Part shown: positions 1 through 64,000 of the stretch, piece after piece
How positions within the stretch are numbered: position 1 is the first letter of the stretch
How the letters are laid out: every line of letters begins with the position of its first letter
Source: Roseibacillus sp.
GTDB lineage: Bacteria > Verrucomicrobiota > Verrucomicrobiia > Verrucomicrobiales > Akkermansiaceae
DNA length: 64,000 nt
Assembly (NCBI GenBank): GCA_965242925.1
Contig: CBDEUM010000012.1
Span: forward strand, 32,001-96,000
Reading direction: 5' to 3'
Program-made: the position numbers and the translations under genes
The notes under the pieces: model-generated
Databases searched by the model: none
What the model saw: only the letters and a program-made list of their open reading frames with translations
Told to the model about the DNA's origin: nothing

Positions 1-219
1 TATCAATCACCCGGAGGTTGACAGGACATTTCAGCTTTTTTCAGCAGTGGTGGCGGAAGCCGGGAAACGCAAGGGCATTGACACGCGCGACAGCTATCAT
101 TGTGGACGCATTGCCGGCAAACGAGTCGAGGATCCGCATTATACCTTGCGTGGATGGCGTGCCGTGGTGACCTACCTTTTGCGACACCCTGAGTTTCTCT
201 ACGAATAAACGACCCGGCC

Positions 220-1506
220 ATGCGACGCGACTTTCTGAAATTCTGTGGCCAGGCGGGACTTGGGTTGACGATGCCCGTAAGTTGGTCCAGCACGCTGCAC
301 GGTAAGACTGGGGAACCTGACCCTTACGAAGGCCCTTATTACGTCGTGTTCAATGCTTCCGGCGGATGGGACACCACCTGCCTGATGGACCCGAAGGGGG
401 TCAACGGCATTAATCGCCTCTACAAGGAGGGTGATATCATCACCCACGGAAAGCACAAGTTCGCCCCCACCGCCAATCAGGTCGAGAAAGGCATGAGTAA
501 TGAGGATTTCTACAAGGCCTACGGCTCGGAGTTGCTGGTTCTCAATGGCCTCGATTATTCCATTAACAACCATGCGCCCTGCCAGCGATACATGGCCACC
601 GGCAAGCTCGACAGCCTGGCCTATCCTACTTTCGCCGCCCTGGTCGCCGCCTGCAGGGGCCCGGAAACACCCCTTGCGTTCCTGACCTTCGGCAACTACT
701 CAACCACTGGAAACCTGGTGCCGATGGCAAGGATTCCCTACCTGCCCTCTCTCAGGCTGATTGCCAATGCCGACTCGATTCAAGGCGTTGCCCGCAATCT
801 CTACCATGATGATTTCGCCCAGGACCTGATCGAGAAAGCCTTGAGCGAACGGACCGGGGCACCTTCCAGGGATCATCCCCGTCTGCCCAGGGCTGAACGG
901 GCCCAGAGCATGCTCTATGCAGCCCAGAGCAATTCAAAGGCCCTCAAGCGGGTCACTCCTTACATACGCAACAATATTCCCAAGCAGCGATTGGCCCAAC
1001 AAGCGGAGATCGCGTTGTCCTGCTTTAAGGGCGGGGTCTGCGTGTCGGCCAACCTGTCCATTGGCCAGTTTGACAGCCACGCCAATAATGATCCGGACCA
1101 GATGAGACTGATACCCGAGTTCCTCGCCGGTATCGATTACTTGATGAAGCGTGCCGAGGAATTGAAAATCCGCGACAAGCTGGTCGTGATCATACAAAGT
1201 GAAATGGGTCGCACGCCCCATTACAACAAAGGCCAGGGCAAGGATCACTGGTCCATCGGTTCGATCATGTTCATGGGAGAAGGCATCCGTGGAAACCGTG
1301 TCATAGGAGCCACCGACGAACGGCAGTTCCTTCTTCCCATCAACAACAAGACGCTGACTATCGACAAGGAAGAAGGCATTCGCACCCGCCCCGAGCACAT
1401 TCACCGCGCACTGCGTGAACTGGCGGGAATTGAGGATCACGCCTTCAGCAGGAAGTTTCCGTTAAAGATTCCCGAAGGCGAGAGACTCCAAGGCCTCTTT
1501 GCATAG
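220..1506 (+). CDS. DUF1501 domain protein with Tat-type signal
   Basis: N-terminal MRRDFLK twin-arginine motif; GGWD, FDSH, SEMGRTP and DHW motifs typical of DUF1501. Confidence 0.8.
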   Translation: MRRDFLKFCGQAGLGLTMPVSWSSTLHGKTGEPDPYEGPYYVVFNASGGWDTTCLMDPKGVNGINRLYKEGDIITHGKHKFAPTANQVEKGMSNEDFYKAYGSELLVLNGLDYSINNHAPCQRYMATGKLDSLAYPTFAALVAACRGPETPLAFLTFGNYSTTGNLVPMARIPYLPSLRLIANADSIQGVARNLYHDDFAQDLIEKALSERTGAPSRDHPRLPRAERAQSMLYAAQSNSKALKRVTPYIRNNIPKQRLAQQAEIALSCFKGGVCVSANLSIGQFDSHANNDPDQMRLIPEFLAGIDYLMKRAEELKIRDKLVVIIQSEMGRTPHYNKGQGKDHWSIGSIMFMGEGIRGNRVIGATDERQFLLPINNKTLTIDKEEGIRTRPEHIHRALRELAGIEDHAFSRKFPLKIPEGERLQGLFA

Positions 1507-1645
1507 CTCCCTCTCCAACGTATTCCCCGCCACGGAAAATCCGTATCTTCCTTATTCTTCTTACTGGCCTGCTTCTCTTCCGAACATTAATGACCCGAGA
1601 AGTTCAGAACGATGCATGTGACGCAAGGGGGCATGGATCAATCCG

Positions 1646-1948
1646 ATGAAATCACCGATTGCCAGACTCGCCAGGCATATGCTGCTCATCACAGCGATTT
1701 ATGCCTTGGTTTGTATTCCCGCCATTCTCCTCTCGGAACGCTACGGCTGGACCCAGGCCCCATATCACCTGACCCAGATGATCGCCGTCATCCTGTGCCT
1801 TATCTCCTCCGTCGTGTTTCTCGCTGCCACCCGCTCTTCCCCATTCGGACCATGGCAGTGGCTGGCGTCCTCTGCCCTCGCGCTTTGCTTCCTCTGGCTT
1901 ACCTTCGCGGCCTACGCACTCGCGACCTACTCCGGCCCGGGAGACTGA
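1646..1948 (+). CDS. Small hypothetical membrane protein (3 TM)
   Basis: 100 aa ORF with three hydrophobic stretches. Confidence 0.6.
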   Translation: MKSPIARLARHMLLITAIYALVCIPAILLSERYGWTQAPYHLTQMIAVILCLISSVVFLAATRSSPFGPWQWLASSALALCFLWLTFAAYALATYSGPGD

Positions 1949-1979
1949 GACTTCAGGACACCCGGAATTGACTAAGAAG

Positions 1980-2065
1980 TGGTGGGCAGGGAAGGACTCG
2001 AACCTTCGAAGGCGTAAGCCAGCAGATTTACAGTCTGCCCCGTTTGACCACTTCGGTACCTACCC
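1980..2065 (-). tRNA. tRNA-Tyr(GTA)
   Basis: Reverse complement GGGTAGGTACCGAAGTGGTCAAACGGGGCAGACTGTAAATCTGCTGGCTTACGCCTTCGAAGGTTCGAGTCCTTCCCTGCCCACCA: acceptor stem, anticodon loop CTGTAAA, long variable arm, TTCGA T-loop, encoded CCA. Confidence 0.97.
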
Positions 2066-2186
2066 TTAAAGTGCGGAGCGGAGGGCATATGCCGGGGACT
2101 TCCTACGCTCAAGCCTAAAATATCAAGGCGAATCGAAGTGCTCCGGCCTTGCATGAAGGAACCGGGGCCGTTAAGGGGCTCGTGTC

Positions 2187-3214
2187 ATGCCTATTGCAAC
2201 TCCTGAGCAATACCGCCAAATGCTGGATGCCGCCCAGAAGGGTGGATACGCCTATCCCGCAATCAACATCACTTCCCTGACAACCGCCAACGGGGCCCTC
2301 AAGGCCTTTTCCGAGGCCAATTCAGACGGGATCATCCAGCTCTCCTCCGGGGGCGGGCAGTTTGCCTCCGGTCTAGCGGTCAATGACGCGGCCTTCGGGT
2401 CCATCGTGCTGGCTGAGGCCGTCCACCGTCTCGCCGAGAAATACGACGTCCTGATCGGACTCCATACCGATCACTGCCATCCCGGAAAGGTGGACAGCTT
2501 CCTGCGGCCCCTCCTGAAGGAATCCCGCCGCCGCAAGGAAAACGGACAGGGCCCTCTCTTCCAGTCGCACATGCTCGATGCCTCCGAACTCCCCCTCGAC
2601 GAGAACATGACCCTCTCGGTGGAGATCATGAAGGAGTGCGTGGAACTCGACATCATCCTCGAAGTCGAGGCCGGCGTGGTGGGCGGCGAGGAGGACGGGC
2701 ACGATACCTCGGGCCTGCCCGCGGAAAAGCTCTACACCACCCCGGAGGATATGATGACAGTCTACGAGACGTTGAATCCGCTCGTCGCTTCATGTTCGCC
2801 GCCACTTTTGGGAATGTGCACGGTGCCTACAAGCCCGGTGCTGTAAAACTCAAGCCCACCATCCTCCGGGATGGGCAGAAGACCGTGATGGACAAGCATG
2901 GGGAGGATGCCGAAATGGATCTTGTCTTCCACGGCGGAAGCGGATCTTCACTGGAGGACCTTCGGGAAACCCTCGATTACGGGGTGATCAAGATGAACAT
3001 CGATACCGACACCCAGTATGCCTTCACCCGTCCGGTGGTGACTCACATCTGCGAGAATATCGAGGGTGTCCTCAAGATCGAGGACGAGGTCGGGAACAAG
3101 AAGGTCTACGACCCCCGTTCCTATCTCAAGAAGGCCGAGCAGAGCCTTTGCGACCGCCTGAAGCGCGCCTGCGACGACCTGCTTTCCACCGGGAACAGCA
3201 TCTACCAGTCCTAA
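2187..3214 (+). CDS. fbaA: Class II fructose-bisphosphate aldolase (frameshift near 2784, probably a sequence error)
   Basis: HTDHC, EAGVVGGEEDG in ORF 2187-2846; GNVHGAYKPG, FHGGSG, KMNIDTD, YDPR in ORF 2636-3214; restoring one G (ctc ggt cgc ttc) joins them. Confidence 0.93.
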
Positions 3215-3293
3215 TAAGGGGCCGGCAGGCCCAGGGTCGAAGGCCGCGCGTCGGGGCCTTTGACCTTCGCCTTCCCGACTCCTCCCCGTCCTC

Positions 3294-4097
3294 ATGTCCG
3301 ACGTCGCTGCCAAGCCTCCGCAGGAAAACCCGCTGACCAACATCCTCGTCAACGTCCTGGTGCCCATCCTGGCCCTGACGATGATGAGCGACGATCCGGC
3401 GATCCTGGAACAGCTCCGTGCCGAGGGAGTGGACGCCAAGGAACCCCGCCTGTGGCACCTCGGACCGGTCAAGGCCCTCGTTATCGCCCTGACCCTGCCT
3501 GTCTGTTACGGGATCTGGTTCTTCTGCCAGCACCGGAAACTCAATTTCTTCTCGGTCATCGGATTGATCTCGGTACTCCTGACCGGCGGTCTCACCCTCT
3601 ACCTCTGGCAGGAGGATGGAAGTGTTCGGTCCAATGCCCCCACCCTCTTCGGGATCAAGGAAGGATCAATTCCTCTCATCCTCGGACTCGCCATCTTCGG
3701 ATCGCACTGGACGAAGACCCCTCTCCTCAACACCTTTCTCTATAGCCCCCAGATTTTCGACATCGGGAAAATCGAGCGGGTGGTGAAGGAAAGAGCCGCG
3801 GCAGAGGGCTATGCGCGGCTCCTCTTCACCTGTACCATCTTTTTCTCTGCTTCCTTCCTCGTCAGCACCGTTGCCAACTTTCTCCTCGCCCAGCACTTCC
3901 TCGGGGACATCAATTTCAATGACAAGCTGGAGGCTCGCCGCCAGTACAACAACGGAGTAGGTAAGCTCACCTTCTGGGGATTCATTGCCATAGGAGTGCC
4001 CATCCTCGTAATCCTCATGTTCGTGATGTGGCACCTCGTGAAGGGCATCAAGAAACTCACCGGCTTGGACACCGAGGAGATCCTCCTGCCTCGCTAG
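3294..4097 (+). CDS. VC0807-family-like integral membrane protein
   Basis: ENPLxNILVNVLxP start, NFFSVIGLISVLLTGG, FGIKEGSIP; multiple TM helices. Confidence 0.7.
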   Translation: MSDVAAKPPQENPLTNILVNVLVPILALTMMSDDPAILEQLRAEGVDAKEPRLWHLGPVKALVIALTLPVCYGIWFFCQHRKLNFFSVIGLISVLLTGGLTLYLWQEDGSVRSNAPTLFGIKEGSIPLILGLAIFGSHWTKTPLLNTFLYSPQIFDIGKIERVVKERAAAEGYARLLFTCTIFFSASFLVSTVANFLLAQHFLGDINFNDKLEARRQYNNGVGKLTFWGFIAIGVPILVILMFVMWHLVKGIKKLTGLDTEEILLPR

Positions 4098-4106
4098 GGA
4101 AGGCCC

Positions 4107-4382
4107 TCAGTCCACGAAGTTGTCGATGCGCCGGGCTACTTCGAAATCTGCCGCGGTAAGGGCGCCCTTGGAATGCGTGGTCAGGCGCAGGCTCACCCGG
4201 AGATAGCGGATATCGATGTCCGGATGGTGCCCGGCGTCCTCGGCAATCCCGGCAACCCCATTGACGAAATCGATGGCCTTGGGAAAGGACTCGAATTCAA
4301 AGGTCCGGCCTATTTCCTTCCCCTTCAGTTCCCAGGCTGGGCACCGGGTGAGGCCATCGGCGAAGTCGTCGGTTGGGTCCAT
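4107..4382 (-). CDS. phhB: Pterin-4-alpha-carbinolamine dehydratase
   Basis: F-E-S-F-x-x-A-I-x-F-V-N, AEDAGHHPDI and LTTHS motifs; start uncertain. Confidence 0.85.
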   Translation of the reverse strand: MDPTDDFADGLTRCPAWELKGKEIGRTFEFESFPKAIDFVNGVAGIAEDAGHHPDIDIRYLRVSLRLTTHSKGALTAADFEVARRIDNFVD

Positions 4383-4605
4383 GAGACGACAATCTGTCAC
4401 CTTCCAAGCATGGCTGGCAAGGCGGTTTGAGGGACAAAAACAGCTGCAAGGGAGCATCTCGCTCCCGAGCACTTCTCACATCACCACAGCTATTGAGATT
4501 GCGCCGGCAGGGAACAGCGCCCCTTCGCAAGGCAGGACGCTTGAATTCCGCTCCATCGGGGGGTCTAATTGCTGTTCACACGTTCCCATCGCTGTCCTAC
4601 ACCTT

Positions 4606-5280
4606 ATGAAACACCTCCTTTTCCTTTCGCTGGCAGGGGCCTGTCTTGTCTTTGTCTCATGCTCGACATCCTCTGGAATCTACGGCGGATCCGGGCGCTA
4701 CGCAGCCTACGATCTCCCCGCCTCCAAGCCATCGGATCCAACCCAGGTCAGGGTCAAGGTCTCGATCAGAAACCAGGCCGCCTACGTGATGGAGGGCAAC
4801 CGACCGCTCCTGGTGATGCCGGTAGCGGTAGGAACCTCAAACAACCCCACTCCGCAGGGCAGCTTCCGCATCTTCATAAAGGATCACAAGCACCGCGCCA
4901 ACAGCCACGGCTACGCCTACAACGGCAATTCAGTGGTCCAGACCTGGCTCTCCAAGAAACCTGCGGGATGGAAATTCAAGGGCACGCCCATGCCCTACTG
5001 GTGCGAATTCAAGTCCAACTACGGGTTTCACACCGGCTGGATGAAACCCTACCCCTGTACCTACGGCTGCCTCCGCATGCACGAAAACCTGGCGCCCAAG
5101 TTCTACAGCCTGATAAGGGTAGGCACCCCGGTAAGTATCAGCACCACCCAGCCGGAGGACGCAACCATCGGCCGGAACATCCCAAGACCTCCCGATGCCG
5201 GACCGCTTCCCGATTATCCACATTCCTTTTACCTCGGAAACAGCTACTTCACAAAGCACAAGACTCCCAGCTACCGATAG
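4606..5280 (+). CDS. L,D-transpeptidase (YkuD) lipoprotein
   Basis: Lipobox LVFVSC; TPQGSF, MPYW, GFHTG...TYGCLRM, VGTPVSI. Confidence 0.85.
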   Translation: MKHLLFLSLAGACLVFVSCSTSSGIYGGSGRYAAYDLPASKPSDPTQVRVKVSIRNQAAYVMEGNRPLLVMPVAVGTSNNPTPQGSFRIFIKDHKHRANSHGYAYNGNSVVQTWLSKKPAGWKFKGTPMPYWCEFKSNYGFHTGWMKPYPCTYGCLRMHENLAPKFYSLIRVGTPVSISTTQPEDATIGRNIPRPPDAGPLPDYPHSFYLGNSYFTKHKTPSYR

Positions 5281-5340
5281 AACGGTCTGCTCTTTCCCAA
5301 CCCCGTCCCGGCGGGAGGGTGTCAGCACCTCGGCGAAGTC

Positions 5341-5958
5341 CTAATTGACCACGAGCAGAACCGCAAGAGTCAGGAGTCCGACCCCAAAGCCGGTATCGAA
5401 CCAGGGGCCCGCCCGCTGGTAGCCATTCCGGAATGGTCGGAACTGGAGCATCCAGACGTAAAGAAACCAGAGAACAAATCCCTGAATGACGATGATCAAC
5501 CAAAGAGCGGAAGACCACCAGCCAGGACGATCCCCGGCGACAAACTCGGTCACTACCGCTGCAAAGATGAGCGCCACCTTGGGGTTGAGAATATTGCAGA
5601 GCAGACCGCGCACGTAGGCTGACCGTCCATTTTCACTCTCGCCTTCCTCGCGGCGCCTCCCTCGATGCATCACCGCAAGAACGGCAGGCAGGAGACGTAA
5701 TCCCAGATAGGCAAGATAGAGGGCTGCCACCCACCGAAGAGCGCCGGTGAGCCATTCACCCTTCCCCATGAGATAAGCCATCCCGAACACGGCCACGGTG
5801 GCATGCACACACAACCCGGTGGCAATTCCCGCCGCCGTCCACCATCCGGCAGAGCGCCCCTGCGCCAGGGACGTGCGGGTGAGCAGCAGCATGTCGGGCC
5901 CCGGACTGAATTGCCCGAGCGCCATCACACCTGCAAACACCAGGAGATCACCGATCAC
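5341..5958 (-). CDS. LysE/RhtB family translocator
   Basis: SPGPD and NILNPKV motifs, about six TM segments; GTG start inferred. Confidence 0.88.
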   Translation of the reverse strand: MIGDLLVFAGVMALGQFSPGPDMLLLTRTSLAQGRSAGWWTAAGIATGLCVHATVAVFGMAYLMGKGEWLTGALRWVAALYLAYLGLRLLPAVLAVMHRGRRREEGESENGRSAYVRGLLCNILNPKVALIFAAVVTEFVAGDRPGWWSSALWLIIVIQGFVLWFLYVWMLQFRPFRNGYQRAGPWFDTGFGVGLLTLAVLLVVN

Positions 5959-6272
5959 CCGGAGAGAAGAGCAGCCGCATCGCCCCGCTGCAATGTCAAC
6001 GACGATCCAAAAACAGACAGCTACGGAACTCGTTTTCCGGCTCCCCTCTATTTCCGCCAATCACCGAAGGAAAATACCGGGAAATGAATCATGGTGCAAC
6101 GCAGACCATTCCCTGCCGCCGCCCTGGGCCCCTTTCGTTCTTTGACAATCCTCCCTGAATTCCTACCCTGCAGATCCTCAAGACAAGGAGGCAAGCCCCG
6201 CACGGTGAGCAGCTTTCTTTCGACAGCTCCCTCCCCTTTCCAACCTGTTAATATTTGAAAGTCGCAAGCCCC

Positions 6273-9065
6273 ATGGACACCCTCCGCACCTTCCCCACCG
6301 GCTCCGGCTCCGGCTCCGGCTCCGAGGGACAATTCTACTCGCTTCCCGCCCTCGCTGAGCAGGGATTCCCGAACCTCCCGCGTCTTCCGATCTCCATCCG
6401 GATTGTTCTTGAATCCATTCTGCGCAATGTCGATGGCAAGAAAGTCACCGAGGAGGATGTCCGGAACCTGGCCAGCTGGAACGCCAGGGCGCCCGGCGAC
6501 TATGAAATCCCGTTTACGGTCGCCCGCATCGTGCTGCAGGACTTCACCGGGGTTCCCCTCCTCGTTGACGTTGCGGCCATGCGGGACGCAGCCGTAAAGC
6601 AGGGCGCGGAAGCAGAAGCCATCGAACCCCTTGTCCCGGTCGACCTCGTCGTCGATCACTCCGTGCAGGTTGATTTCGCCGGCTCCCCGCAGGCACTCGA
6701 CCGCAACATGGAAATTGAGTTCATTCGCAATCGCGAGCGCTACGAGTTCCTCAAGTGGGGCCAGCAGGCCTTCGACACCTTCTCGGTTGTTCCTCCGGGG
6801 ATCGGAATCGTGCACCAGGTCAATCTGGAGCATCTCGCCAAGGGAGTTCTTTCCAGAGGCAACGTCTACTACCCCGACACCCTGGTGGGAACCGACTCAC
6901 ACACCACCATGATCAATGGTGTGGGCGCAGTCGGATGGGGCGTGGGCGGAATTGAAGCGGAGGCCGGCATGCTCGGTCAGCCCGTCACTTTCCTGGTCCC
7001 TGAAGTAGTGGGCGTCTGCCTGCACGGCCAACTCGGGGAAGGGGTCACCGCCACGGACCTCACCCTGCGTATCACGGAGATGCTGCGGGCGCACGGCGTA
7101 GTGGGCAAGTTCGTCGAGTTCCACGGACCAGGAGCGCAGGACCTCACCCTGCCTGATCGTGCCACCATCGCCAATATGGCACCAGAGTATGGAGCTACCA
7201 TGGGGTTCTTCCCGGTGGACGAGGAAACAATCAACTACCTCGTGGGCACGGGCCGCGACCCCGCGCTCTGTGAGACCGTGCGGAATTATTTCCAGGCCCA
7301 GGACATGTTCGGCATCCCCGATAAGGGCCAATGCGACTACACCGACCTTCTCGAACTGGACCTGGCTTCCATTCAGCCCTCGGTCTCCGGCCCGAAACGC
7401 CCCCAGGATCGCATCGAGGTGCCGCGGCTCCGCGAACGCTTCGACGAGCTTTTTACCTCCCCTGCCACCGAGGGAGGTTTTGGCGAACCCGCTGACAAAC
7501 GCGAAACCCGCATGCCCGTGCACCTCGACAGCCCCGCGGGCGAGTTCGATTCGCCCATCCTCGACGGTGAGACCATCACCGCGATAGATACGGACACTTC
7601 AATCGCGCACGGTTCGATCCTCATCGCAGCAATTACCAGCTGCACCAATACTTCCAACCCGAGCGTCATGCTGGCAGCCGGCCTTCTCGCCAGGAAAGCC
7701 AACGAAAAGGGACTGACCATCGCGCCTTACGTGAAAACGTCCCTCGCGCCGGGATCGCGCGTGGTGACCGACTACCTTGACGCCACTGGCCTGAGCCCGG
7801 AACTCGACAAACTCGGATTCCAGACCGTGGGCTACGGATGCACAACCTGCATCGGCAACTCGGGTCCGCTCCATCCGGCCATCGAGTCCGCGCTCAAGGA
7901 GGGAGACCTCGTATGTGCCTCGGTGCTCTCCGGGAACCGCAACTTCGAGGCGCGGGTCCACGGCGCGGTCCGCGCAAATTTCCTCATGTCGCCTCCCCTG
8001 GTGGTGGCCTATGCCCTGGCCGGGAGGGTCGACCTCGATCTCAGCACCGAACCCCTGGCAAGCGATGAGGACGGCAATCCCGTCTTTCTGAGGGATATCT
8101 GGCCCTCACATGCCGAAATCAGGGAGCAAATGGAAGCAGCCCTCAACCCGGAAGTATTCAACAAGCTCTACGGCGATTTCGACACCGCCAATCCAAAGTG
8201 GAGCCAGATCCCCGGCCAGGCGGGGGCGACTTATCCGTGGGACGAAAATTCCACCTATATCCAGCACCCGCCTTTCTTCGACGGCTTCACAGGAACCCCG
8301 GGCGACATCATCGACATCGTGGATGCCCGCCCGCTGGGCATTTTTGGTGACTCGGTCACCACCGACCACATTTCTCCCGCTGGCGCAATCAAGGAGGACT
8401 CTCCCGCCGGAAGCTACCTCCTCGAAAACGGAGTGGAAAAAGCCCAGTTCAATTCCTTCGGTTCCCGGCGTGGGAATGACCGGGTAATGACCCGTGGCAC
8501 TTTTGGCAATGTCCGGATCAAGAACCTCATGGTCCCCGGCACCGAAGGCGGCTACACCGTCTACCATGGGACCGGCGAAGTTCCGGACCTTGGCCTGCCA
8601 AAAACGACTCCGGGGGGAACCGCCACTCACATTTATGATGCCTCCCAGGCCTACCAGTCCGATGGCACCTCCCTCGTGGTGATTGGCGGAAGCGATTACG
8701 GCATGGGGTCCTCCCGCGACTGGGCTGCCAAGGGAACCCGTCTCCTTGGCGTAAGAGCGGTGGTTACCAAGTCCTTTGAACGCATTCACCGTTCCAACTT
8801 GATCGGGATGGGCGTTCTTCCGCTCACCTTCGTCGAAGAATCCGACTATGACAGGGTCTCGAACCTGCATGATGCAACCTTCTCGATCACCGGTTTAAGC
8901 AACGACCTGACTCCCCGTAGCAAAGTCACCCTGACGGCCATAAGTGCCGATGGGCCAACCGTGGAAGTTCCCGTGGTGGTACGACTGGATACGCCGGTGG
9001 AGATTGATTACTACCGGGCGGGTGGAATCCTGCCTTACGTCCTGGCCCAGATTCTTGCGGGCTAG
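6273..9065 (+). CDS. acnA: Aconitate hydratase A
   Basis: [55 protein letters not shown]. Confidence 0.97.
6300..6323 (+). repeat. (GGCTCC)4 in-frame hexanucleotide repeat encoding GSGSGSGS in the acnA N-terminus
   Basis: Directly visible perfect tandem repeat. Confidence 0.9.
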
Positions 9066-9120
9066 GCCCACGGGGCGATTCGACATTTCTGCCTTCCCGC
9101 TTATAGTGAGGGAACCCCCC

Positions 9121-11868
9121 ATGACTCTCCTCATTCCAGGCTGCCTGCGGCAGAGTGGCATCCTGTTGTCATTACTGCTCCTTGTCCTCGCGGGGGCCAC
9201 CTCCCCCGGCACTCCCCTTCGAGTGGCCACTTTGAATGTCGAACTCGGCCTCGGGGCACCAGGGAGCACGGGATTCGAGGCTGCGGTCGATATACTGGAG
9301 CGGATCGATGCCGATGTCGTCGCCCTCCAGGAACTCAATCGCCCCGACTTTGAAGGAGCTCCGACTTCTTTTGAGAGTCTGGCCTCCACCCTTGGTTATC
9401 CACACCTCCACACCGCCACAACTCAGGGAGTTCTCGATCTCGGGATGCGCGCCGGATTCCTCAGTCGCTACCCCATCACCTCTGCCACCAACATCGGGTC
9501 CCCGCCGGGAGCCCGGGACATGGCGCGCCAGATTCCGGCCATCGTAGTGGATGTCCCTGCCACCCTCGCCGATCCCACCATCCTGACTTTGCACCTGAAG
9601 TGCTGTCTCGATCCGGACGACCCCTTCCGGAGGGCCGTCGAGTTGAAGCGGATCACGGACTATCTGGCGGCCCAGGAGTTGACGGCCGGGGACAACGTCA
9701 TCGTTCTCGGCGACTTCAACCTGATAGGAAGCGATCTGGCCTACGACACGGTTCCGAGCGGACTGCCCCAGACCTTCGAACTGGGAGAAGATGTAACCTT
9801 TCCCATCAACTACCACACGGATCCGGCAACCTACTTTCAATCCTGGTCCATCTCCGCGCTCGAGGCCCGGCAACTCAACGGCTCTTCCAACACCCAGGGC
9901 AGCGGACGCCTTGATTTCATCCTCGCCACCTCAGCCCTGACAAACCGACCCCATGCCAGCGAAGTCTACAACAGCGCCCTTGATGTCAGCACCCGGGATG
10001 GGCTTCCGAAGACCGGCTCACCGCTACCCGAAGGAACAAGCCGCAGTGCCTCGGACCACCTGGCCATCTTTGCCGACTTCGCCCTGACCTCTCAGGACAC
10101 CCTTGGCCTCGTGGTCTCTCCCACCGAAGTAGCGGAATCCGACCCTCCCGGCGCAGCCGTGCTCATAGTTGAGCTGCCCGTTGCTCCCGGCCCGGGGGAA
10201 TCGATTGAGGTCCAGCTCAGTTCTTCAGCGCCGGAGGAAGCAATTCCGGCGCTGACAACGATCACCTTCCTGGCCGGGGAGACTCTTCAGGAGGTCGACG
10301 TCGTTCCACGAACCGACGGACAGATCGACGGGGCCAGAGAGGTCATCTTTACTGCCGCTTCCGCCGGTTTCGCTTCCGCCACGGCCCGTCTCCAGGTGAA
10401 CGACAGCTCCATGTCCCTCTACGAGATCAGACAATTGGGCAACCCGGTCACTGAGGACTTCAGGGAATTCGAGGGGATCTCCGCTCCGCCGCGCTGGACT
10501 ACTTCCCGGGGATTCTGGCGTGGTATTGATGACGGCAGCTCCGGTATCGGCGGCCTCTACTCCTACGGCAACGACGGGTCACTCGGATTTCTTGTCAACA
10601 ACAACCCGGTCACTGCCACAGCCAGCTTCCGGAATAATACCGGCCATACGATCACCGCCCTTCATGTCGCCTACGATGCGGAGCAGTGGCGCTCCTTCGA
10701 AGGCGGGAGGGCCGACACTATCACGGTGGAGACCTCCATCGGTGGCGTCCTCAACCCCCTGTCCACTCTCACCTTCACCGCAGACCGATCTCCCCCCGGC
10801 AACGGGCCCGTTCCAGGGGGACTCTCCACCACCCTCTCGGCAGAGATCTCCGATCTTTCCATAGCCCCGGGTGAGACCTTCCAGATCATGTTCACCGCGA
10901 CCCCGGGACCCCTTTCCGGTTTCATTGAGGACTCAATCCGCCTGAACGAGATCCACTACGACAACGGTGGCCAGGATATCGACGAGTTTCTCGAAATCCT
11001 GGTGGCCCCAGGTTACGAAGGGCCTGCCTCGGAAGTGGATATCCTGCTCTACAATGGCAATGGTGGCACTCTCTACGGACAGCACTCCCTGGCATCCTTT
11101 TCCCACGACCAGACCTTTCCTTCCGGCTACCGTCTGTATTCCAAACTCATTCCCAGGATCCAGAATGGGCCCGACGGGATAGCTATCGTGGCGCAGGGTG
11201 AAGTGCGGGATTTTCTCTCCTACGAAGGCACTTTCACCGCAACCGACGGCCCGGCCAGCAGGAGGGTATCAGAGAATATCGGCGTGGTTCAGGCCAATCC
11301 CGTTCCGGCGCCCGGCATGGGCAGCCTGGGCCTGACAGGGGACTCCACCTGGTCCCGTTTCTCCACTCCGCACTCCCGCGGAGTATTAAATCCCGGTCAA
11401 CTACTGGTTAGTCATCCCATACCGGGAATCGCCATGGACAACCTCAGTATCATCGCCCGGGACGACACCGACCTCGATGGACTGCCCGATTGGATCGAAC
11501 AAGAACTCGGCACCAATCCCAAGCTTGTGGACAGCGACGGAAATGGAGTCCCGGATGGAGAGGAAGACGCGGATGGAGATCGGCAGAGCAATCTGGCCGA
11601 ACTTAATCTCACCCAGACCGACCCGCTCGATCCCAACTCCCGCTTCCAGATCACGATTACCTCCGATCCCGGTGTTATGCATGGCGCCCTCCTCTCCTTT
11701 GCCACTCTCCCCGGTCGCAGTTACACCATCTTTCACAGTAACGACCTGGTCACCTGGGCTCCGCTTTTCTCCCTCCCGGGATCGGGCCGGTCCGAAACCC
11801 GGGCCGTCACCGGAACCCCTCTCACCCCGTCCAACTTCTTCCGGGTCGAAGTCGTTCAGGGTAGATAA
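9121..11868 (+). CDS. Secreted endonuclease/exonuclease/phosphatase (EEP) multidomain protein with Calx-beta-like and lamin-tail-like domains, TSP3-like repeats and a C-terminal Verrucomicrobia-type domain
   Basis: Signal peptide; ATLNV, ALQE, HLK, GDFN, RLDFI, SDH motifs; LNEIHYDN; DTDLDGLPDW. Confidence 0.8.
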   Translation: MTLLIPGCLRQSGILLSLLLLVLAGATSPGTPLRVATLNVELGLGAPGSTGFEAAVDILERIDADVVALQELNRPDFEGAPTSFESLASTLGYPHLHTATTQGVLDLGMRAGFLSRYPITSATNIGSPPGARDMARQIPAIVVDVPATLADPTILTLHLKCCLDPDDPFRRAVELKRITDYLAAQELTAGDNVIVLGDFNLIGSDLAYDTVPSGLPQTFELGEDVTFPINYHTDPATYFQSWSISALEARQLNGSSNTQGSGRLDFILATSALTNRPHASEVYNSALDVSTRDGLPKTGSPLPEGTSRSASDHLAIFADFALTSQDTLGLVVSPTEVAESDPPGAAVLIVELPVAPGPGESIEVQLSSSAPEEAIPALTTITFLAGETLQEVDVVPRTDGQIDGAREVIFTAASAGFASATARLQVNDSSMSLYEIRQLGNPVTEDFREFEGISAPPRWTTSRGFWRGIDDGSSGIGGLYSYGNDGSLGFLVNNNPVTATASFRNNTGHTITALHVAYDAEQWRSFEGGRADTITVETSIGGVLNPLSTLTFTADRSPPGNGPVPGGLSTTLSAEISDLSIAPGETFQIMFTATPGPLSGFIEDSIRLNEIHYDNGGQDIDEFLEILVAPGYEGPASEVDILLYNGNGGTLYGQHSLASFSHDQTFPSGYRLYSKLIPRIQNGPDGIAIVAQGEVRDFLSYEGTFTATDGPASRRVSENIGVVQANPVPAPGMGSLGLTGDSTWSRFSTPHSRGVLNPGQLLVSHPIPGIAMDNLSIIARDDTDLDGLPDWIEQELGTNPKLVDSDGNGVPDGEEDADGDRQSNLAELNLTQTDPLDPNSRFQITITSDPGVMHGALLSFATLPGRSYTIFHSNDLVTWAPLFSLPGSGRSETRAVTGTPLTPSNFFRVEVVQGR

Positions 11869-11889
11869 CGCAGCCCCGGGTGCTTACTC

Positions 11890-14665
11890 TTGCCTCCAGG
11901 GTCATCGCCCCCCACTCTCCCGCCCGTGCAGCACCCCCTCCCCGGTCAGCGATGGACCAGTGCATCCCAGCCGGAACTCGGCCTGGGCCTCGTCATCACC
12001 ACGGAGGGTGACCGGGTCGAGATTTGCTTCCCCGCTGCTGAAGAAATGCGTCAGTATGTCTTCTCCTCTGCTCCCCTGATCCGCGTCCACTTCAAGGAGG
12101 GTGACCGGATCAAGGACCAGGCGGGCAAAGCGTTCACCGTTGAACGGGTTGAGGACCGGGATGGGCTTTACGTATACCACGCCGGGGAACACGAGATTCC
12201 GGAGGAGCATCTCTTCGACGCCTTGAGTTTCTTCAAGCCGGAAGAGCGCCTCCTCGCCGGTCAATGCGACGACCTCCCTTCCTTTGACCTCCGGGCCCAG
12301 GCCCTGCAGCATAATGGTCGCATTCGCAGCTCTCCCGCCCGGGGCTTCACGGGTGCTCGCATCGATCTCATTCCACACCAGGTCGCCATCGCCTCGGAAG
12401 CCGCCCGGCGACTCTCTCCCCGGCTTCTCCTCGCCGACGAAGTCGGACTGGGAAAGACCATTGAAGCCTGCCTCATCCTTCACCGCCTGCATCTTACCGG
12501 ACGTGCTGACCGGGTCCTCATTCTTGTTCCAGAGCCACTTGTCCATCAATGGTTCGTGGAATTGCTGCGCCGTTTCAATTTCCTCTTTGCCCTCTTCGAC
12601 GAAGACCGTTGCGCTTCCCTTGAGGCCAACGATGAGACCGGAAATCCATTCCTGGACAGCCAGCTCATCCTCTGCGCCACCGAATTTCTTGCCGAACAGC
12701 CGTCCCGGGCCGAACAGGCCAGAGCCGCGGGATTCGATCTCCTTATCGTGGATGAGGCCCACCACCTCGAATGGCATCCCAACGCGCCCAGTCCGGCCTA
12801 TTCTCTGGTTGAATCGCTTGCTGCGATCGTGGATTGCCTCCTTCTCCTCACTGCCACGCCGGAACAACTCGGACCGGAGGGCCACTTCGCGCGACTTCGC
12901 CTTCTTGACCCCAGCCGCTACGACAACCTCTCCACTTTCCGGGAGGAGGCGGAAGGTTACGAACCACTTGCCGACCTGGTGGGGAGGCTGGCCGACGGGG
13001 AATGCCCGACTGAAGAGGATCTCGCTCTCATCGCGGGGCGTTCGCCACGCACGGAAACCTCGGTCCGGGCTTTAGCGGAACACGATGAATCTGCACGAGC
13101 GGAGCTGATTCAAGATCTCATCGATTCCTTTGGCACCGGAAGGGTCATGTTCCGCAACACCCGGGATCGCCTCACCGGCTTCCCGGAGCGCAAACTGCAC
13201 CTTGTCACCCTTGATGCCGTTCAGGATGGGGACGGGATCGAGGCGCGCGTGGACTGGCTGTCGGAGTTCCTCCACGACTTCCCAGACCGCAAGGTCGTCG
13301 TCATCTGTCATTCCATGGAATTGGCCGAGTCGATTCGCTCTCTCCTCCTCGCTCGCATTCAGATTGAAGCCGCCCTCTTTCATGAGGAGCTTACCCTTCT
13401 TCAGCGTGACCGCAATGCCGCCTGGTTCGCAGAACCGGGTGGCGCCCGTGTCCTGATTTGCTCCGAAATTGGGTCCGAGGGTCGCAATTTTCAATTCGCC
13501 CACCACCTCGTCCTCTTCGATCTCCCGGCCAATCCGGAACTTCTCGAGCAGCGCATTGGAAGGCTTGATCGCATCGGACAGACGGAAACGATCAATATCC
13601 ACGTCCCGGTAATCAAGGGCAGCGGCGAGGAACTACTGGCGCGCTGGTATGCTGAGGGGCTTGACGCCTTTGAGCACTCCCTGAAGGGCGCGGCCACCCT
13701 GTCAGGAGCCCTCGGACCGGAACTCAGAACCCTCCAGCAAAATGGGGAGACGACTCACTTCGCGGAGTTTCTGGAACGCACCAGGACCATGCGGGATAAA
13801 GTGGCACGTGAACTTGCCAGCGGTCACGATCGCCTCCTTGAACTGGGCGCCCCTTCCACGGAGAAAACGAAAGAACTTATCGAGCAGATTTCGATTACCG
13901 ATCACGATCCCGCTTTCGAACAATTTGTCATTCGACTCTTCGACCACCTCGGACTGAGCATCGAGGACCTCTCCCTGCGGAGTTATGTTTTTCAGAGAGG
14001 TGAACGCCTCAGCGAGGCCTTTGGAGAGTTTCCCGAGGATGGACTCTCCGCCACCTTCGATCGAGACTGTGCCCTCACCCGGGAAGACATCGCCTTCATG
14101 ACCCCGGACCATCCGCTCTTCCGGGATGCCGTCGACTCCCTCCTCGGCCAGGAGCAGGGCAACTGCAGCTTTGCCCACTGGAAGACGGCACGGGGAAAGA
14201 CGATGCTCCTGGAGTGCTACTACGTCCTGGAGTGCCCTGCCCCCACCCGGTTGCACGCCGACCGCTTTCTCCCGCCCACCCCCTACCGCACAGTGGTTGA
14301 TCACAAGGGAAATGATCACAGCGAGGACGAGGGCTTGCCGACCGCCAACCTGGAACCAGGCAGTCCCCGCAAGCTCGGTCTCCCAGAAGGTATTCAGGAC
14401 GGACATCCTTCCTTCCATGCTCGCCCGGGCGGAGGAGATCGCAAGCGAACGGGCCCAGGCACAAGTTGAACAGGCGGTAAGCGCCGCTGAAAAATCACTG
14501 GCCGGCGAGATCGAGCGCCTCCGCGATCTGGCCCGACGAAACAACCACATCTCTCCCGCCGAGATCGAATCCCTCGTCGAACATCGCGACGAAATTAGTC
14601 GCCTTCTCGGCCAGTCGCGGGTGCGACTGGATGCCCTCCGCCTCATCTGGCGGACCCCGGGCTAG
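11890..14665 (+). CDS. rapA: RNA polymerase-associated SNF2-type ATPase RapA/HepA (frameshift near 14377, probably a sequence error)
   Basis: PGQRWTS..PELGLG, LADEVGLGKT, DEAHH, TATP, SEIGSEGRN, EQRIGRLDRIGQ; C-terminal RLDALRLI in ORF 14126-14665. Confidence 0.92.
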
Positions 14666-14744
14666 AAGCAATGTCCGGTGCAGGACACGCCGGGAACCAG
14701 AGGTTTACCTTTTCCGGACCGCCGCGACCCCGTAGCCTTCGCGC

Positions 14745-15158
14745 ATGAAACTTCTCATGCCCCTGATTCTCGTCTCTGTTCTCGGGGCCCTCCCGGCCAA
14801 TGCGGATCCTGGCAGAAATGCGACCGGGGCAATCGTCCATGTCAACGCCGTGAAAGCCGCTCAACTTCTTTCCAACAAGGACGAGAAGAAGCGTCCCGTC
14901 ATCATCGATATCCGGACTTTGGACGAGTTCAGGGAGACACACCTGAAAGGGGCCAGGCAGATCGATTTCCTTGAAGACGACTTTGCTGCCAGAATCAGGA
15001 AACTGGATCGCACCCGGGCCTATCTCATTCACTGCCGCAGTGGTGGCCGCAGCTCCCGCTCGCTTACCCTCTGGAATGAACTCGGATTCAAGAAGATCTA
15101 TCACCTCGATGGCGGCATCCTGGCCTGGCAAAAAGCCAGCCAACCCGTGGTCAAGTAG
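14745..15158 (+). CDS. Rhodanese-like domain protein with signal peptide
   Basis: IDIRT..EF...HLKGA, active-site loop HCRSGGRS, LDGGILAW. Confidence 0.9.
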   Translation: MKLLMPLILVSVLGALPANADPGRNATGAIVHVNAVKAAQLLSNKDEKKRPVIIDIRTLDEFRETHLKGARQIDFLEDDFAARIRKLDRTRAYLIHCRSGGRSSRSLTLWNELGFKKIYHLDGGILAWQKASQPVVK

Positions 15159-15173
15159 CCGCTCCGAAAAGCA

Positions 15174-15536
15174 ATGCTGAAAACTCCGATTGGAAGACTG
15201 CGGCTTACAGGACTGCTGGAAGGGAGCTCTTACCTCGTCCTTCTCTATTGCTCGATTGTGCTCAAGCGGATCCAAGGCAACGCGGAGGCCATCCACCTCC
15301 CGGGCGCTATTCACGGCGGACTCTTCATCCTCCTCTGCCTCCTGCTCTGCCTCGCCCGCAAACCAGCGGGATGGTCACACAGGACCTGCGCCGTAATCTT
15401 CGGCGCAGCCCTTCTCCCATTTGGACCGTTCGTAATTGAACCCTGGCTCAGAAGGGAAGACCAGCGGGTAAGGAACCAACGACAGGCAAACGCCGCAGGC
15501 ATCCGCGCCGATGCATCCGGCCCCCTGGACCCTTAA
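15174..15536 (+). CDS. DUF3817 membrane protein
   Basis: LEGSSYLVLL, G.IHGGLF, AALLPFGPF motifs. Confidence 0.8.
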   Translation: MLKTPIGRLRLTGLLEGSSYLVLLYCSIVLKRIQGNAEAIHLPGAIHGGLFILLCLLLCLARKPAGWSHRTCAVIFGAALLPFGPFVIEPWLRREDQRVRNQRQANAAGIRADASGPLDP

Positions 15537-15868
15537 CGGGCACAGTCTCCACAAAGGGTGGCCTCGGGCCGCTGCTCGAGACGGGCATAGGCGATCCACT
15601 GGCCGCACCCTTCGCAAAGCCCGTAAGCTCCCTCGTCCATCCTGCGAAGGGCCTCCTGCAATTCGTGAATACGCTGGTTACGACGGCGACTGGCATCCTT
15701 GCGCACCTCCTCCATCTGCATCGAGTCCAGCCTCGAGAGGCGACCGATCGCAACGTCCACCGCCACCGCCTGGGGGTCCACCTCCTCCGAGGTGGCCTCT
15801 TTCCTCAATTGCCCCAGTTCCCCCCGGGCGCGGATTTCCAACTCGATCTGTTCCTCCACGCTGAGCAC
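15533..15868 (-). CDS. TraR/DksA C4-type zinc-finger protein
   Basis: AIGRLSRLDSMQ coiled coil; YGLCEGC...RL...P...LCGDC; GTG start inferred. Confidence 0.88.
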   Translation of the reverse strand: MLSVEEQIELEIRARGELGQLRKEATSEEVDPQAVAVDVAIGRLSRLDSMQMEEVRKDASRRRNQRIHELQEALRRMDEGAYGLCEGCGQWIAYARLEQRPEATLCGDCAR

Positions 15869-15986
15869 CCCAGCAGCATGCCGTCCCCTCCCCCTCGAGG
15901 CAAGATTGGGCACAGGAATCGCTCGCCAGCACGTTCCCCGTTGAGATTCTGATATCATGAAGCCCTCCCTCCTGTTCGCCAGCGCC
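15746..15986 (+). repeat. Left copy of diverged 241 bp direct repeat (partner 24791-25031)
   Basis: Manual alignment gives about 80% identity; contains the dksA-like 5' half, the intergenic region and a 10-codon stub (MKPSLLFASA) of the C25 gene. Confidence 0.92.
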
Positions 15987-16041
15987 CGGTTTCAGGAGCC
16001 AATCGCTTCACGCATCGTGCGATCGCGGATCGTGCCCAAGG

Positions 16042-16076
16042 AAAAACGCCGCAGTCCGCGAGGACTCCGGCGTTTT
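16042..16076. terminator. Bidirectional Rho-independent terminator
   Basis: AAAAA-CGCCG-C-AGTCC-GCGA-GGACT-C-CGGCG-TTTT just downstream of the minus-strand PEP-CTERM gene. Confidence 0.8.
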
Positions 16077-16096
16077 GAAATGAGTAATCCAGTCTC

Positions 16097-16846
16097 CTAG
16101 CCGCGGTTCCGGCGACGCAGGAAGGACAAGGTCAACACGGATCCGAGGAGGGCGAGAAGCGGGGCGCTCGGCTCGGGAATTGGGTTTGAGACGGCATTGA
16201 GCGCCACGTAGTCATGTCCCATCCAATTACCACCGCCGCTGGCGTTGTAATTGATCCCGCGCAATTCGACATAGTTATCGAACCCGGATCCAATCTCGCC
16301 ATTGACGCTCGCAAGGGTGAATTGCGGGGTGGTGATGACGGTGCTGAGGTTCCCGGGGTTGACCTCAACTTCCTCCCCCACGAGGACATTGTTGAAATAG
16401 ACCTCCACGCCGTAACGCTCGGTTCCACCCTGCCCATGCAGGTTGTTCGCCTCGAAGGAAACCGAGAACAGGTCGGTCGGATCGACGGTTGTCAGGTTGA
16501 AGTGAAAGCGGGAGTGATTGTCGGCGCCTGCAAAGGCCCGTTCAGCGCCAAGCTCATTGGTGGCAACGACCCCTACCGGAGTATAGGTGCCTCCGTCGAC
16601 CACGGTGTTGTAAACGCCTGCAAAGTAATAGTCGTCATCGCTCTGTCGGGCTACCAGCGAACTGTCGGGAGCTCCGGGAAGATCATTCACTGCTGTTTCC
16701 TGGACCCAGTTGACGTCAGGTCCACCACCAACCTGACCTTGAGGCCAAGCCCGTCCGGGGGCACCTGCTTGCCAGACAATGGCAGCTTGAGAAACCATTC
16801 CACTAAGCGCAAAAATGGTGATTAAGGGCATATGGGTTTTTGCCAT
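16097..16846 (-). CDS. PEP-CTERM sorting domain protein
   Basis: Signal peptide; C-terminal IPEPS, hydrophobic TM segment, RRRNRG tail. Confidence 0.9.
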   Translation of the reverse strand: MAKTHMPLITIFALSGMVSQAAIVWQAGAPGRAWPQGQVGGGPDVNWVQETAVNDLPGAPDSSLVARQSDDDYYFAGVYNTVVDGGTYTPVGVVATNELGAERAFAGADNHSRFHFNLTTVDPTDLFSVSFEANNLHGQGGTERYGVEVYFNNVLVGEEVEVNPGNLSTVITTPQFTLASVNGEIGSGFDNYVELRGINYNASGGGNWMGHDYVALNAVSNPIPEPSAPLLALLGSVLTLSFLRRRNRG

Positions 16847-17197
16847 GCCTGAAAACTGCCCACTCCCATGGCATGATGCAAACATTCTCATCGCTTATGT
16901 TCGCAAAACTGAGCTCCCACGGTCACATCGTTCTTGATATTCAGCCAATCCTGATTTCGCATGAACCCGCCCAATATCTCCTGGCCCCTTGTTTCCATGT
17001 GAATTTCTTGGACACGCGGCTCCGGCGAGTCCCCAAATAATGTCGCTCACCGCCCTTGATAAATTGGTTCCGCAAACACCCGCACCGGATCAGGCTCACT
17101 CTGGCGAGAGCGGGATATTCCGGGCAGCCCTGCCTCATCACACCCGGGAACTGCGAGTTGCACATCGTGCGCGCCCTGTTACCAACCTAAACGGCCG

Positions 17198-20100
17198 ATG
17201 ACCCTGTCCAAGTCCACCCGAGAACCCCTCGCCCGGGGGAAGCCCAACCCCTCGCCCAATCCTGGCCCTGATTGTTCTGACACTGGCGATGCCGGGCTGT
17301 AAACCGACGCAACGCCCCAACCAGGATTCCATTGTGGGCAACGATGCCGCTCAAATTCGCGAGCTGGTAAGCGTGGAGGAACGGATCCTCGCCCTCACCC
17401 CACAACTCCGCGAGCTCTCGAAAAGCATGCAGAACCTGCGCCTCCCGGACGGCCCCCGGCTGATCCACTTTGCGTCCGAGGTGACCGTGCGGGAAGCAGG
17501 GCAGACTGCGGACACCTCCGCCCCCGGGGATCTCGACCTGCTGCGCCCCCTCCTCAAGGAGGTGGCCTGGATCGAGCAGGCTTCCTTTTACTTCATCGAT
17601 GGGAGGTTTCCGGACGAGGAGGAGGATCTCTTCGAGGGTGAAGTGGGATTCCGTGGACTGGCCAAATTGAAATCCGGCGGATGGCAGGGACTGATCGGCA
17701 AGTTTCTCATCAAGTGGACCAGGGGCACAGGCGAGGAGGGTGCGGAATGGAAGATCAGCGGCTGGGAACAAAAGGAACTAGTGACCATGGCGAGTGCGCG
17801 GCGTCTCTTTGGCGATGCGCTGGGCACCGCCTTGCCCCGCCCGGCCGACCGGGCCCTCGCACATCGCTCTCCCCACCAGGAGGCCGCCATCAAGTTCTAC
17901 CAGGGGGCGCGAAGAAACATCCGCATCCCTACTTCGCTCCGATCTCCGTCAATCAGAAGCCCGGTCTCGCGGTGGTGGACATCGATTCAGATGGCGACGA
18001 TGACATCTATGTCACGGTCCGGATCGGGCGCAACCTGCTCTTCGAGAACCAGGGCGACGGCACTTTCGTGGAAGCGGCGGAGAAGTATGGGATCCACTTC
18101 ACCGGGCACTTCACCTGTGCGCTCTTCGCGGACTTCGACAACGACGGCGATCCGGACCTCTTCGTGGGCCGTAGCTTGAAACCCAGCCTCTACTTCGAGA
18201 ACCGGGCGGGCCACTTTTATCCCGGCCCGCAGCAGAAAGAGTTCCCGATGACGGCGGTCTCGGCTTCCGCGGCAGACTACAATGGCGACGGCTTGCTCGA
18301 TTTGTACCTGCTGACCTACCGTCCGTCGACAATCGGCGGCAACTCAAGTCCCTCGGGCGGCTCGGGCGGGGTCGGAGCACAAACCGAACACTGGCCTGAT
18401 CACTTTTTTCCGCCCGGGATGGCCGCGGAGTATTACCGCCGTCACAGGGAAGCAAACTCGCGAAACGATCCCCAGTTCCCGAACCTCCTCAACCAGATCG
18501 GACCGCCGAACATTCTCTATGTGAACCGCGGCAAGGGGCGCTTTGAAATTGCGGAGGAGAGCACCCAGTTGGGGATCTGGAGAAACTCCCTGCAGGCCAC
18601 CTGGGCGGATTATGACGAGGATGGCGACCCGGATGTCTTCATCGCCAACGACTGGGCGCCCGACAACCTCTTCCGCAACGACGGAGAGTCCGGCTTCACC
18701 GACGTCACGAAGGAGGCCGGCCTCACCGAATTCGGGTTCGCGATGGGGGCTACCTGGGGCGACTACGACAACGATGGCCTGCAGGACCTCTACGTCTCCA
18801 ACATGTTCAGCAAGGCGGGTGCCCGCATCACGAACCGCGTCCCGGGAATCGCCGAGATCTACAAGCAGTCCGCGGCCGGTAATTATCTCTACCGTCAGCG
18901 GCCCAATCACACCTTCGAGCTTGTCTCGGGAGACAAGCCCCCTGCCCTCGCGGTCACCAAGGCAGGCTGGTCGTGGGGTGGCCAGTTCGCCGATTTTGAC
19001 AACGATGGCTTTCTCGATCTCTACGTGCTGAGCGGATACTTCACCGCGCCCGAGGCCGTCTCATCGGAGCTGGACTTGTGAAGTAACCTCTGGCGCACGG
19101 TCGTGCGCACCGACAGCAACCTCGCCCGGCGCAGCTTCCGCTTTTCCGAGGAATGGAGGCGCCGCACCGGGGATGCCCCGCTCACCCCGCAGATTGACCG
19201 ACGCCTGCAGGGAGGCCGGGAGGAAGACGGCCGCTATGTCGTCCATTCCCTGAGCGGAATGGAGCGCAACCACTTCTTCATGAACCGGGACGGAAAAAAA
19301 TTCTCCGATCTCTCGCTGATTTCCGGGATCGACAATCCGGCGGACAGCCGCGGATTCGTCCTGCTCGATTACGATCACGACGGCTGGCAGGACCTCGCCC
19401 TGGTGAACGCCAACGAACCGCTCTTCAACATCTACCGGAATCAGACGGGCGAGGCTGAAGGAAAGGCGGACCACCATGTCATTGCGATTCGCTTCGAGGG
19501 CGGAGCCCGAGGAGAGGCCAGCCCCAACGAGAACTACGCTTGCCGCGACGGATATGGCGCCTTGGTCACCGCCGACCTGGGTGACCTGACGATCAAGCGC
19601 GAACATCGCTGCGGAGAGGGCTTCAGCGTGCAGAACAGCCGCACCATGGTGATTGGGATCGGCTCACGCGAAATGGTTCCCTCCCTCACGGTTCGGTGGC
19701 CATCAGGCAAGACAACCACCCGGGAGAACGTGGCAGCCGGCACCCTTCTCATCGCCTACGAAAATCCCACCCACTCGGGCGCCAGCACGCAGTTCACGCT
19801 GAGCAACTACCACGATGTTGTGCCGCGGAAGCAGGCCCCCGTCCCTCTCACCAGCTTTCCGATCACGGAGCCCGACGCCACCGCACCCATTCGGGTCTAC
19901 ACCACGATGGCCACCTGGTGTGTGGCATGTCAGTCGCATCTCCCGCAGCTCCAGGCCCTGAAGAACGGACTGGGTGAAGGGGCCGCTCTCATCGGCATTC
20001 CGATCGACCCGGACGATAACGCCAAGATGCTCACCGAGTACGCCGAGGAGTGGAAGCCTGCCTATCGCATCCGCGCCGACCTGGAATCCGACGCGCGCGC

Positions 20101-20248
20101 CGCAGTGACAAGGTTTCTTGCCGAGCAATCCGGCGAAGAGGCCGCCCTGCCCTCCACCATCATCACGAACGCCGAAGGCAAAGTCCTCAAGGTGATGTCC
20201 GGCGTGCCGGATGTCTCCATGGTTCGCAAACTCGCGGCCGGTCCTTGA
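17198..20248 (+). CDS. Putative selenoprotein: FG-GAP/VCBS repeats + ASPIC/UnbV + redoxin (CVAC) lipoprotein; in-frame TGA at 19079-19081; frameshift at 17903-17907 and possibly near 17235-17240
   Basis: DxDxDGxxD repeats; ORFs 17681-19081 and 19103-20248 share a frame separated only by TGA; DSRG, GEGFSVQNS, VRWPSG (UnbV); ATWCVAC; lipobox-like LAMPGC at about 17280-17300; start uncertain. Confidence 0.75.
19079..19108 (+). promoter_or_regulatory. UGA plus SECIS-like hairpin
   Basis: TGA + 11 nt spacer + GCGCAC-GGTC-GTGCGC perfect 6 bp stem with GGUC loop. Confidence 0.75.
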
Positions 20249-20253
20249 GCAGA

Positions 20254-23200
20254 TCAACGGGCCTGGACGCGTAAGCGGGAGAAGAAGCGCTCTCCGAGGC
20301 TTCCCGCAGGATTCAGTCGCACCGTCATGAGCACCCGGCCATCTCCGAGATTGACCACGCTGACTACCACCGCCTCCGCTCCGGCAGCCTGCCAGGATTG
20401 CAGGTCGTTGGAGTAGTCGATCTCGATGGTCGCCCCGTCCGCGGCGATACTGACAGGATAGATCAGGGTCGGCAGGGAGAGCATCTGTCCCTCGATATCG
20501 TAGTCCTGCATGGTGAAGGTCGCCTGAAGAGGACCTGCGCCGAGACCATTTCCAAACGCGTAGTCGAGAAGATCCGTAATCCCATTGCCATCCGCATCGC
20601 CCAACGGGTTTACGGGCAGCGGAAGGGCGTCCGTGTCATTCGGATTGCCATCCGGGAGCAGGCTCGCGCGCCAACTCGCAGGGTCATCCGGATCCGGGCT
20701 GGTCTCGGGCGCGATGAGGACGATGCTGTTTCCAAGCCCGTCCGCTTCCTCGGGCCACGGGGCGAGGTCGTTGTAGCGGAACTCCGCGATCGTGCCGTTG
20801 AGAGCGTCCTCCAGTTTCACAGTGTCGCCGCCGTTGTTGAGAGCACTCATATTCGCAAACACGCCGGCCACCGGCAGACCGATGCCGTGCACGCCTTCAA
20901 AGGCGGCGAGATTGCGGACCACGAGAACCCTCGCGCCAGGAGGCAGGCTGGTCACCGCACTGCCGGAGAAGTCGAACTGGATTCCTCCCGTGAAGCGAAC
21001 ATTGGTGAGATCGAGGGTAATCGAATCGCTGATGTTGATGAGTTCAATGAACTCGGTCAGCTCGCTTCCGAGTGGATGATACATGATCTCGGTGATCCGG
21101 AGGTAGAGCTGCGCGTCCGAGGGATTGCCCACGTAGGTAGTCGCACTGATCTCGTTGCCGGCCGAATCCGAAAGGGTGACGGTCTCGCCGAAGCTGGAAA
21201 GGTGCCCCTCGTATGCGCCCTGCACGAAGAGGCCCTCGCCGCCCTTGGGACTCTGAGTGCGGGCGCGGAAGGCGGTGACATCGGGGCTGACGTAAAGCGA
21301 ACTGCCCGCCGGGATGACGGTCCCGCCCTGGAAGGTAAACTCGATCCCGCCATCCAGCTTCCAATCCGAGATGTCGACCGCGATGTCGTTCGGATTGGTC
21401 AACTCGATGTACTCCTCGTCCTGGTTTCCCGAGGGAGGCGCAAACTCGAGCGCTCCGAAGTTGATGATCGGTTCGCCGGGAGGGCCCACTAACTGGGTCC
21501 CGCCGTAAAGTTCGGGCCTGATGATCATGTCGCTGCTCCCGGTGCCTTGGTTGAGACCATGAATAGCGAGGATATTCTGCCCGGCCTTCAGGGCTCCGAG
21601 GTGCTGCGTAATGTTGTAGATGTCGAAGCTCCCGGCATTGGCCTCGTGGCTGGCGTTGAGGGCCGCCGAGTTCCAGGTCACCGCCCCCGGTGCGTTCTCG
21701 GACTGGACCACCGTGCCATTGATGAAGGCCACGAACCCGTCGTCCCACTGCATGCGCAATTCGAGGCTGTCGAAGGCACTGGGATCCGCCACGTTGAAGG
21801 GGATGCGGATGTAGATGCTGTTGTTGCTCCTCATCTGCGTGTTGACGTCGGTGCCGATCAGGGATTGGTAACCACTGGTGCGCTCGTAGCCGATTCCGGT
21901 GGTCCCTGCGATCCAACCGGAGGTGTCGAAGGGCTCGAAGGCCGCGAGTCCGATCCAGGTAAGTCCCAGGCTGTTGTCGGAGGGGACAAAAGCATGCGAA
22001 GGCGCGGGGGCCTCTATCAGGGGAGTAAGCTGGAACGAGGCCGCACCGGTCTGCGGCAGGGGAATCTCCCCACCGTTGCCGACCGTCTGGTTGTTGTATA
22101 TCTCGTTGCGCCGCGCCGGAAGGTACTCGTTCTTCCAGCGCAGGACGGCCTCCGCCATCGACTCCACCGCGGGATTGGTATTCGTGTGGGAAACCGGCGA
22201 ACCGCTGCCCTGGAGCCACGATCCCCACTTGACAAAATCGCGCTGGGCATCCGAGGGGACGATCGAGGGCGGATCGATGAGGGCCGATTGCTCATCCAGT
22301 CGCCGCTCGTACCAGCGTTCGGCGAGAGGGGTGCCCGGCTCCTGGAGATAGCGGTCTGAGAGCGTCCGCATCCTGCGCAGGATCATGGATCGCAGCGCGG
22401 AATTGCCGAACATGTGGGAGACCAATCGGATCGAGCTTCCAGTCACCACGAGACCATGGGAGTATAGATTGTTGTCGAAATAGGTGTTTTGGGAGTTCCA
22501 GACGCGACCGCCGGAGAGGTCGAGGTCCCAGGGCAGGAGCGCCCACTCGTTGGTCTTCCCGGTGTCGCGATAGATATACCAGTTCTTCGAGTGCATATCG
22601 ATGTTCCGGATCACGGAGTTGGCGGCCAGCAGGTTGACGCACTTCGGAATGTCGATGTTGTCGTAGAGATAGTTGATGCGCGCGGTTCCACTCAGGGTGA
22701 GATTGTCGATGAGGGCCTGCAGGTCGGAGTTGTTCTCGAACTTGCGGTTCTTTTTCTCGAAGCCGCTGTTGGCGGAGCCGGTCAACCTGTTGCTGTAGGC
22801 CTTGTAGAGGGCACCATCCCTGTTGAGCCCGGCCCGCTCGAGGTAGATGTCGTCCCCGTCCTCCACAAAATCCGCGACGCTGAAGAAGGCCCCGTTCTGC
22901 TCGACGCGGACGGTGAAGGAGAAGTGGGCGGGGACACCCGACTCGCGCATGATCTCATAGGCAATCGGGTGGCGGACCTTGGACTTGTCCGCCCAGTTGG
23001 TGAGCAGATCGATATCGGCCACGCGCGGGATATCGGGATCGAGGCTCCACTGGAATCGCTGGGTCTTGTTGAAGTCGATGTTATAGCTCTTCTTGACGAA
23101 GCCACCGGTCGATTGACCGTGACGACTGAAGTGCACGTTGTCGTAGAACTGACCGAGGTAGTAGAGCGCGCCGATGGTCCCGTTCGTATTGTTGGCCGAG

Positions 23201-24723
23201 TTCGGACTCGCCACAAACCACTCCAGCACCGAAAGGTTGGTCTGGATCGCCGGGTCGTGACCGACAGTGCCGAAGTACTGGTGTGAATCGCCCGCATCGC
23301 GAAAAGCGGGCTCGCGCGTCTCGTTGCCCACCGCATCAAATGCAGAAAAGCGCCAACGCGTCATTTCACCGGGGACGATCTGGTTGGCCGGGATCACCGC
23401 GGTGTATATGTCATCGCCTGCCACCGCGTCCGCTCCGGTCCCGTTATCGAACATGAAGACCGAGGCTTCGCCGCTGAACATGCGGCGATAGTAGAGCCGG
23501 ACCGAGGTGATCGGACTGACCGAGCCGATCACTTTGGCCGTCACGGTCAAGGCGCCACTCACGGGCTGGGGCGGGTTCTCGGTCACCTCCCTGAAGATCG
23601 GCCCCGACTGCTGTCCGCCGGTATTCGGGGCGCCGGGGGTCGGGTTGTCGAAGTAAACCCATGCCGCCGAGGCCCCCGGGTCCGCGGTGGTCGAGACCGT
23701 CAGGGAGATCTCCGGTTTGCTCCCGGGATCAATGTCCCAATCCATGAACATGGGATTGGCGTCATTGAGAATCATCAACTGACCCCGCTGGGGAGCGCCG
23801 GGATTGTCGACCCAATCCTGCACCAGCGCAGCGATGTCCCAGGTTGCCACCGGGGTCTGTCCCGGCGCAGCGGTGAAGGCCGCCGCCGGTGCGTTTGCCG
23901 CGTAGTAATCCACCAGGTCGCTTCCCGAGTAGGCTGCTGCGATGCTGTCAACTCCGTGATTGGCGTCGGGAACTGCGAAGACTCCGAGATTTGCGGAGAC
24001 CGCGGGTGAGCCAAAGACAGAGTTCGCCACCGCCCCACCCCAGGACAAGGTCGCAGAGTCCACCACACTTCCACCTGGGATCGTGCTGAGGTTGCTGGAA
24101 AAATCGAACCACATGTAAAGCTGCGTTCCCACTGCCCCGCTCCCAAGATCGAAGCTGTCCGCATTCGACGTCTCGCTCGCCGACTGAGTTCCGGTCAGCG
24201 CGACATTCGCGTAGTTTCCCGGCGAGCTCCAAAACGGGGTGAGGTCGAGATTCGAGGACGAACCCGGCACGCCGAACCCGAATGACTGGTCATCGAATTG
24301 CGGTGGATAGACCGGGCCAAACGCGCTCACGATGGTCGTTCCGTCGGGGGCCACCAGGCCGAGGAACTCGCCGCCGGAGCTCAGCCGGAAACTGGTATGG
24401 AGTTGCGAGGCTGGATCGACACGGTCCTTGTTGGAGGCAAAGACCACAAGATACTGGTCCGCGTTCAGGGTGATGGCAGGGAAGGTCCACTTGGTAAGAT
24501 TGGCGGCGTTGTCGGTCAGATGATACCCGTCAAGTTGCACTGGAGCGGGGCCTGGATTATGAATCTCGATCCAGTCCGAAAAGTCACCATCCTCATCCTG
24601 GTAGGAGGTGTCGTTCACCGACATGAATTCGGAAATCAGGGGAGCGGCGCTCAGCAGGGACGCGAAACAGAGCAAGGCCAGGATGCCCGCATGTCGCAGG
24701 CGCAAATTACTTTGGATGATCAC
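20254..24723 (-). CDS. Secreted lamin-tail-domain / CotH kinase-family multidomain protein
   Basis: ISEFMS.N...DWIEIHN (LTD, recurring); KKSYNIDF, D...KNWYIY, LPWDLDL (CotH); C-terminal SNDLQSW...FFSRLRV. Confidence 0.85.
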   Translation of the reverse strand: MIIQSNLRLRHAGILALLCFASLLSAAPLISEFMSVNDTSYQDEDGDFSDWIEIHNPGPAPVQLDGYHLTDNAANLTKWTFPAITLNADQYLVVFASNKDRVDPASQLHTSFRLSSGGEFLGLVAPDGTTIVSAFGPVYPPQFDDQSFGFGVPGSSSNLDLTPFWSSPGNYANVALTGTQSASETSNADSFDLGSGAVGTQLYMWFDFSSNLSTIPGGSVVDSATLSWGGAVANSVFGSPAVSANLGVFAVPDANHGVDSIAAAYSGSDLVDYYAANAPAAAFTAAPGQTPVATWDIAALVQDWVDNPGAPQRGQLMILNDANPMFMDWDIDPGSKPEISLTVSTTADPGASAAWVYFDNPTPGAPNTGGQQSGPIFREVTENPPQPVSGALTVTAKVIGSVSPITSVRLYYRRMFSGEASVFMFDNGTGADAVAGDDIYTAVIPANQIVPGEMTRWRFSAFDAVGNETREPAFRDAGDSHQYFGTVGHDPAIQTNLSVLEWFVASPNSANNTNGTIGALYYLGQFYDNVHFSRHGQSTGGFVKKSYNIDFNKTQRFQWSLDPDIPRVADIDLLTNWADKSKVRHPIAYEIMRESGVPAHFSFTVRVEQNGAFFSVADFVEDGDDIYLERAGLNRDGALYKAYSNRLTGSANSGFEKKNRKFENNSDLQALIDNLTLSGTARINYLYDNIDIPKCVNLLAANSVIRNIDMHSKNWYIYRDTGKTNEWALLPWDLDLSGGRVWNSQNTYFDNNLYSHGLVVTGSSIRLVSHMFGNSALRSMILRRMRTLSDRYLQEPGTPLAERWYERRLDEQSALIDPPSIVPSDAQRDFVKWGSWLQGSGSPVSHTNTNPAVESMAEAVLRWKNEYLPARRNEIYNNQTVGNGGEIPLPQTGAASFQLTPLIEAPAPSHAFVPSDNSLGLTWIGLAAFEPFDTSGWIAGTTGIGYERTSGYQSLIGTDVNTQMRSNNSIYIRIPFNVADPSAFDSLELRMQWDDGFVAFINGTVVQSENAPGAVTWNSAALNASHEANAGSFDIYNITQHLGALKAGQNILAIHGLNQGTGSSDMIIRPELYGGTQLVGPPGEPIINFGALEFAPPSGNQDEEYIELTNPNDIAVDISDWKLDGGIEFTFQGGTVIPAGSSLYVSPDVTAFRARTQSPKGGEGLFVQGAYEGHLSSFGETVTLSDSAGNEISATTYVGNPSDAQLYLRITEIMYHPLGSELTEFIELINISDSITLDLTNVRFTGGIQFDFSGSAVTSLPPGARVLVVRNLAAFEGVHGIGLPVAGVFANMSALNNGGDTVKLEDALNGTIAEFRYNDLAPWPEEADGLGNSIVLIAPETSPDPDDPASWRASLLPDGNPNDTDALPLPVNPLGDADGNGITDLLDYAFGNGLGAGPLQATFTMQDYDIEGQMLSLPTLIYPVSIAADGATIEIDYSNDLQSWQAAGAEAVVVSVVNLGDGRVLMTVRLNPAGSLGERFFSRLRVQAR

Positions 24724-24790
24724 GAGAGTTGGGGGTCGCGAGTGCGGCTGATGGAACCAGCGGAACCGAAACTATAGGAGCGCATGGATA

Positions 24791-25031
24791 GATGGCAACG
24801 TCCACTGCCACCGCCTGCGGATCGACCTCCTCGCTGCTGGCCTCTTTTCTCAGCTGCTCCAGTTCCCACGGGCCCGTATTTCCAACTCGATCTGCTCCTC
24901 CACACTCAGCACTGCGGCAGCATGACGCTCCGTCTCCCCGGAGGCAAGAATCCGCACAGGAATCGCTCGCCAGCACGCTCTCCAGTTGAGATTCTGCCAG
25001 CATGAAGCCCGCCTTCCTGTTTGCCAGTGCC
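24791..25031 (+). repeat. Right copy of diverged 241 bp direct repeat, with a truncated dksA-like remnant on the minus strand
   Basis: Minus strand encodes ...ELEQLRKEASSEEVDPQAVAVDVAI, then homology stops; copy ends in the real start of the C25 gene. Confidence 0.92.
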
Positions 25032-26465
25032 ACCCTTACGGCTACCGGCATCAGCCTGGCTCATCCCGAACACGAGTTCATGGCGGGACTCTCCGCCCCC
25101 TCCCCCGCCACCGTCCTCCTCATCACCTCGCCGGAACTGGCGGAAGCCTGGAAACCCTTCGCGGCCTGGAAGAAACAGCTCGGGAAACCGGTGCGCATTT
25201 TGACCACCGGGCAGATTGCCGACCGCTACGAAGCGCCCGACCTGCAGGAAAAAATCCGGCGCTGCGTGCGCAACCATACTGATCACCTTGGAACACGCTG
25301 GATCATCCTCGGGGGTGACAGCGAAAAGGATGGCAGGGGGGTAGTGCCCGATCGCGATACCGTCCACCAGACGAAGTTCGGCGACTACGATGACATCCCC
25401 ACGGATATCTACTATCTCGGCAAAAAGGACTGGGATGCCGATAACGACGGCATCTACGGAGAGTGGGAAGACGATCGCGAGTCCATTGATTATCCCGACG
25501 GGAATGTCGGACTGGGGCGGATTCCGGTACGCACCGCAGCGGATGTCAAGGCCTACACCGAGAAGGTCATCGCCTACGAGTCAAAGTATCCCGAGTCGAG
25601 ATTCGCCACCTCCATGACTTATACCTGCTCCCTTCCCTCGGAATTCCCGAAGTTGAAGATGAGTTGGGACAACCATCTTTCCAAGATCCTGAAGGGAGGT
25701 TCCGCCCAACATTTCTTCTCCGGCACGAAGGATGGAAAACCGCTGACCCCGACCAACTGGGTGCAACTCCTCAACGGGAGGAAGAGCGGCAAACTGCACA
25801 TGCACGGCCTCGGTTTGCACCACGGCTGGATCCTGGAAGACGATGAGATTGTCGCCGCCGATCAAATCGCCCAACTCAGGAATGAGAATGCCTATCCGGT
25901 CATCACGACGGTCTCCTGCTTTACCGGGGAGTTCGACCGCGGAAAAGACCCATGCATTGCGGAGGCCATGATCCGCCGACCGAAAGCCGGAGCGGTTGCG
26001 GTGGTCGCTCCGGTGCGGGAGGGCAAACCAGACGCAACGTCCCGCACCATGACACAGTTCTGGGAGCAGGGACTGAGCCAGAACGTCAGCGCCGGGGCCG
26101 CCATGATGCTGGTCAAGGCCGGCCTGGCGGCAGGGGCAAGAGAATCGGCATTCCTCCACCTCTGCGCCTGCGAAGTGAACCTTCTGGGCGATCCCACCCT
26201 CAGTCTTCGAGGGACCGCTCCCAGAACCCCCAAGGTGGCAGGACCCGGGGAATTACCCGCCGGCAACCTCAGCCTGATCATCGAATCGGACGCACCTCAC
26301 TCGATGGTTGCCCTGCAGGACAGCTTCGGTCTCTACGCGGTACAGGTCTCCGACGAATCGGGTAATGTGACCTTTCCTCTCAACGTGGTGAAGGACAGCA
26401 CCATCACCATCACGGTTTCGGGACCGCAATACAACGCGGTGACATTGAAAATCCCGGTCAGGTAG
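25002..26465 (+). CDS. C25 family (gingipain-like) cysteine peptidase homolog
   Basis: IILGGD, PTDIYY, VGLGRIP, VSCFTGEFD, CIAE, GAVAVVA, NLLGDP. Confidence 0.85.
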   Translation: MKPAFLFASATLTATGISLAHPEHEFMAGLSAPSPATVLLITSPELAEAWKPFAAWKKQLGKPVRILTTGQIADRYEAPDLQEKIRRCVRNHTDHLGTRWIILGGDSEKDGRGVVPDRDTVHQTKFGDYDDIPTDIYYLGKKDWDADNDGIYGEWEDDRESIDYPDGNVGLGRIPVRTAADVKAYTEKVIAYESKYPESRFATSMTYTCSLPSEFPKLKMSWDNHLSKILKGGSAQHFFSGTKDGKPLTPTNWVQLLNGRKSGKLHMHGLGLHHGWILEDDEIVAADQIAQLRNENAYPVITTVSCFTGEFDRGKDPCIAEAMIRRPKAGAVAVVAPVREGKPDATSRTMTQFWEQGLSQNVSAGAAMMLVKAGLAAGARESAFLHLCACEVNLLGDPTLSLRGTAPRTPKVAGPGELPAGNLSLIIESDAPHSMVALQDSFGLYAVQVSDESGNVTFPLNVVKDSTITITVSGPQYNAVTLKIPVR

Positions 26466-26470
26466 CACCG

Positions 26471-26563
26471 GTGCTGATGGGCATGGTGCTCACCGCCATC
26501 GCGATCAATATGATTCTGACCGACATCTGGCATTTCTGCGGGCTCGGAACTGACCTCTCATGA
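26471..26563 (+). pseudogene. Possible C-terminal remnant of a MarC-family gene
   Basis: Encodes VLMGMVLTAIAINMILTDI, resembling the last TM helix of MarC proteins; no upstream part present. Confidence 0.45.
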
Positions 26564-26748
26564 AACATGCACCCGTCGACGGATCCTTCCCATGAGGAGT
26601 AATGGTTCACTTTTTCAGAACGGTCCGACAGGCCGGCGATTTCGCGTTGTCGTTTCTTCTTTTGGCTTTAGCACAAACCGGGAAAATCAGCTTGTCTAAT
26701 CGAGCCCGCACGAGGAATCTCCACCTCACCCTTTTCCACGCATCGGCC

Positions 26749-27456
26749 ATGAAGATCACCCGTTTCCTGGCCCTGCTTATTTCACTCACTACTGCGTTTT
26801 CTGCTCCCGCCGCGCCTCCTCTTGAGGCTCTCACCTTTGCCCTCGATTCCACACGCACCTTCCTGCCCCTCATTGAAGCGTCGCAACAACTGGGATGGCC
26901 ACCTCGCAGGGATGAAGAGAAAGGCACTGTCATCCTGAACGGCAAGACCCTCTCGACCAGCACGATGCGCACCTTGACCGACGGCACCATGCTCATCAGC
27001 CTGGAGACCCTTGCCACGGCTGGTGCCACCGTGACCCCGCAGGAGGACGACTCCACATTCAAGGTGTCCTTCTCCGGTCGCCACTTCCGGGTGATCCGGG
27101 CCGACAAGCGCGCGGAAATCAACCTCAAGGAGCAGCTCCTGCGGGCCTGGGAAGGAAAACGTCTTGTTCTCGAAACCAACATCAGTTCAGGGAGAGGCGG
27201 CTCTACCCCAAGCGGCGAGTTCAAGGCCGGCCCCTACAAGGCCCGGAGGCATTACTCCAGCCGCTACAACAATGCCTACATGCCCTACAGCGTGCAGGTC
27301 ACCGGACACATCTTCATCCACGGATTCAAGCATGTGCCGAAGTATCCCGCCTCCCACGGCTGCATCCGCCTCCCCTACCTTACCGACGAAAACCCGGCCC
27401 GCTTCTTCTACGAGTGGATCGACAAGGGCACCCCCATCACGATAATCAAAAAGTAA
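26749..27456 (+). CDS. L,D-transpeptidase family protein
   Basis: Signal peptide; ISSG, TPSGEF, MPYS, IFIHG...ASHGCIRL, GTPITI. Confidence 0.88.
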   Translation: MKITRFLALLISLTTAFSAPAAPPLEALTFALDSTRTFLPLIEASQQLGWPPRRDEEKGTVILNGKTLSTSTMRTLTDGTMLISLETLATAGATVTPQEDDSTFKVSFSGRHFRVIRADKRAEINLKEQLLRAWEGKRLVLETNISSGRGGSTPSGEFKAGPYKARRHYSSRYNNAYMPYSVQVTGHIFIHGFKHVPKYPASHGCIRLPYLTDENPARFFYEWIDKGTPITIIKK

Positions 27457-27526
27457 CTTAACTTCTCAGCAGCCACCTGACCGGGAACTGCCCCCTTCCT
27501 TCACTCCATCCAGCACTGATTCCATC

Positions 27527-28387
27527 ATGTCACGTCTCCTCACCGGACTGGTCAGCCTGTCCATCCTCACGAGCGCATTCGCCGACGAGTCCCTCCTCAG
27601 GTCCGCCCTCACCATCTACTCTTCCTTTGACAAGGGGGTGGACGCCGACTTTGCCAAGGGTGACCCCAAACTCTACACCTGGGTGGACCGCGGAAAAAAA
27701 ATCTCGAGGGCCGGACTACATACCGGAGACAAGAGTGGCCTCGCCAGGGGAAAAGGGAAATTCGGAGGCGCCATCTCGTTCATGGCCGGCGATGCTCCCT
27801 GGATCTACTACACCGCCGACAAGAATCTCGCCTACAATACAAGCAACTGGGGCGGCACGTCCTCCTTCTGGCTCAAGTGTGACCCGGTTGACGGCCTGGC
27901 CAAGGGCTACTGCGACCCCATCCAGTTCACCCCGCGGGCCTGGAATGACGCCTCCTTCTTCGTGGACTTCAACAAGGAGGGAAAGCCCCGAGACTTTCGC
28001 CTCGGGTGCTTTGCAGACAAGGCGGTCTGGAACCCCGGGGGCGGCGAAGTGCCCGAAACAAAGCGCCCGCTCCTCACTTCCAGGAATCCGGGATTTGCAC
28101 CCGACAGGTGGGTTCACGTCCTTTTCACCTGGGAAGGTTTTAACACCGGCAGGAAGGACGCCATTGCCAGGCTCTATCTCGACGGAACACTCAACGGAAC
28201 GCTCAAGGGGTGGAACCAGCAGTTCACCTGGAAGGCGGACGAGACCGCTCGTCTCCTCCTTGGCCTCCACTACATCGGACTGATGGATGATTTCGCCTGC
28301 TTCAACCGTGCGCTCACCGCGGAGGAAGCAAAGAAGGTCCACCGCATGAAGGGCGGCCTGGGCTCCCTTCTCAGGAAAAATCCCTGA
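27527..28387 (+). CDS. Secreted LamG-like jellyroll protein
   Basis: Signal peptide; GKFGGA, SFW, WVHVLFTW, LYLDG, MDDFACFNRALT. Confidence 0.75.
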   Translation: MSRLLTGLVSLSILTSAFADESLLRSALTIYSSFDKGVDADFAKGDPKLYTWVDRGKKISRAGLHTGDKSGLARGKGKFGGAISFMAGDAPWIYYTADKNLAYNTSNWGGTSSFWLKCDPVDGLAKGYCDPIQFTPRAWNDASFFVDFNKEGKPRDFRLGCFADKAVWNPGGGEVPETKRPLLTSRNPGFAPDRWVHVLFTWEGFNTGRKDAIARLYLDGTLNGTLKGWNQQFTWKADETARLLLGLHYIGLMDDFACFNRALTAEEAKKVHRMKGGLGSLLRKNP

Positions 28388-28431
28388 GCACCTGCGACAA
28401 CCTTCCCGGAATCTCCCTTCCCTCCGATTCC

Positions 28432-29556
28432 TCATCGCGGGACCAATCCCGCCTCGACGAACGGCCACATCAGTTTCGGGTAGAAGCGATGCCCTCCCTG
28501 CCCCCAGCGCAGAGCGAAATGGTCAGGCACCCCGGTGGCGCTGAAGATCTTCTTCACGAGCGCTGCCACGGCCTCAACGTCGGATTTCCGGTGAAGCCCA
28601 TCCTGCACGCCGTGTACCAGAAGAAGATGACGCGGGGCCACCAGTCCCCCGATTTCCGGCCAGTCACCCCAGTTGCGCAGACCCGGGACCATGCAGCAAT
28701 CGCAATGGAAGATGAAACCCTCCGAACTCGTCATGGAGGTGAAGGAGCAACTCGGGATGGCCACCCGGATACGCTGGTCGATGGCTGCAGTATAGGCGGT
28801 AAGCACTCCACCTCCGGAATTTCCACTCATCACGATGCGCTCCTTGTCTACGGATGGATGCGCCACCACCCAGTCCAGCAGGCATTGCATGTCCCAGACC
28901 CTCTCGGCAATGGGAGTTCGTCCCGCGACAAGACAATGCATGAACTGGGCCCGGCAGGGCCGATTGCCGTGACGCCCCTTCGGATCGGGCACCAGCACCT
29001 CCTCAGCCAGACCGCGGGTCGCGGGTGCGAGGGCCACGAAACCACGCCGTACCGCCTGCTCCGCGATGTTCCCTCCCCGGCCCAGAATCTGCTCCCGGTG
29101 AGCCTTGTTCCGGTACACTCCGGCATAGGAATGCAGGCCGTTCAGGTCATGCCCATGCGGACAGAGAAAGAGCGGGAAACGCACATTCCTGTCCGCCGCC
29201 CTGGGGACAAGCAGGTAGAAGGGGATTGAGATCCCGGGTTCGGTTTCAATCGTGCACAGACTGCGATAATGGGATTCTTCAATCTCCACTGCCTGTCCCT
29301 CGATCACCTTGGGCCGGAAGGAGGACAACTCCCGGCGCATGCGTTCCAGTCCCGTCACCCTCACAAGGGCGGCACGAGCCTCAACCTGCCAATTGGTGAC
29401 ATCCTCACCTCCCTTGAAGGCATGACGTTGTTCCCCCTGCTGGACCCGTTTCAGGTAATCCCGCGTCTTTTCCGAATAGTCGACGAAGGATTTGCTCTCC
29501 TCCCCGCTCGCCGCAAGACCTCCGACCAGCACGCCCACCCACAGAAATACTCTCAC
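28432..29556 (-). CDS. Alpha/beta hydrolase (acetylxylan esterase/dienelactone hydrolase-like)
   Basis: PHGH, GNSGGG nucleophile elbow, HGxxD, GGHRF. Confidence 0.85.
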   Translation of the reverse strand: MRVFLWVGVLVGGLAASGEESKSFVDYSEKTRDYLKRVQQGEQRHAFKGGEDVTNWQVEARAALVRVTGLERMRRELSSFRPKVIEGQAVEIEESHYRSLCTIETEPGISIPFYLLVPRAADRNVRFPLFLCPHGHDLNGLHSYAGVYRNKAHREQILGRGGNIAEQAVRRGFVALAPATRGLAEEVLVPDPKGRHGNRPCRAQFMHCLVAGRTPIAERVWDMQCLLDWVVAHPSVDKERIVMSGNSGGGVLTAYTAAIDQRIRVAIPSCSFTSMTSSEGFIFHCDCCMVPGLRNWGDWPEIGGLVAPRHLLLVHGVQDGLHRKSDVEAVAALVKKIFSATGVPDHFALRWGQGGHRFYPKLMWPFVEAGLVPR

Positions 29557-29597
29557 CCCTGCACTGCACCAAAGCAGCCGCTCTCTAGCAAGGGCAA

Positions 29598-30584
29598 CTA
29601 TTCCCCTGTCTTCCTGTCCTCCTGATCCTTGCTCCCCCCCGCCAGGTAGAGCTCTTGTATCCAGGCAATGGCTGCCGGCTGTATGATCTCGTGTCCTCCT
29701 TCAAAGATCGTCACCGTGGCGGTCGCTGACGAACGGCGGAAGATGGGTTGCTTCCCTCCGAAGGTCGGATCAGGGGCCGCCCTGGTGAGCGCATCAGGTA
29801 ACCGGGACTCCTTGGTCATGAACGCGATCTCCTTCAATCCAATCCGGTCCTTCTCTTCAGCCACTTCATTGAAGGCCAGCAACGAGTGGCTGATGGGCAC
29901 GCTCCCGTTGTGCCCATCAGTGATGCCCGTCGCAATATGCAGGCGCACTTTGCCCTTTGCGTTCCTGAGATAACTCACCGGCGAGCGCTTGCGATACTCC
30001 CCGTCCACCACCGGACTGTCCCCCGGTTTGCCACCGCAGGATTTCACGATATCGTCCGCATAACGCCGCCCACCCCTGATATTGTCGTGATACCAGGCTT
30101 TCAGATCAGAGATCGAGGCCCAGGCCGATATTCCGGCAAAGAGTTCCGGGTGCTTCCCGGCCATGACAAGACAATGATATCCTCCTCCCGAAGTCCCTAC
30201 CAGGAAGACCGCCTTGGCGTCAATCCGGGTGGTCTTCCTGGCATGAGCCACCGCGCTGACGATATCCCCGATCACCAGTTCCGAACCCGTGGCCTCGGGC
30301 CTCCTGGCCGGACCCCGGAAGTCGGGATGGATGTAGGCCCAGCCCTTCTTCATGCACCACTCACGAATGGGCTTGTGGTGCTGCTGCCGGTAACCCCCCG
30401 ACCAGGTGTGCAGGGCAACCACCAGCGGGACGGGTTTATCCGGCTTCGGATCATGGAACATGGCCCGCTGCCTGGTGTTGTCCGCGCCACTGAGATACTC
30501 GATATCCTGCAAGTCCACCGCGACGGCCGAACTGGACACCGCCAGCATGAACGCGGCGAAGACTGGTTGCATTCCCCTATTCAT
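29598..30584 (-). CDS. Secreted S9/alpha-beta hydrolase
   Basis: PLVVALHTWS, GTSGGG, FEGGHE; start uncertain. Confidence 0.8.
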   Translation of the reverse strand: MNRGMQPVFAAFMLAVSSSAVAVDLQDIEYLSGADNTRQRAMFHDPKPDKPVPLVVALHTWSGGYRQQHHKPIREWCMKKGWAYIHPDFRGPARRPEATGSELVIGDIVSAVAHARKTTRIDAKAVFLVGTSGGGYHCLVMAGKHPELFAGISAWASISDLKAWYHDNIRGGRRYADDIVKSCGGKPGDSPVVDGEYRKRSPVSYLRNAKGKVRLHIATGITDGHNGSVPISHSLLAFNEVAEEKDRIGLKEIAFMTKESRLPDALTRAAPDPTFGGKQPIFRRSSATATVTIFEGGHEIIQPAAIAWIQELYLAGGSKDQEDRKTGE

Positions 30585-31985
30585 TGCCCAAACCAACCCT
30601 TCCGGGTTCCTCCGTGCATGTGGAGTTTTCCGTCGGTACTCGCAATCATGAGTGCCACCATGGCGTTCCCAATCGGTTCCAGTCCGAGATACTGGTCCCC
30701 ACCGATATTACGTTTGCCTCCGAAATAACCCACCGAGCCGGCGGCATTCCGGCTGAGTTCGAGAAAAGGCCTCCATTTGCGCATGATCTCCGCGTGTCCT
30801 TCCGGGTGTGCGCTCCTGAGGCCCGCAAATCCATAGATCACGCCGATCGACGACATGGCATGGGCATGCCTCATCCGGCCGTGATGCATAACGAGGGCAT
30901 CCGCGAGACGACGGGCCAGTTTGGGTTCCTTGCCTGCCACCATGAGCGCGGACGCCATCGCACCGGTGCGGGCGGAAATATCGGGACTGCGCGGAGCCCG
31001 CGAGGAATAGCCCAGTGCTCCCGTCTTCTCGTCCAGCGACCCCTGCACTTCCTGGAAGGATTGATTCCACACCACCTGATCCACCTCGTATCCGCATTTC
31101 CCGGCCAGCGCCCAGGCCAGGTGGGCCTGCACATTGATGATGACCAGGCCACCTCCATTATAGGGAATGTCAAAATGATGCCCCATCCTGCCCTTGGTGG
31201 TTACCCGCGCGGCAAGGAGATCGCAGTTTGTCTTCAGTGCCTTGGCGAAAGACCTGTCACCGGTCGCCAGTTGATACTCGGCAAGGAGAATAGCGGTGCT
31301 GGCCGCCTGCCAGTTCTTGGGACCTGTGCGCGGATTCTTCAAATCAGCGGAGGCAGTGCTCTTCTGGTTGATGAACCCGATCGCGGCCTTGATAGCCGGG
31401 AAGGTATTTCCTGTCATCCGCCGCCAGCAGTGAGAGTGCACAGAAAGCGGACATGTAGACGTCAGCGTCACCTCCCACCCCCGGTTGCCAGCGCCCGTTC
31501 TCCTGCTGCGTGGCATGCAGATGATCGGCAATGCCGGCAAGCAGGCCCGCGCTTTTGAGCCCCGCCCTGGTCAGGCTCACTCCCAGCGAAACCAGTTCCT
31601 TCCCGCGGCGAACCTGCAGGGACAATGCAGGGGGGGCAGCTGCACAGGCCGCAACAAGTGCCAGGGCAAGGTCCGTCTGCGGCCCCTCCAACCCCGTCTC
31701 GGTGCTCTTGGAGAACGGCTTCGACCTGCGTCCCCCGGCTGAGACGATGCGGTCACCACCCAGCAGTCCGGCTTTCTCCCCGGGACCATCCTTGCCCACC
31801 TCCATGATGAAAATCTCGCGCTCTCCATCGGAAAGGCGCCCCGTCGCCGAGAGCACCCCCAACGGAAAATCGTGATGTTCCCCTCTCTTGCTGTTCTGCA
31901 GCTTGGGATGGTAGCGCGGGAAATTCGAATCTGCGGCGTGGGAAGACAGGGACGCAAACAGAAGTAGAACCAGCGGATATCTCAT
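30581..31985 (-). CDS. DUF6288-like secreted protein with PDZ-like N-terminus (frameshift near 31398)
   Basis: GPGEKAGL.GGD.I (PDZ-like); QQENGRW...SAFCALSLLA joins AIKAAIGF after removing one base; (alpha/alpha) toroid-like C-terminus. Confidence 0.6.
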
Positions 31986-32167
31986 GGAGTGCATTGATCC
32001 TGCTCAGATCCCGATGGTTCGTCAACGGTCCGGCAAATGGGCAACGCCTGCCCACACACAATCTCTCTTCCACACTCTCCCCCGACACCGTGATCACCCT
32101 CTGGCAAGCATCCCCACCCAGGCTGTCTGTGCTGGACACCAGGGCCTCAGGGCATACATTACCACAC

Positions 32168-32845
32168 ATGAAAACATACATTCTGGCAGCCATGGTACTG
32201 GCAGGCATCACCCAACTGAGCCTTGCAAACCTGAAAATCCCCCGTTCTGTCTATCAGGTTGAGGACATGGAGGAAGCCATGGCCACAGCCACCGAAAAGG
32301 AGAAGCCTCTCATCTTTGTCTTCACTGACCCGGGCACCACATGAGGATCTTGCCTGGCCGCCAGTTCGGAGGCCTTCAAGTCGTTTAAGTCTGTCGGCGT
32401 GGTTGTTTTTGCCAATTCGAGAACGGATTTCGGCAACCTTCCCGCTGGAGCCAGGGAAGTGCGCGCCAAGGGCGGCAACACCATTCCGATGGTGTTTGTC
32501 ACAACCGCTGACGGACGGAAGGGCATTGACGCGATCCCCTACACCTCTCTGAAAAACGACATGCGGAAATCCGTGCGCACCCTCCGGACCACCCTGGAAA
32601 ACGTCGATGTGCTGAATGGTGGCGCGGAAGCCGACCGCAAGACGACGGAAGATGATGCGACCTCTCCTGCCGCCGACCAGCCTGAGTTCACGGAATGGAA
32701 GAACACTGCCGGGCGCGTCATCGAGGCCGCCGCCAGGGAAGTGAAGGGCGGCAAAGTCCTCTTCCTCCTCCCGAACGGAAAGACGGTCTGGTACGATATC
32801 TCCAACCTTTCCAAGGCAAGCCGGAAGAAGCTCCCCGGGGAATAG
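32168..32845 (+). CDS. Putative selenoprotein: secreted thioredoxin-like protein with UxxC motif and C-terminal SHD1-like domain (TGA 32342-32344 = residue 59)
   Basis: EEAMATATEKEKPLIFVFTDPGTT-TGA-GSC reads in frame into ORF 32399-32845; IPMVFV cis-Pro-like motif; EWKNTAGRVIEA...ISNLS (SHD1-like). Confidence 0.85.
32342..32380 (+). promoter_or_regulatory. UGA plus SECIS-like hairpin
   Basis: TGA + 11 nt + GGCC-G-CC-AGTTC-GG-A-GGCC; lower stem CTTG(32349-52)/CAAG(32377-80). Confidence 0.7.
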
Positions 32846-32870
32846 AATTCCGGCAATTCGACAATTCCGG

Positions 32871-32904
32871 AACGCCGCGACCTTGTTCCAGGTCACGGCG
32901 TTTT
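32871..32904 (+). terminator. Rho-independent terminator
   Basis: AACGCCG-C-GACCT-TGTTCC-AGGTC-A-CGGCG-TTTT downstream of the TAG at 32845. Confidence 0.75.
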
Positions 32905-32943
32905 CGTTTCCATGAAGAACCGGCGGGATGCTCTGAACCGTCG

Positions 32944-34401
32944 CTACCGCGGGATCCTGACCAGGGTGTAGTAAGCCTCGGGATGCAGGAGCTTGGCACC
33001 GTCCCGGGCGATCAGATTGCTCATCACCAATTCGTGCACATACCCGGCCCGCATTCCGTCGAGGGTCAGGCGCACCGCCCTTCCCTCTTCCAGCACCTCG
33101 GCGGACTTGATGGCGACCGGTTGGGTGTCTGCCTCCGGCCCACCATAACGCGACTCCAGCTTGTAGGTGTAACTTTTCATAGCGTAGTTTTCCACCCTCC
33201 CGGCTGCCGCCATGTCCACCGGCTTGGTGAAAGTCAGGAGGAACCCGCCCTTCTGCACCTTCATGCTGTGAACCTCGAAGGGCAGCTTGCCCGTCCAGCG
33301 CAACCGCTGGAATCCCCAACCCTTGTTTCCCCGGCCTCCCCAGCCCGCATTCGACATCCCCACGAACATCGAGGCATCTTTACCGAAGGCCACGCGAATG
33401 ATTCCGCACTGGAACCCCTCACGAAACCGGAAGCATGCGCCCTGCCAGTGGCCTTCCACTTTTTCGAGAAACACCCGCATGACCCAGGCGTGGTGCTGAT
33501 CAGCCACAAAGAGCTGCCCCGCGAACGGACCAAACCCGCCCCCGGAGGTATCCCAGCACATCCCGCTCGGGCTCTTGCCCATCTTGTTGTAGGGAAACCA
33601 GACCGCCGGCATTTTCCACTGGGGGATCGTTTCATGAAGATCCTTCATGAAGGTCCCCGATTTGGGGCTGGGAATCTGATCGAAGGGGGATCCGGCCAGT
33701 TCCTTGCTCGGCAAGCCATGGGGATGTCCGTGAAATTCGCCCTTGGCGAGGTGCGATAGTTTGGAGGCGTTGCACCATTCACCCTGGTTGTCTGTGTAGA
33801 AGATCTCCCCATCGGGACTCGCTTCAACCCCGGCAGGTGAACGCAGGCCCGTGCACATGGGCTCCATCCTGCCCGTCCGGGGATCGATCCGAACGGCCCA
33901 CCCCCGCCAGTGAGCCCGTCCATAGGGCTGACCCCCGAAGGGCTTGTTGAGGGTAATCCACATCTTGCCGTCCTTGTCCATTCGTGGACCGAAATTGTAT
34001 TCATGATAGTTGCCGCTGATTTCCCAGTCGTCACAGACCGTGATGAACTCATCGGCTTTCCCGTCACCATCTGAATCCCGCATCCGGGTCAACTCGCCCC
34101 GCTGGGCGGTATAGACCCAGCCCTCGTGCTCCAGGAAGCCAAGGGGTTGAGCCAGCCCGCGTGCATATTTCCTGTAGGAAACCTTTTCCGGGTCATCCTC
34201 GTAGGCCCCCTCCGCGAAAAACACATCACCGGTGCGGGTTCCCAGCAGGATGCTCCCGTCCCCAAGTTTGGTCAGGGCACCTATTTCAAGTTTGAGCCCC
34301 CGGTCCGGGAAGGTGTCGATCCTGTAGAATTCATCCTCGGAATTCTGGGCTGCCGCCGAGAGACCGGCGACAGTGAAAAGGACAGGAAGAATGCGACGCA
34401 T
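32944..34401 (-). CDS. Secreted beta-propeller, glucose/sorbosone-dehydrogenase-like PVC protein
   Basis: ELTRMRDSDGDGKAD, GNYHEY, GLRSPAG, TDNQGEW, PFAGQLFV. Confidence 0.75.
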   Translation of the reverse strand: MRRILPVLFTVAGLSAAAQNSEDEFYRIDTFPDRGLKLEIGALTKLGDGSILLGTRTGDVFFAEGAYEDDPEKVSYRKYARGLAQPLGFLEHEGWVYTAQRGELTRMRDSDGDGKADEFITVCDDWEISGNYHEYNFGPRMDKDGKMWITLNKPFGGQPYGRAHWRGWAVRIDPRTGRMEPMCTGLRSPAGVEASPDGEIFYTDNQGEWCNASKLSHLAKGEFHGHPHGLPSKELAGSPFDQIPSPKSGTFMKDLHETIPQWKMPAVWFPYNKMGKSPSGMCWDTSGGGFGPFAGQLFVADQHHAWVMRVFLEKVEGHWQGACFRFREGFQCGIIRVAFGKDASMFVGMSNAGWGGRGNKGWGFQRLRWTGKLPFEVHSMKVQKGGFLLTFTKPVDMAAAGRVENYAMKSYTYKLESRYGGPEADTQPVAIKSAEVLEEGRAVRLTLDGMRAGYVHELVMSNLIARDGAKLLHPEAYYTLVRIPR

Positions 34402-34409
34402 CTGATGAG

Positions 34410-37208
34410 CTACCATTTGATCCGAATGTTGAATTCCAGTTGATCTCCCGGGGCCAGAGAGAGCGGCACCATCAGCTCAAGGCCTCCCGATCCCTCACGA
34501 ACAGAAGGTTGCATCTCCTGGTTCCCTTCAATCCAGAGCGAAACCTTCTTGTCAACAGCCCATGATCCATCGTCCCGCTTCTCAATCGCCTGCCCTGTCG
34601 CGGCTATGAACGTCAGGCCCTTTCGCGCGAAGTCCTTCCCGGCCCTGAGCTTGAAGTGGCGCTGCAGGACGGCTCCTCCTGGCTGGAGAACCGGTTTGGG
34701 CTGCTCCTGGATGAGGCAGCCTCCAAGCTGATACTGAAAGACCGGTTCGCCATTAGATGTCAGGCGGTAACCCTGGAACTCACCACCCACGTCCCGATCT
34801 GTCTTGCCCACGGAGGGCCAGGGAGCGGCGGGCGTTTCCAGGAAGGCAAAGGCGGGCCCCGCCGGGAAATTGTAGATATCCGTCCCCAGAGGGCTGAAAA
34901 ACTTGTCGCTGCGACCGCTTGCCACCCCGGAAGAATCAAAAAAACGTCCCCTCCAGGTCTTCGCCAAGCGGGTGACATTGGCATCAAATGCCACGTGAAC
35001 CCGCTCCGGGAAGCCCGCCACGATGGCCCGGGGCCCCACGTCGGTCATGAAAGTACGGTGCACGATAGGCTCGAGGAGAGGCTTGAGTTCACTTCCTGTT
35101 CCCCCTTCTTCAGCTATTCCAGGCGGGGGAGGCATGGATTTACCGAGGGAGAGGTAGTTCCAGATTCCCTCAACCTGCCTGTTGGTATCGCCCCCTGCGA
35201 TTTTCTTGAAGGAGGCCACTCCACCAGGCCAGAACGCCGGCATGCGGGTGTCCCTGTTGAAAGCCTGAGGATTGTGAAGAAAACGGACGAACCAGCCCGG
35301 GGTGAGCCGCTGCTGCATTTCCGCAAGGTCAATGCCGGGAATTCCCACCGCCTGACGTCCTCCCACATTATGACAGGTGATACAGACGAGCCCACCCGTG
35401 CCAACCAGGGCCTGTCCGTCGCGGGCTGATCCATAGTTGAATTCAACAGCCCTGGCGTCATCAGGCCGGGCGTCGGCTTCAAGAAAGGCCGCCACCAGCG
35501 GCTCCAGGTTCTCCTTGCCGAAACCCGGCATGCGGGTGGACATGAATCGTCCCCGCACATGCATCTCACCGTGATAGAGGATTCGTTCCAGTGCTTCCTT
35601 GCGGAACTTGGATCCGGCCGTATCCAGGTTGGGGGGGATTTTCCCCTCCTCCCCCAGATCAATCTCCATCTTGGTTCCGAAGAACCCGCGACGCGAGTCA
35701 TCAGGTCCTCCCTGCCCCCCCCTCTGGTGGCAGGCATAACAGTTGAAGGAGGCCAGATGCTTCTGCACAATCTGCCCGGCCGTTAAAGGCTCCCGCCGCT
35801 CTTCCCTGAGTGCCAGAGCCTCCTTCAGCGCCGACCGCTGGACTTGCGAAAGATTGTAGTCTGGCGCGTTCGCCGGCACGTTCTCCGAAAGACAGCCCCG
35901 GTCAGGGACGAGATCCGCGAAAGGGTTTGCGCCTGGAGACGACTCCCGCCCGGGCAGAGAATGGCATGAAGCACAACCGCGGTTGACGAAAATCTTCGCC
36001 CCTCCTGCCACCTTTTGCTGATCGATCACCATGGTCTCGTGCCCAACCGGAGACATCGGATTCCCCCGCGGCAGGAAGAGGTTCCAGGAGGGAATACGTT
36101 GCTTGGGGACATCCGGCCCCTGCCATCCCACCCCAAAAATCGCACTATCCGTTTTTTGGAAGTAGCGCACGTCCAACTCGTGTTCACCCGCCTTCAGTTC
36201 CACCGAACCCGACACCTCCTTCCGGGTATGCACCCCATCACTGTCCACCACCGGCTCCCCATTAAGGAGCACCTGTGAGCCGTCATCCGAAACCGTGAAG
36301 AATGTCCACTTCCCGTCTTTCGGAACCTTGAGGATCGCACGCCAACGCATTGCGAAATCCTGGCGCCGCTTCTGGAAGCCCATGTTGAAGGTGATGGTTC
36401 CATGCGTTCCACTCTTCGTGGCCGTGAGTGTCTCGAAGTCAGGCAATCTGTCTCCCAGAGGCGCCTCGAAATACTCCCACCGCACACCCGGCTCCGCCTT
36501 GGTCTTTAACCCGGATTGATTCTTCAACTGGTCCCGAAGGAGATACACTGCCAGGGCATGCGCTTCATTCTCCGACAGCCACAACCTGGGCATGCGCCCG
36601 GACCTGCGAATCTTGAGAGGATCGAGAAGAAAGGCCGTCAAATGATCCACCGTGGTCTTCGCGGCCAGTTCCCCGAGAGGGATTGCCGAAGCCCCGGGAC
36701 CCTCTATCGGCATCTCCGGTTCGTGACAGGAAACACAGCCCACCGAGTGATACAAATCGCGGCCGCGCTCCACCAGACGCGCACTGCCACCACGCCCGGA
36801 GGATTGGATCCCACCCCCCTGCGATACCAGAAAATGCACCAGCGACTCGACTTCTGCCTGCCGGTCCCCGGCCGCTGTGCCATGAAAGAGGTCCGGCATG
36901 GTCGTGCCCGGCTTCACTTCGTGATTCTCCGAAAGAAACCTGCGCAGATAACCGGGAGTTACCCTGGCCCCGACGGCGGAGAGATCCGGCGCCCTCTTGG
37001 TCGCAACCACCGGAGTGTCCCCCTGCTGCTCGTGGCAGGAGAGACAGTTGAGTTCACCCAGGAGAAGTTCCCCTGCGGCGGCCTTTCCTTCCGGATCACC
37101 GTGCAGCAGATCAAAGGCGGGAACCACCGGTTCCCCGGAAATCAATCCGTGGCTGAGAACAGGAAAAACCGCAAACAGCAACAAGCGAGAAGGACCGCCT
37201 AAACTCAC
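34410..37208 (-). CDS. Multiheme c-type cytochrome with PA14 domain
   Basis: Five CxxCH motifs (CLSCH, CVSCH, CASCH, CYACH, CITCH); FFTVSDDGS PA14 motif; start uncertain. Confidence 0.85.
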   Translation of the reverse strand: MSLGGPSRLLLFAVFPVLSHGLISGEPVVPAFDLLHGDPEGKAAAGELLLGELNCLSCHEQQGDTPVVATKRAPDLSAVGARVTPGYLRRFLSENHEVKPGTTMPDLFHGTAAGDRQAEVESLVHFLVSQGGGIQSSGRGGSARLVERGRDLYHSVGCVSCHEPEMPIEGPGASAIPLGELAAKTTVDHLTAFLLDPLKIRRSGRMPRLWLSENEAHALAVYLLRDQLKNQSGLKTKAEPGVRWEYFEAPLGDRLPDFETLTATKSGTHGTITFNMGFQKRRQDFAMRWRAILKVPKDGKWTFFTVSDDGSQVLLNGEPVVDSDGVHTRKEVSGSVELKAGEHELDVRYFQKTDSAIFGVGWQGPDVPKQRIPSWNLFLPRGNPMSPVGHETMVIDQQKVAGGAKIFVNRGCASCHSLPGRESSPGANPFADLVPDRGCLSENVPANAPDYNLSQVQRSALKEALALREERREPLTAGQIVQKHLASFNCYACHQRGGQGGPDDSRRGFFGTKMEIDLGEEGKIPPNLDTAGSKFRKEALERILYHGEMHVRGRFMSTRMPGFGKENLEPLVAAFLEADARPDDARAVEFNYGSARDGQALVGTGGLVCITCHNVGGRQAVGIPGIDLAEMQQRLTPGWFVRFLHNPQAFNRDTRMPAFWPGGVASFKKIAGGDTNRQVEGIWNYLSLGKSMPPPPGIAEEGGTGSELKPLLEPIVHRTFMTDVGPRAIVAGFPERVHVAFDANVTRLAKTWRGRFFDSSGVASGRSDKFFSPLGTDIYNFPAGPAFAFLETPAAPWPSVGKTDRDVGGEFQGYRLTSNGEPVFQYQLGGCLIQEQPKPVLQPGGAVLQRHFKLRAGKDFARKGLTFIAATGQAIEKRDDGSWAVDKKVSLWIEGNQEMQPSVREGSGGLELMVPLSLAPGDQLEFNIRIKW

Positions 37209-37350
37209 CCCCCGACTATGAGAAGCCGAACCATGGAGCGGCAAGCCGAATTGCACGATCCATCCCGGAAGACAGGGTGGTGAAGGTGGAACTACGCACT
37301 CCTCCCCGATCTCGCTCACCGTTAAGTGAGCGTCCGCCACGGGATTTGCT

Positions 37351-38556
37351 CTACTTCGCTCCAGTCTTCCCCCAGTCCGGCACGGTCCCGTCTCCGGTCT
37401 CCTTGCCCCCGAGCACCCAGCTCAGGTTGAAGCGGGCCAGGGTGGATCCTCCCTTGGGGCCTCCCTCAAAATGGAGGAAGACCAGCCCCTCGGTTTTCGT
37501 CCCGGGACGTCCCGAGGTCATCGCGGAGTAGCCAAAGGCTCCTTGGAAAACGAGCCGTTTGATGGGCCAGGTCTTTCCGCCATCAAAGCTCGCCCAAACC
37601 GTGCCGAGCCTGCGGCCACCCGGACTGTCACAGTTACTGTAGAGGAGAATGTCGCGCCCCTTCACATTCAGCCGGGTCAACCCGGCCATGCACCCGTAGT
37701 TCGTATTCTGGGGACCGTCCGGGAGCACCTTGCAATAGGTCAGGTCTTTCCAGGTCTTGCCTCCATCCGTGCTTGTAGCCGTCCAGCGTCGGCGGGGATC
37801 AGCCCCTTCCTCCGCCCAGTGTCGGCGCGAATTATAATACACCGTGCCATCGCTCAGCTCCGCGATGGTGGCTTCACCTGTTCCCTTGGCTGGAAAAGGA
37901 TCACTGGTCTCCCAGGTCTTTCCCCCGTCGTCGCTGAAGACTGCATTGGTGTAATGCTCCGGCCATTTCTCCCGCGCATTTTTGCCGGCATACCAGCGCG
38001 AAGGACGGATAATCCTGCCCGCATGCTTGCCATGCCGCAGGGTGATTCCGTGATCATTCATGTGCATCGAGGGCACGTTCCCCTTCGAGTCCGGCTTGAT
38101 GATGGCCTCAACCTTCTCCCAGCTCTTACCGTGATCCCCGCTCTTGAAGACATGGAGAGGCGCGGGAGGATGACGCTCTTCCACGAAAGCGAAGATCTCA
38201 CCCGTTCCCTCGCTCACGGTGAGTCCCCCGCACTGGAATCCAGGCTTCGAAATGGTGATCTCCTCGCTCCAGGTGGCCCCGGCGTCCTGGCTGAGCCGGG
38301 CCCGCACGCTGCTGGTCCCGAAGGTGGCCACCACCGTGCCATCAACACCCACCACCACATTGGGAAATCGTTCCCCCCGGAAGACCTGGGTCAACTCCAA
38401 CGCGGCCTTGCCGAGGTGAGCGTCAAGTTTGCCTTCGGCCGGAAGTCCGGAGGCGGTTTGAGGTTCTGCTGCTGTTCCTATACTAGTCAGCGTCCAACCA
38501 CAGAGAGCGGTGAGAACGAGACCACGGGCCATCTTTTCAAAGGTATGTGCGCGCAT
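37351..38556 (-). CDS. Sialidase-family (GH33-like) Asp-box protein
   Basis: RFP motif, five SxDxGxxW Asp boxes, GYSAM. Confidence 0.85.
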   Translation of the reverse strand: MRAHTFEKMARGLVLTALCGWTLTSIGTAAEPQTASGLPAEGKLDAHLGKAALELTQVFRGERFPNVVVGVDGTVVATFGTSSVRARLSQDAGATWSEEITISKPGFQCGGLTVSEGTGEIFAFVEERHPPAPLHVFKSGDHGKSWEKVEAIIKPDSKGNVPSMHMNDHGITLRHGKHAGRIIRPSRWYAGKNAREKWPEHYTNAVFSDDGGKTWETSDPFPAKGTGEATIAELSDGTVYYNSRRHWAEEGADPRRRWTATSTDGGKTWKDLTYCKVLPDGPQNTNYGCMAGLTRLNVKGRDILLYSNCDSPGGRRLGTVWASFDGGKTWPIKRLVFQGAFGYSAMTSGRPGTKTEGLVFLHFEGGPKGGSTLARFNLSWVLGGKETGDGTVPDWGKTGAK

Positions 38557-38617
38557 GGTGGCTTGGTATGTTGACAAGGAGCATGATCCCCATTGCAGTG
38601 GTCGTCGACTCCAATCA

Positions 38618-41600
38618 ATGAAGGCCCTAACACCCGGCCCCGGCACTGGCAAGCGGAAGAAGCTCACATCCCTGATCGCCCTGACGACATGTGGACTGGT
38701 CCTTGGGGGGACAATCAACGGTGCTGAAAAGAACACGCCCTTTCAATCACCTCCACTGGAGCTACGGGACGGATTCGAAATTACCCTCGCTGCCGCTCCC
38801 CCTCTTCTCAAGTATCCCATGATGGCCTGCCTCGACGACAAAGGCCGTCTTTATGTGGCCGAAAGCGACGGACGCAATCTCACCACCCGCAAGGAGATCG
38901 AAAAGGAACGCCCTCGCTTCGTGCGCCGCCTCACCGATACGGATGGCGACGGCGTCTTCGACCAGAGCACCATTTTTGCTGACAGAATGACCATGCCGGA
39001 GGGTGGCCTCTGGCACAACGGGGCCCTTTACATCGTCTCCGCCCCTTACCTCTGGAGACTGGAGGACACGGACGACGACGGCGTGGCCGACAAGCGTGAG
39101 AAAATCATCGGGGAGATGGAGTTCGATGGCCGGGCCAACCAGCACGGCCCCTACCTCGGCCCCAATGGTCGACTCTACTTCAGCGGCGGCCACTTCGGTT
39201 ATCAGTTTACCGGACCGGACGGCAGCAGGACCGGGCAGAGCCGGGCGGGCGGAATCTTCTCCTGTCGCCCGGACGGGAGCGACGTGCGAATCGACGGGCA
39301 GGGACCGATCAACCCGGTGGACATCGCCTTCACCAGGGAGGGCGAGGTTCTTTCCACCGCCGCCATCTACGACAGCTTCGGCGGCAAGCGCCATGACGCA
39401 CTCATTCACTGGTTTCCCCGCGGACTCACCCAGCGACTCTACGGACAACCCCTCCTCCCGGAAACCGGCCACCGCGTTCCCGCCACCATTCGCTGGGGAC
39501 AGGTCGCCCCGGCCGGCTTGATGCGTTACCGCGGAATGCAGTTCGGCGATGACTACCGTGACACCCTTTTCGCCTGCCACTTCAATTCCAACCGGGTGCG
39601 CCATATCAGACTCATCTCCGACGGCGCCACCTTCACTGCCAGGGACGGGGATTTCCTCACCTCCTCCAGCCGGGACTTTCATCCCACCGATATTCTGGAA
39701 GATGCGGATGGGAGTTTGCTCCTGTTGGACACGGGAGGCTGGTTGAGCTGGGGGTGTCCGCACTCCAAGGCCGCCAAGCCCGAGGTGCTCGGTGCGATCT
39801 ACCGGATCCGCAGGAAGGAGGGATCCTCCCCGACCGATCCCCGGGGCGCGAAGATCCAATGGGACCAATTGGCCGCCACAAACCTCGCCAAACTGCTTGG
39901 CGATCCCCGCCCTGCCGTGCGTGACCGGGCCCAGGCACAGCTCATCGCCCTGGGGGAACGGGCCTTCAAATCCCTCGCGCAACTCTGCTCTCCAAATCTC
40001 ACCAGGGATGCCGACGTTCGCAGAAGGGCCGTCTTCACCATCTCGCAACTGAGCGTTCCCGGGATCAGCCAGCAACTCCGTTCCTCCCTGGAGGACCCTT
40101 CCGTGGAAGTCCGGCGGGCAGCCGCGCGCTCCCTGGGAGAACTCCGGATCGGTGAAGCCGTACCAATTCTTGCAAAGGCCCTGACCGACCAGGATGCCGC
40201 CGTGCGCCGGGTGGCCGCCACTGCCCTGGGACGGATTGGCGACAGGGAAGCGATCGGGTTTCTCTTCCGTTCCCTGCAGGAGAATTCCCAGGCGGCCTTC
40301 CAACATGCCATCCGGTTGGCCCTGATCGAGATCGGGGACGCCAAGGGTTGCCTGCCCTGGCTCAAGGGCCCCGCCCCTCACCACCAGGCCACCGCCCTGC
40401 GCGTCATGGAGCAGATCAATCCCAAGTCTCTCGAACTGGAAACCGTGGTTCCCTTCCTGCGCTCCGCCCTCCCCGTGCTGCGCAACGAAGCGAGGCGTAT
40501 CGTGGCCCGGCGCCCCGACTGGAAGGAGTCAGTCTTCTTGCTCTTCCGTGAACTTCTTGGCGAGGAGCAGCAGGATCCTTCCTCGGCTCAGTTGGCGGAG
40601 GAGATCATGATGAGCTTCGCGACCGACGAAGAGTTTCACCGCATGCTCGCCCGCCTTCTCTCCGACCAGGCCGCCAGCGAATCCTCCAGGCACCTCCTCC
40701 TGTCCTGCCTGGGCTACCTCGAACAACTTCCCGCGGACACCGCCCCTGCGGTGGGCTCCCTTCTCGAGAGTCCCTCGCGCAAACTCCGCGGTGAAGCCAT
40801 TCGTCTCGTCGTCAACTCGAATTCCTACTCTGGCTTCCAGAAGGCAGTGGAAGCCATGGCGATCAAGCCCGGAGAACACCCGCTCATCCGGGCCACCGCT
40901 CTCGAGGGCATCGCAGGACACGGAGGCAGTCTCTCCAACGAGCAGTTCACGGTGGCGGAGGGGTTGCTGAGTGATCCCGAATCTGCTCCGGAAGTGAAGA
41001 GACAGGCCGCCCGGGCCCTCAGCCGACTCGCAGTCCGTCAGGAGTCTCCGGGCCAGGCCGCGGCTCTCGTCCGCCTCGTCGCCACCGCCGCACCCTTCCA
41101 CCTCGGACTCCTGCTCAAACCCTTCCAGCACCTCGATCCCGGACAGTGGCCGAACGAGGAGTTTGATGCCCTCGGCACCACCCTGGCCGGGGCTCTCAGG
41201 GAAAGCCCAGGGCGCAAGGGTCTCAGTGGGGATCAGCTCACCGCCCTGTCCGGCAGGTTCCCCCCGGCCTATCCACAGGCTCACCGCGCCTTTGACGAAT
41301 TCGCGCGCACGAATACCGCCGATTCGCGGCAGCGGGAAGAAACCCTTGCGCGGCTCCTCAAGGCGGCCGACCAGGGCAATGCTTCCCGGGGCCGCGTCCT
41401 TTTCCACGCCAATCGCTCAACCTGTTCACTCTGTCACCGCATTGACAACCGCGGTGGCACCCTGGGACCGAATCTGAGCAGGATCGGGGCGATCAGAAGC
41501 GCCAAGGATCTCCTTGAGGCCATCGTCTTTCCCAGCGCCACCGTGGTGAACGGATTTGAATCCTACCTCCTGGCGGACAACAGGGGCAACGCCCACACCG

Positions 41601-41791
41601 GACTCATCCACCGCGAGACAGCGGATGCGATCTACCTCCGCCAGGCCGATCAGCAGGTCATCCGTATTCCCCGCGGCGAGATAAAAACGCTCCTGCGTTC
41701 TCCCGTTTCACTCATGCCAGCCGGACTGGAGGGAATCCTGAGCGACCAGGATCTCGCCGACCTGGTGGCCTACCTGCAGGTCTGCAAATAG
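38618..41791 (+). CDS. PVC-type heme-binding CxxCH protein (propeller + HEAT repeats + cytochrome c)
   Basis: DTDGDGVFD, HPTDIL..DGSL, HEAT repeats, CSLCH..GPNLSRIG...SLMPAGL. Confidence 0.88.
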   Translation: MKALTPGPGTGKRKKLTSLIALTTCGLVLGGTINGAEKNTPFQSPPLELRDGFEITLAAAPPLLKYPMMACLDDKGRLYVAESDGRNLTTRKEIEKERPRFVRRLTDTDGDGVFDQSTIFADRMTMPEGGLWHNGALYIVSAPYLWRLEDTDDDGVADKREKIIGEMEFDGRANQHGPYLGPNGRLYFSGGHFGYQFTGPDGSRTGQSRAGGIFSCRPDGSDVRIDGQGPINPVDIAFTREGEVLSTAAIYDSFGGKRHDALIHWFPRGLTQRLYGQPLLPETGHRVPATIRWGQVAPAGLMRYRGMQFGDDYRDTLFACHFNSNRVRHIRLISDGATFTARDGDFLTSSSRDFHPTDILEDADGSLLLLDTGGWLSWGCPHSKAAKPEVLGAIYRIRRKEGSSPTDPRGAKIQWDQLAATNLAKLLGDPRPAVRDRAQAQLIALGERAFKSLAQLCSPNLTRDADVRRRAVFTISQLSVPGISQQLRSSLEDPSVEVRRAAARSLGELRIGEAVPILAKALTDQDAAVRRVAATALGRIGDREAIGFLFRSLQENSQAAFQHAIRLALIEIGDAKGCLPWLKGPAPHHQATALRVMEQINPKSLELETVVPFLRSALPVLRNEARRIVARRPDWKESVFLLFRELLGEEQQDPSSAQLAEEIMMSFATDEEFHRMLARLLSDQAASESSRHLLLSCLGYLEQLPADTAPAVGSLLESPSRKLRGEAIRLVVNSNSYSGFQKAVEAMAIKPGEHPLIRATALEGIAGHGGSLSNEQFTVAEGLLSDPESAPEVKRQAARALSRLAVRQESPGQAAALVRLVATAAPFHLGLLLKPFQHLDPGQWPNEEFDALGTTLAGALRESPGRKGLSGDQLTALSGRFPPAYPQAHRAFDEFARTNTADSRQREETLARLLKAADQGNASRGRVLFHANRSTCSLCHRIDNRGGTLGPNLSRIGAIRSAKDLLEAIVFPSATVVNGFESYLLADNRGNAHTGLIHRETADAIYLRQADQQVIRIPRGEIKTLLRSPVSLMPAGLEGILSDQDLADLVAYLQVCK

Positions 41792-41838
41792 GAGTGCCCC
41801 CCTCCCTTAAGCCTCCCCGGACAAGTGCAGAATAATCC

Positions 41839-42195
41839 TTAATCGGCTATCCACGTTCCAAGCCAGGGGGTCGCAATCCTGAACAGGGCGATACTGAAGA
41901 CCAGGGAGAGGCCGTAGATGATCAGATACTGAGAAATTCTCTTTTTCCTGTAGCCATGGAAAATCACGAGTGGTCCAACGGCAAAACTCAGAATCATCAG
42001 GACGATGCTGAGGAAGGCAGGAATTCCTCCGAAGAAACCTTTTGGGTCATGCCCGCCCATCGGATCTGCCCACTCCCCCAGTGAAGCGCTTGCACACACA
42101 TAGAACAACAGAGTAACGGTGTAGTGAATCAACGGCGTGCCGCAGAGAAAGAGGGCAGGCCAGCTTGTTGATGGTGTGTCTGCTCGCTCACTCAT
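41839..42195 (-). CDS. Small hypothetical membrane protein
   Basis: Three hydrophobic segments; follows the PQQ-like gene on the same strand. Confidence 0.6.
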   Translation of the reverse strand: MSERADTPSTSWPALFLCGTPLIHYTVTLLFYVCASASLGEWADPMGGHDPKGFFGGIPAFLSIVLMILSFAVGPLVIFHGYRKKRISQYLIIYGLSLVFSIALFRIATPWLGTWIAD

Positions 42196-42206
42196 GGGAC
42201 GGCACG

Positions 42207-43466
42207 TCAGGACCCGATGCAATAGAGCATGGAAAGCGAGCGCGCATAGATCCGTCCCCCGATCGGAGCGAGGCAGGCCCGGAAAATCTCGTCAACCTCC
42301 GCTCCCAGCACATTGGTTCTGATAACCTCGAAGCGCTTGCCGGGCTTGAGCACCACGGTCTTCCCTCCGTAAACGGACTGGATGAGAACCTGTCCGTCCA
42401 CCACAAGTGGTGCCGCGGCATATTCCCCCTTCACTCCAAGATGTTCCTGCCAGTGGATCCTGCCGGTCCCGGCGTCGTAACAGGAAGCCAATCCGGACAT
42501 CGATATGACAATCAGGAAATCGCCCACCACCACGGGGGAGGGCAGGTCCCGTCCACCCCGGCGCGGCGCATGCCACACCATGCGGGATTTGGTGACGTCC
42601 CCGGATCCCCCTGGTTTCACCGCATAGGTGTCGCCTGGTTTGCCGTTAACGACATAAAGGAGCCCGTTCGAAAAGTCCGGAACCGGTGAACCCCGTCCGT
42701 TGAAGCCCCGGCAGAACCAGAGCTCCTTCCCGTTCTTCGGATCATAACTCCGAACCCCGAGTTCTCCATTCAGCACCAGTTCCTTCTTTTCCCCCGTCTC
42801 GATCAGGACCGGTGTACTCCACCCGCCCCGCGGCTTGTCTTCGCGCGCCGTCTGCCACAATGGCTCACCGGTGCTCAGATCGAGCGCCACCAATGATGAT
42901 GCGCCCTCCGCATCACAGTTCTGGATCACCATGTTTCCCACGATGACCGGGGAGGCGGCCACGCCCCACGGCCCCGGAAAGTCGCCAAACTCCCTCGACC
43001 AGAGCTTCTGCCCTTCCAGATCGTAGCAATGCAGGCCGGCCGGACCGAAAAAAGCCACCACCCGCTCGCCATCAGTGGCGCAGGTCGGGGTAGCGTAGCT
43101 ATTCATGCGGTGGGGCTTCTCCGGAGAGGCGCATCCGATGGTCTTGTCCCAGAGGAGCTTTCCGCTCCTACCGTCCAGGCAGTAGAGGTAGCGCTCCCGA
43201 CCGTTATCGGAGGCTCCAGTGAGAAACAATTTTTGGCCCCAGTTCACCGGCGAGGACTGACCCTTCCCTTTCAGGGGAACCTTCCAGAGAACCGACTCGG
43301 CGGACCACTTGAGCGGCACATCCCTGGCAGTGGAGTGCCCTCTCCCGCTTGGACCACGAAACTGGGGCCAGTTCTCCTCGCCCTGCACTTTCGCATGAGG
43401 AAGAACAAACAGGCAAAGGACAAGAACCGGGAAGGAGTGAACTGAGGAATGGTGACTGATTCTCAT
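42207..43466 (-). CDS. PQQ-binding-like (BamB-like) beta-propeller protein
   Basis: ENWPQFRGP, GQSSP, ATPTCATDGE, WSTP repeats. Confidence 0.88.
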   Translation of the reverse strand: MRISHHSSVHSFPVLVLCLFVLPHAKVQGEENWPQFRGPSGRGHSTARDVPLKWSAESVLWKVPLKGKGQSSPVNWGQKLFLTGASDNGRERYLYCLDGRSGKLLWDKTIGCASPEKPHRMNSYATPTCATDGERVVAFFGPAGLHCYDLEGQKLWSREFGDFPGPWGVAASPVIVGNMVIQNCDAEGASSLVALDLSTGEPLWQTAREDKPRGGWSTPVLIETGEKKELVLNGELGVRSYDPKNGKELWFCRGFNGRGSPVPDFSNGLLYVVNGKPGDTYAVKPGGSGDVTKSRMVWHAPRRGGRDLPSPVVVGDFLIVISMSGLASCYDAGTGRIHWQEHLGVKGEYAAAPLVVDGQVLIQSVYGGKTVVLKPGKRFEVIRTNVLGAEVDEIFRACLAPIGGRIYARSLSMLYCIGS

Positions 43467-43639
43467 GGCGCAGTGCTACTGGTTGGTCCGCGAATATTCG
43501 CGTTCTGTCGGGGCAGATTAAAGGGAAAACGACCTGATTCCTGAAATCGCCCCTGTTTTTCCGGTCCTTCATCATCGGCCCTTGCTTGTTCACCCTTCCA
43601 CTGCTCCTCATCCATCAACTCTACCTCCTGCAAGCGCCG

Positions 43640-43928
43640 CTGCTCCCTTTGGCCCTTGCCCAGTCCTCTTTCCTGGTGAGTTGTGCCACCCATGACGCCG
43701 GCAGGCCCGCCACCCGCTTCCAGTCCTCCGGCAAACTCCCTTCCCTCAACCTGTCTTACTGGTCAGCCGACGAGGGATCCGGCCCCGTCAAGGTGCACCT
43801 CAATCGAGGCAGGCAACGGCTCCAGGTGGGACGGAACGGTCAAGGTCGGCACCCCGGTCACCATCGAACGGGGCCACTCCGACCCCTGGATCGTCTGGCC
43901 TGCAGGGCATCCGCTTGCAGGACGATAG
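43640..43928 (+). pseudogene. Probable internally deleted L,D-transpeptidase remnant
   Basis: Lipobox-like FLVSC, then SYWSADEGSGPVKVHLNRGRQRL joined out of frame at about 43835 to VKVGTPVTI; catalytic core absent. Confidence 0.5.
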
Positions 43929-43948
43929 GGCCAGGACAGGCAGCCGGT

Positions 43949-45061
43949 TCAGACCGAAACCCAGCATCCTGCTTCCACCGACTGCGAGGCGGCATCGGTG
44001 AACTTCTGTGCGATCCAGCCGTCTTCCAGGCTGGGGTGTTCATTGGAACCGTCCTCTCCCCTGATAACAGGAGCCAGCGAAGGAAACACCCACCGGGAAA
44101 AACGGTTGCCGAAACCCTCATCCGGTTCGTTGGCAACAACCCGCTTCTCCTGATCGGGAGTCACCAGGATGACCTCCCCCGACCAACGATCGATGCTTAA
44201 GGAGGCCGAGGTCCCGTGTAGTTCCAGTTCCGGGGCCAGGTGCTTGCGCAGGAAGGTCGCATGGGAGAGCAGGTAGGTTCCCACCGCCCCGTTGGCATAA
44301 CGGCAGGACACGCTGGCATAATCAACTGTTTCACCCTGCCTCGAATGCTCCACTTCCTTCGTCCCCTCGTTGCCCCAGTCGATCGCCTCTCCCAAGTTGA
44401 TCTCTCCGAGATCCGCCTTGGAGGGAGTAAGGGTCTCGCCGTGCGCCAGGACACTGGTCGCTTCCGCCCCGATGATCCAACGCACCACGTCGTAGGCATG
44501 GGATCCCACGTCCGCAATCGTCCCCGCCGAGGACAACATGGGATCATCACGCCAGGTCAACGGCATGGCGGCGGGCCGCGGATTCTGCCAACGGAAGACG
44601 GTCGAGACGATCTCTCCCAGTTCGCCCGCGGTCACCATCTCCCGTGCGATCTCAAAGACCCGCACCATCCGCGTCCAAAAGGGCACGAAGTGGGCCAGAG
44701 CCGGGCGGGCATCCCGGTAGAGCCCCCACATCTCCTCTGCTTCCGCGGCGTTCATTCCCACCGGCTTTTCGCAGAGCAGGTGCTTCCCCTGCTCCGCACA
44801 GGCGAGCACGGCTTCGTGGTGCAGGGCATCAGGCGTTCCCACAATCACGAAATTCACCTCGGGGTGCTCAACCACTTCCCGCCAGTCCGGCGTGGCCAAC
44901 TGCGCACCATCCTCCTCTGCCGCCTTGGCCAGGAGATCTTTCCGCCGGGCACAAACCGCTACAATGTCTGCCTCTTCACACTCCCTGATCTCAGCGCGGT
45001 AGGGAGCTCCGATGAATCCGGTCGCACCCAGCACGCCCACCTTGAAGAGAGAATCCGCCAT
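43949..45061 (-). CDS. Gfo/Idh/MocA family oxidoreductase
   Basis: GVLGATGFIG, GTPDALH, LCEKP, DVGSH. Confidence 0.9.
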   Translation of the reverse strand: MADSLFKVGVLGATGFIGAPYRAEIRECEEADIVAVCARRKDLLAKAAEEDGAQLATPDWREVVEHPEVNFVIVGTPDALHHEAVLACAEQGKHLLCEKPVGMNAAEAEEMWGLYRDARPALAHFVPFWTRMVRVFEIAREMVTAGELGEIVSTVFRWQNPRPAAMPLTWRDDPMLSSAGTIADVGSHAYDVVRWIIGAEATSVLAHGETLTPSKADLGEINLGEAIDWGNEGTKEVEHSRQGETVDYASVSCRYANGAVGTYLLSHATFLRKHLAPELELHGTSASLSIDRWSGEVILVTPDQEKRVVANEPDEGFGNRFSRWVFPSLAPVIRGEDGSNEHPSLEDGWIAQKFTDAASQSVEAGCWVSV

Positions 45062-45191
45062 GGCTGATGCCTTTAGCGGTCCAATTTGCCGTGGTCGATC
45101 CTCGATTGTATCCTTGCGCTCCCCGCAGGGGGATTTCTACTACCCTCAATTCCGATCCAAGTCCGACCTGTCCGCCTGAACTTCGAAGGCC

Positions 45192-45935
45192 ATGTTCAAG
45201 ATCCAAGTCCATGTTGCATCTCCCCGGCGGGCTCTCTATCTCGATGCAATTGCCCGGATGCCCGAGGTTGAGCTCGTCGAGGAGGGTGCCGATGCCCTTG
45301 TCACCGACACCGTCGGGGATCCATCTCTTCCCACCCTGCTCGATGCTCCGGAAGAAGGTGACCCCACCCGGTTGTCAAACCTCCAGGGGGCTCCCTTGAT
45401 GCCAGCTCATGAGTGGCGCTTCGCCCCCAATGTGATCCCGGTGCAGGAGAGCAGATCCCAGGGACAACTCGGCGAACCCGGTCTCCTGCGCATCCACTAC
45501 TGGCTGGCACAAAAGAAATGCCCCCGCACCGTGTCCTTCCACCAGATCGATCTCGCCCATTGGTTTTTCTCCTCCCCACCTGACTCGGTATACTGTCATG
45601 CCTGTCAGGATTACCTGCTGATTCATCTCGGCTACCCGGATGGCGGAATGGCACTCATCGATGTCGCCACCGACCGACCGGGCACCACGGATTACCACTC
45701 CATGCACCTGATCGGTTCCGATGGAGCAGCCTATGCGGATGACCACGAAAATACCCATCTCCTCCTTGGAAAAGCGGAAGCGACAGCCCTCATCCAACCG
45801 GTCAATGCCATCCTCACAATCCAGAACATGCTCGAGGAGTTTGTGGCGGGGATTCGTGAAAGCCGTCCCTGGAGCGTGAATCTGCAGGACACCCTCCATG
45901 TTCTCGCAACCCTGAAGGAGGTCTCCCATGCCTGA
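45192..45935 (+). CDS. Gfo/Idh/MocA-like protein with reduced N-terminal NAD-binding domain
   Basis: HEWRFAP..GQLGEPGLLRIH..DLAHWFF C-terminal fold motifs; lacks GxGxxG and EKP. Confidence 0.6.
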   Translation: MFKIQVHVASPRRALYLDAIARMPEVELVEEGADALVTDTVGDPSLPTLLDAPEEGDPTRLSNLQGAPLMPAHEWRFAPNVIPVQESRSQGQLGEPGLLRIHYWLAQKKCPRTVSFHQIDLAHWFFSSPPDSVYCHACQDYLLIHLGYPDGGMALIDVATDRPGTTDYHSMHLIGSDGAAYADDHENTHLLLGKAEATALIQPVNAILTIQNMLEEFVAGIRESRPWSVNLQDTLHVLATLKEVSHA

Positions 45936-47025
45936 ACATGTCTACCGCGCCCTCGTCCTGAGCGTTGTCAAACACGACTACCTGCCCAACGCGGTGGCGT
46001 CCCATCCCCGTTTCCAGTTGGTGGCGGTGGCCGACGACCCCGACTGCCCCGACTGGATTCACGAGCGCAATCAACTCTTCGCGGACCAGCACGGCATTCC
46101 CTACCACCGGGATGTGGAGGCAGCCCTCACCGATTGCGACCTGGTGGTGGTCAGCCCGGAAGCCGAGCGCCACTGTGATCTCGCCCGGCGGGCCGCCCGG
46201 GCCGGCAAGCACATCGTGGTGGACAAACCGCTCTCGCCCAGACTGGCAGAATGCGATGCTCTCGTTGCGGCGGTGGCGGAGAATCAGGTGAAATGCCTCG
46301 TCTGGAACCGGAACTTCCTCCCCTCCCTCGTGAAAACCCGGGCAACGCTGGAAAGCGGAGCCATCGGCACCCTGCAGGCCATCCACTGCGACTTCTATTT
46401 TTCCAAGGACGCTGGACCTCCGAAGGGTTCGCGTGGACCCGACGACCCACCCATCAACTGGCTCGAGCGCCAGTTGGAGGCTCACGCCGATGGCTCGGAC
46501 GGTGGCGTGGGAACCGAGCCCCTCGGTGAACTGCAGATCGAGGGCATCTACCCCCTCGCCTACATCCACATGCTTATCAATTCACCCGTCGAACGCGTCT
46601 TTGCCCGGACCACCGCTCACTTTCACCAGGCCAATGTCGACAACGATGTCGATGACCTTGCCACCGTCACACTGGAAATGGCCAATGGCTGCGTGGGATC
46701 CCTTTCCATCGGTCGGATCGGCGCTGCGGCCCACCCCGACATCGGGGAAATCAAACTGCACCTCCTGGGAAGCGAGGGATCGCTGGTCATCAGCGAGGCC
46801 CGGCCCGAGGTAGCTGTCTACGCCCGCAACCAGCCACCTGCCGAGTTCAGGCACCGGCGGATCGCTGACGAAAACAACTACCTCCTCATGCAGAACTTCG
46901 CTGAGGCCCTCGATCACGATAAAGACACCATTCTCAATGCCCGCGATGCACGGGATATTGCGGCCACCGTGCAGGCCGCCCTTGAGAGCGCCAAATCGGG
47001 AACCGTTATCGAAACTGCCAGATGA
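45928..47025 (+). CDS. Gfo/Idh/MocA family oxidoreductase
   Basis: AGKHIVVDKP, GAIG; overlaps the upstream gene. Confidence 0.85.
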   Translation: MPEHVYRALVLSVVKHDYLPNAVASHPRFQLVAVADDPDCPDWIHERNQLFADQHGIPYHRDVEAALTDCDLVVVSPEAERHCDLARRAARAGKHIVVDKPLSPRLAECDALVAAVAENQVKCLVWNRNFLPSLVKTRATLESGAIGTLQAIHCDFYFSKDAGPPKGSRGPDDPPINWLERQLEAHADGSDGGVGTEPLGELQIEGIYPLAYIHMLINSPVERVFARTTAHFHQANVDNDVDDLATVTLEMANGCVGSLSIGRIGAAAHPDIGEIKLHLLGSEGSLVISEARPEVAVYARNQPPAEFRHRRIADENNYLLMQNFAEALDHDKDTILNARDARDIAATVQAALESAKSGTVIETAR

Positions 47026-47837
47026 CCGCCAACGAACTCAAATCGATCCTGCATGGCGGCGAGCGCGTCGTCCTGGGAACCTGCCTCGTCTCACCCTCGC
47101 CCAAATGGCCACCGGTTTTGCGGAACTGCGATCTCGATTTCGTCTTCATCGACACCGAGCACATCGCCATCAACCGTGAAACGGTTTCCTGGATGTGCCG
47201 CACCTACAGCGCGATGGGAATTCCTCCCCTCGTCCGCATCCCGACCCAGGACCCCGATGACGCCACGGTCGTCCTGGACGACGGCGCTGCCGGCGTCATC
47301 GTGCCCTACGTCGAAAACCCCGAGGTCGTTCGGGCAATGGTGGGCGCAACGAAGCTGCGACCCCTCAAGGGTGAACGTGCCCGCCAAGCCCTCGACGGAG
47401 AGGCCCTCGAACCGGAACTGCGGAGCTACATAGACGACCATAATTCCGATCACATCCTGCTCACCAACATTGAGAGCGTACCGGCCATGGAAAACCTGGA
47501 TCAAATCCTGGAGGAGCAGGGACTCGACTGCGCCCTTATCGGTCCGCACGACCTGTCCACCAGCCTCGGAGTCCCCGAACAATACGACCACCCGAAATTC
47601 CTTGAAGCCTGCGCCTTCATCCTGGGCAAGGCCCGCGCGGCCGGGATCGGCGCCGGCATCCATCACTGGCTCGCTCCAGAAAAGCAGGTCCAGTTCGTCG
47701 AGATGGGTGCCAACCTCCTGATCCACAAGGCCGACGCCATTTTCCTCTCCGAGGGCCTTCAGACACAACTCCGGGAAATCCGGGAACGGCTGGGACAGGA
47801 AGATCAGACCGGGGATGCCGGTCAGGTCACGATCTGA
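47022..47837 (+). CDS. HpcH/HpaI family aldolase
   Basis: DFVFIDTEH, LVRIP, LDDGAAG, IES, IGPHDLS; ATGA coupling. Confidence 0.9.
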   Translation: MTANELKSILHGGERVVLGTCLVSPSPKWPPVLRNCDLDFVFIDTEHIAINRETVSWMCRTYSAMGIPPLVRIPTQDPDDATVVLDDGAAGVIVPYVENPEVVRAMVGATKLRPLKGERARQALDGEALEPELRSYIDDHNSDHILLTNIESVPAMENLDQILEEQGLDCALIGPHDLSTSLGVPEQYDHPKFLEACAFILGKARAAGIGAGIHHWLAPEKQVQFVEMGANLLIHKADAIFLSEGLQTQLREIRERLGQEDQTGDAGQVTI

Positions 47838-47881
47838 AACGGATTCCGGCGCCGCGACAGGATCCTCGTCTACCCCGGAAC

Positions 47882-50800
47882 TCAGTTCCAGACCCGAAGA
47901 CGGGCGAAGAGCCGGGCCCCTGCCGGGTCGGGGGAATCCGCGCGCCAGGTTTCAATCACCAGTCCGTCGTTATTTCCGCTCGGCGTCTGACTCACCAGGA
48001 CTCCTCCCGCCGTCCAGGTCACGAGATCAGAGGAAAACTCGACCGCGTAGTTCAGTTCATCCGCGGCCACCTCCCGGGTGAAGGTCAAGGTGAGAAACGA
48101 CTCCTCGCCGTTGTCCATCGTAAAAATCCCGGCCCCGGCCACCGGCAGAAACTCCTCGGAGGCCACCATGGGATCTCCCCCGAGGAAGAACTCCAGCATG
48201 GTCACCATCCCGTCGTCGTCTCCATCCCCGAAATCCTCGGAAACCTCGTGATGCTCTTTCCAGGCGGCGTAATCCAAGGTGTCATCGTCTCCCGGTGTTC
48301 CTTCAGGATAACGACTGATGCGCCAGTTGGCCGGGTCATTGTGATCCGGCCTGAGAATTTCGTCCACATTCCGGAGCACCAGACTGAATTCACCATCCCC
48401 GCCAGGAGGCCAGGGAAGCTTATCGGCATACTCGTCAATGTCATGAATGGTGGTGCCTGCTCCAAAGGAGAGTTTCAGGCGCTCGCCACTGTTGCGCAGG
48501 TTGTCATTGGGATATTCCCCGGCAATGGGCAGTCCTGCCCCATAACGCACCTCAAAGGCGGCCCGATTCTTAACCACCAGGACGTATTCTCCCGGCTCCA
48601 GCGTCTCCATCCCGCTGCCCCCGAAGTCAAAGTCGATCCCCTTGGTAAAGCGAACGTTGCGCAGGTCGAGGGCGGTGGGTCCGACATTCTTCAGTTCCAG
48701 ATACTCGAACTCGTCCCGGTTGGTGGAAATGAGGCGCTCTTCTCCCACTGGCTCGGGCGGGTGGTACATGAATTCCGAGATGCGCAGGTCACGCAGATGA
48801 TCGGAGATATTGGGCGCAGTGGCCTGGAACTCCACGGGCTGGGACCAATGGCTCCACCGGCCGGCGGCATCCTTCATCCGCACCCGCGCCCGGTAGGTCC
48901 TGCCCACCCTGACCGCCAGGGGAGGAAACTGGTAGGCCCCATCAAAGGCTGCCAACTCCCCCGACTTGAAGCCCCCTCGATCTCGTAGATGTTGGGCCGG
49001 GCAGGATCGTAATCCGCCACCGCCGGATTGTGGACCTCGGCCAAGCGCCACTCCATGGCCGCGAAACGCGACCGACTGGGGCTGGAAAAGGTGCTGCAGT
49101 TGAAGGTCAGTCCGTCCGACGGATAGCCTTCCGGCCCGGTATAGGTGATCGTCGGTTTTCGGGGGACATCGTCCTCCTGGCTCAGAAGCGTCCTGGACAT
49201 CCAGTTCCCCCGCGATGTGATCCATGTCTTCACGACGCGCACCATCCCGGCAAAATCCCTGGTGGAGGAGATATCGTAGTAGCGGTCCTTGTGATTCAGA
49301 CGCGGGTGATTATCCCACATGCGCCGATCGACATCCACGAGGGAGGGCTCTTCCGGGGTGTAGACGAACTTCATGGTCTCATCCACCAGCTTGTAGCCCT
49401 CGTCACGATTGAAGAGCAGGTCGAGAATCTCGCGCACACGGTTCTGGTAGTCGGTATTGAAGGCCGGATTCTGGGCCACCTTCGATTTGAAATCGTGATT
49501 CCCATTGCCATACATGTTGTTGGCGAAGGTGAGATCAAGATCCCAGGGGAGGAGCTCGAATTTGTCGGTCTCCGGGTTGTGGTAGTAGAAATAGTTCTTA
49601 CCGTAGGCGATATCGTAATGGTGAATGGCTTCCACCACCGTGCGATAGCTGAAGTATTTCTCGATGTTGAAATTATCCTGCCACCATTGCGCCGAGGGAT
49701 TCCTGCCGCGGTAACCGCTGATAAACGCGGAAACATCGGAGCGGTTTTTGACCTGGGTGGGGCCCTGGTTGTTGGATTCCCCGCTGTGTCCCTCGATCTT
49801 GTAGAGATTGCCGTCAGGCAGACCGTGCTCGTCCAGAAACTGCCCGTCCAACTGTTCGACGGCGAGGAAGAGCCCATAATAATCTGTCCCATACTGCGAG
49901 CGCTCCGGACGGGACTGGTCAATGACGTAGAACTGCACGTGATGGGTCTTGCTGGCTTCCACTCCGCAGAGCTCAAAGAGACGGAATCCCACTCCCTCGA
50001 AGAGTCCCTGCTCTCCCCGGTGCTGAAAATTCACCTGCTGAACGATGGAGGAGAAATTCAGTTTGCTCCACTTGGTGTCGTACTCGTTTCCGTATTCATC
50101 CCGGGCCTGGAATCGGTGCCCGCGATTGAAATCAAACTTCCAGAAATTCTTGCCGAACTGGAAGCGGTGCACTCCTCCCCGGGGCCGGTAACGGATATGG
50201 TCGTAGACCCTCCCTTCGTAGACAAGCGTCCCGGGCCAGAGATATTCCGATCCTCCGTATCCCCCAAACTGCGATTCGTCCACCCAGGAGGACTTGCTCA
50301 GCAGGAAGTAGGTCGGGATACTGGACATCAGTTCTCCCGGATAAGTCACCGGGGGGTCTCCCTCCCGGATCCCACCCCTCCAGTCGGGGGTCCCATTATA
50401 GACAAAGTAGGCGAAGTTGGATTGCGGATCATCCTCGTAGGGAACCTGCACCGAGCTTCCTCCGGCATCCTCTACCGTGATGCGATAACGTACCAGGTAG
50501 CGGTTCCGGTTCACATTGAAAGGCACGGTCCCGGTATAGACGCCGTCCCCGGCCTCTTCATCGTCGCCCTGGCCATCATCGGTCATGGGCAGATCCACCC
50601 ATCCACGGTCATAGGCCGGATCAAGGTTTGCCGTCCCGTTCTGGCTATACTTGAGGTAACGGCCGAAATAAGCCCCGGCTCTCACCAGCTGGTAGGACAG
50701 CGTCACGGAGTCCACCCCATCCGGATCAGTCACCTGGGCCGTGATCACGACCGGTTCGTTGGAAACCGGTTGCCGGGGAGAGTGGGAGACCTGCCTCGTC

Positions 50801-51366
50801 TGGGGCGGCGCCTCGGTGGAGTAGGTCACATTCCGCAGACCCGGGCTGGGTCGCCCGGATCTCCAACTCCCGCCCAGATCGGTTTCCAGGGCCGGATGAA
50901 TCAACTGGATGGACGGGCTCACTCCTGCCACCAGGTCCCCGACGGTGGGCCAGGGAAACCCCAGACGATAATCCACCTGGCTCACCACCGCACCTTCCGG
51001 ATCCCGCAGGTTCACCGTCTCCCCGCTGTTGCGGAGTCTGCCACTCCACGGCCCGAGCGCTCCACCCCGCCGGAACTTGCTCTCGATGGTCACCGGATCC
51101 TGGGCGATGATCAGATACGCTCCGCTCTCAATCCTGGTGGCCGGCGGAAAGAGGAAATCGACCCCTCCGGATATTTCCCAGCCCTCGAGACTGACTGCAG
51201 ATTCAGTGGGATTGAATACTTCAATAAACTCCGCCGTCACCGTCTTATCGGCCTCGTCGTAGTGAATTTCGTTGATGACGAGCGAAGGCACGTCGAGTTG
51301 AGCGAAGGCACTCTGGACTGCGGTCAGCAGGCCGACGACATAAAGGATACGGCGGACGGATTGCAT
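47882..51366 (-). CDS. Secreted lamin-tail / CotH kinase-family protein (frameshift in C run 48972-48976)
   Basis: VINEIHY..EFIEVFN; KNFWKFDF, KNYFYY, LPWDLDL; ISEFMYHP; C-terminal SSDLVTW..FARLRV. Confidence 0.82.
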
Positions 51367-51518
51367 GGATCGGGGGTATGGGGAAATACAACCTGCCCCG
51401 GCCTCTGCGTCAAAGCAAACCCTGTCACGCATAAAATCCGGCCCGTCGTCCCATGCACTTTTGACTGTAGAAAGATGCATTCCGAGGTTAAAGGAGTGGA
51501 TCCGGAAGCTCTGAATCC

Positions 51519-54512
51519 GTGAATTACTGCTCTAACAAATTCCCTTCCCGAGGGCTGATGGCTGGCCTCGCTGTAGTCCTCATGGGATTGCTTGCTACCC
51601 AGGCACGAAGCGATTCACGGGATCACGAACAGGGCCTGCAATTCTTCGAGCGCAGGATTCGCCCCGCCCTGGTGACGCACTGCTACGAGTGTCACTCCGC
51701 AGGTTCCAAGAAGGTGGGCGGCAAGCTCTACCTGGATCATGCAGGGGGGCTCCTGCGGGGTGGCGAGTCCGGCCCTGCGATTGTCCCCGGCCGCCCCGGG
51801 GAGAGCCTTTTCATCCGGGCGATCCGGAAAGAGAATGACGACCTCGTCATGCCCCCGGACGACAAACCTTCCCTGCCGGAAGCTGTCGTTAACGATCTTG
51901 TCGAGTGGGTGAGACGCGGGGCTCCCGACCCCCGTGCCTCACCTGGCGGAAAGAGCCCACAGGAAGTAATGCCCGATGAGGCCGCCCTCTGGTCCTTCCA
52001 GCCACTCGGAAAACCAACTCCCCCTCCGCTACGCGACCAGGACTGGCCCAGGAATGACATCGACCGGTTCCTCCTTGCCCAACTGGAGTCCCGGGAATTC
52101 CGGCCCGCCGATGATGCCCCGCCCGAAACGCTGATCCGTCGACTCTACTGCGACCTCGTCGGATTGGCTCCGACCTACGACGAGATCGGTGAATTCCTCA
52201 GCGCCTGCCAGCAGAACAGGCAGTCTGCAGTGGAGGCCCTGGTCGATCGCCTCCTGGCCTCGCCTCATTTCGGTGAACGCTGGGGCCGGCACTGGCTGGA
52301 TGTTGGGCGTTACGGCGAATCGAATGGCAACGATGGACTGGGGCGCAATCCGACCTTCCCCCACGCCTGGCGATACCGGGACTACGTCATCCAGGCCTTC
52401 AACGACGACGTCCCCTACGATCTCTTTCTGAAGCAGCAGATCGCCGGGGACCTCCTCCCCTCCTCCTCCCCCGGGGAACGCCACCGCAACCTGACCGCCA
52501 CCGGCTTCCTCGCCATTGGACACAAACCGGCTGCTGCCATGAACGAGAACTTCGCCATGGACGTGGTGGACGACCAGATCAACACCGTGGCTACCGCGAC
52601 GATGGGACTGAGCGTCGCTTGCGCGCGCTGTCACGACCATAAACACGACCCCATCTCAACCCGGGACTACTACGCCCTCGCCGGGATCTTCAGGAGCACC
52701 GAGACGCTCTGGGGAAAAGCGGCCAACGAGAAACTCACCGCGCCAGCTACCCCCCTCCATGACCTGCAGGTCAAGACCGGGAAACCAGAGGAGAAGTCGG
52801 CTCCGGAATTTGCCAAGGGTTACGGCGAGGCGATCAATGCATTAAAGCCCGTCCTCTACGCGTCCCTGTCGGGTCCGGCGGAAAACCTCGTAATCGAGAA
52901 AGGGGTGACGCTCGCGCCAGGGACTTTTGCCAGGACGGAGGAAGGTCGTCTGCAAGCCGGGTCCGCCCTTCCGGTCAACAGCTATTCCGTCTCCTTCTGG
53001 TTCCGCAATGATCTCGGTAATAGCACGCGGGCCATTACCGCCTACCTCTTCTCCCATGCCGTGCTCGGTGACAAGGAACAGAAGGGAGATCACCTTGGAA
53101 TTGGTGGCACCCATGACCCGGGCCGGTCCGGCAAACTCTTCCTCTGGAACGGCACCAGGCAGAACGAGGGCGCAGCCGGCACCAGGGTCCTCGCTCCCGG
53201 CAACTGGAATCATGTGGTTCTTGCCCGCGACGGCAAGCGCATGCGCCTCTACCTGAACGGAGACCCCAAGCCCGAAATTGATGCCGAGATGCAGGTGGCC
53301 GCCCCTGTAAACGGGACCATCTCCATCGGCGCCCGCAATGACCGCTTCGCTCCTCTCAAGGGTTTCCTCGCTCACCTGGCGGTCTTCGATCGGAGCCTGG
53401 GGCCGGGTGAGGCCAACCGTCTACATGCCGCATCCGGCCAGAAACCGGGAACCCGGGAAGCACCTAGACCAGCTTTCGCGATGGGAGTAAGGGAGGGCAA
53501 GGCGATCACAGACTGCAAGATCAACATCGACGGCAACTCAAAGAAACTTGGATCCAGCGTCCCCCGGGGATTTCTTCCTGCCTGCTCGACGGAACTCAGT
53601 CCCCCCATCATCGGAACGGAGGCGAGCGGACGTCTGCAACTGGCGGACTGGCTCACCCGGGGCGACCACCCGCAGACTGCCCGCGTGATGGCCAATCGGA
53701 TCTGGCTTCATCTCTTCGGCCGTGGTCTGGTGACCACTCCTGATGATTTCGGCGTCTACGGAGCCCGCCCCTCTCATCCCGAACTCCTTGACCACCTCGC
53801 CCGGCGCTTCATGGAGGACGGCTGGTCGACAAAGAAACTGATCCGCACCATTACCCTCAGCCGCAGCTACCAGCTCGACAGCTCCTGCCAGGATAATCGG
53901 TTACTGGAAGCCGACCCGGCAAACGTCCTGGCCGGAAGACACCAGCGTCGAAGCCTCGACGCGGAGTCCCTGCGCGACCGCATCCTGCAGGCTGGCGGCA
54001 CGCTTGACCTGGAACCCGCCCGGGGCTCCGCGATCGATGATCTCGATATCCTCCTCAACTGGCCGCCGGGAGAGGCCAAGTATCTCCATGAACCAAGCAC
54101 CCACCGCAGTGTGTATCTCTGCATGCTGCGCAATGCGTTGCCAAAGGAACTGAGCTCCTTCAACTTCCCTGATGGCATGACCGTGACAGGCCAGCGCAGC
54201 ACGGCCACTCCGCCTACCCAGGCCCTCTTCTTCCTGAACAATCCCCTGCTCATCGCCCAGGCCCGATCCCTGGCCGAACGGATTCTCGCTCAGTCGGTTC
54301 TCTCCGACCAGCAGGCTAATCTCGAATCCAGAGTCACCACCGCCTATCGACAAATCCTGCAGCGGAATCCTTCCAGGGAGGAAGTGACCCGCGCCCTCTC
54401 GCACGTGCACGATCAGGAAGTGGACCTCTCCGGGGCTGGCTCAACCCTCCGGGCGTGGGCAAGTTTTTGCCAAGCGTTATTGGCAAGTAACGAGTTTCGT
54501 TATATTGACTAG
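51519..54512 (+). CDS. Planctomycete cytochrome c / DUF1549 / LamG / DUF1553 protein
   Basis: FFERRIRP..CYECH, GERWGRHWLD, CARCHDHK, RVMANRIW, HPELLD, SNEFRYID. Confidence 0.92.
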   Translation: MNYCSNKFPSRGLMAGLAVVLMGLLATQARSDSRDHEQGLQFFERRIRPALVTHCYECHSAGSKKVGGKLYLDHAGGLLRGGESGPAIVPGRPGESLFIRAIRKENDDLVMPPDDKPSLPEAVVNDLVEWVRRGAPDPRASPGGKSPQEVMPDEAALWSFQPLGKPTPPPLRDQDWPRNDIDRFLLAQLESREFRPADDAPPETLIRRLYCDLVGLAPTYDEIGEFLSACQQNRQSAVEALVDRLLASPHFGERWGRHWLDVGRYGESNGNDGLGRNPTFPHAWRYRDYVIQAFNDDVPYDLFLKQQIAGDLLPSSSPGERHRNLTATGFLAIGHKPAAAMNENFAMDVVDDQINTVATATMGLSVACARCHDHKHDPISTRDYYALAGIFRSTETLWGKAANEKLTAPATPLHDLQVKTGKPEEKSAPEFAKGYGEAINALKPVLYASLSGPAENLVIEKGVTLAPGTFARTEEGRLQAGSALPVNSYSVSFWFRNDLGNSTRAITAYLFSHAVLGDKEQKGDHLGIGGTHDPGRSGKLFLWNGTRQNEGAAGTRVLAPGNWNHVVLARDGKRMRLYLNGDPKPEIDAEMQVAAPVNGTISIGARNDRFAPLKGFLAHLAVFDRSLGPGEANRLHAASGQKPGTREAPRPAFAMGVREGKAITDCKINIDGNSKKLGSSVPRGFLPACSTELSPPIIGTEASGRLQLADWLTRGDHPQTARVMANRIWLHLFGRGLVTTPDDFGVYGARPSHPELLDHLARRFMEDGWSTKKLIRTITLSRSYQLDSSCQDNRLLEADPANVLAGRHQRRSLDAESLRDRILQAGGTLDLEPARGSAIDDLDILLNWPPGEAKYLHEPSTHRSVYLCMLRNALPKELSSFNFPDGMTVTGQRSTATPPTQALFFLNNPLLIAQARSLAERILAQSVLSDQQANLESRVTTAYRQILQRNPSREEVTRALSHVHDQEVDLSGAGSTLRAWASFCQALLASNEFRYID

Positions 54513-54524
54513 GAGAACGAGGCG

Positions 54525-55865
54525 ATGCGAACACTCTCTCGACGTAGATTGCTCCAGGCCACCGGTTGTGGCTTCGGTTCCCTCGCCCTCAATGCCCTCT
54601 GTGGAACCAGCGCCTCCGCAGGGAGCCTCCACCGCAAGACGCCTCCCATCCCGGCTCGGGCCAGACGCGTCATCTTTCTCTGCATGCCGGGTGGACCGGC
54701 TCACCTCGACACCTTTGACTACAAGCCACAGACCGGCAAAACGGAGCATCCGGGATCCGCTTTCCAGTTCAGCCAGCACGGCGAAAGTGGCCTCTGGGTT
54801 TCTGAACTCTATCCCGAAGTGGCCCGGCATGCCGACAATCTCTGCGTGCTCAACGGGATGTATGCCGACACCGGGAATCACGCGCAGTCCTTCCGGCAGA
54901 TGGTCACCGGCGAACGACTGCGCCCTCGCCCCAGCCTGGGCTCATGGGTGAGCTACGGCCTCGGGACTGAGAACGGGAACCTTCCAGGCTTCGTCAGCCT
55001 CAACGCTCACGAGCAGTACGTGTCCTCCGGGGAGTTTCTTCCCGCCCAGTTCACAGGCACTCCCATCGGAACCAACGGTGAGGACATGTCCCTGGCCACC
55101 ATCTCCGATGTGGGCAGCGACCACCTCTCCCAGCGAGCCAAGCGACGCCAACTCGATCTCATCCAGGCCATGAACCACGGTCACCTTGAAGCTCGCGCCG
55201 ATGACCCAAGACTGGAGAGCGTGATCGAATCGATGGAGCTTGGCTTCCGGATGCAGGCCCTCGCCCCCTCTCTGCTTGACGTGAGCACCGAATCCCAAGC
55301 CACCCTCGCGCGCTACCGGGTCGGCAGGAATATCAAGGTGGGCACCTGTCGGCCGTCCGACTTCGGACGCCAGTGCCTCCTGGCCCGCCGCTTTGCGGAA
55401 GCGGGCGTGCGCTTCATCCAAGTTTCCCACAACGGCTGGGATCAGCACAAGAACCACCGCCGCGACCTCAAGGCCAATTGCGAATCGACTGACGCCCCCA
55501 TTGCCGCGCTCCTTGGGGACCTTGATCATCGCGGACTCCTCGACGACACCCTCGTGGTGTGGGGCGGAGAATTCGGGCGTCCCGGCCTCAAACCATCCGA
55601 CAAGAAGGACGAGACGGGTCATCAACCGGCCGGATTCACCTTCTGGCTGGCGGGCGGTGGAGTGAAGCGCGGACTGGCCTACGGCGGGACCGACGGCACC
55701 GGTTCCAAGGCGGTGGAGGGAAAGATTCACTTCCGCGACCTGCACGCCACCATCCTGCACCTCCTCGGTCTGGAACACGACAAACTCACCTTCCCGCATC
55801 AGGGTCGCCTCCACCGTCTTACCGGGCCGGAAGGCGGAAAGGTGGTGAGCGAAATCCTTGCCTAG
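54525..55865 (+). CDS. DUF1501 domain protein (Tat signal)
   Basis: [36 protein letters not shown]. Confidence 0.92.
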
Positions 55866-56013
55866 GTGACCCGCTATAAGAAGAAAAACAGAGAATTCCG
55901 CGTCCGCCCCTCCGGTCTCCTTCCCAGAAATTGTCCGGACCACGTCACGTTTCGACACTCCGTTCCCGCTCTTGCTGGCCCCATCGCGTCTGCTACGGTT
56001 TTGTTCTGGAACA

Positions 56014-59000
56014 ATGAAACGCACGGTCACCACCCGCCTCTCGTGCACGCACGGCCTGGGACTCCTCCTCGGCCTGGCGATCCTGTTCAGCGCCTGCAAC
56101 GAGAACGGTGGCAACTCCGGGAACGAACCTGCTCCTCCAGCGCGCCAACCGCCCCAACCGGACAAGGGCGCCGCACAAGCTCCTCCCTCTTCTTCGGACG
56201 CCACCCCCAACCCCGTGATTCCTCCCAGCCCCGCCGTGAAGGCTGGCCCCGCGGAAACGGCTCCCGGCCTGGGCCAGGGGAACCTCATTGCTCCTCTCCG
56301 CGATGCCTACGAACGGATGGATCCGGGCAAGGACGGCTGGGCCTCCGAGGCATTCAGCGCCTCGGCCAGCGAACAGTTGCACCTTCTCGAAGACCTCCTC
56401 GGAGGCCCCGATGACATCACGGCTGCCTCCCTGGGAGAACTAGCGGTGGCGGAGGTATCGACCACCGCCCTGCGGCCAGAGAACCTGTCACTCACTTTCG
56501 ACGACGGCCGCTTCCTCGTCCGGCGTCCCCCTGCCTTGCCGGGCCATAATACACCCGGGATCGCAGCCCTCTCCGCCACCCTGAACAAGCTGCGCCCCGA
56601 GGAGGGCTCCATCGATCCCCACATGAAAATCTTCCGCGTTTTCCCCGGGGAAAAAGGCACGGCCAAATGCCTGGTGCTGGTGGACATCCTCAACCATAGC
56701 GGGCAGTCGCGAACCCAGATCAATGCGACCTGGTCCTGCAACTGGAGGCTTTCCCCCGACCAGTCCCCGCTCCTGACCTCGATCGCGCTCACCAGATACG
56801 AGGAAATCACGCAATCCGTCGACTCCCGGCCCCTTTTCGCCGATGCCACCCGGACCCTCCTCGACCGGGAGGATGCATATCACAAACAGTTCCTCCATTC
56901 CTCGGACCACTGGCGGGCCCACCTGCCCCGCGAACTGGGACTCGACCCGGTGGCCAATCATGGCCTTGCCATTGGCGACATCAACGGTGACGGCCTCGAC
57001 GATCTCTATGTATGCCAGCAGGGGGGCCTTCCCAACCGGATGTTCCTCCAGAATCCAGACGGCACCCTGCGCGACATCACCCGGACCAGTGGTGCCGGAT
57101 GGCTTGAATACTGTGCTGCAGCGCTCCTCGTCGATCTCGACAATGACGGCGACCGTGACCTGATCGTTTCACAGGACTTTCGGGTGATGGTCATGGCCAA
57201 TGATGGCAACGGGGCCTTCACCCTTGCCTTCGGTTCCTCCACCAAGGCCCAGTCATTCTCACTGGCAGCTGCCGACTATGACAACGACGGCCTCGTCGAT
57301 TTCTACATCTGCGGATACAACCCGTCCCAGTCCAAACTGCGGGGCGGAGCGATGGGAGAGCCCATGCCTTTTCACGATGCCAACAACGGCGGACCCAACA
57401 TGCTGTGGCGCAACGAGGGCAACCTGGGATTCAAGGACGTCACCGGAGTCACCGGCATGAACGCAAACAACACCCGCTACTCCTTTGCCGCCTCGTGGGA
57501 AGACTACGACAACGACGGTGACCAGGACCTTTACGTTGCCAATGACTATGGTCGAAACTGCCTTTACCGCAACGACGGTGGTTCCTTCTCTGAAATTGCA
57601 GCCGGGCTGCACCTTGAGGACACCTCTTCCGGCATGTCGGTGAGCTGGGCCGACTTCAACCTCGATGGCCAGATGGACGTCTACACCAGCAACATGTTCT
57701 CCAGTGCCGGAAACCGCATTACCTACCAGAAACAGTTCAAGTCCGACCTGCCCGAGGACGTTCGGAAACAATTCCAGCATCTTGCAATCGGGAACTCCTT
57801 GTTTGAGGGCGTTGCCAATAAGCCCTTCAAGGACGTGGGGATCGGAGCCGGGGTCAACATGGGCCGCTGGGCCTGGGGCTCAAAGTTCGTCGATTTCAAC
57901 AACGACGGCCGGGACGATATCCTGGTCGCCAATGGCTTCATCACCACTGCGGACACCGGCGACTTGTGAAGTGTCTACTGGCGGCAGGTCGTGTCGCAAT
58001 CCCCCGTCGATGATTTCTCCGAACCCGCCATCGCCTCCTACAAGCAGGGATGGCGGGCGCTGAGCCGTCTCCTGCACGAGGACCGCAGCTTCAGCGGCAA
58101 CGAACGCCACTGCGCCTTCCTCAACACCGGTAGCGAAGAGGCGAGCTTTGCGGATGTATCAGCTCTCACCGGATTCGGTTTTTCTGACGATGGTCGCGGC
58201 CTTGCCACGGTCGACTGGGACTTTGACGGGGATCTCGACGTCTGGATGACAAACCGCAACGCCCCTCGGGTGCGTTTTCTCACCAATCACACGCCGCCCG
58301 GCCAGAAGTTCATTGCCATTAAGCTCCGCGGGAACGGCAGGACCTGCAACCGTGACGCCATCGGGGCGCGCCTGGAGCTAACCCTCGAAGGGGTGGCACC
58401 AGCCACCCGCATCCGCACCCTGCGCTGCGGGGAGGGCTTCCTCTCCCAGTCCAGCAACTGGGTTCACTTCGGCATCGGTAAAGCCACCGGAATCACCAGC
58501 CTGGTAGTCAAATGGCCTGCCGGACCGGCCGAGAGCTTCACCGGCCTGCAGGCGGGTACATTCTGCCTCATCCAGCAGGGCACCGGGGCGTCTCGCCTCT
58601 TCTCCCCACCAGAACAGCGCGTTGTCTTGACTCCGCGGGAACAGACTCCCCTTCCTCCCACCGGAAACACACGTACCATCGCTCCCGCAGGACTTCCCCT
58701 GCCCCGGCTGGAAGTGATCGGGGAAAACGGGGAACTGCAACCTTACGCCCCCGACGGAAAACGTCCCCTCGCCATCAATATCTGGTCAAGTATCTGCGCA
58801 GCATGTGTGGCCGAACTATCCGAGTGGTCAGAGCACCGTGACGATTTGGCAGGAGCGGGCCTCGACGTGCTCACGCTCAGTACCGACCACCTCGATGGCG
58901 CGGCTCCACCGGAAGCGACGCGGGCCGCCCTTGCCAGGACCAGTTCCCCCTTCCCCAACCTGTCCATCTCGGAAGCCGCCCTCAAGGGTCTCGACTTCCT

Positions 59001-60069
59001 GCAGCGCTCCGTCCTCGATCGCAGGACCCCCCTCCCCGTTCCGAGCACTTTCCTGATCAACACCGACGGGGAACTGGTGGCCTTCTATCGGGGGCCGGTT
59101 GCCGTCAACCAGCTCCTCCAGGATCTGCGCCTGACGGGAACAGAGCAGCCCCCTGATGCCCGACGCAATGCCGCCATCCCCTTCCCCGGGCGCTGGATCG
59201 GCAAGGCCGTCCCGGGACGACCCAATCGCGTCGCTTCGATCATGGCTGACCACGATGAAGTCGAACTCGGGGCTGCCTACCTGGAACACTGTGCTTCCCT
59301 CCTCGAATCAAAAGCAGATGATCCAGACAGCAGACGCAATCTCGGTGATATCTACTACGTCGCCGGACTGCTGAACGGACTCAAGTCCGATCGCCGCGAA
59401 CTCGCCATCGAGCAACTCTCCCGCGCTCGTGAGCTGATGCCGCAGGACGTTCGCATCCGTTTGGAACTGGGGCGTCAATTCTTCCTGGCGGGACAATTGC
59501 ACAACGCCGAGCAGGAGATGGGCAAGGCTGCCGAGATCAACCCCGGTGACCTGGCACTGCTCATGGATCTCGGGTTGATGCGTTTTCGCCTGGGAGAATA
59601 CGAGAAATCACATGAGGTTTACAGGAACGTCATCCGGGCCACGCCCCGCAACGGTCTGGCCCGCTATCACCTGGCCAATAATGAAGTCCGGCTCAGGCGA
59701 TTGCCAGAAGCCATCGAAAACTATCGCAGGGCTCTTGCTCGTATTCCGGATCTCACCGAGGCCGCCAACAACCTGGCATGGATCCTCGCCAGTCATCCCA
59801 ATGAGAATCTTCGATCCCCGGAAGAAGCGCTCACCATCACCACCCGCCTCTGCCAACAAACCCGGGAGCGATCCCCGCTCTATCTGGACACCCATTCGAT
59901 CGCCCTGGCCAATCTCGGGAGGTTCCAGGATGCCATCGCGACCGCCAACAAGGCGATTGCGCTCATCCCTCCACGGAACGCGTCCGCGATCGATGGCATC
60001 CGCGGACGCATCTCCCTCTACGCCGCCAGCAAGCCCTACCGTGAACGTGGATGGAAAATGGAAGATTGA
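56014..60069 (+). CDS. Putative selenoprotein: FG-GAP/VCBS repeats + ASPIC/UnbV + redoxin (CAAC) + TPR lipoprotein, about 1351 aa with TGA 57967-57969 read through
   Basis: Lipobox LFSAC; FG-GAP repeats; ORFs 55972-57969 and 57991-60069 share a frame; DGRG, DAIGA, GEGFLSQSS, VKWP; WSSICAAC; TPRs with NNLAWILA. Confidence 0.82.
57967..57997 (+). promoter_or_regulatory. UGA plus SECIS-like hairpin
   Basis: TGA + 11 nt + GCGGCA-GGTCG-TGTCGC (6 bp including one G-U). Confidence 0.75.
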
Positions 60070-60329
60070 TGAATCTTTCGAAATATCTTTGTCGGTTTAA
60101 TTTCTAGCTTTGCGCAGAACAGATAGCGTCTTGCCCTTACTGACTTACTGATTAACAAAGCAGGATCCTGGAACCTGGATTACTGGTGATTCCCGTTGAC
60201 CCGGACCTGCCAGTGAACAACATGTGAGATAGCCCAAGGCCCTTGTTGATAACTTGGCCGCAACCCCTGCCCCCATTGGGCAGCCTCCTCTACAACTGCA
60301 GAATCCAAGAACAGAACCCAGATATTACG

Positions 60330-63300
60330 ATGAAGGCCCACACCTTATTCACTTCTCTTTCCATCCTGGCCGGCGGTGCAACCATCGCAGGCGCAGCCAC
60401 CATAATAGGCGACGGCGCAGCCCGCCCATTCGCCAGCGGGGGAAGTCCCGATGGCTGGTCCGGGGTCAGCGTGCTCGAAACCGCCATCATCGACTCTACC
60501 ACCGTAGACGGCGTGGGGACCCTTGTCGAAATTACGGAGGTCTCGATGTTGGCCGGGGCTGATCGCGCTGGCGGAGTTCACCACTTTGCACCCATCCTCA
60601 TCGACTCCTCAAACCAAATCGCCTGGATCGGTCCTGAGCTCACCCCGACGCAGCCCGGCCACAATGTCTTTCCCATTACCGGAGCGGAGCTGATTGATGT
60701 CACCTACCGAAACCTACCGACTCGGCGTCTGGCAGTGGAATGAGGGTGTTGATGACAACGCCGGGGGGACCGTCGCCTTCGCCGGAGGTGGCGGCGGCGG
60801 GATGTTCCAGCAGAATCTCAATGGAACTCTCGGTGCCGATGCCATTTCGATCGGCCACGATGTTTCGGGGGGGGAACAACATGCCTCTGGTCCCGGTGGT
60901 CGCGACTACCAGATCGATGTGGTGGCCACCCGTGTTGCAAGCGCCGATGGCGACGGCGACGGGTTGCCGGATTCATGGGAAACCGCCAACAACCTCGATC
61001 CGACCGACAACGGCCAAGATCCGAATAACAACGGTGTTGCGGGCGATCCGGACCAAGGCGCTGACGGCGACCCGGACAACGACAATCTGACGAATCTGGA
61101 GGAGTTCGAGCTCCACACCGATCCCACCGATGATGATTCGGATGATGACGGTCTCACCGATGGCGCGGAAGCCACTGCCGGCACTGACCCGCTCGATGCC
61201 GACAGCGATGGAGACGGCCTGCCCGACGGGGTGGAAACCGGCACCGGCACCTTTGTCGACGCCAACGACACCGGCACCGACCCCCTCGATGTCGACAGTG
61301 ACGACGACGGGGTGGGTGACCAAGCCGAGATCGCATTTAATACCGATCCCAATGATGCCGCCTCAAAACCGGACGGCATCGCCGAGCTCGACACCCTGAG
61401 CATACTGCCTACCGGCAACTACGCGTTCCTGGGTGGCGGGCAAATCGTCAACGGCTACGTCGAGAACGATGGCACCCACAGCTGGCTGCTGGTTGGGCGG
61501 GGCCGCGAGGGCTGGACCTGGAACGCAGCCGGCCAGGGATCGGCAAACAACGTGAGCCAGGATATCGGAACCCCTGACGCGTTCGCGCCGGCCACCTACA
61601 GCACGGCTTTCATCAACGACCTGATCAGCGGATCGGGCGCTGATCTGACCGGAGTGGAGATTCGTATCAAGCGTGCAAGTAACCCGGAAGGCTCCGCCTA
61701 CGAGGAAGGGCGCTGGCGTCCGATTACTGAAAGCGCATGGCGATGGAACTTTGATGCCGCCATGCAGGTCGAGTATGAAGTGGTGGCCACCAACGGTGTC
61801 CAGGGTGGACAGCTTGGAACCCAGAACCGCGACACCCGTGACGGTGAGCTTGGCGGCAACGACGGGGACCGCATCTTCACCTGGAACTGGGGTGACCATG
61901 GGGTCATGGGCTTCAGTTTCGGCAGCCTGGTCGGTAACGGCTCGACCGATGCAACCAGCTTTCTCTGGGAGAATGGTAATGAGAACCACGCCATTCCCTA
62001 CGCCGAAATCTACATCCGCCTTGAGAACCCGGGTCAGGTTCCCGGTGATGATACTGATGGTGACGGCATCGTTGATATCGTCGAGGTGGCACTTGTGGGC
62101 AACCTGGATGACCTCACTGCCGGCGATGACGACGGTGACGGCCTTGACAGTCCTGACGAGATCTCCACCCACGGCACCGACCCCAATGATCCCGACACCG
62201 ACGGTGACGGACTGGATGATGGAGCCGAGATCGCCGCTGGAGCCGACCCGCTGAATACCGACAGCGACGGCGACGGCCTGCTCGATGGCGTGGAGACCGG
62301 CACCGGCATCTTTGTCGATGCCAACAACACCGGCACCGACCCCCTCGACATCGACAGTGATGGCGACGGTGCCAGTGACTCGTTCGAGATCAGCGAGAAC
62401 ACCGATCCGAACGATGCCGGCAGCACTCCGTCCTTCCCGATCGTGCAGCCCTCCTTCGTTCCCATCAATGAACTGGCCCCCGGCTCCTACGGGCCGGACT
62501 TCGCCCAGAGAGGAGTGAACTACCAGGAGAACCACTACGGCGGCGGTGTCATCTTCAACAACAACGCCCTGGGCAACTACAACGTGCACACCTCGGGAGT
62601 TCCGGCCCCCACCGCCTCCTTCGATGCCATCGAACCCCTGACCGCCCATGGTAATGGCGGGGGAACCATCTCCATCCACAACCGCCCCTGGCTCGACGCT
62701 GGCGGGGAGAACTTCACGGCGCGCTACAACGGCTACCTCGACATGACGGCCTTCAACCCGGGGACCTACAAGATCCACCTCGGGGCCGATGACACCAACT
62801 ACTTCATCATGAACACCGCAGACGGCGATGTCATCTCACAGCACAACTGCTGCCCGGCGAACCAGGAGCACACCTTCACCATGAACATCCCCGGCATGTT
62901 CCCCTTCGACAACGTCTTCGGGGAGCAGGGCGGCGGCGACTGGACCGAAGTCGGCATCAGCGGCCCCGGCATCCCCGGGATCGTGGCCCTCGGTGACACC
63001 GCCAACGGCAGCCCCCCGGTTTATCCCATCGGAGCGGATGCAGAGGACAGTGACGGCGACGATCTCCCGGACGCCTGGGAGACCGCTTGGGTCGCCATCA
63101 ACGACCTGACCCAGTTGTCCGATACAGGGGACTTCGACGCCGACGGGCTCACCGACCTGGAGGAACTCGCCGCCGGCACCAATCCCACCGACACCGACAG
63201 CGACGGCGACGGGATCTCTGACGGGGCCGAAACCAACACCGGCACCTTTGTCAACGCCAGTGACACCGGAACCAATCCTCGCGATGCCGACACCGATGGT

Positions 63301-64000
63301 GACGGCCTCAACGACGGCGAGGAGATCACCGAAGGAGCGGACGGATTCATTACCAATCCGACGGACACCGATACCGATGGGGATCAGATTCAGGATGGCA
63401 GTGATTCCCACCCCACCGATCCCACTCTCCCCGAGAAAGGCAATTTCTTCGCAATCGAATTCTTCGGGCCCGATGACCTCTTTGTCTCGGGCGATTCCGA
63501 GCTCGATCCCGGCAAGGTCGTCATCGCCGTCAACGTCTTCGGCAACAACGACTCCAATGTGAACGGTGTGACCTTCTTCACCGACCGCGCCGGCCTCGGT
63601 GACGCGGTCACCAATGAAGGAGTGGTCACCTCGGACGGCGTGACCGTGACTTCCAGTTCGACCCACACCATCGACGGCTGGAGTCTTCCCGCGCCCAGCT
63701 TCACCGGCGGCACCCCCGGATCCGCGGGCAATTTGAGCGAAATCATGGCCGACATCAGGTGGTCGGCAGCCCCCAGTCCCCTTCCTGTCGACATCGATGG
63801 TCTCGAACCCGGCCAGGAGTACATCGTCGATCTGCTGACTTACGAGGGCGCGGATCGCACCCGCTTCTGGGACATCAGTGTCAATGGGATCCTGGAATTC
63901 GACAACTATTCGTCCGAGGGCGACACCAACCTCGGCCATACCTGGGGCCCCGACAAGGCGCATGGACTTCGTGGAACAGTGAAGGCCACTCCGCAGGGTA
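60330..64000 (+). CDS. Large secreted protein with TSP3-like Ca-binding repeats and a PA14-like domain, running off the window end (frameshift near 60705)
   Basis: Signal peptide; the frame from 60706 is open to 64000; repeated DSDGDGLxDGxE and [15 protein letters not shown]...GADD. Confidence 0.8.

Follow-up and report, generated by a model that had tools for sequence, protein, structure and literature searches.

Three in-frame TGA codons in the window, a 64,000-nt stretch of a Roseibacillus sp. contig, very probably encode selenocysteine (Sec) in exported proteins. Their positions, 19079–19081, 32342–32344 and 57967–57969, were confirmed as given in an earlier note, and each codon joins two open reading frames (ORFs) of the same frame. 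The three genes are located 13 and 25 kb apart amid unrelated genes, a dispersal that lends no support to the earlier view of them as a candidate system; in all likelihood each belongs separately to a Sec-rich exported proteome, with no single operon. The sequence strongly supports SECIS/SelB recoding at the three TGAs: the hairpin following each codon would act as a bacterial SECIS recruiting SelB with Sec-tRNA(Sec), thus enabling Sec insertion without termination.

Two of the genes, 1 and 3, belong to a large CRTAC1-like family of mostly lipoproteins in which an FG-GAP beta-propeller is combined with ASPIC/UnbV; Sec is placed after the final propeller blade and ahead of the ASPIC domain. Their features are as follows.

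17253..20248, + strand, gene 1: CRTAC1-like FG-GAP/ASPIC-UnbV protein, TlpA-like CxxC domain at its C-terminus (translation, Pfam)
19079..19081, + strand, predicted Sec codon (UGA) of gene 1, motif D-L-U-S-N-L-W-R-T-V-V (all 35 close homologs have TGA in this column)
19093..19108, + strand, predicted SECIS hairpin of gene 1, GCGCAC-GGUC-GUGCGC (6-bp stem, loop GGUC, UGA-to-loop 17 nt, -9.4 kcal/mol, family conservation)
19550..19747, + strand, UnbV_ASPIC domain of gene 1, 3' of the Sec codon (Pfam)
19901..20188, + strand, TlpA/AhpC-TSA-like thioredoxin-fold domain of gene 1 (24.8 bits, just below the Pfam cut-off of 26; weak TlpA match)
56014..60069, + strand, gene 3: lipoprotein (lipobox LFSAC) with FG-GAP propeller, predicted Sec codon, UnbV_ASPIC, TlpA-like CxxC domain and TPR repeats (translation, Pfam)
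57967..57969, + strand, predicted Sec codon (UGA) of gene 3, motif D-L-U-S-V-Y-W-R-Q-V-V (translation, homolog alignment)
57981..57997, + strand, predicted SECIS hairpin of gene 3, GCGGCA-GGUCG-UGUCGC (6-bp stem, one of its pairs G.U; loop GGUCG, UGA-to-loop 17 nt, -7.3 kcal/mol)
58357..58560, + strand, UnbV_ASPIC domain of gene 3 (Pfam)
58735..59079, + strand, TlpA/AhpC-TSA-like domain of gene 3, C-A-A-C motif 58795-58806 (22.8 bits, under the Pfam cut-off of 26)
59383..59970, + strand, TPR repeat region of gene 3 (Pfam)

The ORFs joined by the TGA are 17681..19081 and 19103..20248 in gene 1, and 55972..57969 and 57991..60069 in gene 3. In both genes Pfam places FG-GAP before the TGA and the UnbV_ASPIC and AhpC/TSA-like domains after it, and the two sites share the motif D-L-U-S-x-x-W-R-x-V-V. 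The final stop of both genes is also TGA, indicating that the genetic code is not reassigned.

Could the TGAs be nonsense mutations or sequencing errors, and the genes pseudogenes or assembly artefacts? The host assembly, a 42-contig bin (89.9% complete, 3.2% contamination) with a second haplotype contig, gives some ground for this, as does gene 1, which is frameshifted there: orthologs match it in two frames, the N-terminal part (17253-17918) being off-frame because of a 1-nt deficit at 17901. The frameshift is, however, absent from the other assemblies compared, as far as the differences listed for their contigs show; contig C17 has an extra A there, and contigs of runs X1, X2 and X15 carry an extra base at 17901/17902. 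All 7 differences in the X1 contig spanning 18470-19506 are upstream of 19079, and therefore this contig, which may come from the source sample, retains the gene 1 TGA. The same codon occupies the same column in 13 paralogs of the host genome, across dozens of the order's genomes and in 116 or more stretches that represent three phyla, and a TGA recurs in all 11 congeneric orthologs of gene 2, so that mutation or error is an exceedingly improbable explanation.

The preferred reading, Sec insertion, is supported by the spread of the FG-GAP/ASPIC motif. The host genome contains 13 loci with it, and the stretches carrying it belong to Verrucomicrobiota, Planctomycetota and Acidobacteriota. Within the order, family matches were found in 38 of 101 genomes, and among the matches listed all but 5 have exactly one TGA. 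In all 35 close homologs the TGA is followed by the hairpin. A perfect hairpin of at least 5 bp starting 9-16 nt past the TGA is present in 112 of the 116 motif stretches, and the loop is GGUCG or GGUC in 97; the gene 3 form, with GGUCG, is the commonest. The Sec column of this family is not a conserved Cys elsewhere: only one Cys homolog was seen, human CRTAC1 has Phe, and the homologous residue is listed as Gly in two rows of S9 Table of Kim et al. (PMC4807772). For genes 1 and 3, the customary Sec/Cys signature is weak as a result. Since CRTAC1 carries S-N-N-W-L-R-V-V, the S-x-x-W-R-x-V-V sequence is partly a protein motif and its conservation is not purely RNA-driven.

The remaining gene differs in architecture.

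32168..32845, + strand, gene 2: 225-aa secreted protein (translation; alignment, model and fold matches)
32342..32344, + strand, predicted Sec codon (UGA) of gene 2, residue 59, just ahead of helix 60-75 (of 15 sequences, 10 have Sec and 5 have Cys in this column)
32356..32374, + strand, predicted SECIS hairpin of gene 2, GGCCGCC-AGUUC-GGAGGCC (stem of 7 positions, one of them a G.A mismatch; loop AGUUC, UGA-to-loop 18 nt, -9.2 kcal/mol)

Here the joined ORFs are 31994..32344 and 32399..32845, and the gene ends at 32845 rather than at about 32552 as reported earlier. The protein comprises a signal peptide, a thioredoxin-fold domain with a U-G-S-C active site, a linker and a C-terminal small beta domain, which we take to be SHD1-like. 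Its AlphaFold2 model (pLDDT 87) places U59 at the start of helix 60-75, and the best PDB matches of the model are DsbH and thioredoxins. Searches with the sequence gave no match to NCBIfam models, including NF041046, and nothing over threshold in Pfam (Thioredoxin_7, E = 0.25). The Sec column is invariably Sec or Cys in the 15 aligned homologs, the Cys forms being single ORFs. The 11 congeneric orthologs (54-94% identity) each contain one TGA; ten of them align across 222 or more of the 225 residues, the remaining one being a 70-residue N-terminal fragment. The two residues within the active-site motif vary among homologs (GS, GP, GT, RP, HA, PT), and "UGSC" is therefore no family signature for gene 2.

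If the TGAs were true stops, each locus would code for two proteins, the second re-initiated at a nearby GTG, which is the assumption behind public annotations; the products would be FG-GAP and ASPIC/thioredoxin proteins or, for gene 2, a peptide of 58 aa and a protein of 148 aa. A GTG is indeed located shortly 3' of each TGA, at 19103, 32399 and 57991, and gene callers report the fragments as separate proteins: as the earlier note had expected, 5 of the 6 fragment sequences tested are present in this form in public gene calls. The homologs, however, do not end at the TGA. Coding continues in all 35 close FG-GAP/ASPIC homologs and all 11 congeneric gene 2 orthologs, and in every homolog the codons between TGA and GTG are kept as coding (S-x-x-W-R-x-V-V; G-S-C-L-A-A-S-S). 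A split of gene 2 would sever the thioredoxin fold at its active site, leaving the larger piece without UxxC and helix 1, whereas the Cys homologs are uninterrupted. Given in addition the covariation of the hairpin at the RNA level, termination at these codons is highly unlikely.

The hairpins themselves agree with their earlier description: each starts exactly 11 nt past the TGA, and the apical loops are GGUC, AGUUC and GGUCG. The SECIS of E. coli fdhF has the loop GGUC and starts 11 nt past its UGA. The folding energy of 50-nt segments was no better than chance when compared with shuffles (z = 0.57, -1.25 and 1.10 for sites 1-3), the minimum free energy fold of the 50 nt at site 3 differs from the proposed hairpin, and the -7.3 kcal/mol of that hairpin misses the bSECIS model threshold of -7.5 by 0.2 kcal/mol. 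Hairpin conservation, unlike folding energy, is beyond chance. A strict 29-nt motif has 12 matches in the host genome versus 0 for the reversed control, and in the alignment of 118 FG-GAP/ASPIC sequences 85.5% of cells pair versus 22-68% in slid controls, with a covariation score matched by 0 of 500 shuffles. The sole pair free on both sides, between the Arg wobble base and position 1 of the third codon after it, occurs as GU (46), AU (33), GC (10), CG (5), UA (1) and UG (1). The FG-GAP/ASPIC hairpin is maintained by compensatory changes and thus under constraint at the RNA level. For gene 2, pairing reaches 88.6% of cells (slid controls, 20-63%), with double changes at 3 pairs. The hairpins both match the published bSECIS geometry and covary.

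The genome of the host, a marine bacterium, contains tRNA-Sec(UCA) (59 bits versus a gathering threshold of 47; ARAGORN anticodon tca), SelB (287.5 bits versus a cut-off of 242) and SelD (366.6 bits), whose gene has a single in-frame TGA (C-A-G-U-A-S-K), making it a selenoprotein itself. FdhA (720.6 bits), with a single TGA in C-S-R-A-U-H-A-P, is a canonical Sec-FdhA. The presence of these four genes upholds the claim that the organism decodes Sec; of the machinery that the earlier note had proposed to look for, selB, selD and tRNA-Sec(UCA) were found and selA was not. No selA match was obtained in the 89.9%-complete assembly with TIGR00474, PF03841 or the SelA of a congener. Because selA is found in 17 of 18 congeners and the assembly is incomplete, this is probably an assembly gap. 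The missing selA would also fit read-through by a near-cognate or suppressor tRNA inserting Trp, Cys or Arg, with the hairpin as a generic stimulator, as would the non-Cys residue aligned in distant FG-GAP homologs. Such read-through is nevertheless very unlikely, considering the prevalence of selA among congeners, the otherwise complete Sec components, the two canonical selenoprotein genes, the host selD hairpin, likewise with a GGUC loop, and the classical Sec/Cys alternation in the UxxC site of gene 2.

Export and a redox function may be inferred for all three proteins. The earlier assignment of a signal peptide or lipobox to each stands for gene 2 (signal peptide) and gene 3 (lipobox), both read by eye, and gains no support for gene 1, which in this window has no start codon upstream of its hydrophobic segment. 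The thiol-redox motifs are present as described: CVAC at 19919-19930 (W-C-V-A-C) in gene 1, U-G-S-C in gene 2 and CAAC in gene 3. At the aligned column, where the earlier note had proposed to look for Cys or TGA, homologs of gene 2 have both, and close homologs of genes 1 and 3 have TGA, with a single Cys homolog seen. In a scheme to which we give slightly less than even chances, Sec of genes 1 and 3 would be a redox-active nucleophile, with a selenenylsulfide or selenenic acid as its oxidised form, recycled by the fused CxxC domain, and a DsbD/CcdA-type protein could in turn reduce that domain from the membrane; gene 2 would code for a periplasmic thiol/selenol-disulfide oxidoreductase with Sec first in its UxxC active site. 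One DsbD_TM gene is present in the host genome. Of the 13 Sec-motif paralogs in this genome, 11 have a thioredoxin-like domain after ASPIC, versus 0 of 16 other ASPIC matches, and the Cys most widely kept among the 13, besides that of the lipobox (10), are the CxxC pair (10 and 9), with one further Cys kept in 8. Among 34 Sec forms whose C-termini are complete, however, 15 have no fused thioredoxin domain, only 4 of those 15 having U-S-C, and the redox relay is therefore not general.

Overall, the three sites resemble bacterial SelB/SECIS recoding (PMC13188914) in the in-ORF hairpin directly 3' of the UGA, the small apical loop with G within its first two positions, the UGA-to-loop distance of 17-18 nt, inside the 16-37 nt of the bSECIS consensus model (section 5), and the tRNA-Sec, SelB and SelD of the host. 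They differ in their short stems (6-7 bp) with no established lower helix and, compared with the E. coli fdhF archetype, in residing in exported proteins that are not molybdoenzymes, SelB binding being putative. Thioredoxin-fold UxxC selenoproteins, including Trx, a thiol:disulfide interchange protein and the "UGSC-containing protein" NF041046 (PMC13188914, Table 1), and periplasmic DsbH (PDB 2ju5) share with gene 2 the fold, the position of Sec first in UxxC at the N-terminus of helix 1, an invariant Pro at the expected cis-Pro loop and the existence of Cys homologs; gene 2 differs in its signal peptide and extra C-terminal beta domain, and in giving no match to the NF041046 model. Genes 1 and 3 have C-terminal domains that are similar to TlpA/ResA-type reductases in their W-C-x-x-C or C-x-x-C motifs and weak AhpC-TSA, Redoxin and TlpA matches, with scores under curated cut-offs; unlike those reductases, they are fused to the propeller/ASPIC part rather than standing alone on a membrane anchor, and their substrate would be the Sec of the same protein.

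Human CRTAC1 (PDB 9etn) belongs to the same FG-GAP propeller and ASPIC/UnbV family (phmmer E = 2.6e-11 for a match across the propeller, the single one to pass the threshold), and its motif past the Sec column is close to the S-N-L-W-R-T-V-V of gene 1, although it is a eukaryotic secreted protein with Phe at that column. FG-GAP/ASPIC-type candidates are absent from the 2026 catalogue of 119 prokaryotic selenoprotein families and are listed in a 2016 supplementary table (PLoS One, PMC4807772, S9 Table). The two rows considered represent organisms of another phylum and are a listing without family analysis, with Gly as the homologous residue and a SECIS reported in one row and none found in the other. 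Their domain composition is the same as in genes 1 and 3, and adjacent gene identifiers are paired, that is, split by annotation. FG-GAP/ASPIC selenoproteins thus appear to form a large and widespread family, missing from selenoprotein catalogues and split into two genes by databases.

The three in-frame TGA codons pointed out in the earlier note lie in gene 1 (17253..20248), gene 2 (32168..32845) and gene 3 (56014..60069), all on the forward strand. Each links two ORFs of one frame, and translation with TGA as selenocysteine (Sec, U) confirmed same-frame coding on both sides. Pfam domains are present on either side of the TGA in genes 1 and 3, and homologs match across the TGA. The downstream hairpins were also recovered as described, beginning exactly 11 nt past the TGA at all three sites, with the loops GGUC, AGUUC and GGUCG.

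In-frame TGA codons of the window and the hairpins following them
19079-19081, 32342-32344 and 57967-57969: TGA codons of genes 1, 2 and 3, read as Sec
Site 1 hairpin: GCGCAC-GGUC-GUGCGC, 6-bp stem, UGA-to-loop distance 17 nt, -9.4 kcal/mol
Site 2 hairpin: GGCCGCC-AGUUC-GGAGGCC, stem of 7 with one G.A mismatch, UGA-to-loop distance 18 nt, -9.2 kcal/mol
Site 3 hairpin: GCGGCA-GGUCG-UGUCGC, 6-bp stem, UGA-to-loop distance 17 nt, -7.3 kcal/mol

An 11-nt spacing and a GGUC loop are also what we take to be the arrangement in fdhF of Escherichia coli. The bacterial SECIS model requires a loop of 3-9 nt with G in its first two positions, an upper stem of 4-16 bp, a UGA-to-loop distance of 16-37 nt and a minimum free energy of -7.5 kcal/mol or lower (Zhang et al., 2026; PMC13188914). 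All three sites have this geometry; sites 1 and 2 lie below the energy threshold, and site 3 falls short of it by 0.2 kcal/mol. Folding energy is not evidence at these sites, because shuffled sequences fold equally well (z = 0.57, -1.25 and 1.10 for sites 1, 2 and 3). At Rfam gathering scores no SECIS family was found in the whole window, where the sole match was a tRNA gene.

1983-2065 (-): tRNA gene

The assembly from which the window derives as C12:32001-96000 (4.58 Mb, 42 contigs, 89.87% complete, 3.18% contamination) encodes most of the Sec machinery expected if the UGA codons are decoded: SelB (287.5 bits versus a cut-off of 242), SelD (366.6 bits) and tRNA-Sec (59 bits versus a gathering score of 47; classified by ARAGORN as tRNA-SeC with anticodon tca) all score above their cut-offs. 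The remaining component, SelA, was not found in this 89.87%-complete assembly with TIGR00474, PF03841 or tblastn with the SelA of a congener. Of 18 congeneric genomes, 17 have selA above the cut-off and the exception is 70% complete; we read its absence here as a probable assembly gap. Genes 1 and 3 themselves terminate in TGA; therefore, the code is not reassigned. Formate dehydrogenase alpha (contig C22, 62350-65202 (+), locus L191; 720.6 bits versus a cut-off of 666) is a canonical selenoprotein and serves as an internal positive control, with a single in-frame TGA in N-C-S-R-A-U-H-A-P and a GGUCU-loop hairpin 12 nt beyond. SelD carries one in-frame TGA as well, reading S-S-C-A-G-U-A-S-K-L. 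A hairpin, CGCGCA-GGUC-CUGCGCG, is predicted 28 nt past the selD UGA (L009:1531-1580, contig C14); its loop matches those of sites 1 and 3, at a longer spacing.

Genes 1 and 3 belong to a large family in which the Sec codon is conserved. A 300-residue query around site 1 matched in 38 of 101 genomes of the order, and every row listed except 5 had exactly one TGA inside the match; among the matches listed, several genomes contributed 10 to 17 or more one-TGA rows each. In all 35 close homologs, comprising fetched loci and those of this genome, the TGA occupies the same column of D-L-U-S-x-x-W-R-x-V-V and is followed by a hairpin; a single distant homolog has Cys in this column, and it lacks the hairpin. 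The genome itself contains 13 such Sec-motif loci, including a second-haplotype version of gene 1 carried by contig C17; a strict 29-nt motif matched here 12 times versus 0 for the reversed control. Across the phylum this motif was found in 3 of 151 sampled genomes, a figure indicating patchiness rather than rarity, because the sample included just one genome from the motif-bearing families of the order. A 33-nt motif, searched in one genome per species, matched at least 116 stretches, whose titles name Verrucomicrobiota, Planctomycetota and Acidobacteriota. Among the 116 listed, a perfect hairpin of at least 5 bp begins 9-16 nt past the TGA in 112, and the loop is GGUCG or GGUC in 97; as the motif fixes part of both arms, the informative positions in these counts are the free ones.

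The hairpin is conserved with compensatory changes in an alignment of 118 sequences of this family, where the 6-bp structure is paired in 85.5% of cells versus 22-68% with the partner slid. Only one pair is free on both sides; it links the wobble position of the Arg codon with position one of the codon three further on, and occurs as six pair types (GU 46, AU 33, GC 10, CG 5, UA 1, UG 1), and most of its 19 unpaired rows are of the site-1 type, with pairing shifted by one column. None of 500 shuffles reached the observed covariation score. A synonymous base that changes together with an amino acid three codons further on reflects constraint on the RNA and not on the protein.

Gene 2 encodes a small protein of 225 aa, secreted as judged from its sequence. 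Matches were found in 25 of 101 genomes of the order sample, and the best five non-self matches (43-64% identity) each contain one TGA. Within the genus, orthologs at E <= 1e-10 are present in 11 of 19 other genomes; all 11 have one TGA, and in 10 of them the alignment spans 222 or more of the 225 residues, the remaining one being an N-terminal fragment of 70 residues. Homologs carry the motif T-T-U-G-x-C, with the variants U-R-P-C, U-H-A-C and U-P-T-C, while those without TGA have T-T-C-G-I-C or T-T-C-P-L-A instead. The exchange of TGA and Cys at the aligned column, anticipated in the earlier note, is thus seen for gene 2, where 10 of the 15 aligned sequences have Sec and 5 have Cys, whereas for genes 1 and 3 it is conservation of Sec, with the one Cys homolog, that was observed. 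Just seven columns of the gene 2 alignment are invariant, including the Sec/Cys column and Pro107. The hairpin is retained in the homologs with the loops AGUUC, GGUCU, AGUUU, AGUCU and AGUAU, and in 10 sequences it is paired in 88.6% of cells versus 20-63% in slid controls; three pairs show double changes, in 8 cells, which 0 of 500 shuffles reach.

The AlphaFold2 model of the gene 2 product (mean pLDDT 87) places U59 directly ahead of helix 60-75. Foldseek matched the model to the periplasmic oxidoreductase DsbH (2ju5, E = 2.9e-4) and to thioredoxins, with TM-scores of at most 0.64 normalised by target. The predicted structure is consistent with a thioredoxin fold bearing the active-site motif at the N-terminus of helix 1. 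A portion of 186 aa including the thioredoxin-like domain had no NCBIfam match at E <= 0.01, NF041046 ("UGSC-containing protein") included, and no member of the Pfam thioredoxin clan exceeded its gathering score with gene 2 (Thioredoxin_7, E = 0.25, 11.9 bits versus 27). The gene 2 family adds another UxxC selenoprotein with a thioredoxin fold for which no named model exists.

Other Sec candidates are encoded elsewhere in the genome. A second exported thioredoxin-like candidate (contig C22, 23068-23832 (+)) has a signal peptide, the motif S-A-S-W-U-G-G-C and an AGUUG-loop hairpin; its N-terminal small beta domain resembles the C-terminal one of gene 2, so that the domain order is reversed. An AhpD/CMD-like candidate (contig C14, 245521-246237 (-)) contains C-Y-Y-U-T-L-S-H, a CxxU motif, with an AGUU-loop hairpin of -16.5 kcal/mol 11 nt past the TGA. 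Positions 28896-30716 (+) of contig C34 encode an FG-GAP/VCBS-like secreted protein whose in-frame TGA has a different context, S-T-U-C-S-T-F-C, and whose C-terminal part is Cys-rich, which from its sequence may represent a further selenoprotein type. Neither NF049945 (TonB FCYXU) nor NF041054 (WAxxUGC) scored above cut-off in this genome. A genome-wide scan, in which codon log-odds modelling was paired with a hairpin rule, was used for leads only, of which six were inspected. It was rejected as a predictor: the codon model separates frames poorly, an initial version did not recover the known sites, and a looser one, which also failed at site 3, assigned a hairpin to 170 of 1404 candidates, most of which were antisense noise. 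Overall, the selenoproteome includes no fewer than 13 Sec genes of the FG-GAP/ASPIC family, two thioredoxin-like genes, SelD, FdhA and the AhpD-like candidate.

The proposal that genes 1-3 form one selenoprotein system is not borne out by their surroundings, which consist of unrelated genes: CotH/LTD giants, YkuD transpeptidases, peptidases, PSCyt/DUF1553-DUF1501 pairs and GFO/IDH oxidoreductases.

Neighbouring genes of the window
20254-24723 and 48874-51480 (-): two very large proteins (1,488 and 867 aa) with CotH-kinase and lamin-tail domains
51519-55865 (strand of gene 3, directly upstream of it): a PSCyt1/PSCyt2/PSD1 (DUF1549/DUF1553) gene and a DUF1501 gene

An operon of gene 3 with the upstream PSCyt/DUF1553-DUF1501 pair was considered and dropped; only gene 3 and possibly the paralog on contig C37, at 5 kb, lie near a DUF1501 match. 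DUF1501 has undergone an extreme expansion in this genome, with about 89 matches. Because the neighbours are unrelated and the pair does not recur beside the paralogs, we see genes 1-3 as dispersed members of a putatively exported selenoproteome. Export had been claimed for all three products. Reading by eye suggests it for gene 2, with the putative signal peptide MKTYILAAMVLAGITQLSLA, and for gene 3, with a putative lipobox in its N-terminus LAILFSAC; in gene 1, the hydrophobic segment at the N-terminus has no start codon ahead of it.

The N-terminal part of gene 1 is affected by the assembly. About 220 residues lie in another frame: compared with contig C17 and with contigs of three sequencing runs, the window lacks a base at 17901. 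Three runs also differ from the window across 17225-17264, the expected start region. Positions 31860-53243 of C17 share gene order with C12:33977-54517 (window 1977-22517) at 82-98.6% identity, and C17 is probably a co-binned related strain. It has the extra A at window position 17901, although a frameshift of its own occurs elsewhere, and its near-identical copy of gene 1 contains the same TGA and hairpin. The extra base at 17901/17902 is also present in contigs of the runs X1 and X2 and of the RNA library X15; therefore, the frameshift is local to the assembly or strain. This comparison was made between assembled contigs, with the TGA at 19079 checked in one run, possibly the source sample. 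Contigs of the RNA library overlap gene 1 on either side of the TGA, which is no proof of transcription.

As the earlier note supposed, gene callers split these genes: 5 of 6 fragment sequences tested occur as separate proteins in public collections. Their cluster mates, several labelled Roseibacillus sp., are named "ASPIC/UnbV domain-containing protein", "VCBS repeat-containing protein", "thiol-disulfide isomerase/thioredoxin", "TPR repeat protein/peroxiredoxin" and "hypothetical protein". Pipelines cut these genes in two, which leaves systematic errors at these loci in the proteomes, pangenomes and domain statistics of several phyla abundant in the sea and in soil.

The products of genes 1 and 3 contain FG-GAP_3 (153.4 and 132.3 bits, respectively) and UnbV_ASPIC (50.6 and 55.5 bits) domains above the Pfam cut-offs. 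A following AhpC-TSA-like part scores 24.8 bits in gene 1 and 22.8 bits in gene 3 versus a cut-off of 26, and includes the motifs CVAC and CAAC, respectively; the gene 3 product, of 1,351 residues, also has a TPR part. Invariant among the 13 paralogs are the calcium-type DxDxDG propeller motifs and D-L-U-S..W-R.V. Widely kept Cys residues are that at the lipobox position (10/13), the CxxC pair of the C-terminal domain (10/13 and 9/13) and another (8/13). Of 29 UnbV_ASPIC matches in the genome, 13 are the Sec-motif genes, and a thioredoxin-like domain follows ASPIC in 11 of these 13 versus 0 of the other 16, which is a pattern and not a statistic because paralogs are not independent. A strict link between Sec and the fused CxxC domain was rejected: it is one-way within this genome and no general rule, as of 34 C-terminally complete Sec forms from this genome and relatives 19 have the domain and 15 lack it. 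Short Sec forms (L043, L045-L048, L053-L058 and those on contigs C34 and C13) end shortly past ASPIC, without a thioredoxin domain. The idea that the short relatives contain a further Sec codon was also rejected; their terminal TGAs are real stops, because the sequence beyond looks non-coding.

The Sec of genes 1 and 3 could act as a nucleophile that would be recycled by the fused CxxC domain, a mechanism to which we would give nearly even chances. In four of the 15 forms without the domain, U-S-C places a Cys two residues past Sec, a possible in-cis resolving Cys. The genome has one DsbD-type membrane gene. That the FG-GAP/ASPIC(-TlpA) lipoproteins constitute a genuine, uncatalogued class of extracytoplasmic selenoenzymes, with Sec cycling via CxxC or, in the short forms, via a trans partner, seems to us a rather doubtful, if tentatively conceivable, extension. 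Under this reading, secreted thioredoxin-like selenoproteins of the gene 2 type would be candidates for the partner.

The family is mentioned in print and is not catalogued. It does not appear in Table 1 of Zhang et al. (2026), with its 119 prokaryotic selenoprotein families, and the text of that paper (PMC13188914) mentions neither PF13517, PF07593, PF01839 or ASPIC nor Verrucomicrobiota, propeller, VCBS, lipoprotein or repeat. "ASPIC" occurs four times in the supplement of Kim et al. (2016; PMC4807772). A literature search returned no relevant paper joining selenoprotein or selenocysteine to FG-GAP, UnbV or bacterial CRTAC1. The Sec finding is well supported and worth a proper census. With more than 100 SECIS variants under coding-frame constraint, the family offers an unusually clean set to refine bacterial SECIS prediction.

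According to the accessible part of the 2026 review, the richest selenoproteomes are found predominantly in anaerobes (PMC13188914). The selenoproteome described here is sizeable and mostly exported, and its host comes from seawater metagenomes, in contrast to that view; the window sequence was found in seawater and marine metagenome runs of many studies. Should the lipoproteins indeed form a selenoenzyme class, aerobic marine Verrucomicrobiales, and also Planctomycetota and Acidobacteriota, would, at 10 to at least 17 paralogs in each genome, be among the most selenoprotein-rich bacteria, which would counter the current view of large selenoproteomes as an anaerobe trait.

Human CRTAC1 (9etn) matches the family of genes 1 and 3 with E = 2.6e-11 and shares S-N-x-W-x-R-V-V past the Sec column, but has Phe at the column itself, which in close homologs is kept as Sec and in just one homolog is Cys. 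Therefore, Sec lies at the propeller/ASPIC junction, where the wider family does not have Cys. Under the selenoenzyme reading, it would for this reason be a gain and not a Cys-to-Sec swap. Its location outside the thioredoxin fold, at a non-Cys position, makes the role of selenium there testable.

Follow-up and report, generated by a model that had tools for sequence, protein, structure and literature searches.

In-frame UGA codons in two diverged paralogs of a CRTAC1-like exported lipoprotein family of Roseibacillus sp. are very probably selenocysteine codons

Two genes of one family, here called gene A and gene B, were found in the window (the whole stretch of 64,000 nucleotides that was analysed), each having a TGA in frame within its coding sequence and a short hairpin next to it. 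The features of both genes are the following:

17342..17901, + strand: gene A, 5' part up to a 1-nt deletion, in the frame of the ORF 17289-18179 (alignment with the intact ortholog of a congener and with a second copy in the same genome).
17903..19078, + strand: gene A, FG-GAP propeller part, in the frame of the TGA (Pfam FG-GAP_3, five stretches, E 2.4e-45).
19079..19081, + strand: gene A TGA, very probably read as selenocysteine (Sec) (TGA at this column in 27/27 distinct sequences of the gene-A subfamily).
19093..19108, + strand: gene A SECIS-type hairpin, GCGCAC / GGUC loop (19099-19102) / GUGCGC (95.3% of cells paired, 27 sequences).
19082..20248, + strand: gene A, C-terminal part with a propeller blade, UnbV_ASPIC and a TlpA/AhpC-like thioredoxin domain (frame, Pfam).
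56014..60069, + strand: gene B, intact paralog, with lipoprotein signal, FG-GAP propeller, Sec, UnbV_ASPIC, thioredoxin-like CxxC and TPR (Pfam, structure model).
57967..57969, + strand: gene B TGA, very probably read as Sec, residue 666 counted from 55972 (family alignment).
57981..57997, + strand: gene B SECIS-type hairpin, GCGGCA / GGUCG loop (57987-57991) / UGUCGC, with one G.U pair (covariation, folding).
58111..58113, + strand: gene B Cys714 (ERHC), candidate partner of Sec (Cys in 85% of Sec forms vs 7% of sense-codon forms).
58795..58806, + strand: gene B CxxC (Cys942, Cys945) of a TlpA/ResA-like domain (structure model, fold match).

Reading of the window sequence gives the context ...SSELDL-TGA-SNLWRTVVRTD for the TGA of gene A and ...TGDL-TGA-SVYWRQVVSQS for that of gene B. 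Both codons fall in one shared alignment column and GACTTGTGAAGT is common to the two genes letter for letter, so that the first-pass annotation was right in placing TGA at the identical homologous site of both paralogs. The 6-bp stem that it had put at +12 is also there in both genes, having an 11-nt spacer after the TGA and its first base at the 12th position after this codon. In the window there are two occurrences of the motif GAYTTRTGAAGY-N6-TGG (0.00 expected, 100 shuffles), and its matches genome-wide are 12, all of which (12/12) are family sites. In folding energy, the hairpins of genes A and B have no excess stability over dinucleotide shuffles (z = 0.01 and 0.20), with 96/200 and 115/200 shuffles, respectively, folding as well or better; E. 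coli fdhF itself reaches only z = -1.29 in the same test. Because a lone hairpin is no better than chance by energy, the case rests on comparative evidence. The Rfam scan of both loci, judged by E-value, found no SECIS family, the sole match being a chance miRNA.

Gene A ends at 20248, as had been annotated, its true stop being the TGA at 20246-20248, and its CxxC Cys codons are at 19919-19921 and 19928-19930. The start had been placed at 17198, but the frame from there meets a stop after 34 codons, and the sequence is homologous to the intact ortholog only from about 17342 on. As assembled, gene A lacks one nucleotide of this ortholog at 17901/17902 and has its 5' end replaced, the sequence upstream of ~17341 being unrelated to the ortholog, and the second copy in the same genome (contig C17) has a 47-nt insertion. 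These lesions would fit a pseudogene or decaying duplicate, in which TGA and hairpin are relics and not a working recoding site in this cell; we regard this as a serious possibility, short of an even chance, because the coding sequence is 99% identical to that of the intact congener ortholog, with a fully identical Sec region, and contigs from all four public runs (4/4) have an extra base at 17901/17902 that restores the frame. The contig of the best-matching DNA run agrees with the C17-like variant, so the deletion is confirmed by no run. Given the extra base in four of four runs and the deletion in none, an assembly error is at least as likely, and the frameshift may come from such an error no less than from a decaying copy. 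The TGA of gene A is present in the contigs that bridge the site in three DNA runs, from three studies; the contigs of RNA runs did not extend over 19079.

The proteins of the family consist of an FG-GAP beta-propeller followed by UnbV/ASPIC and a TlpA/ResA-like thioredoxin domain, to which TPR repeats are added in some members; genes A and B are ~30% identical. The FG-GAP repeats and UnbV_ASPIC are above the Pfam cut-offs, and the AhpC-TSA/TlpA profile matches are weak, those to Pfam AhpC-TSA being below the gathering cut-off (22.8 and 24.8 vs 26). For gene B, which has its true stop at the TGA 60067-60069, the model of residues 296-1076 (pLDDT 94.1, pTM 0.94) has Sec between propeller blades, with blades on either side, and the CxxC where a helix begins; neither the reading frame nor the fold of the protein is interrupted at the TGA codon. 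The best solved-structure match of this model in Foldseek is murine CRTAC1 (9etn_A, E 3.1e-27), which places the CRTAC1 fold in the family; the two have the FG-GAP propeller and ASPIC/UnbV in common (TM 0.71 on target), and the CRTAC1 chain covers 595 columns of the 781-residue model. The presence of a thioredoxin fold with CxxC is indicated by the separate ResA (1st9) and TlpA (1jfu, 4txo) chains that match the C-terminal domain of gene B (TM 0.67-0.80). Unlike in TlpA and ResA, this domain is fused to the propeller. To our knowledge, CRTAC1 itself lacks Sec, a fused thioredoxin domain and TPR. Upstream of gene B are a PSCyt1/DUF1549/DUF1553 gene and a DUF1501 gene; a conserved operon as a feature of the family was considered and discarded, as the genome contains 84 matches to DUF1501 and 72 to PSD1, and adjacency to one was found for gene B alone, or perhaps for the copy on contig C37 as well.

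The in-frame UGA is kept at one column among orthologs and paralogs. TGA was found at 13/13 good family sites of the same genome, in 28/28 loci of relatives that align across the site, in every listed family-search match spanning it, in the gene-A subfamily without exception (27 distinct sequences), in 61/80 loci of species genomes and in 20/20 true family loci of metagenomes. Beyond this genome, the Sec clade includes more than 100 TGA sites in genomes and metagenomes of three phyla. In place of the two independent random stops considered in the first-pass annotation, there is one ancestral codon kept in both of these ~30% identical lineages. Neither TAA nor TAG was found at the Sec column among the Sec-clade members examined across the site, and for their own terminal stops the family genes use TGA, TAA or TAG. 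A genome-wide reassignment of TGA was rejected, as gene A, gene B and six other paralogs terminate at TGA.

If the TGA were a true stop, the locus would have a two-gene layout (propeller, then ASPIC/thioredoxin) and the hairpin would serve termination, re-initiation or mRNA stability. Gene callers do split the loci in this way, the published candidates described below (PMC4807772, Table S9) are all annotated as two genes, and GTG codons follow the TGA (ORFs from 19103 and 57991). Those GTGs, however, are Val codons of the WRQVV motif; the frame and this strongly conserved motif cross the site, 2823 homologs are single full-length proteins, and in the structure model the codon lies within the propeller, having blades on both sides. 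With TGA alone at the site in more than 100 diverged members, TAA or TAG in none, and a family that tracks selA (the exceptions being this genome and the 70%-complete genome G006), a true stop is considered highly improbable.

The first-pass annotation had proposed a search for covariation after the TGA across homologs, and covariation was found in both types of gene. In the gene-B type (89 TGA sequences), 96.5% of 480 cells of the stem are paired, with double changes in three pairs (12 cells); none of 500 shuffles reached this pairing and slid controls gave 13.5-67.3%. In the gene-A type (27 sequences), where the stem has 95.3% of its cells paired, 0/500 shuffles were as high, and a compensatory change from C-G to A-U is present in seven sequences. 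Some compensations alter the amino acids, as in WRQVVS to WRRV(A/T)S and WRTVVR to WSTVVL. The Ser codon at position 9, inside the stem, is TCG in 69/95 sequences, and that at position 11, outside the stem, is TCA in 21, TCC in 15, TCT in 14 and TCG in 13.

Sense-codon homologs, with codons other than those of Cys, served as the control. The stem could have been equally present in homologs with Ser or Cys, as the first-pass annotation allowed; in 19 sense-codon homologs only 58.8% of cells are paired, vs 96.5%, with no covariation, so the stem is not equal there, and the expected Ser/Cys forms hold only in part, Cys being present in only 4/120 homologs. The full 6/6 stem was found in 0/20 sense-codon sequences vs 75/95 TGA sequences. 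That the WRxVV codons alone dictate the stem is excluded, since synonymous recoding of the same peptides gives the full stem in 2.4% (maximum 7.4%) vs 81% observed. A more general form of this objection holds that in a GC-rich genome the conserved peptide DLxSFFWRQVV yields the hairpin as a by-product, without RNA function. The motif is indeed kept in sense-codon homologs as well and fixes two of the six pairs (A-U in 18/19 and G-C in 16/19 of these homologs), and the z-scores of single sequences are about 0. The full stem, however, is confined to TGA forms, synonymous sites are fixed within the stem and free beyond it, and paired amino-acid changes preserve base pairing, leaving only a very slight chance for a by-product.

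Among the genes for Sec insertion, the genome has a tRNA-Sec with anticodon TCA, selB (287.5 bits, above cut-off) and selD (366.6 bits), the last with an in-frame TGA of its own. The selA gene (TIGR00474, PF03841) was not found in this genome, which is 89.87% complete, and was found in 18/19 genomes of the same genus. All family-bearing genomes searched have selA except this genome and G006, and 14 relatives lacking selA have no clear family member; among the 41 genomes searched, the family is confined to those with Sec genes.

In E. coli fdhF, bases G23, U24 and the bulged U17 contact SelB, and bSECIS elements lie 16-37 nt away from the UGA. As in fdhF, here the UGA is in frame and the SECIS is within the coding sequence, the upper stem starting in both at base 15, with the U of UGA as base 1 (11-nt spacer), and the apical-loop GGUC occupying bases 22-25 in fdhF and 21-24 here. 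Unlike fdhF, the stem of the family has no bulged U and no conserved lower stem including the UGA; it has six continuous pairs and a loop of 4 nt (gene-A type) or 5 nt (gene-B type). The selD gene of the same genome offers a second comparison, as its in-frame TGA is followed by a hairpin with the apex CAGGUC, like the GGUC of the family; its hairpin differs in being ~15 nt farther from the UGA and in having an 8-bp stem.

Hairpins 3' of stop codons can favour read-through, and many residues are tolerated at the column in homologs, both of which would suit decoding of the UGA by a near-cognate tRNA (Trp, Cys or Arg), with the hairpin as a general read-through stimulator and no part for the Sec machinery. 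This is judged exceedingly improbable: among the 41 genomes searched the family occurs only where Sec genes do, the stem start and GGUC loop are as in fdhF, with CAGGUC as the hairpin apex of the genome's own selD, and with an ordinary residue nothing would keep TGA over a sense codon for so long. Here it is proposed, as very probable, that both TGAs are Sec codons in two diverged paralogs of one exported CRTAC1-like lipoprotein family; the programmed recoding suggested in the first-pass annotation is thus upheld by TGA conservation, the covarying TGA-specific hairpin and the Sec machinery. In this mechanism, the 6-bp hairpin of the mRNA, 11 nt after the UGA, would present the GGUC apical loop as a minimal bacterial SECIS, to which SelB.GTP.Sec-tRNASec would bind, bringing Sec to the A-site UGA, and the insertion of Sec would yield one long protein instead of two fragments. 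SelB binding and selenium incorporation at the TGA would both follow from this reading.

At the Sec column of 120 full-length homologs, the residues are mostly Ser, Ala, Asn and Gly, with E, Y, Q, H and R also found and Cys in 4/120. So little Cys at the column is unusual for a catalytic Sec. TGY was found at this column in 0/80 loci of species genomes, and in a metagenome scan with the Cys-bearing homolog P0003 the true relatives returned were all TGA forms. On the tree, Sec and other residues must have replaced one another at least 14 times.

An earlier record probably concerns the same family. Table S9 of PMC4807772 (2016) includes four candidates with the same domain description, and their nearest non-Sec match has Gly at the aligned residue; bSECISearch gave a SECIS in 3/4 of them. 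These candidates would be members of the family described here, as judged from their description; that table has no analysis of covariation, distribution or partner Cys. No paper text describing the family was found in the literature search, in which the supplements covered were that Table S9 only. The NCBIfam selenoprotein models gave no match, the text of a 2026 review, including its Table 1 (119 families), has no FG-GAP, ASPIC, VCBS, repeat, TPR, propeller, PF13517, PF07593 or PF01839, and the same family and domain terms are absent from the text of the BSepDB paper. The family is thus one of widespread, multi-copy bacterial proteins, predicted to be exported, that are absent from the selenoprotein catalogues. 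A passage of the 2026 review describes a selenoprotein search strategy that relies on Cys/Sec pairs; since Sec is aligned here with Ser, Ala, Asn and Gly and not with Cys, such searches miss the family, which would explain its absence from the catalogues. Since one genome alone has 13 sites, the size of the selenoproteome is underestimated in Verrucomicrobiota and Planctomycetota, and as annotation pipelines split the genes, many genomes from sea and soil carry wrong descriptions for about a dozen large exported proteins each.

The full CxxC was found in 84/85 Sec forms having the region and Cys714 in 73/86 Sec forms, which offers a hypothesis, open to test, on what bacterial CRTAC1-like proteins do. 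Sec may form a selenylsulfide redox site, with Cys714 as its partner in the gene-B type, serviced outside the cytoplasm by the fused CxxC domain. The association of Sec with a full CxxC comes mostly from one deep split in the tree, and a test on independent pairs, which were few, did not reach significance (median p: CxxC 0.25, Cys714 0.625). More tentatively, and with some doubt, the whole could be a self-contained extracytoplasmic selenium redox module, in which the Sec of a CRTAC1-like propeller, placed where relatives have residues other than Cys, forms a selenylsulfide with Cys714 and is recycled by the fused TlpA-like CxxC domain, the family having expanded in marine Verrucomicrobiota and Planctomycetota so that each genome has about a dozen such lipoproteins. 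If so, these aerobic heterotrophs would be unexpectedly rich in selenoproteins and the CRTAC1 fold would have a new enzymatic activity. The Sec lies here 276 residues upstream of the CxxC, whereas in the catalogued selenoproteins of thioredoxin fold (2026 review, Table 1) it is inside the CxxC.

Two paralogous genes in the window, gene A (17342-20248) and gene B (56014-60069), each contain an in-frame TGA followed by a hairpin:

19079-19081, forward strand: in-frame TGA of gene A, within the reading frame
19093-19108, forward strand: gene A hairpin (GCGCAC, loop GGUC, GUGCGC), a 6-bp stem 11 nt after the TGA
57967-57969, forward strand: in-frame TGA of gene B, within the reading frame
57981-57997, forward strand: gene B hairpin (GCGGCA, loop GGUCG, UGUCGC), a 6-bp stem 11 nt after the TGA

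In both genes the same frame continues across the TGA into a conserved motif (DL-U-SNLWRTVVRTD in gene A and DL-U-SVYWRQVVSQS in gene B). The first-pass annotation had reported that GACTTGTGAAGT is identical in the two paralogs and that a 6-bp stem lies behind each TGA; both loci agree with this, having no difference in GACTTGTGAAGT and the same 11-nt spacer. The extended motif was found twice in the window, with 0.00 expected, and 12 times in the genome, every one a family site. The folding energy of the single hairpins showed no excess stability over dinucleotide shuffles (z = 0.01 for gene A and 0.20 for gene B), so the case for recoding stands on comparison.

When 261 residues surrounding the gene-B TGA were used as a tblastn query against the same genome, 17 alignments crossed the TGA column (Sec column): 13 good ones, all with TGA, and four weak ones (24-29% identical) that were not meaningfully aligned. 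The family query matched 24 of 41 genomes (40 relatives and this one), and among the relatives' matches listed each site-spanning row had exactly one TGA, the sole row marked 'none' covering residues 147-261 only. TGA was present in 28 of the 28 fetched relatives' loci aligned across the site, a count outside which stands locus L034, without an alignment there. The gene-A subfamily gave 31 rows with one TGA each, a partial hit excepted, and TGA in 27/27 distinct sequences. When each species was represented by a single genome, TGA was present in 61 of the 80 loci, with labels of Planctomycetota, Verrucomicrobiota (Akkermansiaceae, Roseibacillus) and Acidobacteriota (Thermoanaerobaculia, Holophagales, Bryobacterales); the 19 remaining loci, chiefly from Terriglobia, had Asn (9), Ala (6), Ser (2), Gly (1) or Tyr (1) at the column. 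In metagenome contigs, TGA and all six pairs were found in 20/20 true relatives. Neither TAA nor TAG was found at the Sec column among the family loci examined, while TGA, TAA and TAG are all used at the true ends of family genes. Two typical TGA members (L079 and L091) are on MAG contigs labelled Flavobacteriaceae and Enterobacteriaceae, labels that may be due to mis-binning.

Comparison of the sequences indicates that the hairpin is under selection as RNA. In the gene-B type set (89 sequences, 80 distinct), 96.5% of 480 cells were paired and both-sided changes occurred in three of the six pairs (12 cells), values reached by 0 of 500 shuffles; slid controls were 13.5-67.3% paired. Five forms occur at pair 18-28 (G.U 35, A-U 28, G-C 10, C-G 2, U.G 2), with the Arg codon varying at its third base in step with the first position of codon 9 (Ser, Pro or Ala), and pair 20-26 changes from A-U to G-C in seven sequences via two amino-acid changes (WRQVVS to WRRV(A/T)S). 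In the gene-A type (27 sequences), 95.3% of cells were paired, with C-G replaced by A-U in seven sequences via WRTVVR to WSTVVL, and a U.U mismatch in seven sequences with WRSVVR. An absence of covariation, or a hairpin equally present in Ser/Cys-encoding homologs from non-Sec genomes, had been named in the first-pass annotation as what would refute recoding; besides the double changes in the gene-B type, the full six pairs were found in 0/20 sense-codon sequences versus 75/95 TGA sequences. A further 15 of these 95 had five pairs, and the five with two or fewer have the gene-A register or another stem. The stem of 19 sense-codon homologs was 58.8% paired, below a slide of -2 (64.0%), and had no double changes.

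When the peptides were kept and codons 4-11 redrawn in 200 rounds from the codon usage of this genome, here put on sequences of many genomes, the full stem arose in 2.4% of cases (maximum 7.4%) versus 81% observed. Codon 9, within the stem, is TCG in 69/95 sequences, and the Ser two codons past it uses four codons. The first base of codon 10 is C in Sec forms (Gln, Arg, Pro, His, Leu) and A in the others (Lys, Asn). Sec forms also show a context preference: the Leu immediately ahead of UGA (19076-19078 and 57964-57966 in the window) is encoded by UUG or UUA in 81/95 of them, versus CUN in 14/19 sense-codon homologs.

With the U of UGA as the starting point of the count, the family stem begins at base 15, as does the upper stem of Escherichia coli fdhF, and GGUC occupies bases 21-24 (22-25 in fdhF); unlike fdhF, the family hairpin has neither a bulged U nor a conserved lower stem. 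The genome has a tRNA-Sec with anticodon TCA (C30:304340-304433), selB (287.5 bits, above the cut-off) and selD (366.6 bits), the last with an in-frame TGA itself (...SSCAG-U-ASKLG..., C14:573853-574776, L009:1531). The 8-bp selD hairpin has CAGGUC at its apex but starts ~28 nt past the TGA, about 15 nt farther downstream than the family hairpin. The selA gene was not found in this genome (89.87% complete) and is present in 18/19 genomes of the genus. Among the 41 genomes, every one with clear family members has selA, except this one and G006 (70% complete), and the 14 relatives without selA have none, bar a weak match in G032 (E 3.5e-4); these genomes are related and non-independent, hence no statistic is given. 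In a single-contig relative (G033:C1:4458673-4482257), selA (4468210-4469529) is flanked by TGA members L032 and L124, ~10-13 kb to either side. The programmed recoding proposed in the first-pass annotation is thus upheld by a conserved TGA and a hairpin that covaries and is specific to TGA forms, and on the sequence evidence the TGA almost certainly encodes selenocysteine, with a minimal SECIS of the fdhF type. The recoding mechanism is ordinary for bacteria.

Both genes encode FG-GAP_3, UnbV_ASPIC and weak AhpC-TSA Pfam domains, with additional TPR repeats in gene B, and the products had no match to NCBIfam selenoprotein models. AlphaFold2 modelling of residues 296-1076 of gene B (pLDDT 94.1, pTM 0.94) places Sec (model residue 371) at a helix start just past a propeller strand and with more blades after it; termination at this codon would truncate the propeller. 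Foldseek matched the model to murine CRTAC1 (9etn_A, E 3.1e-27, TM 0.71) and the C-terminal domain to ResA and TlpA. Near the N-terminus, 9/13 paralogs of this genome have a hydrophobic segment with Cys as its last residue, e.g., LAILFSAC in gene B (six by script pattern and three, on C28, C37 and C20, by eye), from which we infer a lipoprotein signal.

The Sec column of 120 full-length homologs has Ser (34), Ala (29), Asn (25), Gly (19), Cys (4), Glu (4), Tyr (2) and Gln, His and Arg (1 each). When 86 Sec forms were aligned with 139 others (four with Cys at the column and 135 non-Cys), the first Cys of the thioredoxin CxxC was present in 99% of Sec and 11% of non-Cys forms, the second in 98% and 72%, and Cys714 (gene B numbering) in 85% and 7%, respectively. 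A FastTree tree of 224 rows, with the Sec column masked, the gene-A subfamily excluded and one row dropped for too few filled columns, splits into two clades (support 100), one with 85 Sec, 4 Cys and 20 other forms and another with 114 other forms and one Sec form, with at least 14 state changes at the column. In the Sec clade, the full CxxC is missing in 10/24 non-Sec versus 1/85 Sec members with the region; the independent-pairs test had low power (median p 0.25), and the association of Sec with CxxC is therefore suggestive. Sec members on C34, C13:146637 and C22 are without any CxxC. Many of the gene-A subfamily (e.g., L136, L128, L138) have U-S-C after DL, a UxC motif, and gene A itself has U-S-N.

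The family is widespread, multi-copy and barely documented. Four candidates that fit its domain description were listed by Kim et al. (Table S9, PMC4807772); in their closest hit the aligned position is Gly, and three of the four have a predicted SECIS. The family is absent from the available part of the text of a 2026 review, including Table 1 (PMC13188914), and was not found by a term search of the BSepDB paper (PMC13326102). Its interest lies in the family size, the Sec at a non-Cys position and the possible link to the fused thioredoxin domain.

Gene A in the window is 99% identical to an intact congener ortholog (L122), whose reading frame ahead of the TGA runs uninterrupted for 630 codons. 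Compared with it, the window copy has one base missing at 17901/17902 and a 9-nt in-frame insertion, and is unrelated upstream of ~17341. The gene start at 17198 in the first-pass annotation is wrong, as homology to the intact ortholog begins near 17342. At 17189-17341, homology to both close gene-A relatives stops, the 5' ~150 codons of the ortholog being swapped for unrelated sequence. A second copy in this genome (L134, C17:47915-51697), 99% identical with a 47-nt insertion, could reflect gene duplication, strain variation or a binning artefact. The extra base at 17901/17902 is present in contigs of all four public runs compared with the region, and the contig of the best DNA run is a C17-like variant, so the 1-nt deletion was not confirmed in any run, although run contigs may drop rare variants. 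The window copy may result from misassembly or be a duplicate in decay. Its Sec site is identical in the intact ortholog, and the TGA is bridged by contigs of three DNA runs from three studies, with no difference there among the differences listed.

The neighbouring genes include:

16097-16891, reverse strand: 264-residue ORF with the C-terminal end …PIPEPSAPLLALLGSVLTLSFLRRRNRG
20254-24723, reverse strand: 1489-residue ORF, convergent with gene A, that encodes a CotH kinase domain plus three lamin-tail domains
51519-55865: PSCyt1/DUF1549/DUF1553 gene and DUF1501 gene, directly upstream of gene B

The 264-residue ORF had no Pfam match, and its …PIPEPSAPLLALLGSVLTLSFLRRRNRG end looks like a PEP-CTERM sorting signal. 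The genome has 84 DUF1501 and 72 PSD1 matches.

Follow-up and report, generated by a model that had tools for sequence, protein, structure and literature searches.

A gene on the forward strand of the analysed window (the whole stretch of 64,000 nucleotides from Roseibacillus sp.) very probably encodes a single exported selenoprotein of 225 residues, with selenocysteine (Sec) at codon 59, that most likely acts as a periplasmic thiol-disulfide oxidoreductase. The gene occupies positions 32168..32845 (+), with an ATG start codon at 32168 and a TAG stop codon at 32843-32845 as read directly from the window, and comprises, besides the stop, 225 codons, one of them for Sec. Codon 59 is an in-frame TGA (32342..32344, +), which we read as Sec (U59), the first position of a U-G-S-C motif; the codon is conserved as TGA in orthologues and corresponds to Cys in homologues. 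Under translation table 11 the ORFs across the gene are 31994..32344 and 32399..32845, i.e. the gene is split in two, as had been pointed out in the initial annotation. The sequence features listed there were all found where it had placed them. The stretch EEAMATATEKEKPLIFVFTDPGTT precedes the TGA, which is followed by GSC (the TT-TGA-GSC segment of that annotation), and the IPMV segment lies within TIPMVFV, residues 105-111.

The N-terminus, MKTYILAAMVLAGITQLSLA, displays a Lys and then a hydrophobic run up to SLA, so that the signal peptide proposed earlier can be read directly in it. As predicted here, this Sec-type signal peptide covers residues 1-20 (32168..32227, +; MK, hydrophobic core and SLA). 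The same pattern, variable in sequence, is present in 13/13 orthologues and also in full-length homologues, and the protein is probably exported. Upstream of the gene lies a candidate sigma-70-like promoter (32133..32160, +; TGGACA, 16 nt, TACATT), the sole promoter-like site in 31900-33000 (9/12 matches; shuffled sequences average 0.4 sites); being a consensus match only, it faintly hints at a promoter. At the other end, a terminator-like hairpin followed by UUUUCGUUU is located at about 32869..32910 (+), with a fold z of -2.87 and one of 200 shuffles as good; a simple terminator scan did not include it among its listed sites. Its position agrees with the earlier remark that the terminator lies past 32845 and not past the TGA. 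The gene is monocistronic, in a loosely kept neighbourhood where an S9 peptidase gene and a PDZ-DUF6288 gene are found close by in six of 12 loci, in changed order. Deriving the function from operon context was rejected: the gene is flanked by a promoter-like site and a terminator-like hairpin of its own, and its neighbours are only loosely kept.

The TGA occurs at the same column in 16/16 orthologous genome records (12/12 loci and four further records), in 32/32 metagenome loci and in all 11 same-genus genomes having the gene. The distance from ATG to TGA is exactly 58 codons in 13/13 orthologous sequences, and each orthologue contains exactly one internal TGA. Non-synonymous divergence (pN ~0.2) is low compared to synonymous divergence (pS 0.5-0.9) both in codons 21-58 and in codons 60-145, and the TGA is thus under purifying selection on either side. 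With synonymous sites elsewhere in the gene near saturation (pS 0.5-0.9), the TGA pattern is far beyond chance. The putative resolving cysteine, C62 (TGC; 32351..32353, +), is found in 13/13 orthologues and is Cys in 36/48 distant homologues. Both redox positions, U59 and C62, are thus invariant in 13/13 orthologues, ten of which possess U-G-P-C instead of U-G-S-C.

If the TGA were a true stop, the region would contain either two small genes, the first for an exported peptide of 58 residues and the second for a protein of 148, or a pseudogene. Public gene calls do treat the TGA in this way: all 75 matches cover 20-72% of the query, and the N-terminal fragments P0131, P0150, P0161, P0181 and P0204 end exactly at column 58. 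However, a TGA that arose by nonsense mutation would not have been retained at a single column across ~60 loci whose synonymous sites are saturating, and there is no conserved start past the TGA, the database calls beginning anywhere from column 63 to column 110. Furthermore, the predicted thioredoxin fold described below requires both halves of the gene, and the Cys-form homologues are single, continuous proteins. We consider termination at the TGA to be exceedingly improbable.

A single gene with Sec at the TGA is the reading to which the distant homologues also point. In the 48 aligned rows the TGA column is occupied by Cys in 41, W in three, N in two, A in one and D in one; seven longer homologue forms left out of this alignment all show Cys, as judged by eye. 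Of 23 ORFs encoded by other genomes in this phylum, 18 have Cys at this column and five have K or Q. The proposal that Sec replaces the first Cys of a CxxC motif is supported by TGA in all orthologues and Cys in most distant homologues. Absence of Cys from the TGA column had been named as the finding that would speak against Sec; most homologues do have Cys there, and a minority has lost it (5/23 and 4/48). In the one tree from which this can be read, built with FastTree, the family seems to have switched between Sec and Cys repeatedly, which may be taken as a tentative suggestion.

The three W residues in the column could suggest that the UGA is read through without Sec, either by near-cognate insertion of Trp or Cys or following a lineage-wide reassignment of UGA, and UGA-to-Trp reassignment has indeed been reported in some Verrucomicrobiota (PMC13462651). 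However, in homologue P0102 (locus L078), printed with W by the gene call, the DNA reads TGA. This correction was checked in the DNA for one W row of the three; a scan for the locus of W-bearing P0077 returned only unrelated SHD1-bearing genes, and for P0077 and P0132 the W is that printed in the database. A Trp reading is also at odds with Cys at the column in homologues. As for reassignment, TGA is still the commonest stop, closing 1858 of the 3461 long open frames of the genome and 38 of the 64 found within the window, and each orthologue has exactly one internal TGA. Moreover, the genome retains machinery for Sec: selB (287.5 bits, over the cut-off), a selD that itself contains Sec (U at CAG-U-ASK) and a tRNA-Sec with anticodon tca. 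Against the Sec reading, selA was not found in this genome, the assembly of which is 89.87% complete; it is present in 11/12 same-genus genomes. Judging by its gene content, the genome probably decodes Sec, and read-through without Sec is very unlikely. Code reassignment, pseudogene and two-gene readings were all rejected on the basis of stop usage, Cys homologues and conservation. At least eight other in-frame-TGA genes of the genome belong to recognised families and have hairpin loops with GU, four of them of the AGUUN type. The genome is therefore selenium-rich, with at least nine in-frame-TGA genes of recognised families.

A SECIS-like hairpin, GGCC-g-CC-AGUUC-GG-a-GGCC, is located immediately downstream of the motif (32356..32374, +), and its assignment is based on its fold, on synonymous-site constraint and on conserved pairing. 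The stem begins about 11-12 nt past the TGA, the spacing is 18 nt, and 4+2 bp surround a 1x1 internal loop below the five-nucleotide loop AGUUC, which holds G23 and U24 (numbered from the U of UGA) as its second and third bases. Published bSECIS constraints comprise a loop of 3-9 nt with G among its first two bases, a stem of 4-16 bp, a spacing of 16-37 nt and an MFE <= -7.5 kcal/mol (PMC13188914); the hairpin agrees with all constraints given in that source, its 25-nt piece folding at -10.4 kcal/mol. The 79 nt after the TGA, on the other hand, fold like shuffled sequences (z = -0.14; 80/200 shuffles as good), and stability of the hairpin alone is therefore no evidence. Synonymous sites of the hairpin are frozen: in codons 63-70 six of eight third positions are invariant, versus 0/56 upstream and 0/38 and 0/39 elsewhere. 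Substitutions in the hairpin that change amino acids sit at unpaired bases, and across 29 distinct sequences 91.4% of 174 cells are paired. Compensatory changes affect two pairs, in only three cells, and stem pair 18-30 is unpaired in 13/29 sequences. An Rfam scan of 32250-32500 returned no SECIS family, the three matches being chance-level ones to eukaryotic RNAs.

The structural description is based on AlphaFold model m5cba39e31ef2, built for the whole protein with 58 sequences. Its pLDDT is 90.6 and its topology is beta-alpha-beta-alpha-beta-beta-alpha; with only 13 close sequences as input the model was of low quality (pLDDT 59.1). The thioredoxin-fold domain corresponds to residues about 24-146 (32237..32605, +), in blocks of pLDDT 93-98. 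A modelled helix (residues 31-43) and strand (48-53) precede the TGA, and U59 is positioned at the N-terminus of helix 1 (residues 60-75). The AlphaFold modelling recommended for the 225-residue read-through product thus returned a thioredoxin fold, with U in the place of the CxxC motif, as the initial annotation had envisaged. The segment described there as cis-Pro-like also finds a counterpart in the model: Pro107 of T-I-P-M (32486..32488, +) is the sole invariant column of alignment A2 (58/58 rows) and directly precedes the modelled strand 108-112, and would by its position be equivalent to the cis-proline of thioredoxins. The best Foldseek match was 3fk8 (E 3e-4; TM 0.63 on the target). 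The best VIA-align Z was 10.3, with 34 chains at Z >= 8 and aligned model residues about 23-147. The top matches listed by the two programs are all thioredoxins, thioredoxin-type domains or thioredoxin-fusion chains.

The thioredoxin-fold domain is followed by an acidic low-complexity linker (residues 147-170; 32606..32677, +; pLDDT 52-53), which varies in length and sequence among orthologues, and by a C-terminal SHD1-like beta domain (residues 171-222; 32678..32833, +) assigned from the model and from Pfam matches of homologues. In the model this tail is made of four strands and a short helix (pLDDT 83-96). In the fold searches performed with the whole-protein model, the listed matches were taken up by the thioredoxin domain. 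The Pfam SHD1 model (PF03983) matches 20/58 family members, with a best E of 3.7e-8, and three of 16 Sec-form tails; most of the inspected homologue tails score below its cut-off of 23.7 bits. The SHD1-like character of the tail suggested earlier is thus partly shown, through some of the homologues; the window's own copy does not match the SHD1 model even at E <= 10. A PDB sequence search with the tail profile retrieved no solved SHD1 structure, only chance-level matches. The SHD1-like module is joined to thioredoxin-fold domains in either order and in both Sec and Cys forms: a second selenoprotein of the same genome (locus L112) also pairs the two, and a reversed-order Cys form is encoded by freshwater metagenome-assembled genomes (L119-L122). 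The yeast SHD1 domain binds NPFxD endocytic signals, and we know of no NPFxD-type ligand in bacteria.

Taken together, these features allow a mechanism to be proposed. SelB carrying Sec-tRNA(Sec) would recognise the hairpin with the AGUUC loop past the UGA, and Sec would be inserted at codon 59 in place of termination. Following removal of the signal peptide, the mature protein would consist of the thioredoxin-fold domain, the flexible acidic linker and the small SHD1-like beta domain, with the active site U59-G-S-C62 at the N-terminus of helix 1 facing the conserved I-P107 loop. The U59 selenolate may then attack a substrate disulfide (or sulfenic acid), giving a mixed selenenylsulfide that C62 may resolve. 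A membrane electron conduit, for instance a DsbD-type protein, could return the oxidised U-C pair to its reduced state; the genome encodes a DsbD_TM protein at another locus. Binding or targeting may be the task of the SHD1-like domain. As drawn here, the protein would be a periplasmic UxxC thiol-disulfide oxidoreductase working in the reducing direction. The data show that the gene is continuous, that its TGA is conserved and pairs with Cys, that a hairpin with constrained synonymous sites follows, that Sec machinery is present and that the predicted fold is that of a thioredoxin, whereas we infer the function and, with it, export, redox direction, electron donor and tail role.

A genuine thioredoxin-fold selenoprotein could also have a job other than disulfide exchange, for example that of a peroxidase-like scavenger, of a selenium, sulfur or metal sensor or carrier, or of a redox-dependent adaptor led by the SHD1-like tail. 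Such roles gain from the gene being monocistronic in a loosely kept neighbourhood. The second Cys is absent from 12 of the 48 distant-homologue rows, K or Q occupies the first position in the five phylum ORFs mentioned above, and ORFs from a small-genome genus of the same family keep the first Cys only, as TTCP-LA. However, most orthologues carry U-G-P-C, which has the same dipeptide as the C-G-P-C pattern of the thioredoxin active site, and neither redox position varies among them. The best structural matches, namely disulfide isomerase 3fk8, DsbH 2ju5, thioredoxins and the DsbD C-terminal domain, likewise favour disulfide exchange, and we regard a different role as unlikely. The periplasmic oxidoreductase proposed here is most likely one more among the many redox selenoproteins of marine bacteria.

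Every public call that we found for the gene and its relatives is wrong, either stopping at the TGA or giving W for it, so that databases list an entire family of exported redox proteins with incorrect lengths. Its recognition enlarges the selenoproteome of marine bacteria by one family, provides one periplasmic thioredoxin-fold enzyme in naturally occurring Sec and Cys versions and connects envelope redox chemistry with an SHD1-like module that is poorly understood in bacteria. It does not introduce a new principle: UxxC thioredoxin-fold selenoproteins are already the most common described class, and the commonest kind in marine bacteria according to PMC2398784. It is conceivable, though somewhat doubtful, that the gene is the founding member of a selenoprotein family not yet catalogued, confined to marine Verrucomicrobiota in its known range and physically coupling a selenium-based reductase of the periplasm to an SHD1-like peptide-binding module. 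If this were true, recurrence of the module would hint at lineage-specific 'addressed' envelope redox enzymes in Planctomycetes-Verrucomicrobia-Chlamydiae (PVC) bacteria. Our literature search found no description of the family; the supplementary lists of BSepDB (PMC13326102) and of the GOS survey could hold it. The main text of a 2026 review (PMC13188914) does not mention Verrucomicrobia, SHD1 or PF13899.

Searches with the read-through protein yielded sub-threshold matches only, in Pfam to Thioredoxin_7 (PF13899; E 0.25) and DUF2767 (E 0.2) and in NCBIfam to NF052402 (E 0.091). PF13899 scores 11.9 bits against the window protein (cut-off 27), over residues 33-64 only; it matches six of 58 family members at E <= 0.01, and the best homologue seen reaches 26.6 bits, under the cut-off. 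NCBIfam selenoprotein models match neither the window protein nor its 13 orthologues. This includes NF041046 (UGSC family), for which the window protein and the 13 orthologues gave no match at E <= 1 and the genome none, and GOS_C / Omp28_seleno (NF045500), which likewise did not match. The UGSC family, thought to have a Trx-like fold (PMC2398784), shares with the window protein the literal U-G-S-C, but differs in that NF041046 does not match and that ten of the 13 orthologues have U-G-P-C. With the Sec-containing Trx (PF00085 UxxC) and the GOS Trx-like 1-3 proteins described in PMC13188914 and PMC2398784, the window protein has in common UxxC in a thioredoxin fold, a marine bacterial setting and Cys forms that far outnumber Sec forms, whereas it has no PF00085 match; the Trx-like 2/3 models cd02953 and cd02950 lie outside this comparison. 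The likeness to SHD1 (PF03983) consists in matches to the C-terminal domains of homologues and in the small beta domain predicted, the window's own tail being without a match at E <= 10. The window protein also resembles periplasmic proteins of the Thioredoxin_7 / DsbH / DsbD C-terminal-domain type: these are exported small thioredoxin folds in which a helix precedes strand 1, helix 1 bears the redox motif at its N-terminus and the Pro loop is conserved. 3fk8 and 2ju5, the best Foldseek matches (E 3e-4 and 3.4e-4; VIA-align Z 8.9 for 2ju5), are of this type, as is 4ip1. In contrast to them, the window protein has Sec for the first Cys and an extra SHD1-like tail.

The gene at 32168–32845 on the forward strand is a single frame of 225 codons, which is broken only by a TGA at 32342–32344 (codon 59) and ends at a TAG. 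The table 11 ORF list cuts it into 31994..32344 and 32399..32845, the split that the initial annotation had pointed out, and the motifs named there are all present: an N-terminus of MK, a hydrophobic stretch and SLA, followed by EKPLIFVFTDPGTT, the TGA, GSC and, at residues 105–111, TIPMVFV. A terminator had been placed 3' of 32845, and a terminator-like hairpin with a U-rich tail indeed follows the stop codon at ∼32869–32910 (+; z = −2.87), although it was missed by a simple terminator scan. One promoter-like site was found by sequence scan at 32133–32160. With convergent and divergent genes as its neighbours, the gene stands on its own. An S9 peptidase gene and a PDZ-DUF6288 gene are all that recurs nearby, at 6 of 12 loci and with their order altered, so that the genomic context says little. 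In the window, the PDZ and DUF6288 ORFs (31344..31994 and 30581..31540, minus strand) overlap at ∼31390–31402 in different frames. The two are one continuous ORF (...DDRKYLPAIKAAIGF...) in the orthologous loci L019 and L021, indicating a one-base frameshift in the window, which is either an assembly error or the mark of a pseudogene. The product of the minus-strand gene at 34410–37340 is 976 residues long and contains PA14 and several cytochrome c domains. This gene directly abuts that of a DUF7133/SGL-like protein (32944–34416, minus strand), and neither showed a link to the selenoprotein.

When 5.8 billion proteins were searched by word index, 75 relatives came back, all of which span just 20–72% of the query. 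The TGA column lies outside every one of them and most start right after the TGA, which is what gene callers yield on stopping at a Sec codon. Species-representative genomes contained 13 loci, one of which, from Bacteroidota, was dropped (a 19-residue match only); the other 12, from Akkermansiaceae, Roseibacillus and Oceaniferula MAGs, are full-length and all carry TGA at the same column, with an ATG exactly 58 codons upstream in 13 of 13 sequences when the window is counted. The TGA is likewise kept in four of four further genome records from a profile scan and in all 32 metagenome loci retrieved by means of a profile built from more distant fragments. Within the genus of the window, 11 of 20 genomes possess the gene (E ≤ 1e-20), each time with exactly one internal TGA. 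Identity to the window protein falls to ∼54% among the aligned genome orthologues, with more divergent sequences among the metagenome loci. Both in codons 21–58 and in codons 60–145, pS is 0.5–0.9, with synonymous sites near saturation, versus a pN of ∼0.2. Since the TGA is kept and pN is low on either side of it despite nearly saturated pS, both halves must be translated in one frame, and a stop that arose at codon 59 by chance or degeneration is excluded. A reassigned genetic code is ruled out as well, because long frames in this genome end most often in TGA (1858 of 3461).

The genome encodes SelB (above the curated cut-off), SelD, with a TGA at its own catalytic position (CAG-U-ASK), and tRNA-Sec with the anticodon tca. 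Two models did not find selA in the assembly, which is 89.87% complete; the gene is present in 11 of 12 genomes of the same genus, and its absence here is probably an assembly gap. A crude scan for an in-frame TGA followed by a GU-loop hairpin gave 195 hits, mostly noise, eight of which were confirmed by Pfam as recognised families. These are a formate-dehydrogenase-type molybdopterin oxidoreductase (loop GGUCU), ThiF/MoeB, a CMD/AhpD-like protein with C-Y-Y-U (GAGUUC), two Thioredoxin_8 proteins with W-U-G-P-C and W-U-G-G-C (AGUUA and AGUUG), an FG-GAP/DsbD_N protein (AGUUU), an FG-GAP/UnbV_ASPIC/AhpC-TSA protein (GGUCG) and, on the minus strand of contig C13 (TGA 118163), a MiaB-like radical-SAM protein (UPF0004 and Radical_SAM; 7-bp hairpin, loop AGGUU). 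In this last methylthiotransferase, locus L116, the TGA replaces the first Cys of TYG-C-QMN, a would-be cluster ligand. Two large forward-strand genes in the window, 55972–60069 (TGA 57967) and 17681–20248 (TGA 19079), each contain a single in-frame TGA, which lies in the motif ...DL-U-S..W(R)..V ahead of a hairpin whose loop is GGUCG or GGUC. Their products combine FG-GAP-like repeats with a TlpA-like CxxC domain at the C-terminus. The motif has about ten paralogues across the genome, L118 (FG-GAP_3, UnbV_ASPIC, AhpC-TSA) being one, and these genes are probably a multi-copy selenoprotein family. A translated stretch of 41 residues around an in-frame TGA, and the hairpin reported with it, are identical on two contigs (C12:51079 and C17:49805), reflecting either a duplicated region or assembly redundancy.

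Downstream of codon 59 lies a SECIS-like hairpin, GGCC-g-CC-AGUUC-GG-a-GGCC (32356–32374; bases 15–33 counted from the U of UGA), the stem of which starts 11 nt past the UGA and the 5-nt loop of which includes G23 and U24. Its AGUUC loop fits the organism's own hairpin repertoire. The bSECIS consensus, as quoted in a 2026 review (PMC13188914), calls for a loop of 3–9 nt that has G in its first two positions, as a rule with G or U after it, a stem of 4–16 bp, a UGA-to-loop distance of 16–37 nt and an MFE of −7.5 kcal/mol or lower; the hairpin fits all of these constraints, and a 25-nt piece folds with −10.4 kcal/mol. Third-codon positions are invariant among the 13 orthologues in six of the eight codons 63–70, versus none of 56 (codons 1–58), 38 (71–110) and 39 (111–150). 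The Ser66 codon is always AGU, and where residues do change (A/T/V65, S/L67 and E/A68), the bases concerned are unpaired or tolerate wobble. This evolutionary constraint, read from the alignment, is the strongest evidence for the putative RNA signal. Pairing holds in 91.4% of 174 cells from 29 distinct sequences, versus 10–63% when the partner is slid by 1–3 columns, and two stem pairs show compensatory changes (G-C to A-U once, C-G to U-A twice). Against the hairpin count the stem pair 18–30, unpaired in 13 of the 29 sequences, and the stability of the 79 nt 3' of the TGA, no greater than that of shuffles (z = −0.14). An Rfam search returned no match for the hairpin region.

Searching 1.84 billion cluster representatives with a profile built from the 13 full-length sequences gave 523 proteins (E ≤ 0.001), of which 150 were listed and 60 of these fetched. 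Five are N-terminal fragments that stop precisely at column 58, whereas 55 span the TGA column. The initial annotation had called for CxxC homologues, and these were readily found: 48 of the 55 were aligned, with Cys at the TGA column in 41 (W in three, N in two, A and D in one each) and at the second redox position in 36. The remaining seven, longer forms with two SHD1-like domains, lie outside the alignment and have Cys at the column in all cases, as judged by eye. One of the three W forms, P0102, was traced to DNA (locus L078), where a TGA underlies the printed W and the motif reads U-G-L-C. When 401 genomes taken from across the phylum were searched in six frames, 41 had matches, with an internal stop only in the window's own; among homologous ORFs from those genomes, 18 of 23 have Cys at the column and the five most distant have K or Q. 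In a quick FastTree tree the Sec orthologues group with P0077 (W) and P0081 (C) with a support of 87, while P0102 and P0132, the other W forms, fall among the Cys forms, which suggests, by this weak method, that Sec and Cys may have been switched more than once in the family.

AlphaFold with 58 family sequences gave a mean pLDDT of 90.6 and a pTM of 0.69, versus a pLDDT of 59.1 in an earlier run with 13 close sequences. In the model, residues ∼24–146 form a helix, strand 48–53, helix 60–75, strand 78–83, helix 93–102, strands 108–112 and 119–123, and helices 125–143, a predicted thioredoxin topology. U59, modelled as Cys, directly precedes helix 1, and Pro107, the sole invariant column (58 of 58 rows), directly precedes strand 3. 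The best Foldseek match was the Xylella disulfide isomerase 3fk8 (E 3e-4, TM 0.63 on target), followed by Chlamydia DsbH 2ju5 and thioredoxins. VIA-align, run all-against-representatives, reached Z 10.3 at best, with 34 chains at Z of 8 or more, aligned over model residues ∼23–147; the matches listed were all thioredoxins, thioredoxin-type domains or thioredoxin-fusion chains. The proposed thioredoxin fold with U at the CxxC site is thus upheld by the structure prediction. The motif is U-G-P-C, the selenium counterpart of the dipeptide of classical thioredoxins, in 10 of the 13 orthologues, and U-G-S-C in the window and the two relatives nearest to it.

A poorly predicted acidic linker (residues 147–170) leads to a confidently predicted small beta domain (175–220), which the initial annotation had called SHD1-like. 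Twenty of 58 family members match Pfam SHD1 (best E 3.7e-8), as do 3 of 16 Sec-form tails; the tail encoded in the window does not, and a sequence search from the tail reached no solved SHD1 structure. The name is therefore a fair one, resting on transitive homology rather than on a demonstrated match. The same two modules occur in reverse order in a second selenoprotein of this genome (contig C22, TGA 23539, forward strand; L112:1054–1794), where an N-terminal SHD1-like domain (hhalign versus the tail profile: probability 95.7%, E 9e-9) is followed by Thioredoxin_8 with W-U-G-G-C and an AGUUG-loop hairpin. Loci L119–L122 (∼1000–1612), from Akkermansiaceae and Verrucomicrobiota MAGs, encode exported proteins with the SHD1-like domain first and a thioredoxin-like domain with W-C-P-Y-C second, another recurrence, in Cys form, of the pairing of SHD1 with a periplasmic thioredoxin.

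The signal-peptide-like N-terminus common to all orthologues and full-length homologues points to Sec-dependent export. In the periplasm the protein would act as a thiol-disulfide oxidoreductase, in which the U59 selenolate would attack, C62 would resolve and a selenenylsulfide would form. Re-reduction might proceed via a DsbD-type membrane protein, and one DsbD_TM gene is present in the genome; the tail may serve in targeting or partner binding. The data establish one gene with Sec-type recoding signals and a predicted thioredoxin fold with Sec at the nucleophile position. We regard 32168–32845 as a real, well-supported, unannotated selenoprotein gene; that its TGA is read as Sec is very probable, and the oxidoreductase function is held with lower confidence.

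Thioredoxin-fold UxxC proteins are the largest class of bacterial selenoproteins, and marine surveys list several 'Trx-like' families (PMC2398784, Table 2, and PMC13188914, Table 1). The 'UGSC-containing' family shares the literal U-G-S-C motif with the window protein, but the model of that family, NF041046, has no match in the protein or elsewhere in the genome, and the same is true of NF045500 (GOS_C family). At E ≤ 0.05 the 13 orthologues have no match to any NCBIfam model, and against Pfam Thioredoxin_7 the window protein scores just 11.9 bits, the cut-off being 27. The literature searches yielded no description of this selenoprotein family; the survey classes 'Trx-like 2/3', based on CDD models, may already hold it. 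The gene probably represents a new family of a well-known kind, one that may already stand under a survey 'Trx-like' class.

Follow-up and report, generated by a model that had tools for sequence, protein, structure and literature searches.

The window analysed here, a stretch of 64,000 nucleotides from a contig of Roseibacillus sp., carries two members of a gene family whose reading frame is interrupted by a single TGA codon (Table 1). With TGA read as U, the larger of the two (56014-60069) forms a single frame of 1,352 positions that contains just two TGAs, one internal and one terminal. Under translation table 11, the same frame is divided into two ORFs, 55972-57969 and 57991-60069. The translation around the internal codon, UGA-652, reads ...TADTGDL-U-SVYWRQVVSQSP..., and the initial annotation correctly placed this one internal TGA within the FG-GAP/UnbV region. 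It had also described the putative selenocysteine (Sec) as lying outside a classical UxxC motif, and the translation agrees: neither UxxC nor CxxU occurs at U652, as there is no Cys within three residues on either side.

Table 1 Coordinates of the two family genes in the window and of the features assigned to the larger one
Feature	Position	Strand	Details
Whole gene of the probable selenoprotein	56014..60069	+	1,351 residues; terminal TGA stop 60067-60069
Probable lipoprotein signal peptide	56014..56097	+	end LFSA-C28; read off the translation
NTF2-like (SnoaL / ketosteroid-isomerase-like) domain	56290..56892	+	residues ~93-293; AF2 and Foldseek
FG-GAP beta-propeller	56956..58293	+	residues ~315-760; Pfam, AF2 and Foldseek
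UGA-652, read here as Sec	57967..57969	+	first residue of helix 363-373 (model numbering), which belongs to a two-helix insertion in the FG-GAP propeller (AF2)
SECIS-like hairpin	57981..57997	+	stem 57981-57986 / 57992-57997; loop GGUCG 57987-57991; 6 bp
UnbV/ASPIC beta-sandwich	58303..58608	+	residues ~764-865; Pfam PF07593; strands seen in the AF2 model
TlpA/ResA-like thioredoxin domain	58669..59148	+	Foldseek ResA/TlpA; CxxC
C-terminal TPR repeats	59383..59973	+	Pfam TPR families; NCBIfam TPR matches up to residue 1319
Shorter second family gene	17963..20248	+	putative Sec codon 19079-19081, ..SSELDL-U-SNLWRTVV..; start uncertain

From the N to the C terminus, the predicted protein consists of a lipoprotein signal, an NTF2-like domain, the FG-GAP propeller, the UnbV/ASPIC sandwich, a TlpA/ResA-like thioredoxin domain and TPR repeats. 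The signal peptide is followed by a Pro-rich linker that extends to about residue 85, and C28 is conserved in 52% of 82 Sec forms. Residues 80-300 were modelled by AF2 with a pLDDT of 90.3; the top Foldseek match of the NTF2-like domain was 3rob (E 2.5e-5, TMt 0.74), and further enzymes of the NTF2 fold ranked behind it. The propeller was recognized by Pfam FG-GAP_3 (PF13517; 132.4 bits, cut-off 26.9), and its AF2 model (pLDDT 94.6, pTM 0.94) places UGA-652 within a confidently folded domain. Pfam UnbV_ASPIC (PF07593) matched residues 782-848 with 55.5 bits (cut-off 23.4). For the thioredoxin domain, Foldseek returned ResA and TlpA (TMt 0.69-0.81), while the Pfam AhpC-TSA match (residues 908-1022) stayed at 22.8 bits, under the gathering cut-off of 26. 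Its active site comprises C928-A-A-C931 (58795-58806) and E934. In the AF2 model, C928 and C931 (model residues 639 and 642) are positioned before and within helix 640-651, respectively, and the spacing of C928, C931 and E934 equals that of C74, C77 and E80, the residues named in ResA entry titles. NCBIfam holds no model of the Sec propeller family and gave only TPR matches and weak ResA-like matches; its model of ResA-like WAxxUGC selenoproteins, NF041054, scored only 16 bits on the protein encoded at 56014-60069.

The succession of a propeller and an UnbV/ASPIC sandwich is shared with murine CRTAC1 (PDB 9etn) and with bacterial ASPIC/UnbV FG-GAP proteins. Correspondingly, Foldseek aligned the model to 9etn_A over 594 columns (E 4.4e-27, TMt 0.71). 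However, the Sec-bearing segment is not common to CRTAC1, as the phmmer alignment to 9etn omits query residues 161-272, among which the Sec is located, and CRTAC1 is not a selenoprotein and lacks the NTF2-like, thioredoxin and TPR parts. With ResA, TlpA and CcmG, the protein has in common the thioredoxin fold, with TMt values reaching 0.81, a CxxC where a helix begins and a Glu at the third position past the second Cys, but here this fold is one domain within 1,351 residues. In the ResA-like WAxxUGC selenoproteins of NCBIfam, Sec is part of the thioredoxin domain, whereas here it is located outside of it.

The second family gene in the window has its own hairpin, CGCAC[GGUC]GUGCG, and encodes a thioredoxin domain with WCVAC; the NTF2-like and TPR parts are absent. 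No frameshift was found in this copy, which tblastn follows in one frame from 17963 to 20023, and the ORF upstream of it (17289-18179) had no Pfam match. In the window, a PSCyt/PSD1 and DUF1501 pair is situated upstream, and the neighbours at two other loci, L068 and L070, are WD40/MoxR and GH3/Laminin_G. No conserved gene partner was seen in these two loci when compared, and the gene neighbourhood is not informative. An Rfam search of the window at the gathering threshold returned a single tRNA only.

We then compared the TGA site across the family. In the source genome and 40 relatives, 39 loci bear a TGA, and in every one of them it occupies the same column of the alignment. All 13 family sites of the source genome carry it, as do 64 of the 80 loci from named Verrucomicrobiota, Planctomycetota and Acidobacteriota MAGs. 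Among the 150 matches listed, 147 have exactly one TGA and the remaining three do not span the site. The column position of the TGA is not due to chance. Against eight orthologues, dN/dS amounted to 0.03-0.20 upstream and 0.09-0.36 downstream of the TGA, and purifying selection thus acts on both halves of the gene. A recent pseudogene with a nonsense mutation, which nothing besides the in-frame stop would suggest, is ruled out by the conservation of the TGA in its column, with the same codon in 94 distinct family genes from three phyla, and by dN/dS values far below 1 on both sides of it.

The sequence following the TGA was examined for a SECIS-like hairpin, with a G or GU in the apical loop and a suitable distance as criteria, in accordance with the mini-SECIS of E. 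coli and the model behind bSECISearch. Such a hairpin is separated from UGA-652 by a spacer of 11 nt (57970-57980). The initial annotation had proposed to test TGA versions for a hairpin at +11. Of 94 distinct Sec sites, 77 show a fully paired stem and 12 more have five of its six pairs; four further Sec sites exhibit a shifted register with a GGUC loop. Distant members retain the hairpin despite letter changes (CGCAC/GUGCG versus AGCAC/GUGCU; CGGCAG/CUGCCG). The Val, Val and Ser codons within the hairpin have third-base entropies of 0.64, 0.17 and 0.51 bits, and the five codons after them of about 1.9 bits; for the same three codons, 12 non-Sec homologues gave 1.25-1.46 bits. As a genome-wide background, the stem occurs after 0.31% of all TGA triplets, and the stem together with a loop starting in GGU after 11 of the 141,318 TGA triplets of the genome, seven of which belong to family genes. 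In the alignment, 88.2% of the stem cells are paired, compared to 19-66% when the partner strand is slid. Covariation is weak, with one pair altered on both sides and a score that was reached by 74 of 500 shuffles, and it is conservation, spacing and the sequence of the loop that speak for the hairpin. When the 70 nt past the TGA were folded for minimum energy, another structure resulted, and shuffled sequences did equally well (z = +0.83; 158 of 200 at least as stable), so that the hairpin becomes visible through the comparison of homologues only. Some non-Sec homologues also fold at this position (UGGCGGC[AGGUG]GUCGCCA, -9 to -12 kcal/mol). Part of the structure thus follows simply from conservation of the peptide WRQVV[SA].

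The source genome encodes a tRNA-Sec (59 bits, anticodon tca (UCA)), selB (287.5 bits, cut-off 242) and selD (366.6 bits), the latter with one in-frame TGA of its own, behind which a hairpin shows the same CAGGUC apex. No match to selA was obtained in the source assembly, which is 89.9% complete. As 18 of 19 genomes from this genus do carry selA, an assembly gap likely explains its absence. All 22 relatives with TGA forms possess sel genes (selB in 20, selA in the other two), and no TGA form was found in 14 relatives without selB, as would be expected if TGA versions were confined to sel-positive genomes. This distribution also bears on the possibility that, through near-cognate decoding or a suppressor tRNA, the UGA is translated as one of the standard amino acids (Trp, Cys, Arg or Gly). 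Homologues accept many different residues at this site, which would be compatible with such read-through, but we consider it very unlikely: TGA forms keep to relatives with sel genes, the spacing of the hairpin and its GGUC loop are those of a SelB site with an apex also found in the genome's own selD, and TGA serves as the normal stop of the gene as well.

Alternatively, the TGA could be a true stop that separates two proteins, an N-terminal one of 651 and a C-terminal one of about 690 residues. Database entries at first sight agree with this, since 33 of 120 matches are halves bounded by the site (9 N-terminal and 24 C-terminal, for example P0153 with 652 aa and P0215 with 690 aa), and a GTG occurs seven codons past the TGA. 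However, this GTG is the second Val of SVYWRQVV, which directly follows the TGA and is homologous to a motif in uninterrupted homologues. In addition, a break at this point would split a folded propeller in the AF2 model, and among 34 aligned sites there is no conserved start or ribosome-binding site. Two separate proteins are thus highly improbable, even slightly more so than read-through with an ordinary residue. Taken together, the column-conserved TGA, the hairpin at 11 nt and the sel genes in TGA-bearing relatives support the selenoprotein that the initial annotation had proposed: UGA-652 is very probably recoded as selenocysteine, and 56014-60069 is very probably one gene.

If so, SelB loaded with Sec-tRNA(Sec) would bind the small hairpin with its GGUC(G) apical loop 11 nt past UGA-652, and the codon would be decoded as Sec by the ordinary bacterial route. 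Translation would then continue to the next TGA, at 60067, where a hairpin of this kind is lacking, and would yield a 1,351-residue protein that is exported and probably held by a lipid anchor. In fdhF of E. coli, decoding depends on SelB and an in-frame SECIS, and the mini-SECIS is located 11 nt past the UGA and has a GGUC-type loop. The gene described here resembles fdhF in the in-frame UGA, the 11-nt spacer, the short stem, the G-U in the apical loop and a genome that encodes tRNA-Sec, selB and selD. It differs in its 6-bp stem, in which a bulged U or a lower stem is not evident, and in the host protein, which is a cytoplasmic molybdoenzyme in the case of fdhF and an exported multidomain propeller here.

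Sec occupies an otherwise variable residue of the family. The aligned residue in 141 non-Sec homologues is N in 47, S in 29, E in 24, D in 12, A in 9, C in 7, Q in 5 and one of a few others in the rest. Cys and Ser versions of the site, as anticipated by the initial annotation, do exist, and the best full-length matches (P0003 and P0004) have Cys there, but N, S, E and D predominate among the replacing residues, and Cys is rare, in 7 of the 141 rows. This rarity, which is unlike classical redox selenoproteins, weakens the case for a putative catalytic role.

The thioredoxin site differs markedly between the two groups. Among forms whose thioredoxin domain can be aligned, 82 of 85 with Sec have CxxC, versus 16 of 105 without Sec; C928 is conserved in 99% versus 18% and E934 in 96% versus 20%; C928, C931 and E934 are each conserved in 96-99% of the Sec forms. 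The same tendency is seen for C700 (67% of Sec forms versus 10% of non-Sec forms) and for K205 in the NTF2-like domain (95% versus 4%). When the link between Sec and CxxC was evaluated on 10 independent pairs, about 5.2 changed the same way, 0.0 the opposite way and 4.7 showed no difference (median p 0.06), a comparison that is underpowered.

As Sec is located at a helix N-terminus and is kept together with an intact C-x-x-C...E thioredoxin site, a selenol/thiol redox relay outside the cytoplasm appears most likely as the mechanism, and we give it about even credence. Sec would attack a substrate, which may be a peroxide, a disulfide, a sulfoxide or a small molecule in the NTF2-like domain, and the fused thioredoxin domain would re-reduce Sec in a manner comparable to that of PilB/Msr proteins. 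Neisseria PilB is an exported protein in which a thioredoxin-like domain is fused to MsrA and MsrB. Its TlpA-like domain recycles the catalytic residue of a neighbouring domain, which provides an analogy for the proposed relay, although an Msr domain is absent here. The homologues without Sec, which have mostly lost CxxC as well, would probably have a non-redox role only.

Alternatively, Sec may be inserted without acting as a thioredoxin-recycled redox catalyst. It might serve as a metal or metalloid ligand, as a structural residue or as a selenium-dependent gate, where selenium would decide between the full-length protein and the 651-residue N-terminal part. FG-GAP propellers often bind cations. 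The homologue residues at the site, which are mostly polar, capable of acting as ligands and rarely Cys, would fit such a role, as would the lack of a UxxC or CxxU motif and the non-significant link between Sec and CxxC on independent pairs. Nevertheless, the near-invariance of C928, C931 and E934 in Sec forms, the additional Sec-form-specific Cys at position 700 and the position of Sec at a helix N-terminus, the usual place of a redox Cys or Sec, argue against it, and we regard a non-catalytic Sec as rather unlikely.

The initial annotation had also suggested a possible new selenoprotein family. Four ASPIC/UnbV selenoprotein candidates are already listed in Table S9 of Kim et al. 2016 (PLoS One, PMC4807772), each annotated as two adjacent genes split at the TGA. 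Their nearest uninterrupted match comes from an acidobacterium and carries a residue other than Cys (G), and bSECISearch identified a SECIS in three of the four. The domain description matches; as the candidates carry only IMG identifiers, membership in the same family is inferred from this description. They are supplement rows only; the family is not analysed further there, neither by structure nor with regard to the thioredoxin site, and the main text mentions neither FG-GAP nor UnbV. Novelty thus does not hold for the candidates as such, while the family is absent from the reviews consulted and from NCBIfam. A literature search for selenoprotein or selenocysteine together with FG-GAP, ASPIC or CRTAC1 returned nothing relevant. 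FG-GAP, ASPIC, UnbV and propeller are unmentioned in the main texts of a 2026 review (PMC13188914), a 2022 review (PMC9312934) and deep-Sep (PMC12013277), and four deep-Sep supplements contain no FG-GAP, ASPIC, UnbV, VCBS or CRTAC1. FG-GAP, ASPIC, UnbV and propeller are likewise missing from the main text of BSepDB (PMC13326102), and the family may still figure in its table S2. The selenoprotein reviews and tools searched omit the family; Haft & Tolstoy 2025 (mSystems) may still name it.

With regard to the origin of the site, we tentatively propose, as a rather doubtful scenario, that Sec is ancestral to the DLxSFFWRQVV clade of CRTAC1-like proteins and was lost at least 20 times, with Cys hardly ever as the replacement and alongside decay of the thioredoxin site. 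As the codons for the conserved WRQVV[SA] peptide by themselves form a SECIS-like hairpin, suitably spaced, the RNA may have set the position of Sec. If Sec were ancestral, the family would represent an exported selenoenzyme with a chemistry beyond the reach of Cys. Since a single 4.6-Mb genome has 11-13 copies, marine Verrucomicrobiota and Planctomycetota would be unusually rich in selenium through this family alone, which would also point to an unrecognised extracytoplasmic redox process that depends on selenium.

If the recoding is true, current annotation splits a large and widespread family, as reflected by the 33 halves among 120 database matches, and 11-13 selenoprotein genes would be added to one verrucomicrobial genome. 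An exported multidomain beta-propeller would join a selenoproteome that otherwise consists mainly of small thioredoxin-fold proteins and cytoplasmic enzymes. The family violates the Sec/Cys-pair rule used by homology-based selenoprotein finders and may therefore have been missed. It would offer a natural test of what Sec is able to do beyond Cys.

When the window was read with TGA as selenocysteine (Sec, U), the gene for an FG-GAP/UnbV/thioredoxin/TPR protein became a single open frame with one internal TGA, which confirmed the in-frame codon and the TADTGDL-U-SVYWRQVV context proposed in the initial annotation. The ordinary table 11 reading yields two ORFs instead, and the terminal stop is a second TGA. 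No Cys lies within three residues of U652, and the residue is thus outside a UxxC motif, as had also been noted.

Features of the family gene, its surroundings and related loci (window positions unless a contig is named)
Feature	Position	Residues	Detail
Upstream ORFs, same strand	49030-55865		
Family gene	56014-60069 (+)	1,351 in total	
ORFs under table 11	55972-57969; 57991-60069		
K205 codon	56626-56628	205	NTF2-like domain
Internal TGA	57967-57969	652	
Hairpin stem	57981-57986 with 57992-57997		GCGRCA pairs with UGUCGC; loop GGUCG; begins 11 nt past UGA
FG-GAP repeats and TPRs			Pfam
UnbV_ASPIC		782-848	Pfam
AhpC-TSA		908-1022	Pfam, sub-threshold
Terminal stop	60067-60069		TGA
Downstream ORF	60694-63999		open at window end
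Second, shorter family gene	17963-20248 (+)		TGA 19079-19081; SSELDL-U-SNLWRTVV
selD of the source genome (L017)	G000:C14:573853-574776		TGA at locus 1531; SSCAG-U-ASK

The TGA recurs across the family, i.e. FG-GAP/ASPIC-UnbV proteins sharing the motif DL-x-S..WR.VV. A whole-genome search reading through stops recovered 13 family loci in the source genome, each with exactly one TGA, and a motif scan found 13 family sites there, all TGA. Among the matches listed for 40 relatives, 147 of 150 carry a single TGA, and the remaining three fail to cover the site; alignment places the TGA of every TGA-bearing locus (39 of 39) in the same column. At 80 loci from named MAGs, the site is TGA in 64 and another residue in 12, with four unresolved by the motif scan. 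TGA forms occur in Verrucomicrobiota (Akkermansiaceae, Roseibacillus and others), Planctomycetota (Phycisphaerae, Pirellulaceae and others) and Acidobacteriota (Bryobacterales, Thermoanaerobaculia). Compared with eight orthologues, dN/dS was 0.03-0.20 upstream of the TGA (300 codons) and 0.09-0.36 downstream of it (650 codons), meaning that each half is translated and under selection.

The second family gene in the window has its own hairpin, CGCAC[GGUC]GUGCG, and a thioredoxin domain with WCVAC, and is devoid of the NTF2-like and TPR parts; contig C17 of this assembly carries an identical copy. Identical or near-identical family copies form two pairs on separate contigs, C12/C17 and C28/C37, one of them at a contig end. 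Recent duplication or redundancy in the assembly (contamination estimate 3.2%) may account for them.

The source genome encodes a tRNA-Sec with anticodon UCA, selB above the cut-off and selD. selA had no match in this assembly (89.9% complete); because it is found in 18 of 19 same-genus genomes, an assembly gap is the likely reason. The initial annotation proposed testing whether TGA forms occur only in sel-positive genomes, and the relatives pass this test: all 22 of the 40 relatives with TGA forms carry selB or selA. selB is present in 20 of them; the other two (G013 and G015) carry selA, in G013 together with tRNA-Sec. TGA forms are absent from 18 relatives, of which four have selB and 14 lack it; since relatives are not independent, these counts are given without a p-value. 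In a single genus, G033 combines sel genes with a TGA form and G027 lacks both. In G033, a single-contig relative, about 7 kb separates a TGA family gene from a cluster of selB, selA and tRNA-Sec (G033:C1:4458409-4469671).

The RNA after the TGA, AGU KUC UWC UGG CGR CAG GUC GUG UCG C, can form a hairpin. At 94 distinct Sec sites, all six pairs are formed in 77 and five in 12, and four more have the register shifted by one with the loop GGUC. Distant members keep a hairpin with other letters (CGCAC[GGUC]GUGCG, AGCAC[GGUC]GUGCU, CGGCAG[GUC]CUGCCG, GGUUGU[CGUGUC]ACAACC). Third-base entropy in Sec forms is 0.64, 0.17 and 0.51 bits at Val+7, Val+8 and Ser+9 and about 1.9 bits at codons +11 to +15; the same three codons in 12 non-Sec homologues give 1.25, 1.46 and 1.28 bits. 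In the source genome, a comparable stem follows 435 of 141,318 TGA triplets (0.31%), and a stem plus a loop beginning GGU only 11, seven of which are family genes. As an internal control, the in-frame TGA of selD, itself a selenoprotein gene here, is followed by CGCGCAG[GUC]CUGCGCG, which shares the CAGGUC apex with the family hairpin; this SECIS lies about 25 nt farther from its UGA. Three results weigh against the hairpin. Minimum-energy folding of the first 70 nt after the TGA did no better than shuffles (z = +0.83); several non-Sec acidobacterial genes could form an alternative hairpin from the same peptide-coding letters; and stem covariation is weak, with one pair changed on both sides and a score reached by 74 of 500 shuffles. 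In three acidobacterial loci whose residue at the site is Asn or Ala (L138, L140, L147), the WRQVVA codons within the 25 nt after the site can still fold into UGGCGGC[AGGUG]GUCGCCA (-9 to -12 kcal/mol), which would be a vestigial SECIS or else an older structure that may have eased the emergence of Sec at this position. SelB-dependent recoding of UGA-652, guided by the hairpin 11 nt downstream, would yield one exported protein, a reading that is close to demonstrated.

Database entries for Sec genes are halves: the site marks one end of 33 of 120 matches (9 N-terminal, 24 C-terminal), and P0153 and P0215 are additional half-protein entries. Numerous uninterrupted homologues retain DL-x-SFFWRQVV, and the two closest full-length matches (P0003, P0004) have Cys at the site. 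Among 234 pooled loci and proteins, the residue is U in 92, N in 47, S in 29, E in 24, D in 12, A in 9, C in 7, Q in 5, Y, R and G in 2 each, and V, M and T in 1 each; sampling is uneven, as Sec forms come from genome searches around the source organism and non-Sec forms from protein databases. With N/S/E/D the commonest residues in place of Sec and Cys in 7 of 234, the family departs from the classical Sec/Cys pairing. This pattern leaves room for the main functional rival to a redox role, in which Sec would serve as a ligand or as a translational gate dependent on selenium.

The thioredoxin site bears on the redox reading. Among Sec forms whose thioredoxin domain could be aligned, 82 of 85 have a CxxC, vs 16 of 105 non-Sec forms. 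The most Sec-form-specific columns are K205 (95% vs 4%), C928 (99% vs 18%), E934 (96% vs 20%), C931 (96% vs 30%), C700 (67% vs 10%) and S661. K205 is the most specific after Sec itself and may line the active site. C928, C931 and E934 are spaced identically to C74, C77 and E80, named in ResA entries. A FastTree tree of 232 rows requires at least 20 Sec/non-Sec changes, a count that does not separate gain from loss, and places Sec forms in every major branch, the deepest included (midpoint rooting). In 10 phylogenetically independent pairs, CxxC tracked Sec in about 5.2, opposed it in 0.0 and was unchanged in 4.7; this underpowered comparison (median p 0.06) points in the right direction.

An AF2 model of residues 290-1060 (114 input sequences; pLDDT 94.6, pTM 0.94) has a propeller and sandwich resembling murine CRTAC1 (9etn_A, E 4.4e-27) and a final domain resembling the ResA and TlpA thiol-disulfide oxidoreductases. 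U652 (model residue 363) opens helix 363-373 within a two-helix insertion in the propeller, a stretch that the sequence alignment with CRTAC1 jumps over, and C928-A-A-C931 lies at the start of thioredoxin-domain helix 640-651. Residues 80-300 are modeled as an NTF2-like fold (pLDDT 90.3; top match 3rob, E 2.5e-5, then ketosteroid isomerases and bile-acid dehydratases), and the N-terminus reads as a putative lipoprotein signal (LFSA-C28), with a Pro-rich linker after it. We infer that U652, at its helix N-terminus, would be a redox centre facing the substrate and that the fused TlpA/ResA-like CxxC..E domain would recycle Sec, possibly via C700; a small substrate may sit in the NTF2-like domain, and a partner may dock on the TPRs.

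Upstream lie an 830-residue ORF without a Pfam match, a PSCyt1/PSCyt2/PSD1 (DUF1549/DUF1553) protein and a DUF1501 protein. The latter pair, characteristic of the Planctomycetota-Verrucomicrobiota group, was not conserved beside family genes in the two loci checked (L068, L070). The large downstream ORF has bacterial TSP3 repeats, and the L070 homologue is likewise followed by a Laminin_G/TSP3 protein.

The initial annotation suggested a new selenoprotein family. Kim et al. 2016 (PMC4807772) precede this with four such candidates in Table S9, with G aligned in the closest match and a SECIS by bSECISearch in three; they are not named in the main text. Our literature searches on the family as a selenoprotein found nothing further. 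Term searches covering main texts of selenoproteome papers and deep-Sep supplements did not find the family names, and NCBIfam has no model for it. The recoding of UGA-652 is very probably real and of the ordinary kind, and the family it affects is all but absent from catalogues. Two features stand out as unusual: few homologues have Cys where this protein has Sec, and a single genome carries 11-13 copies.
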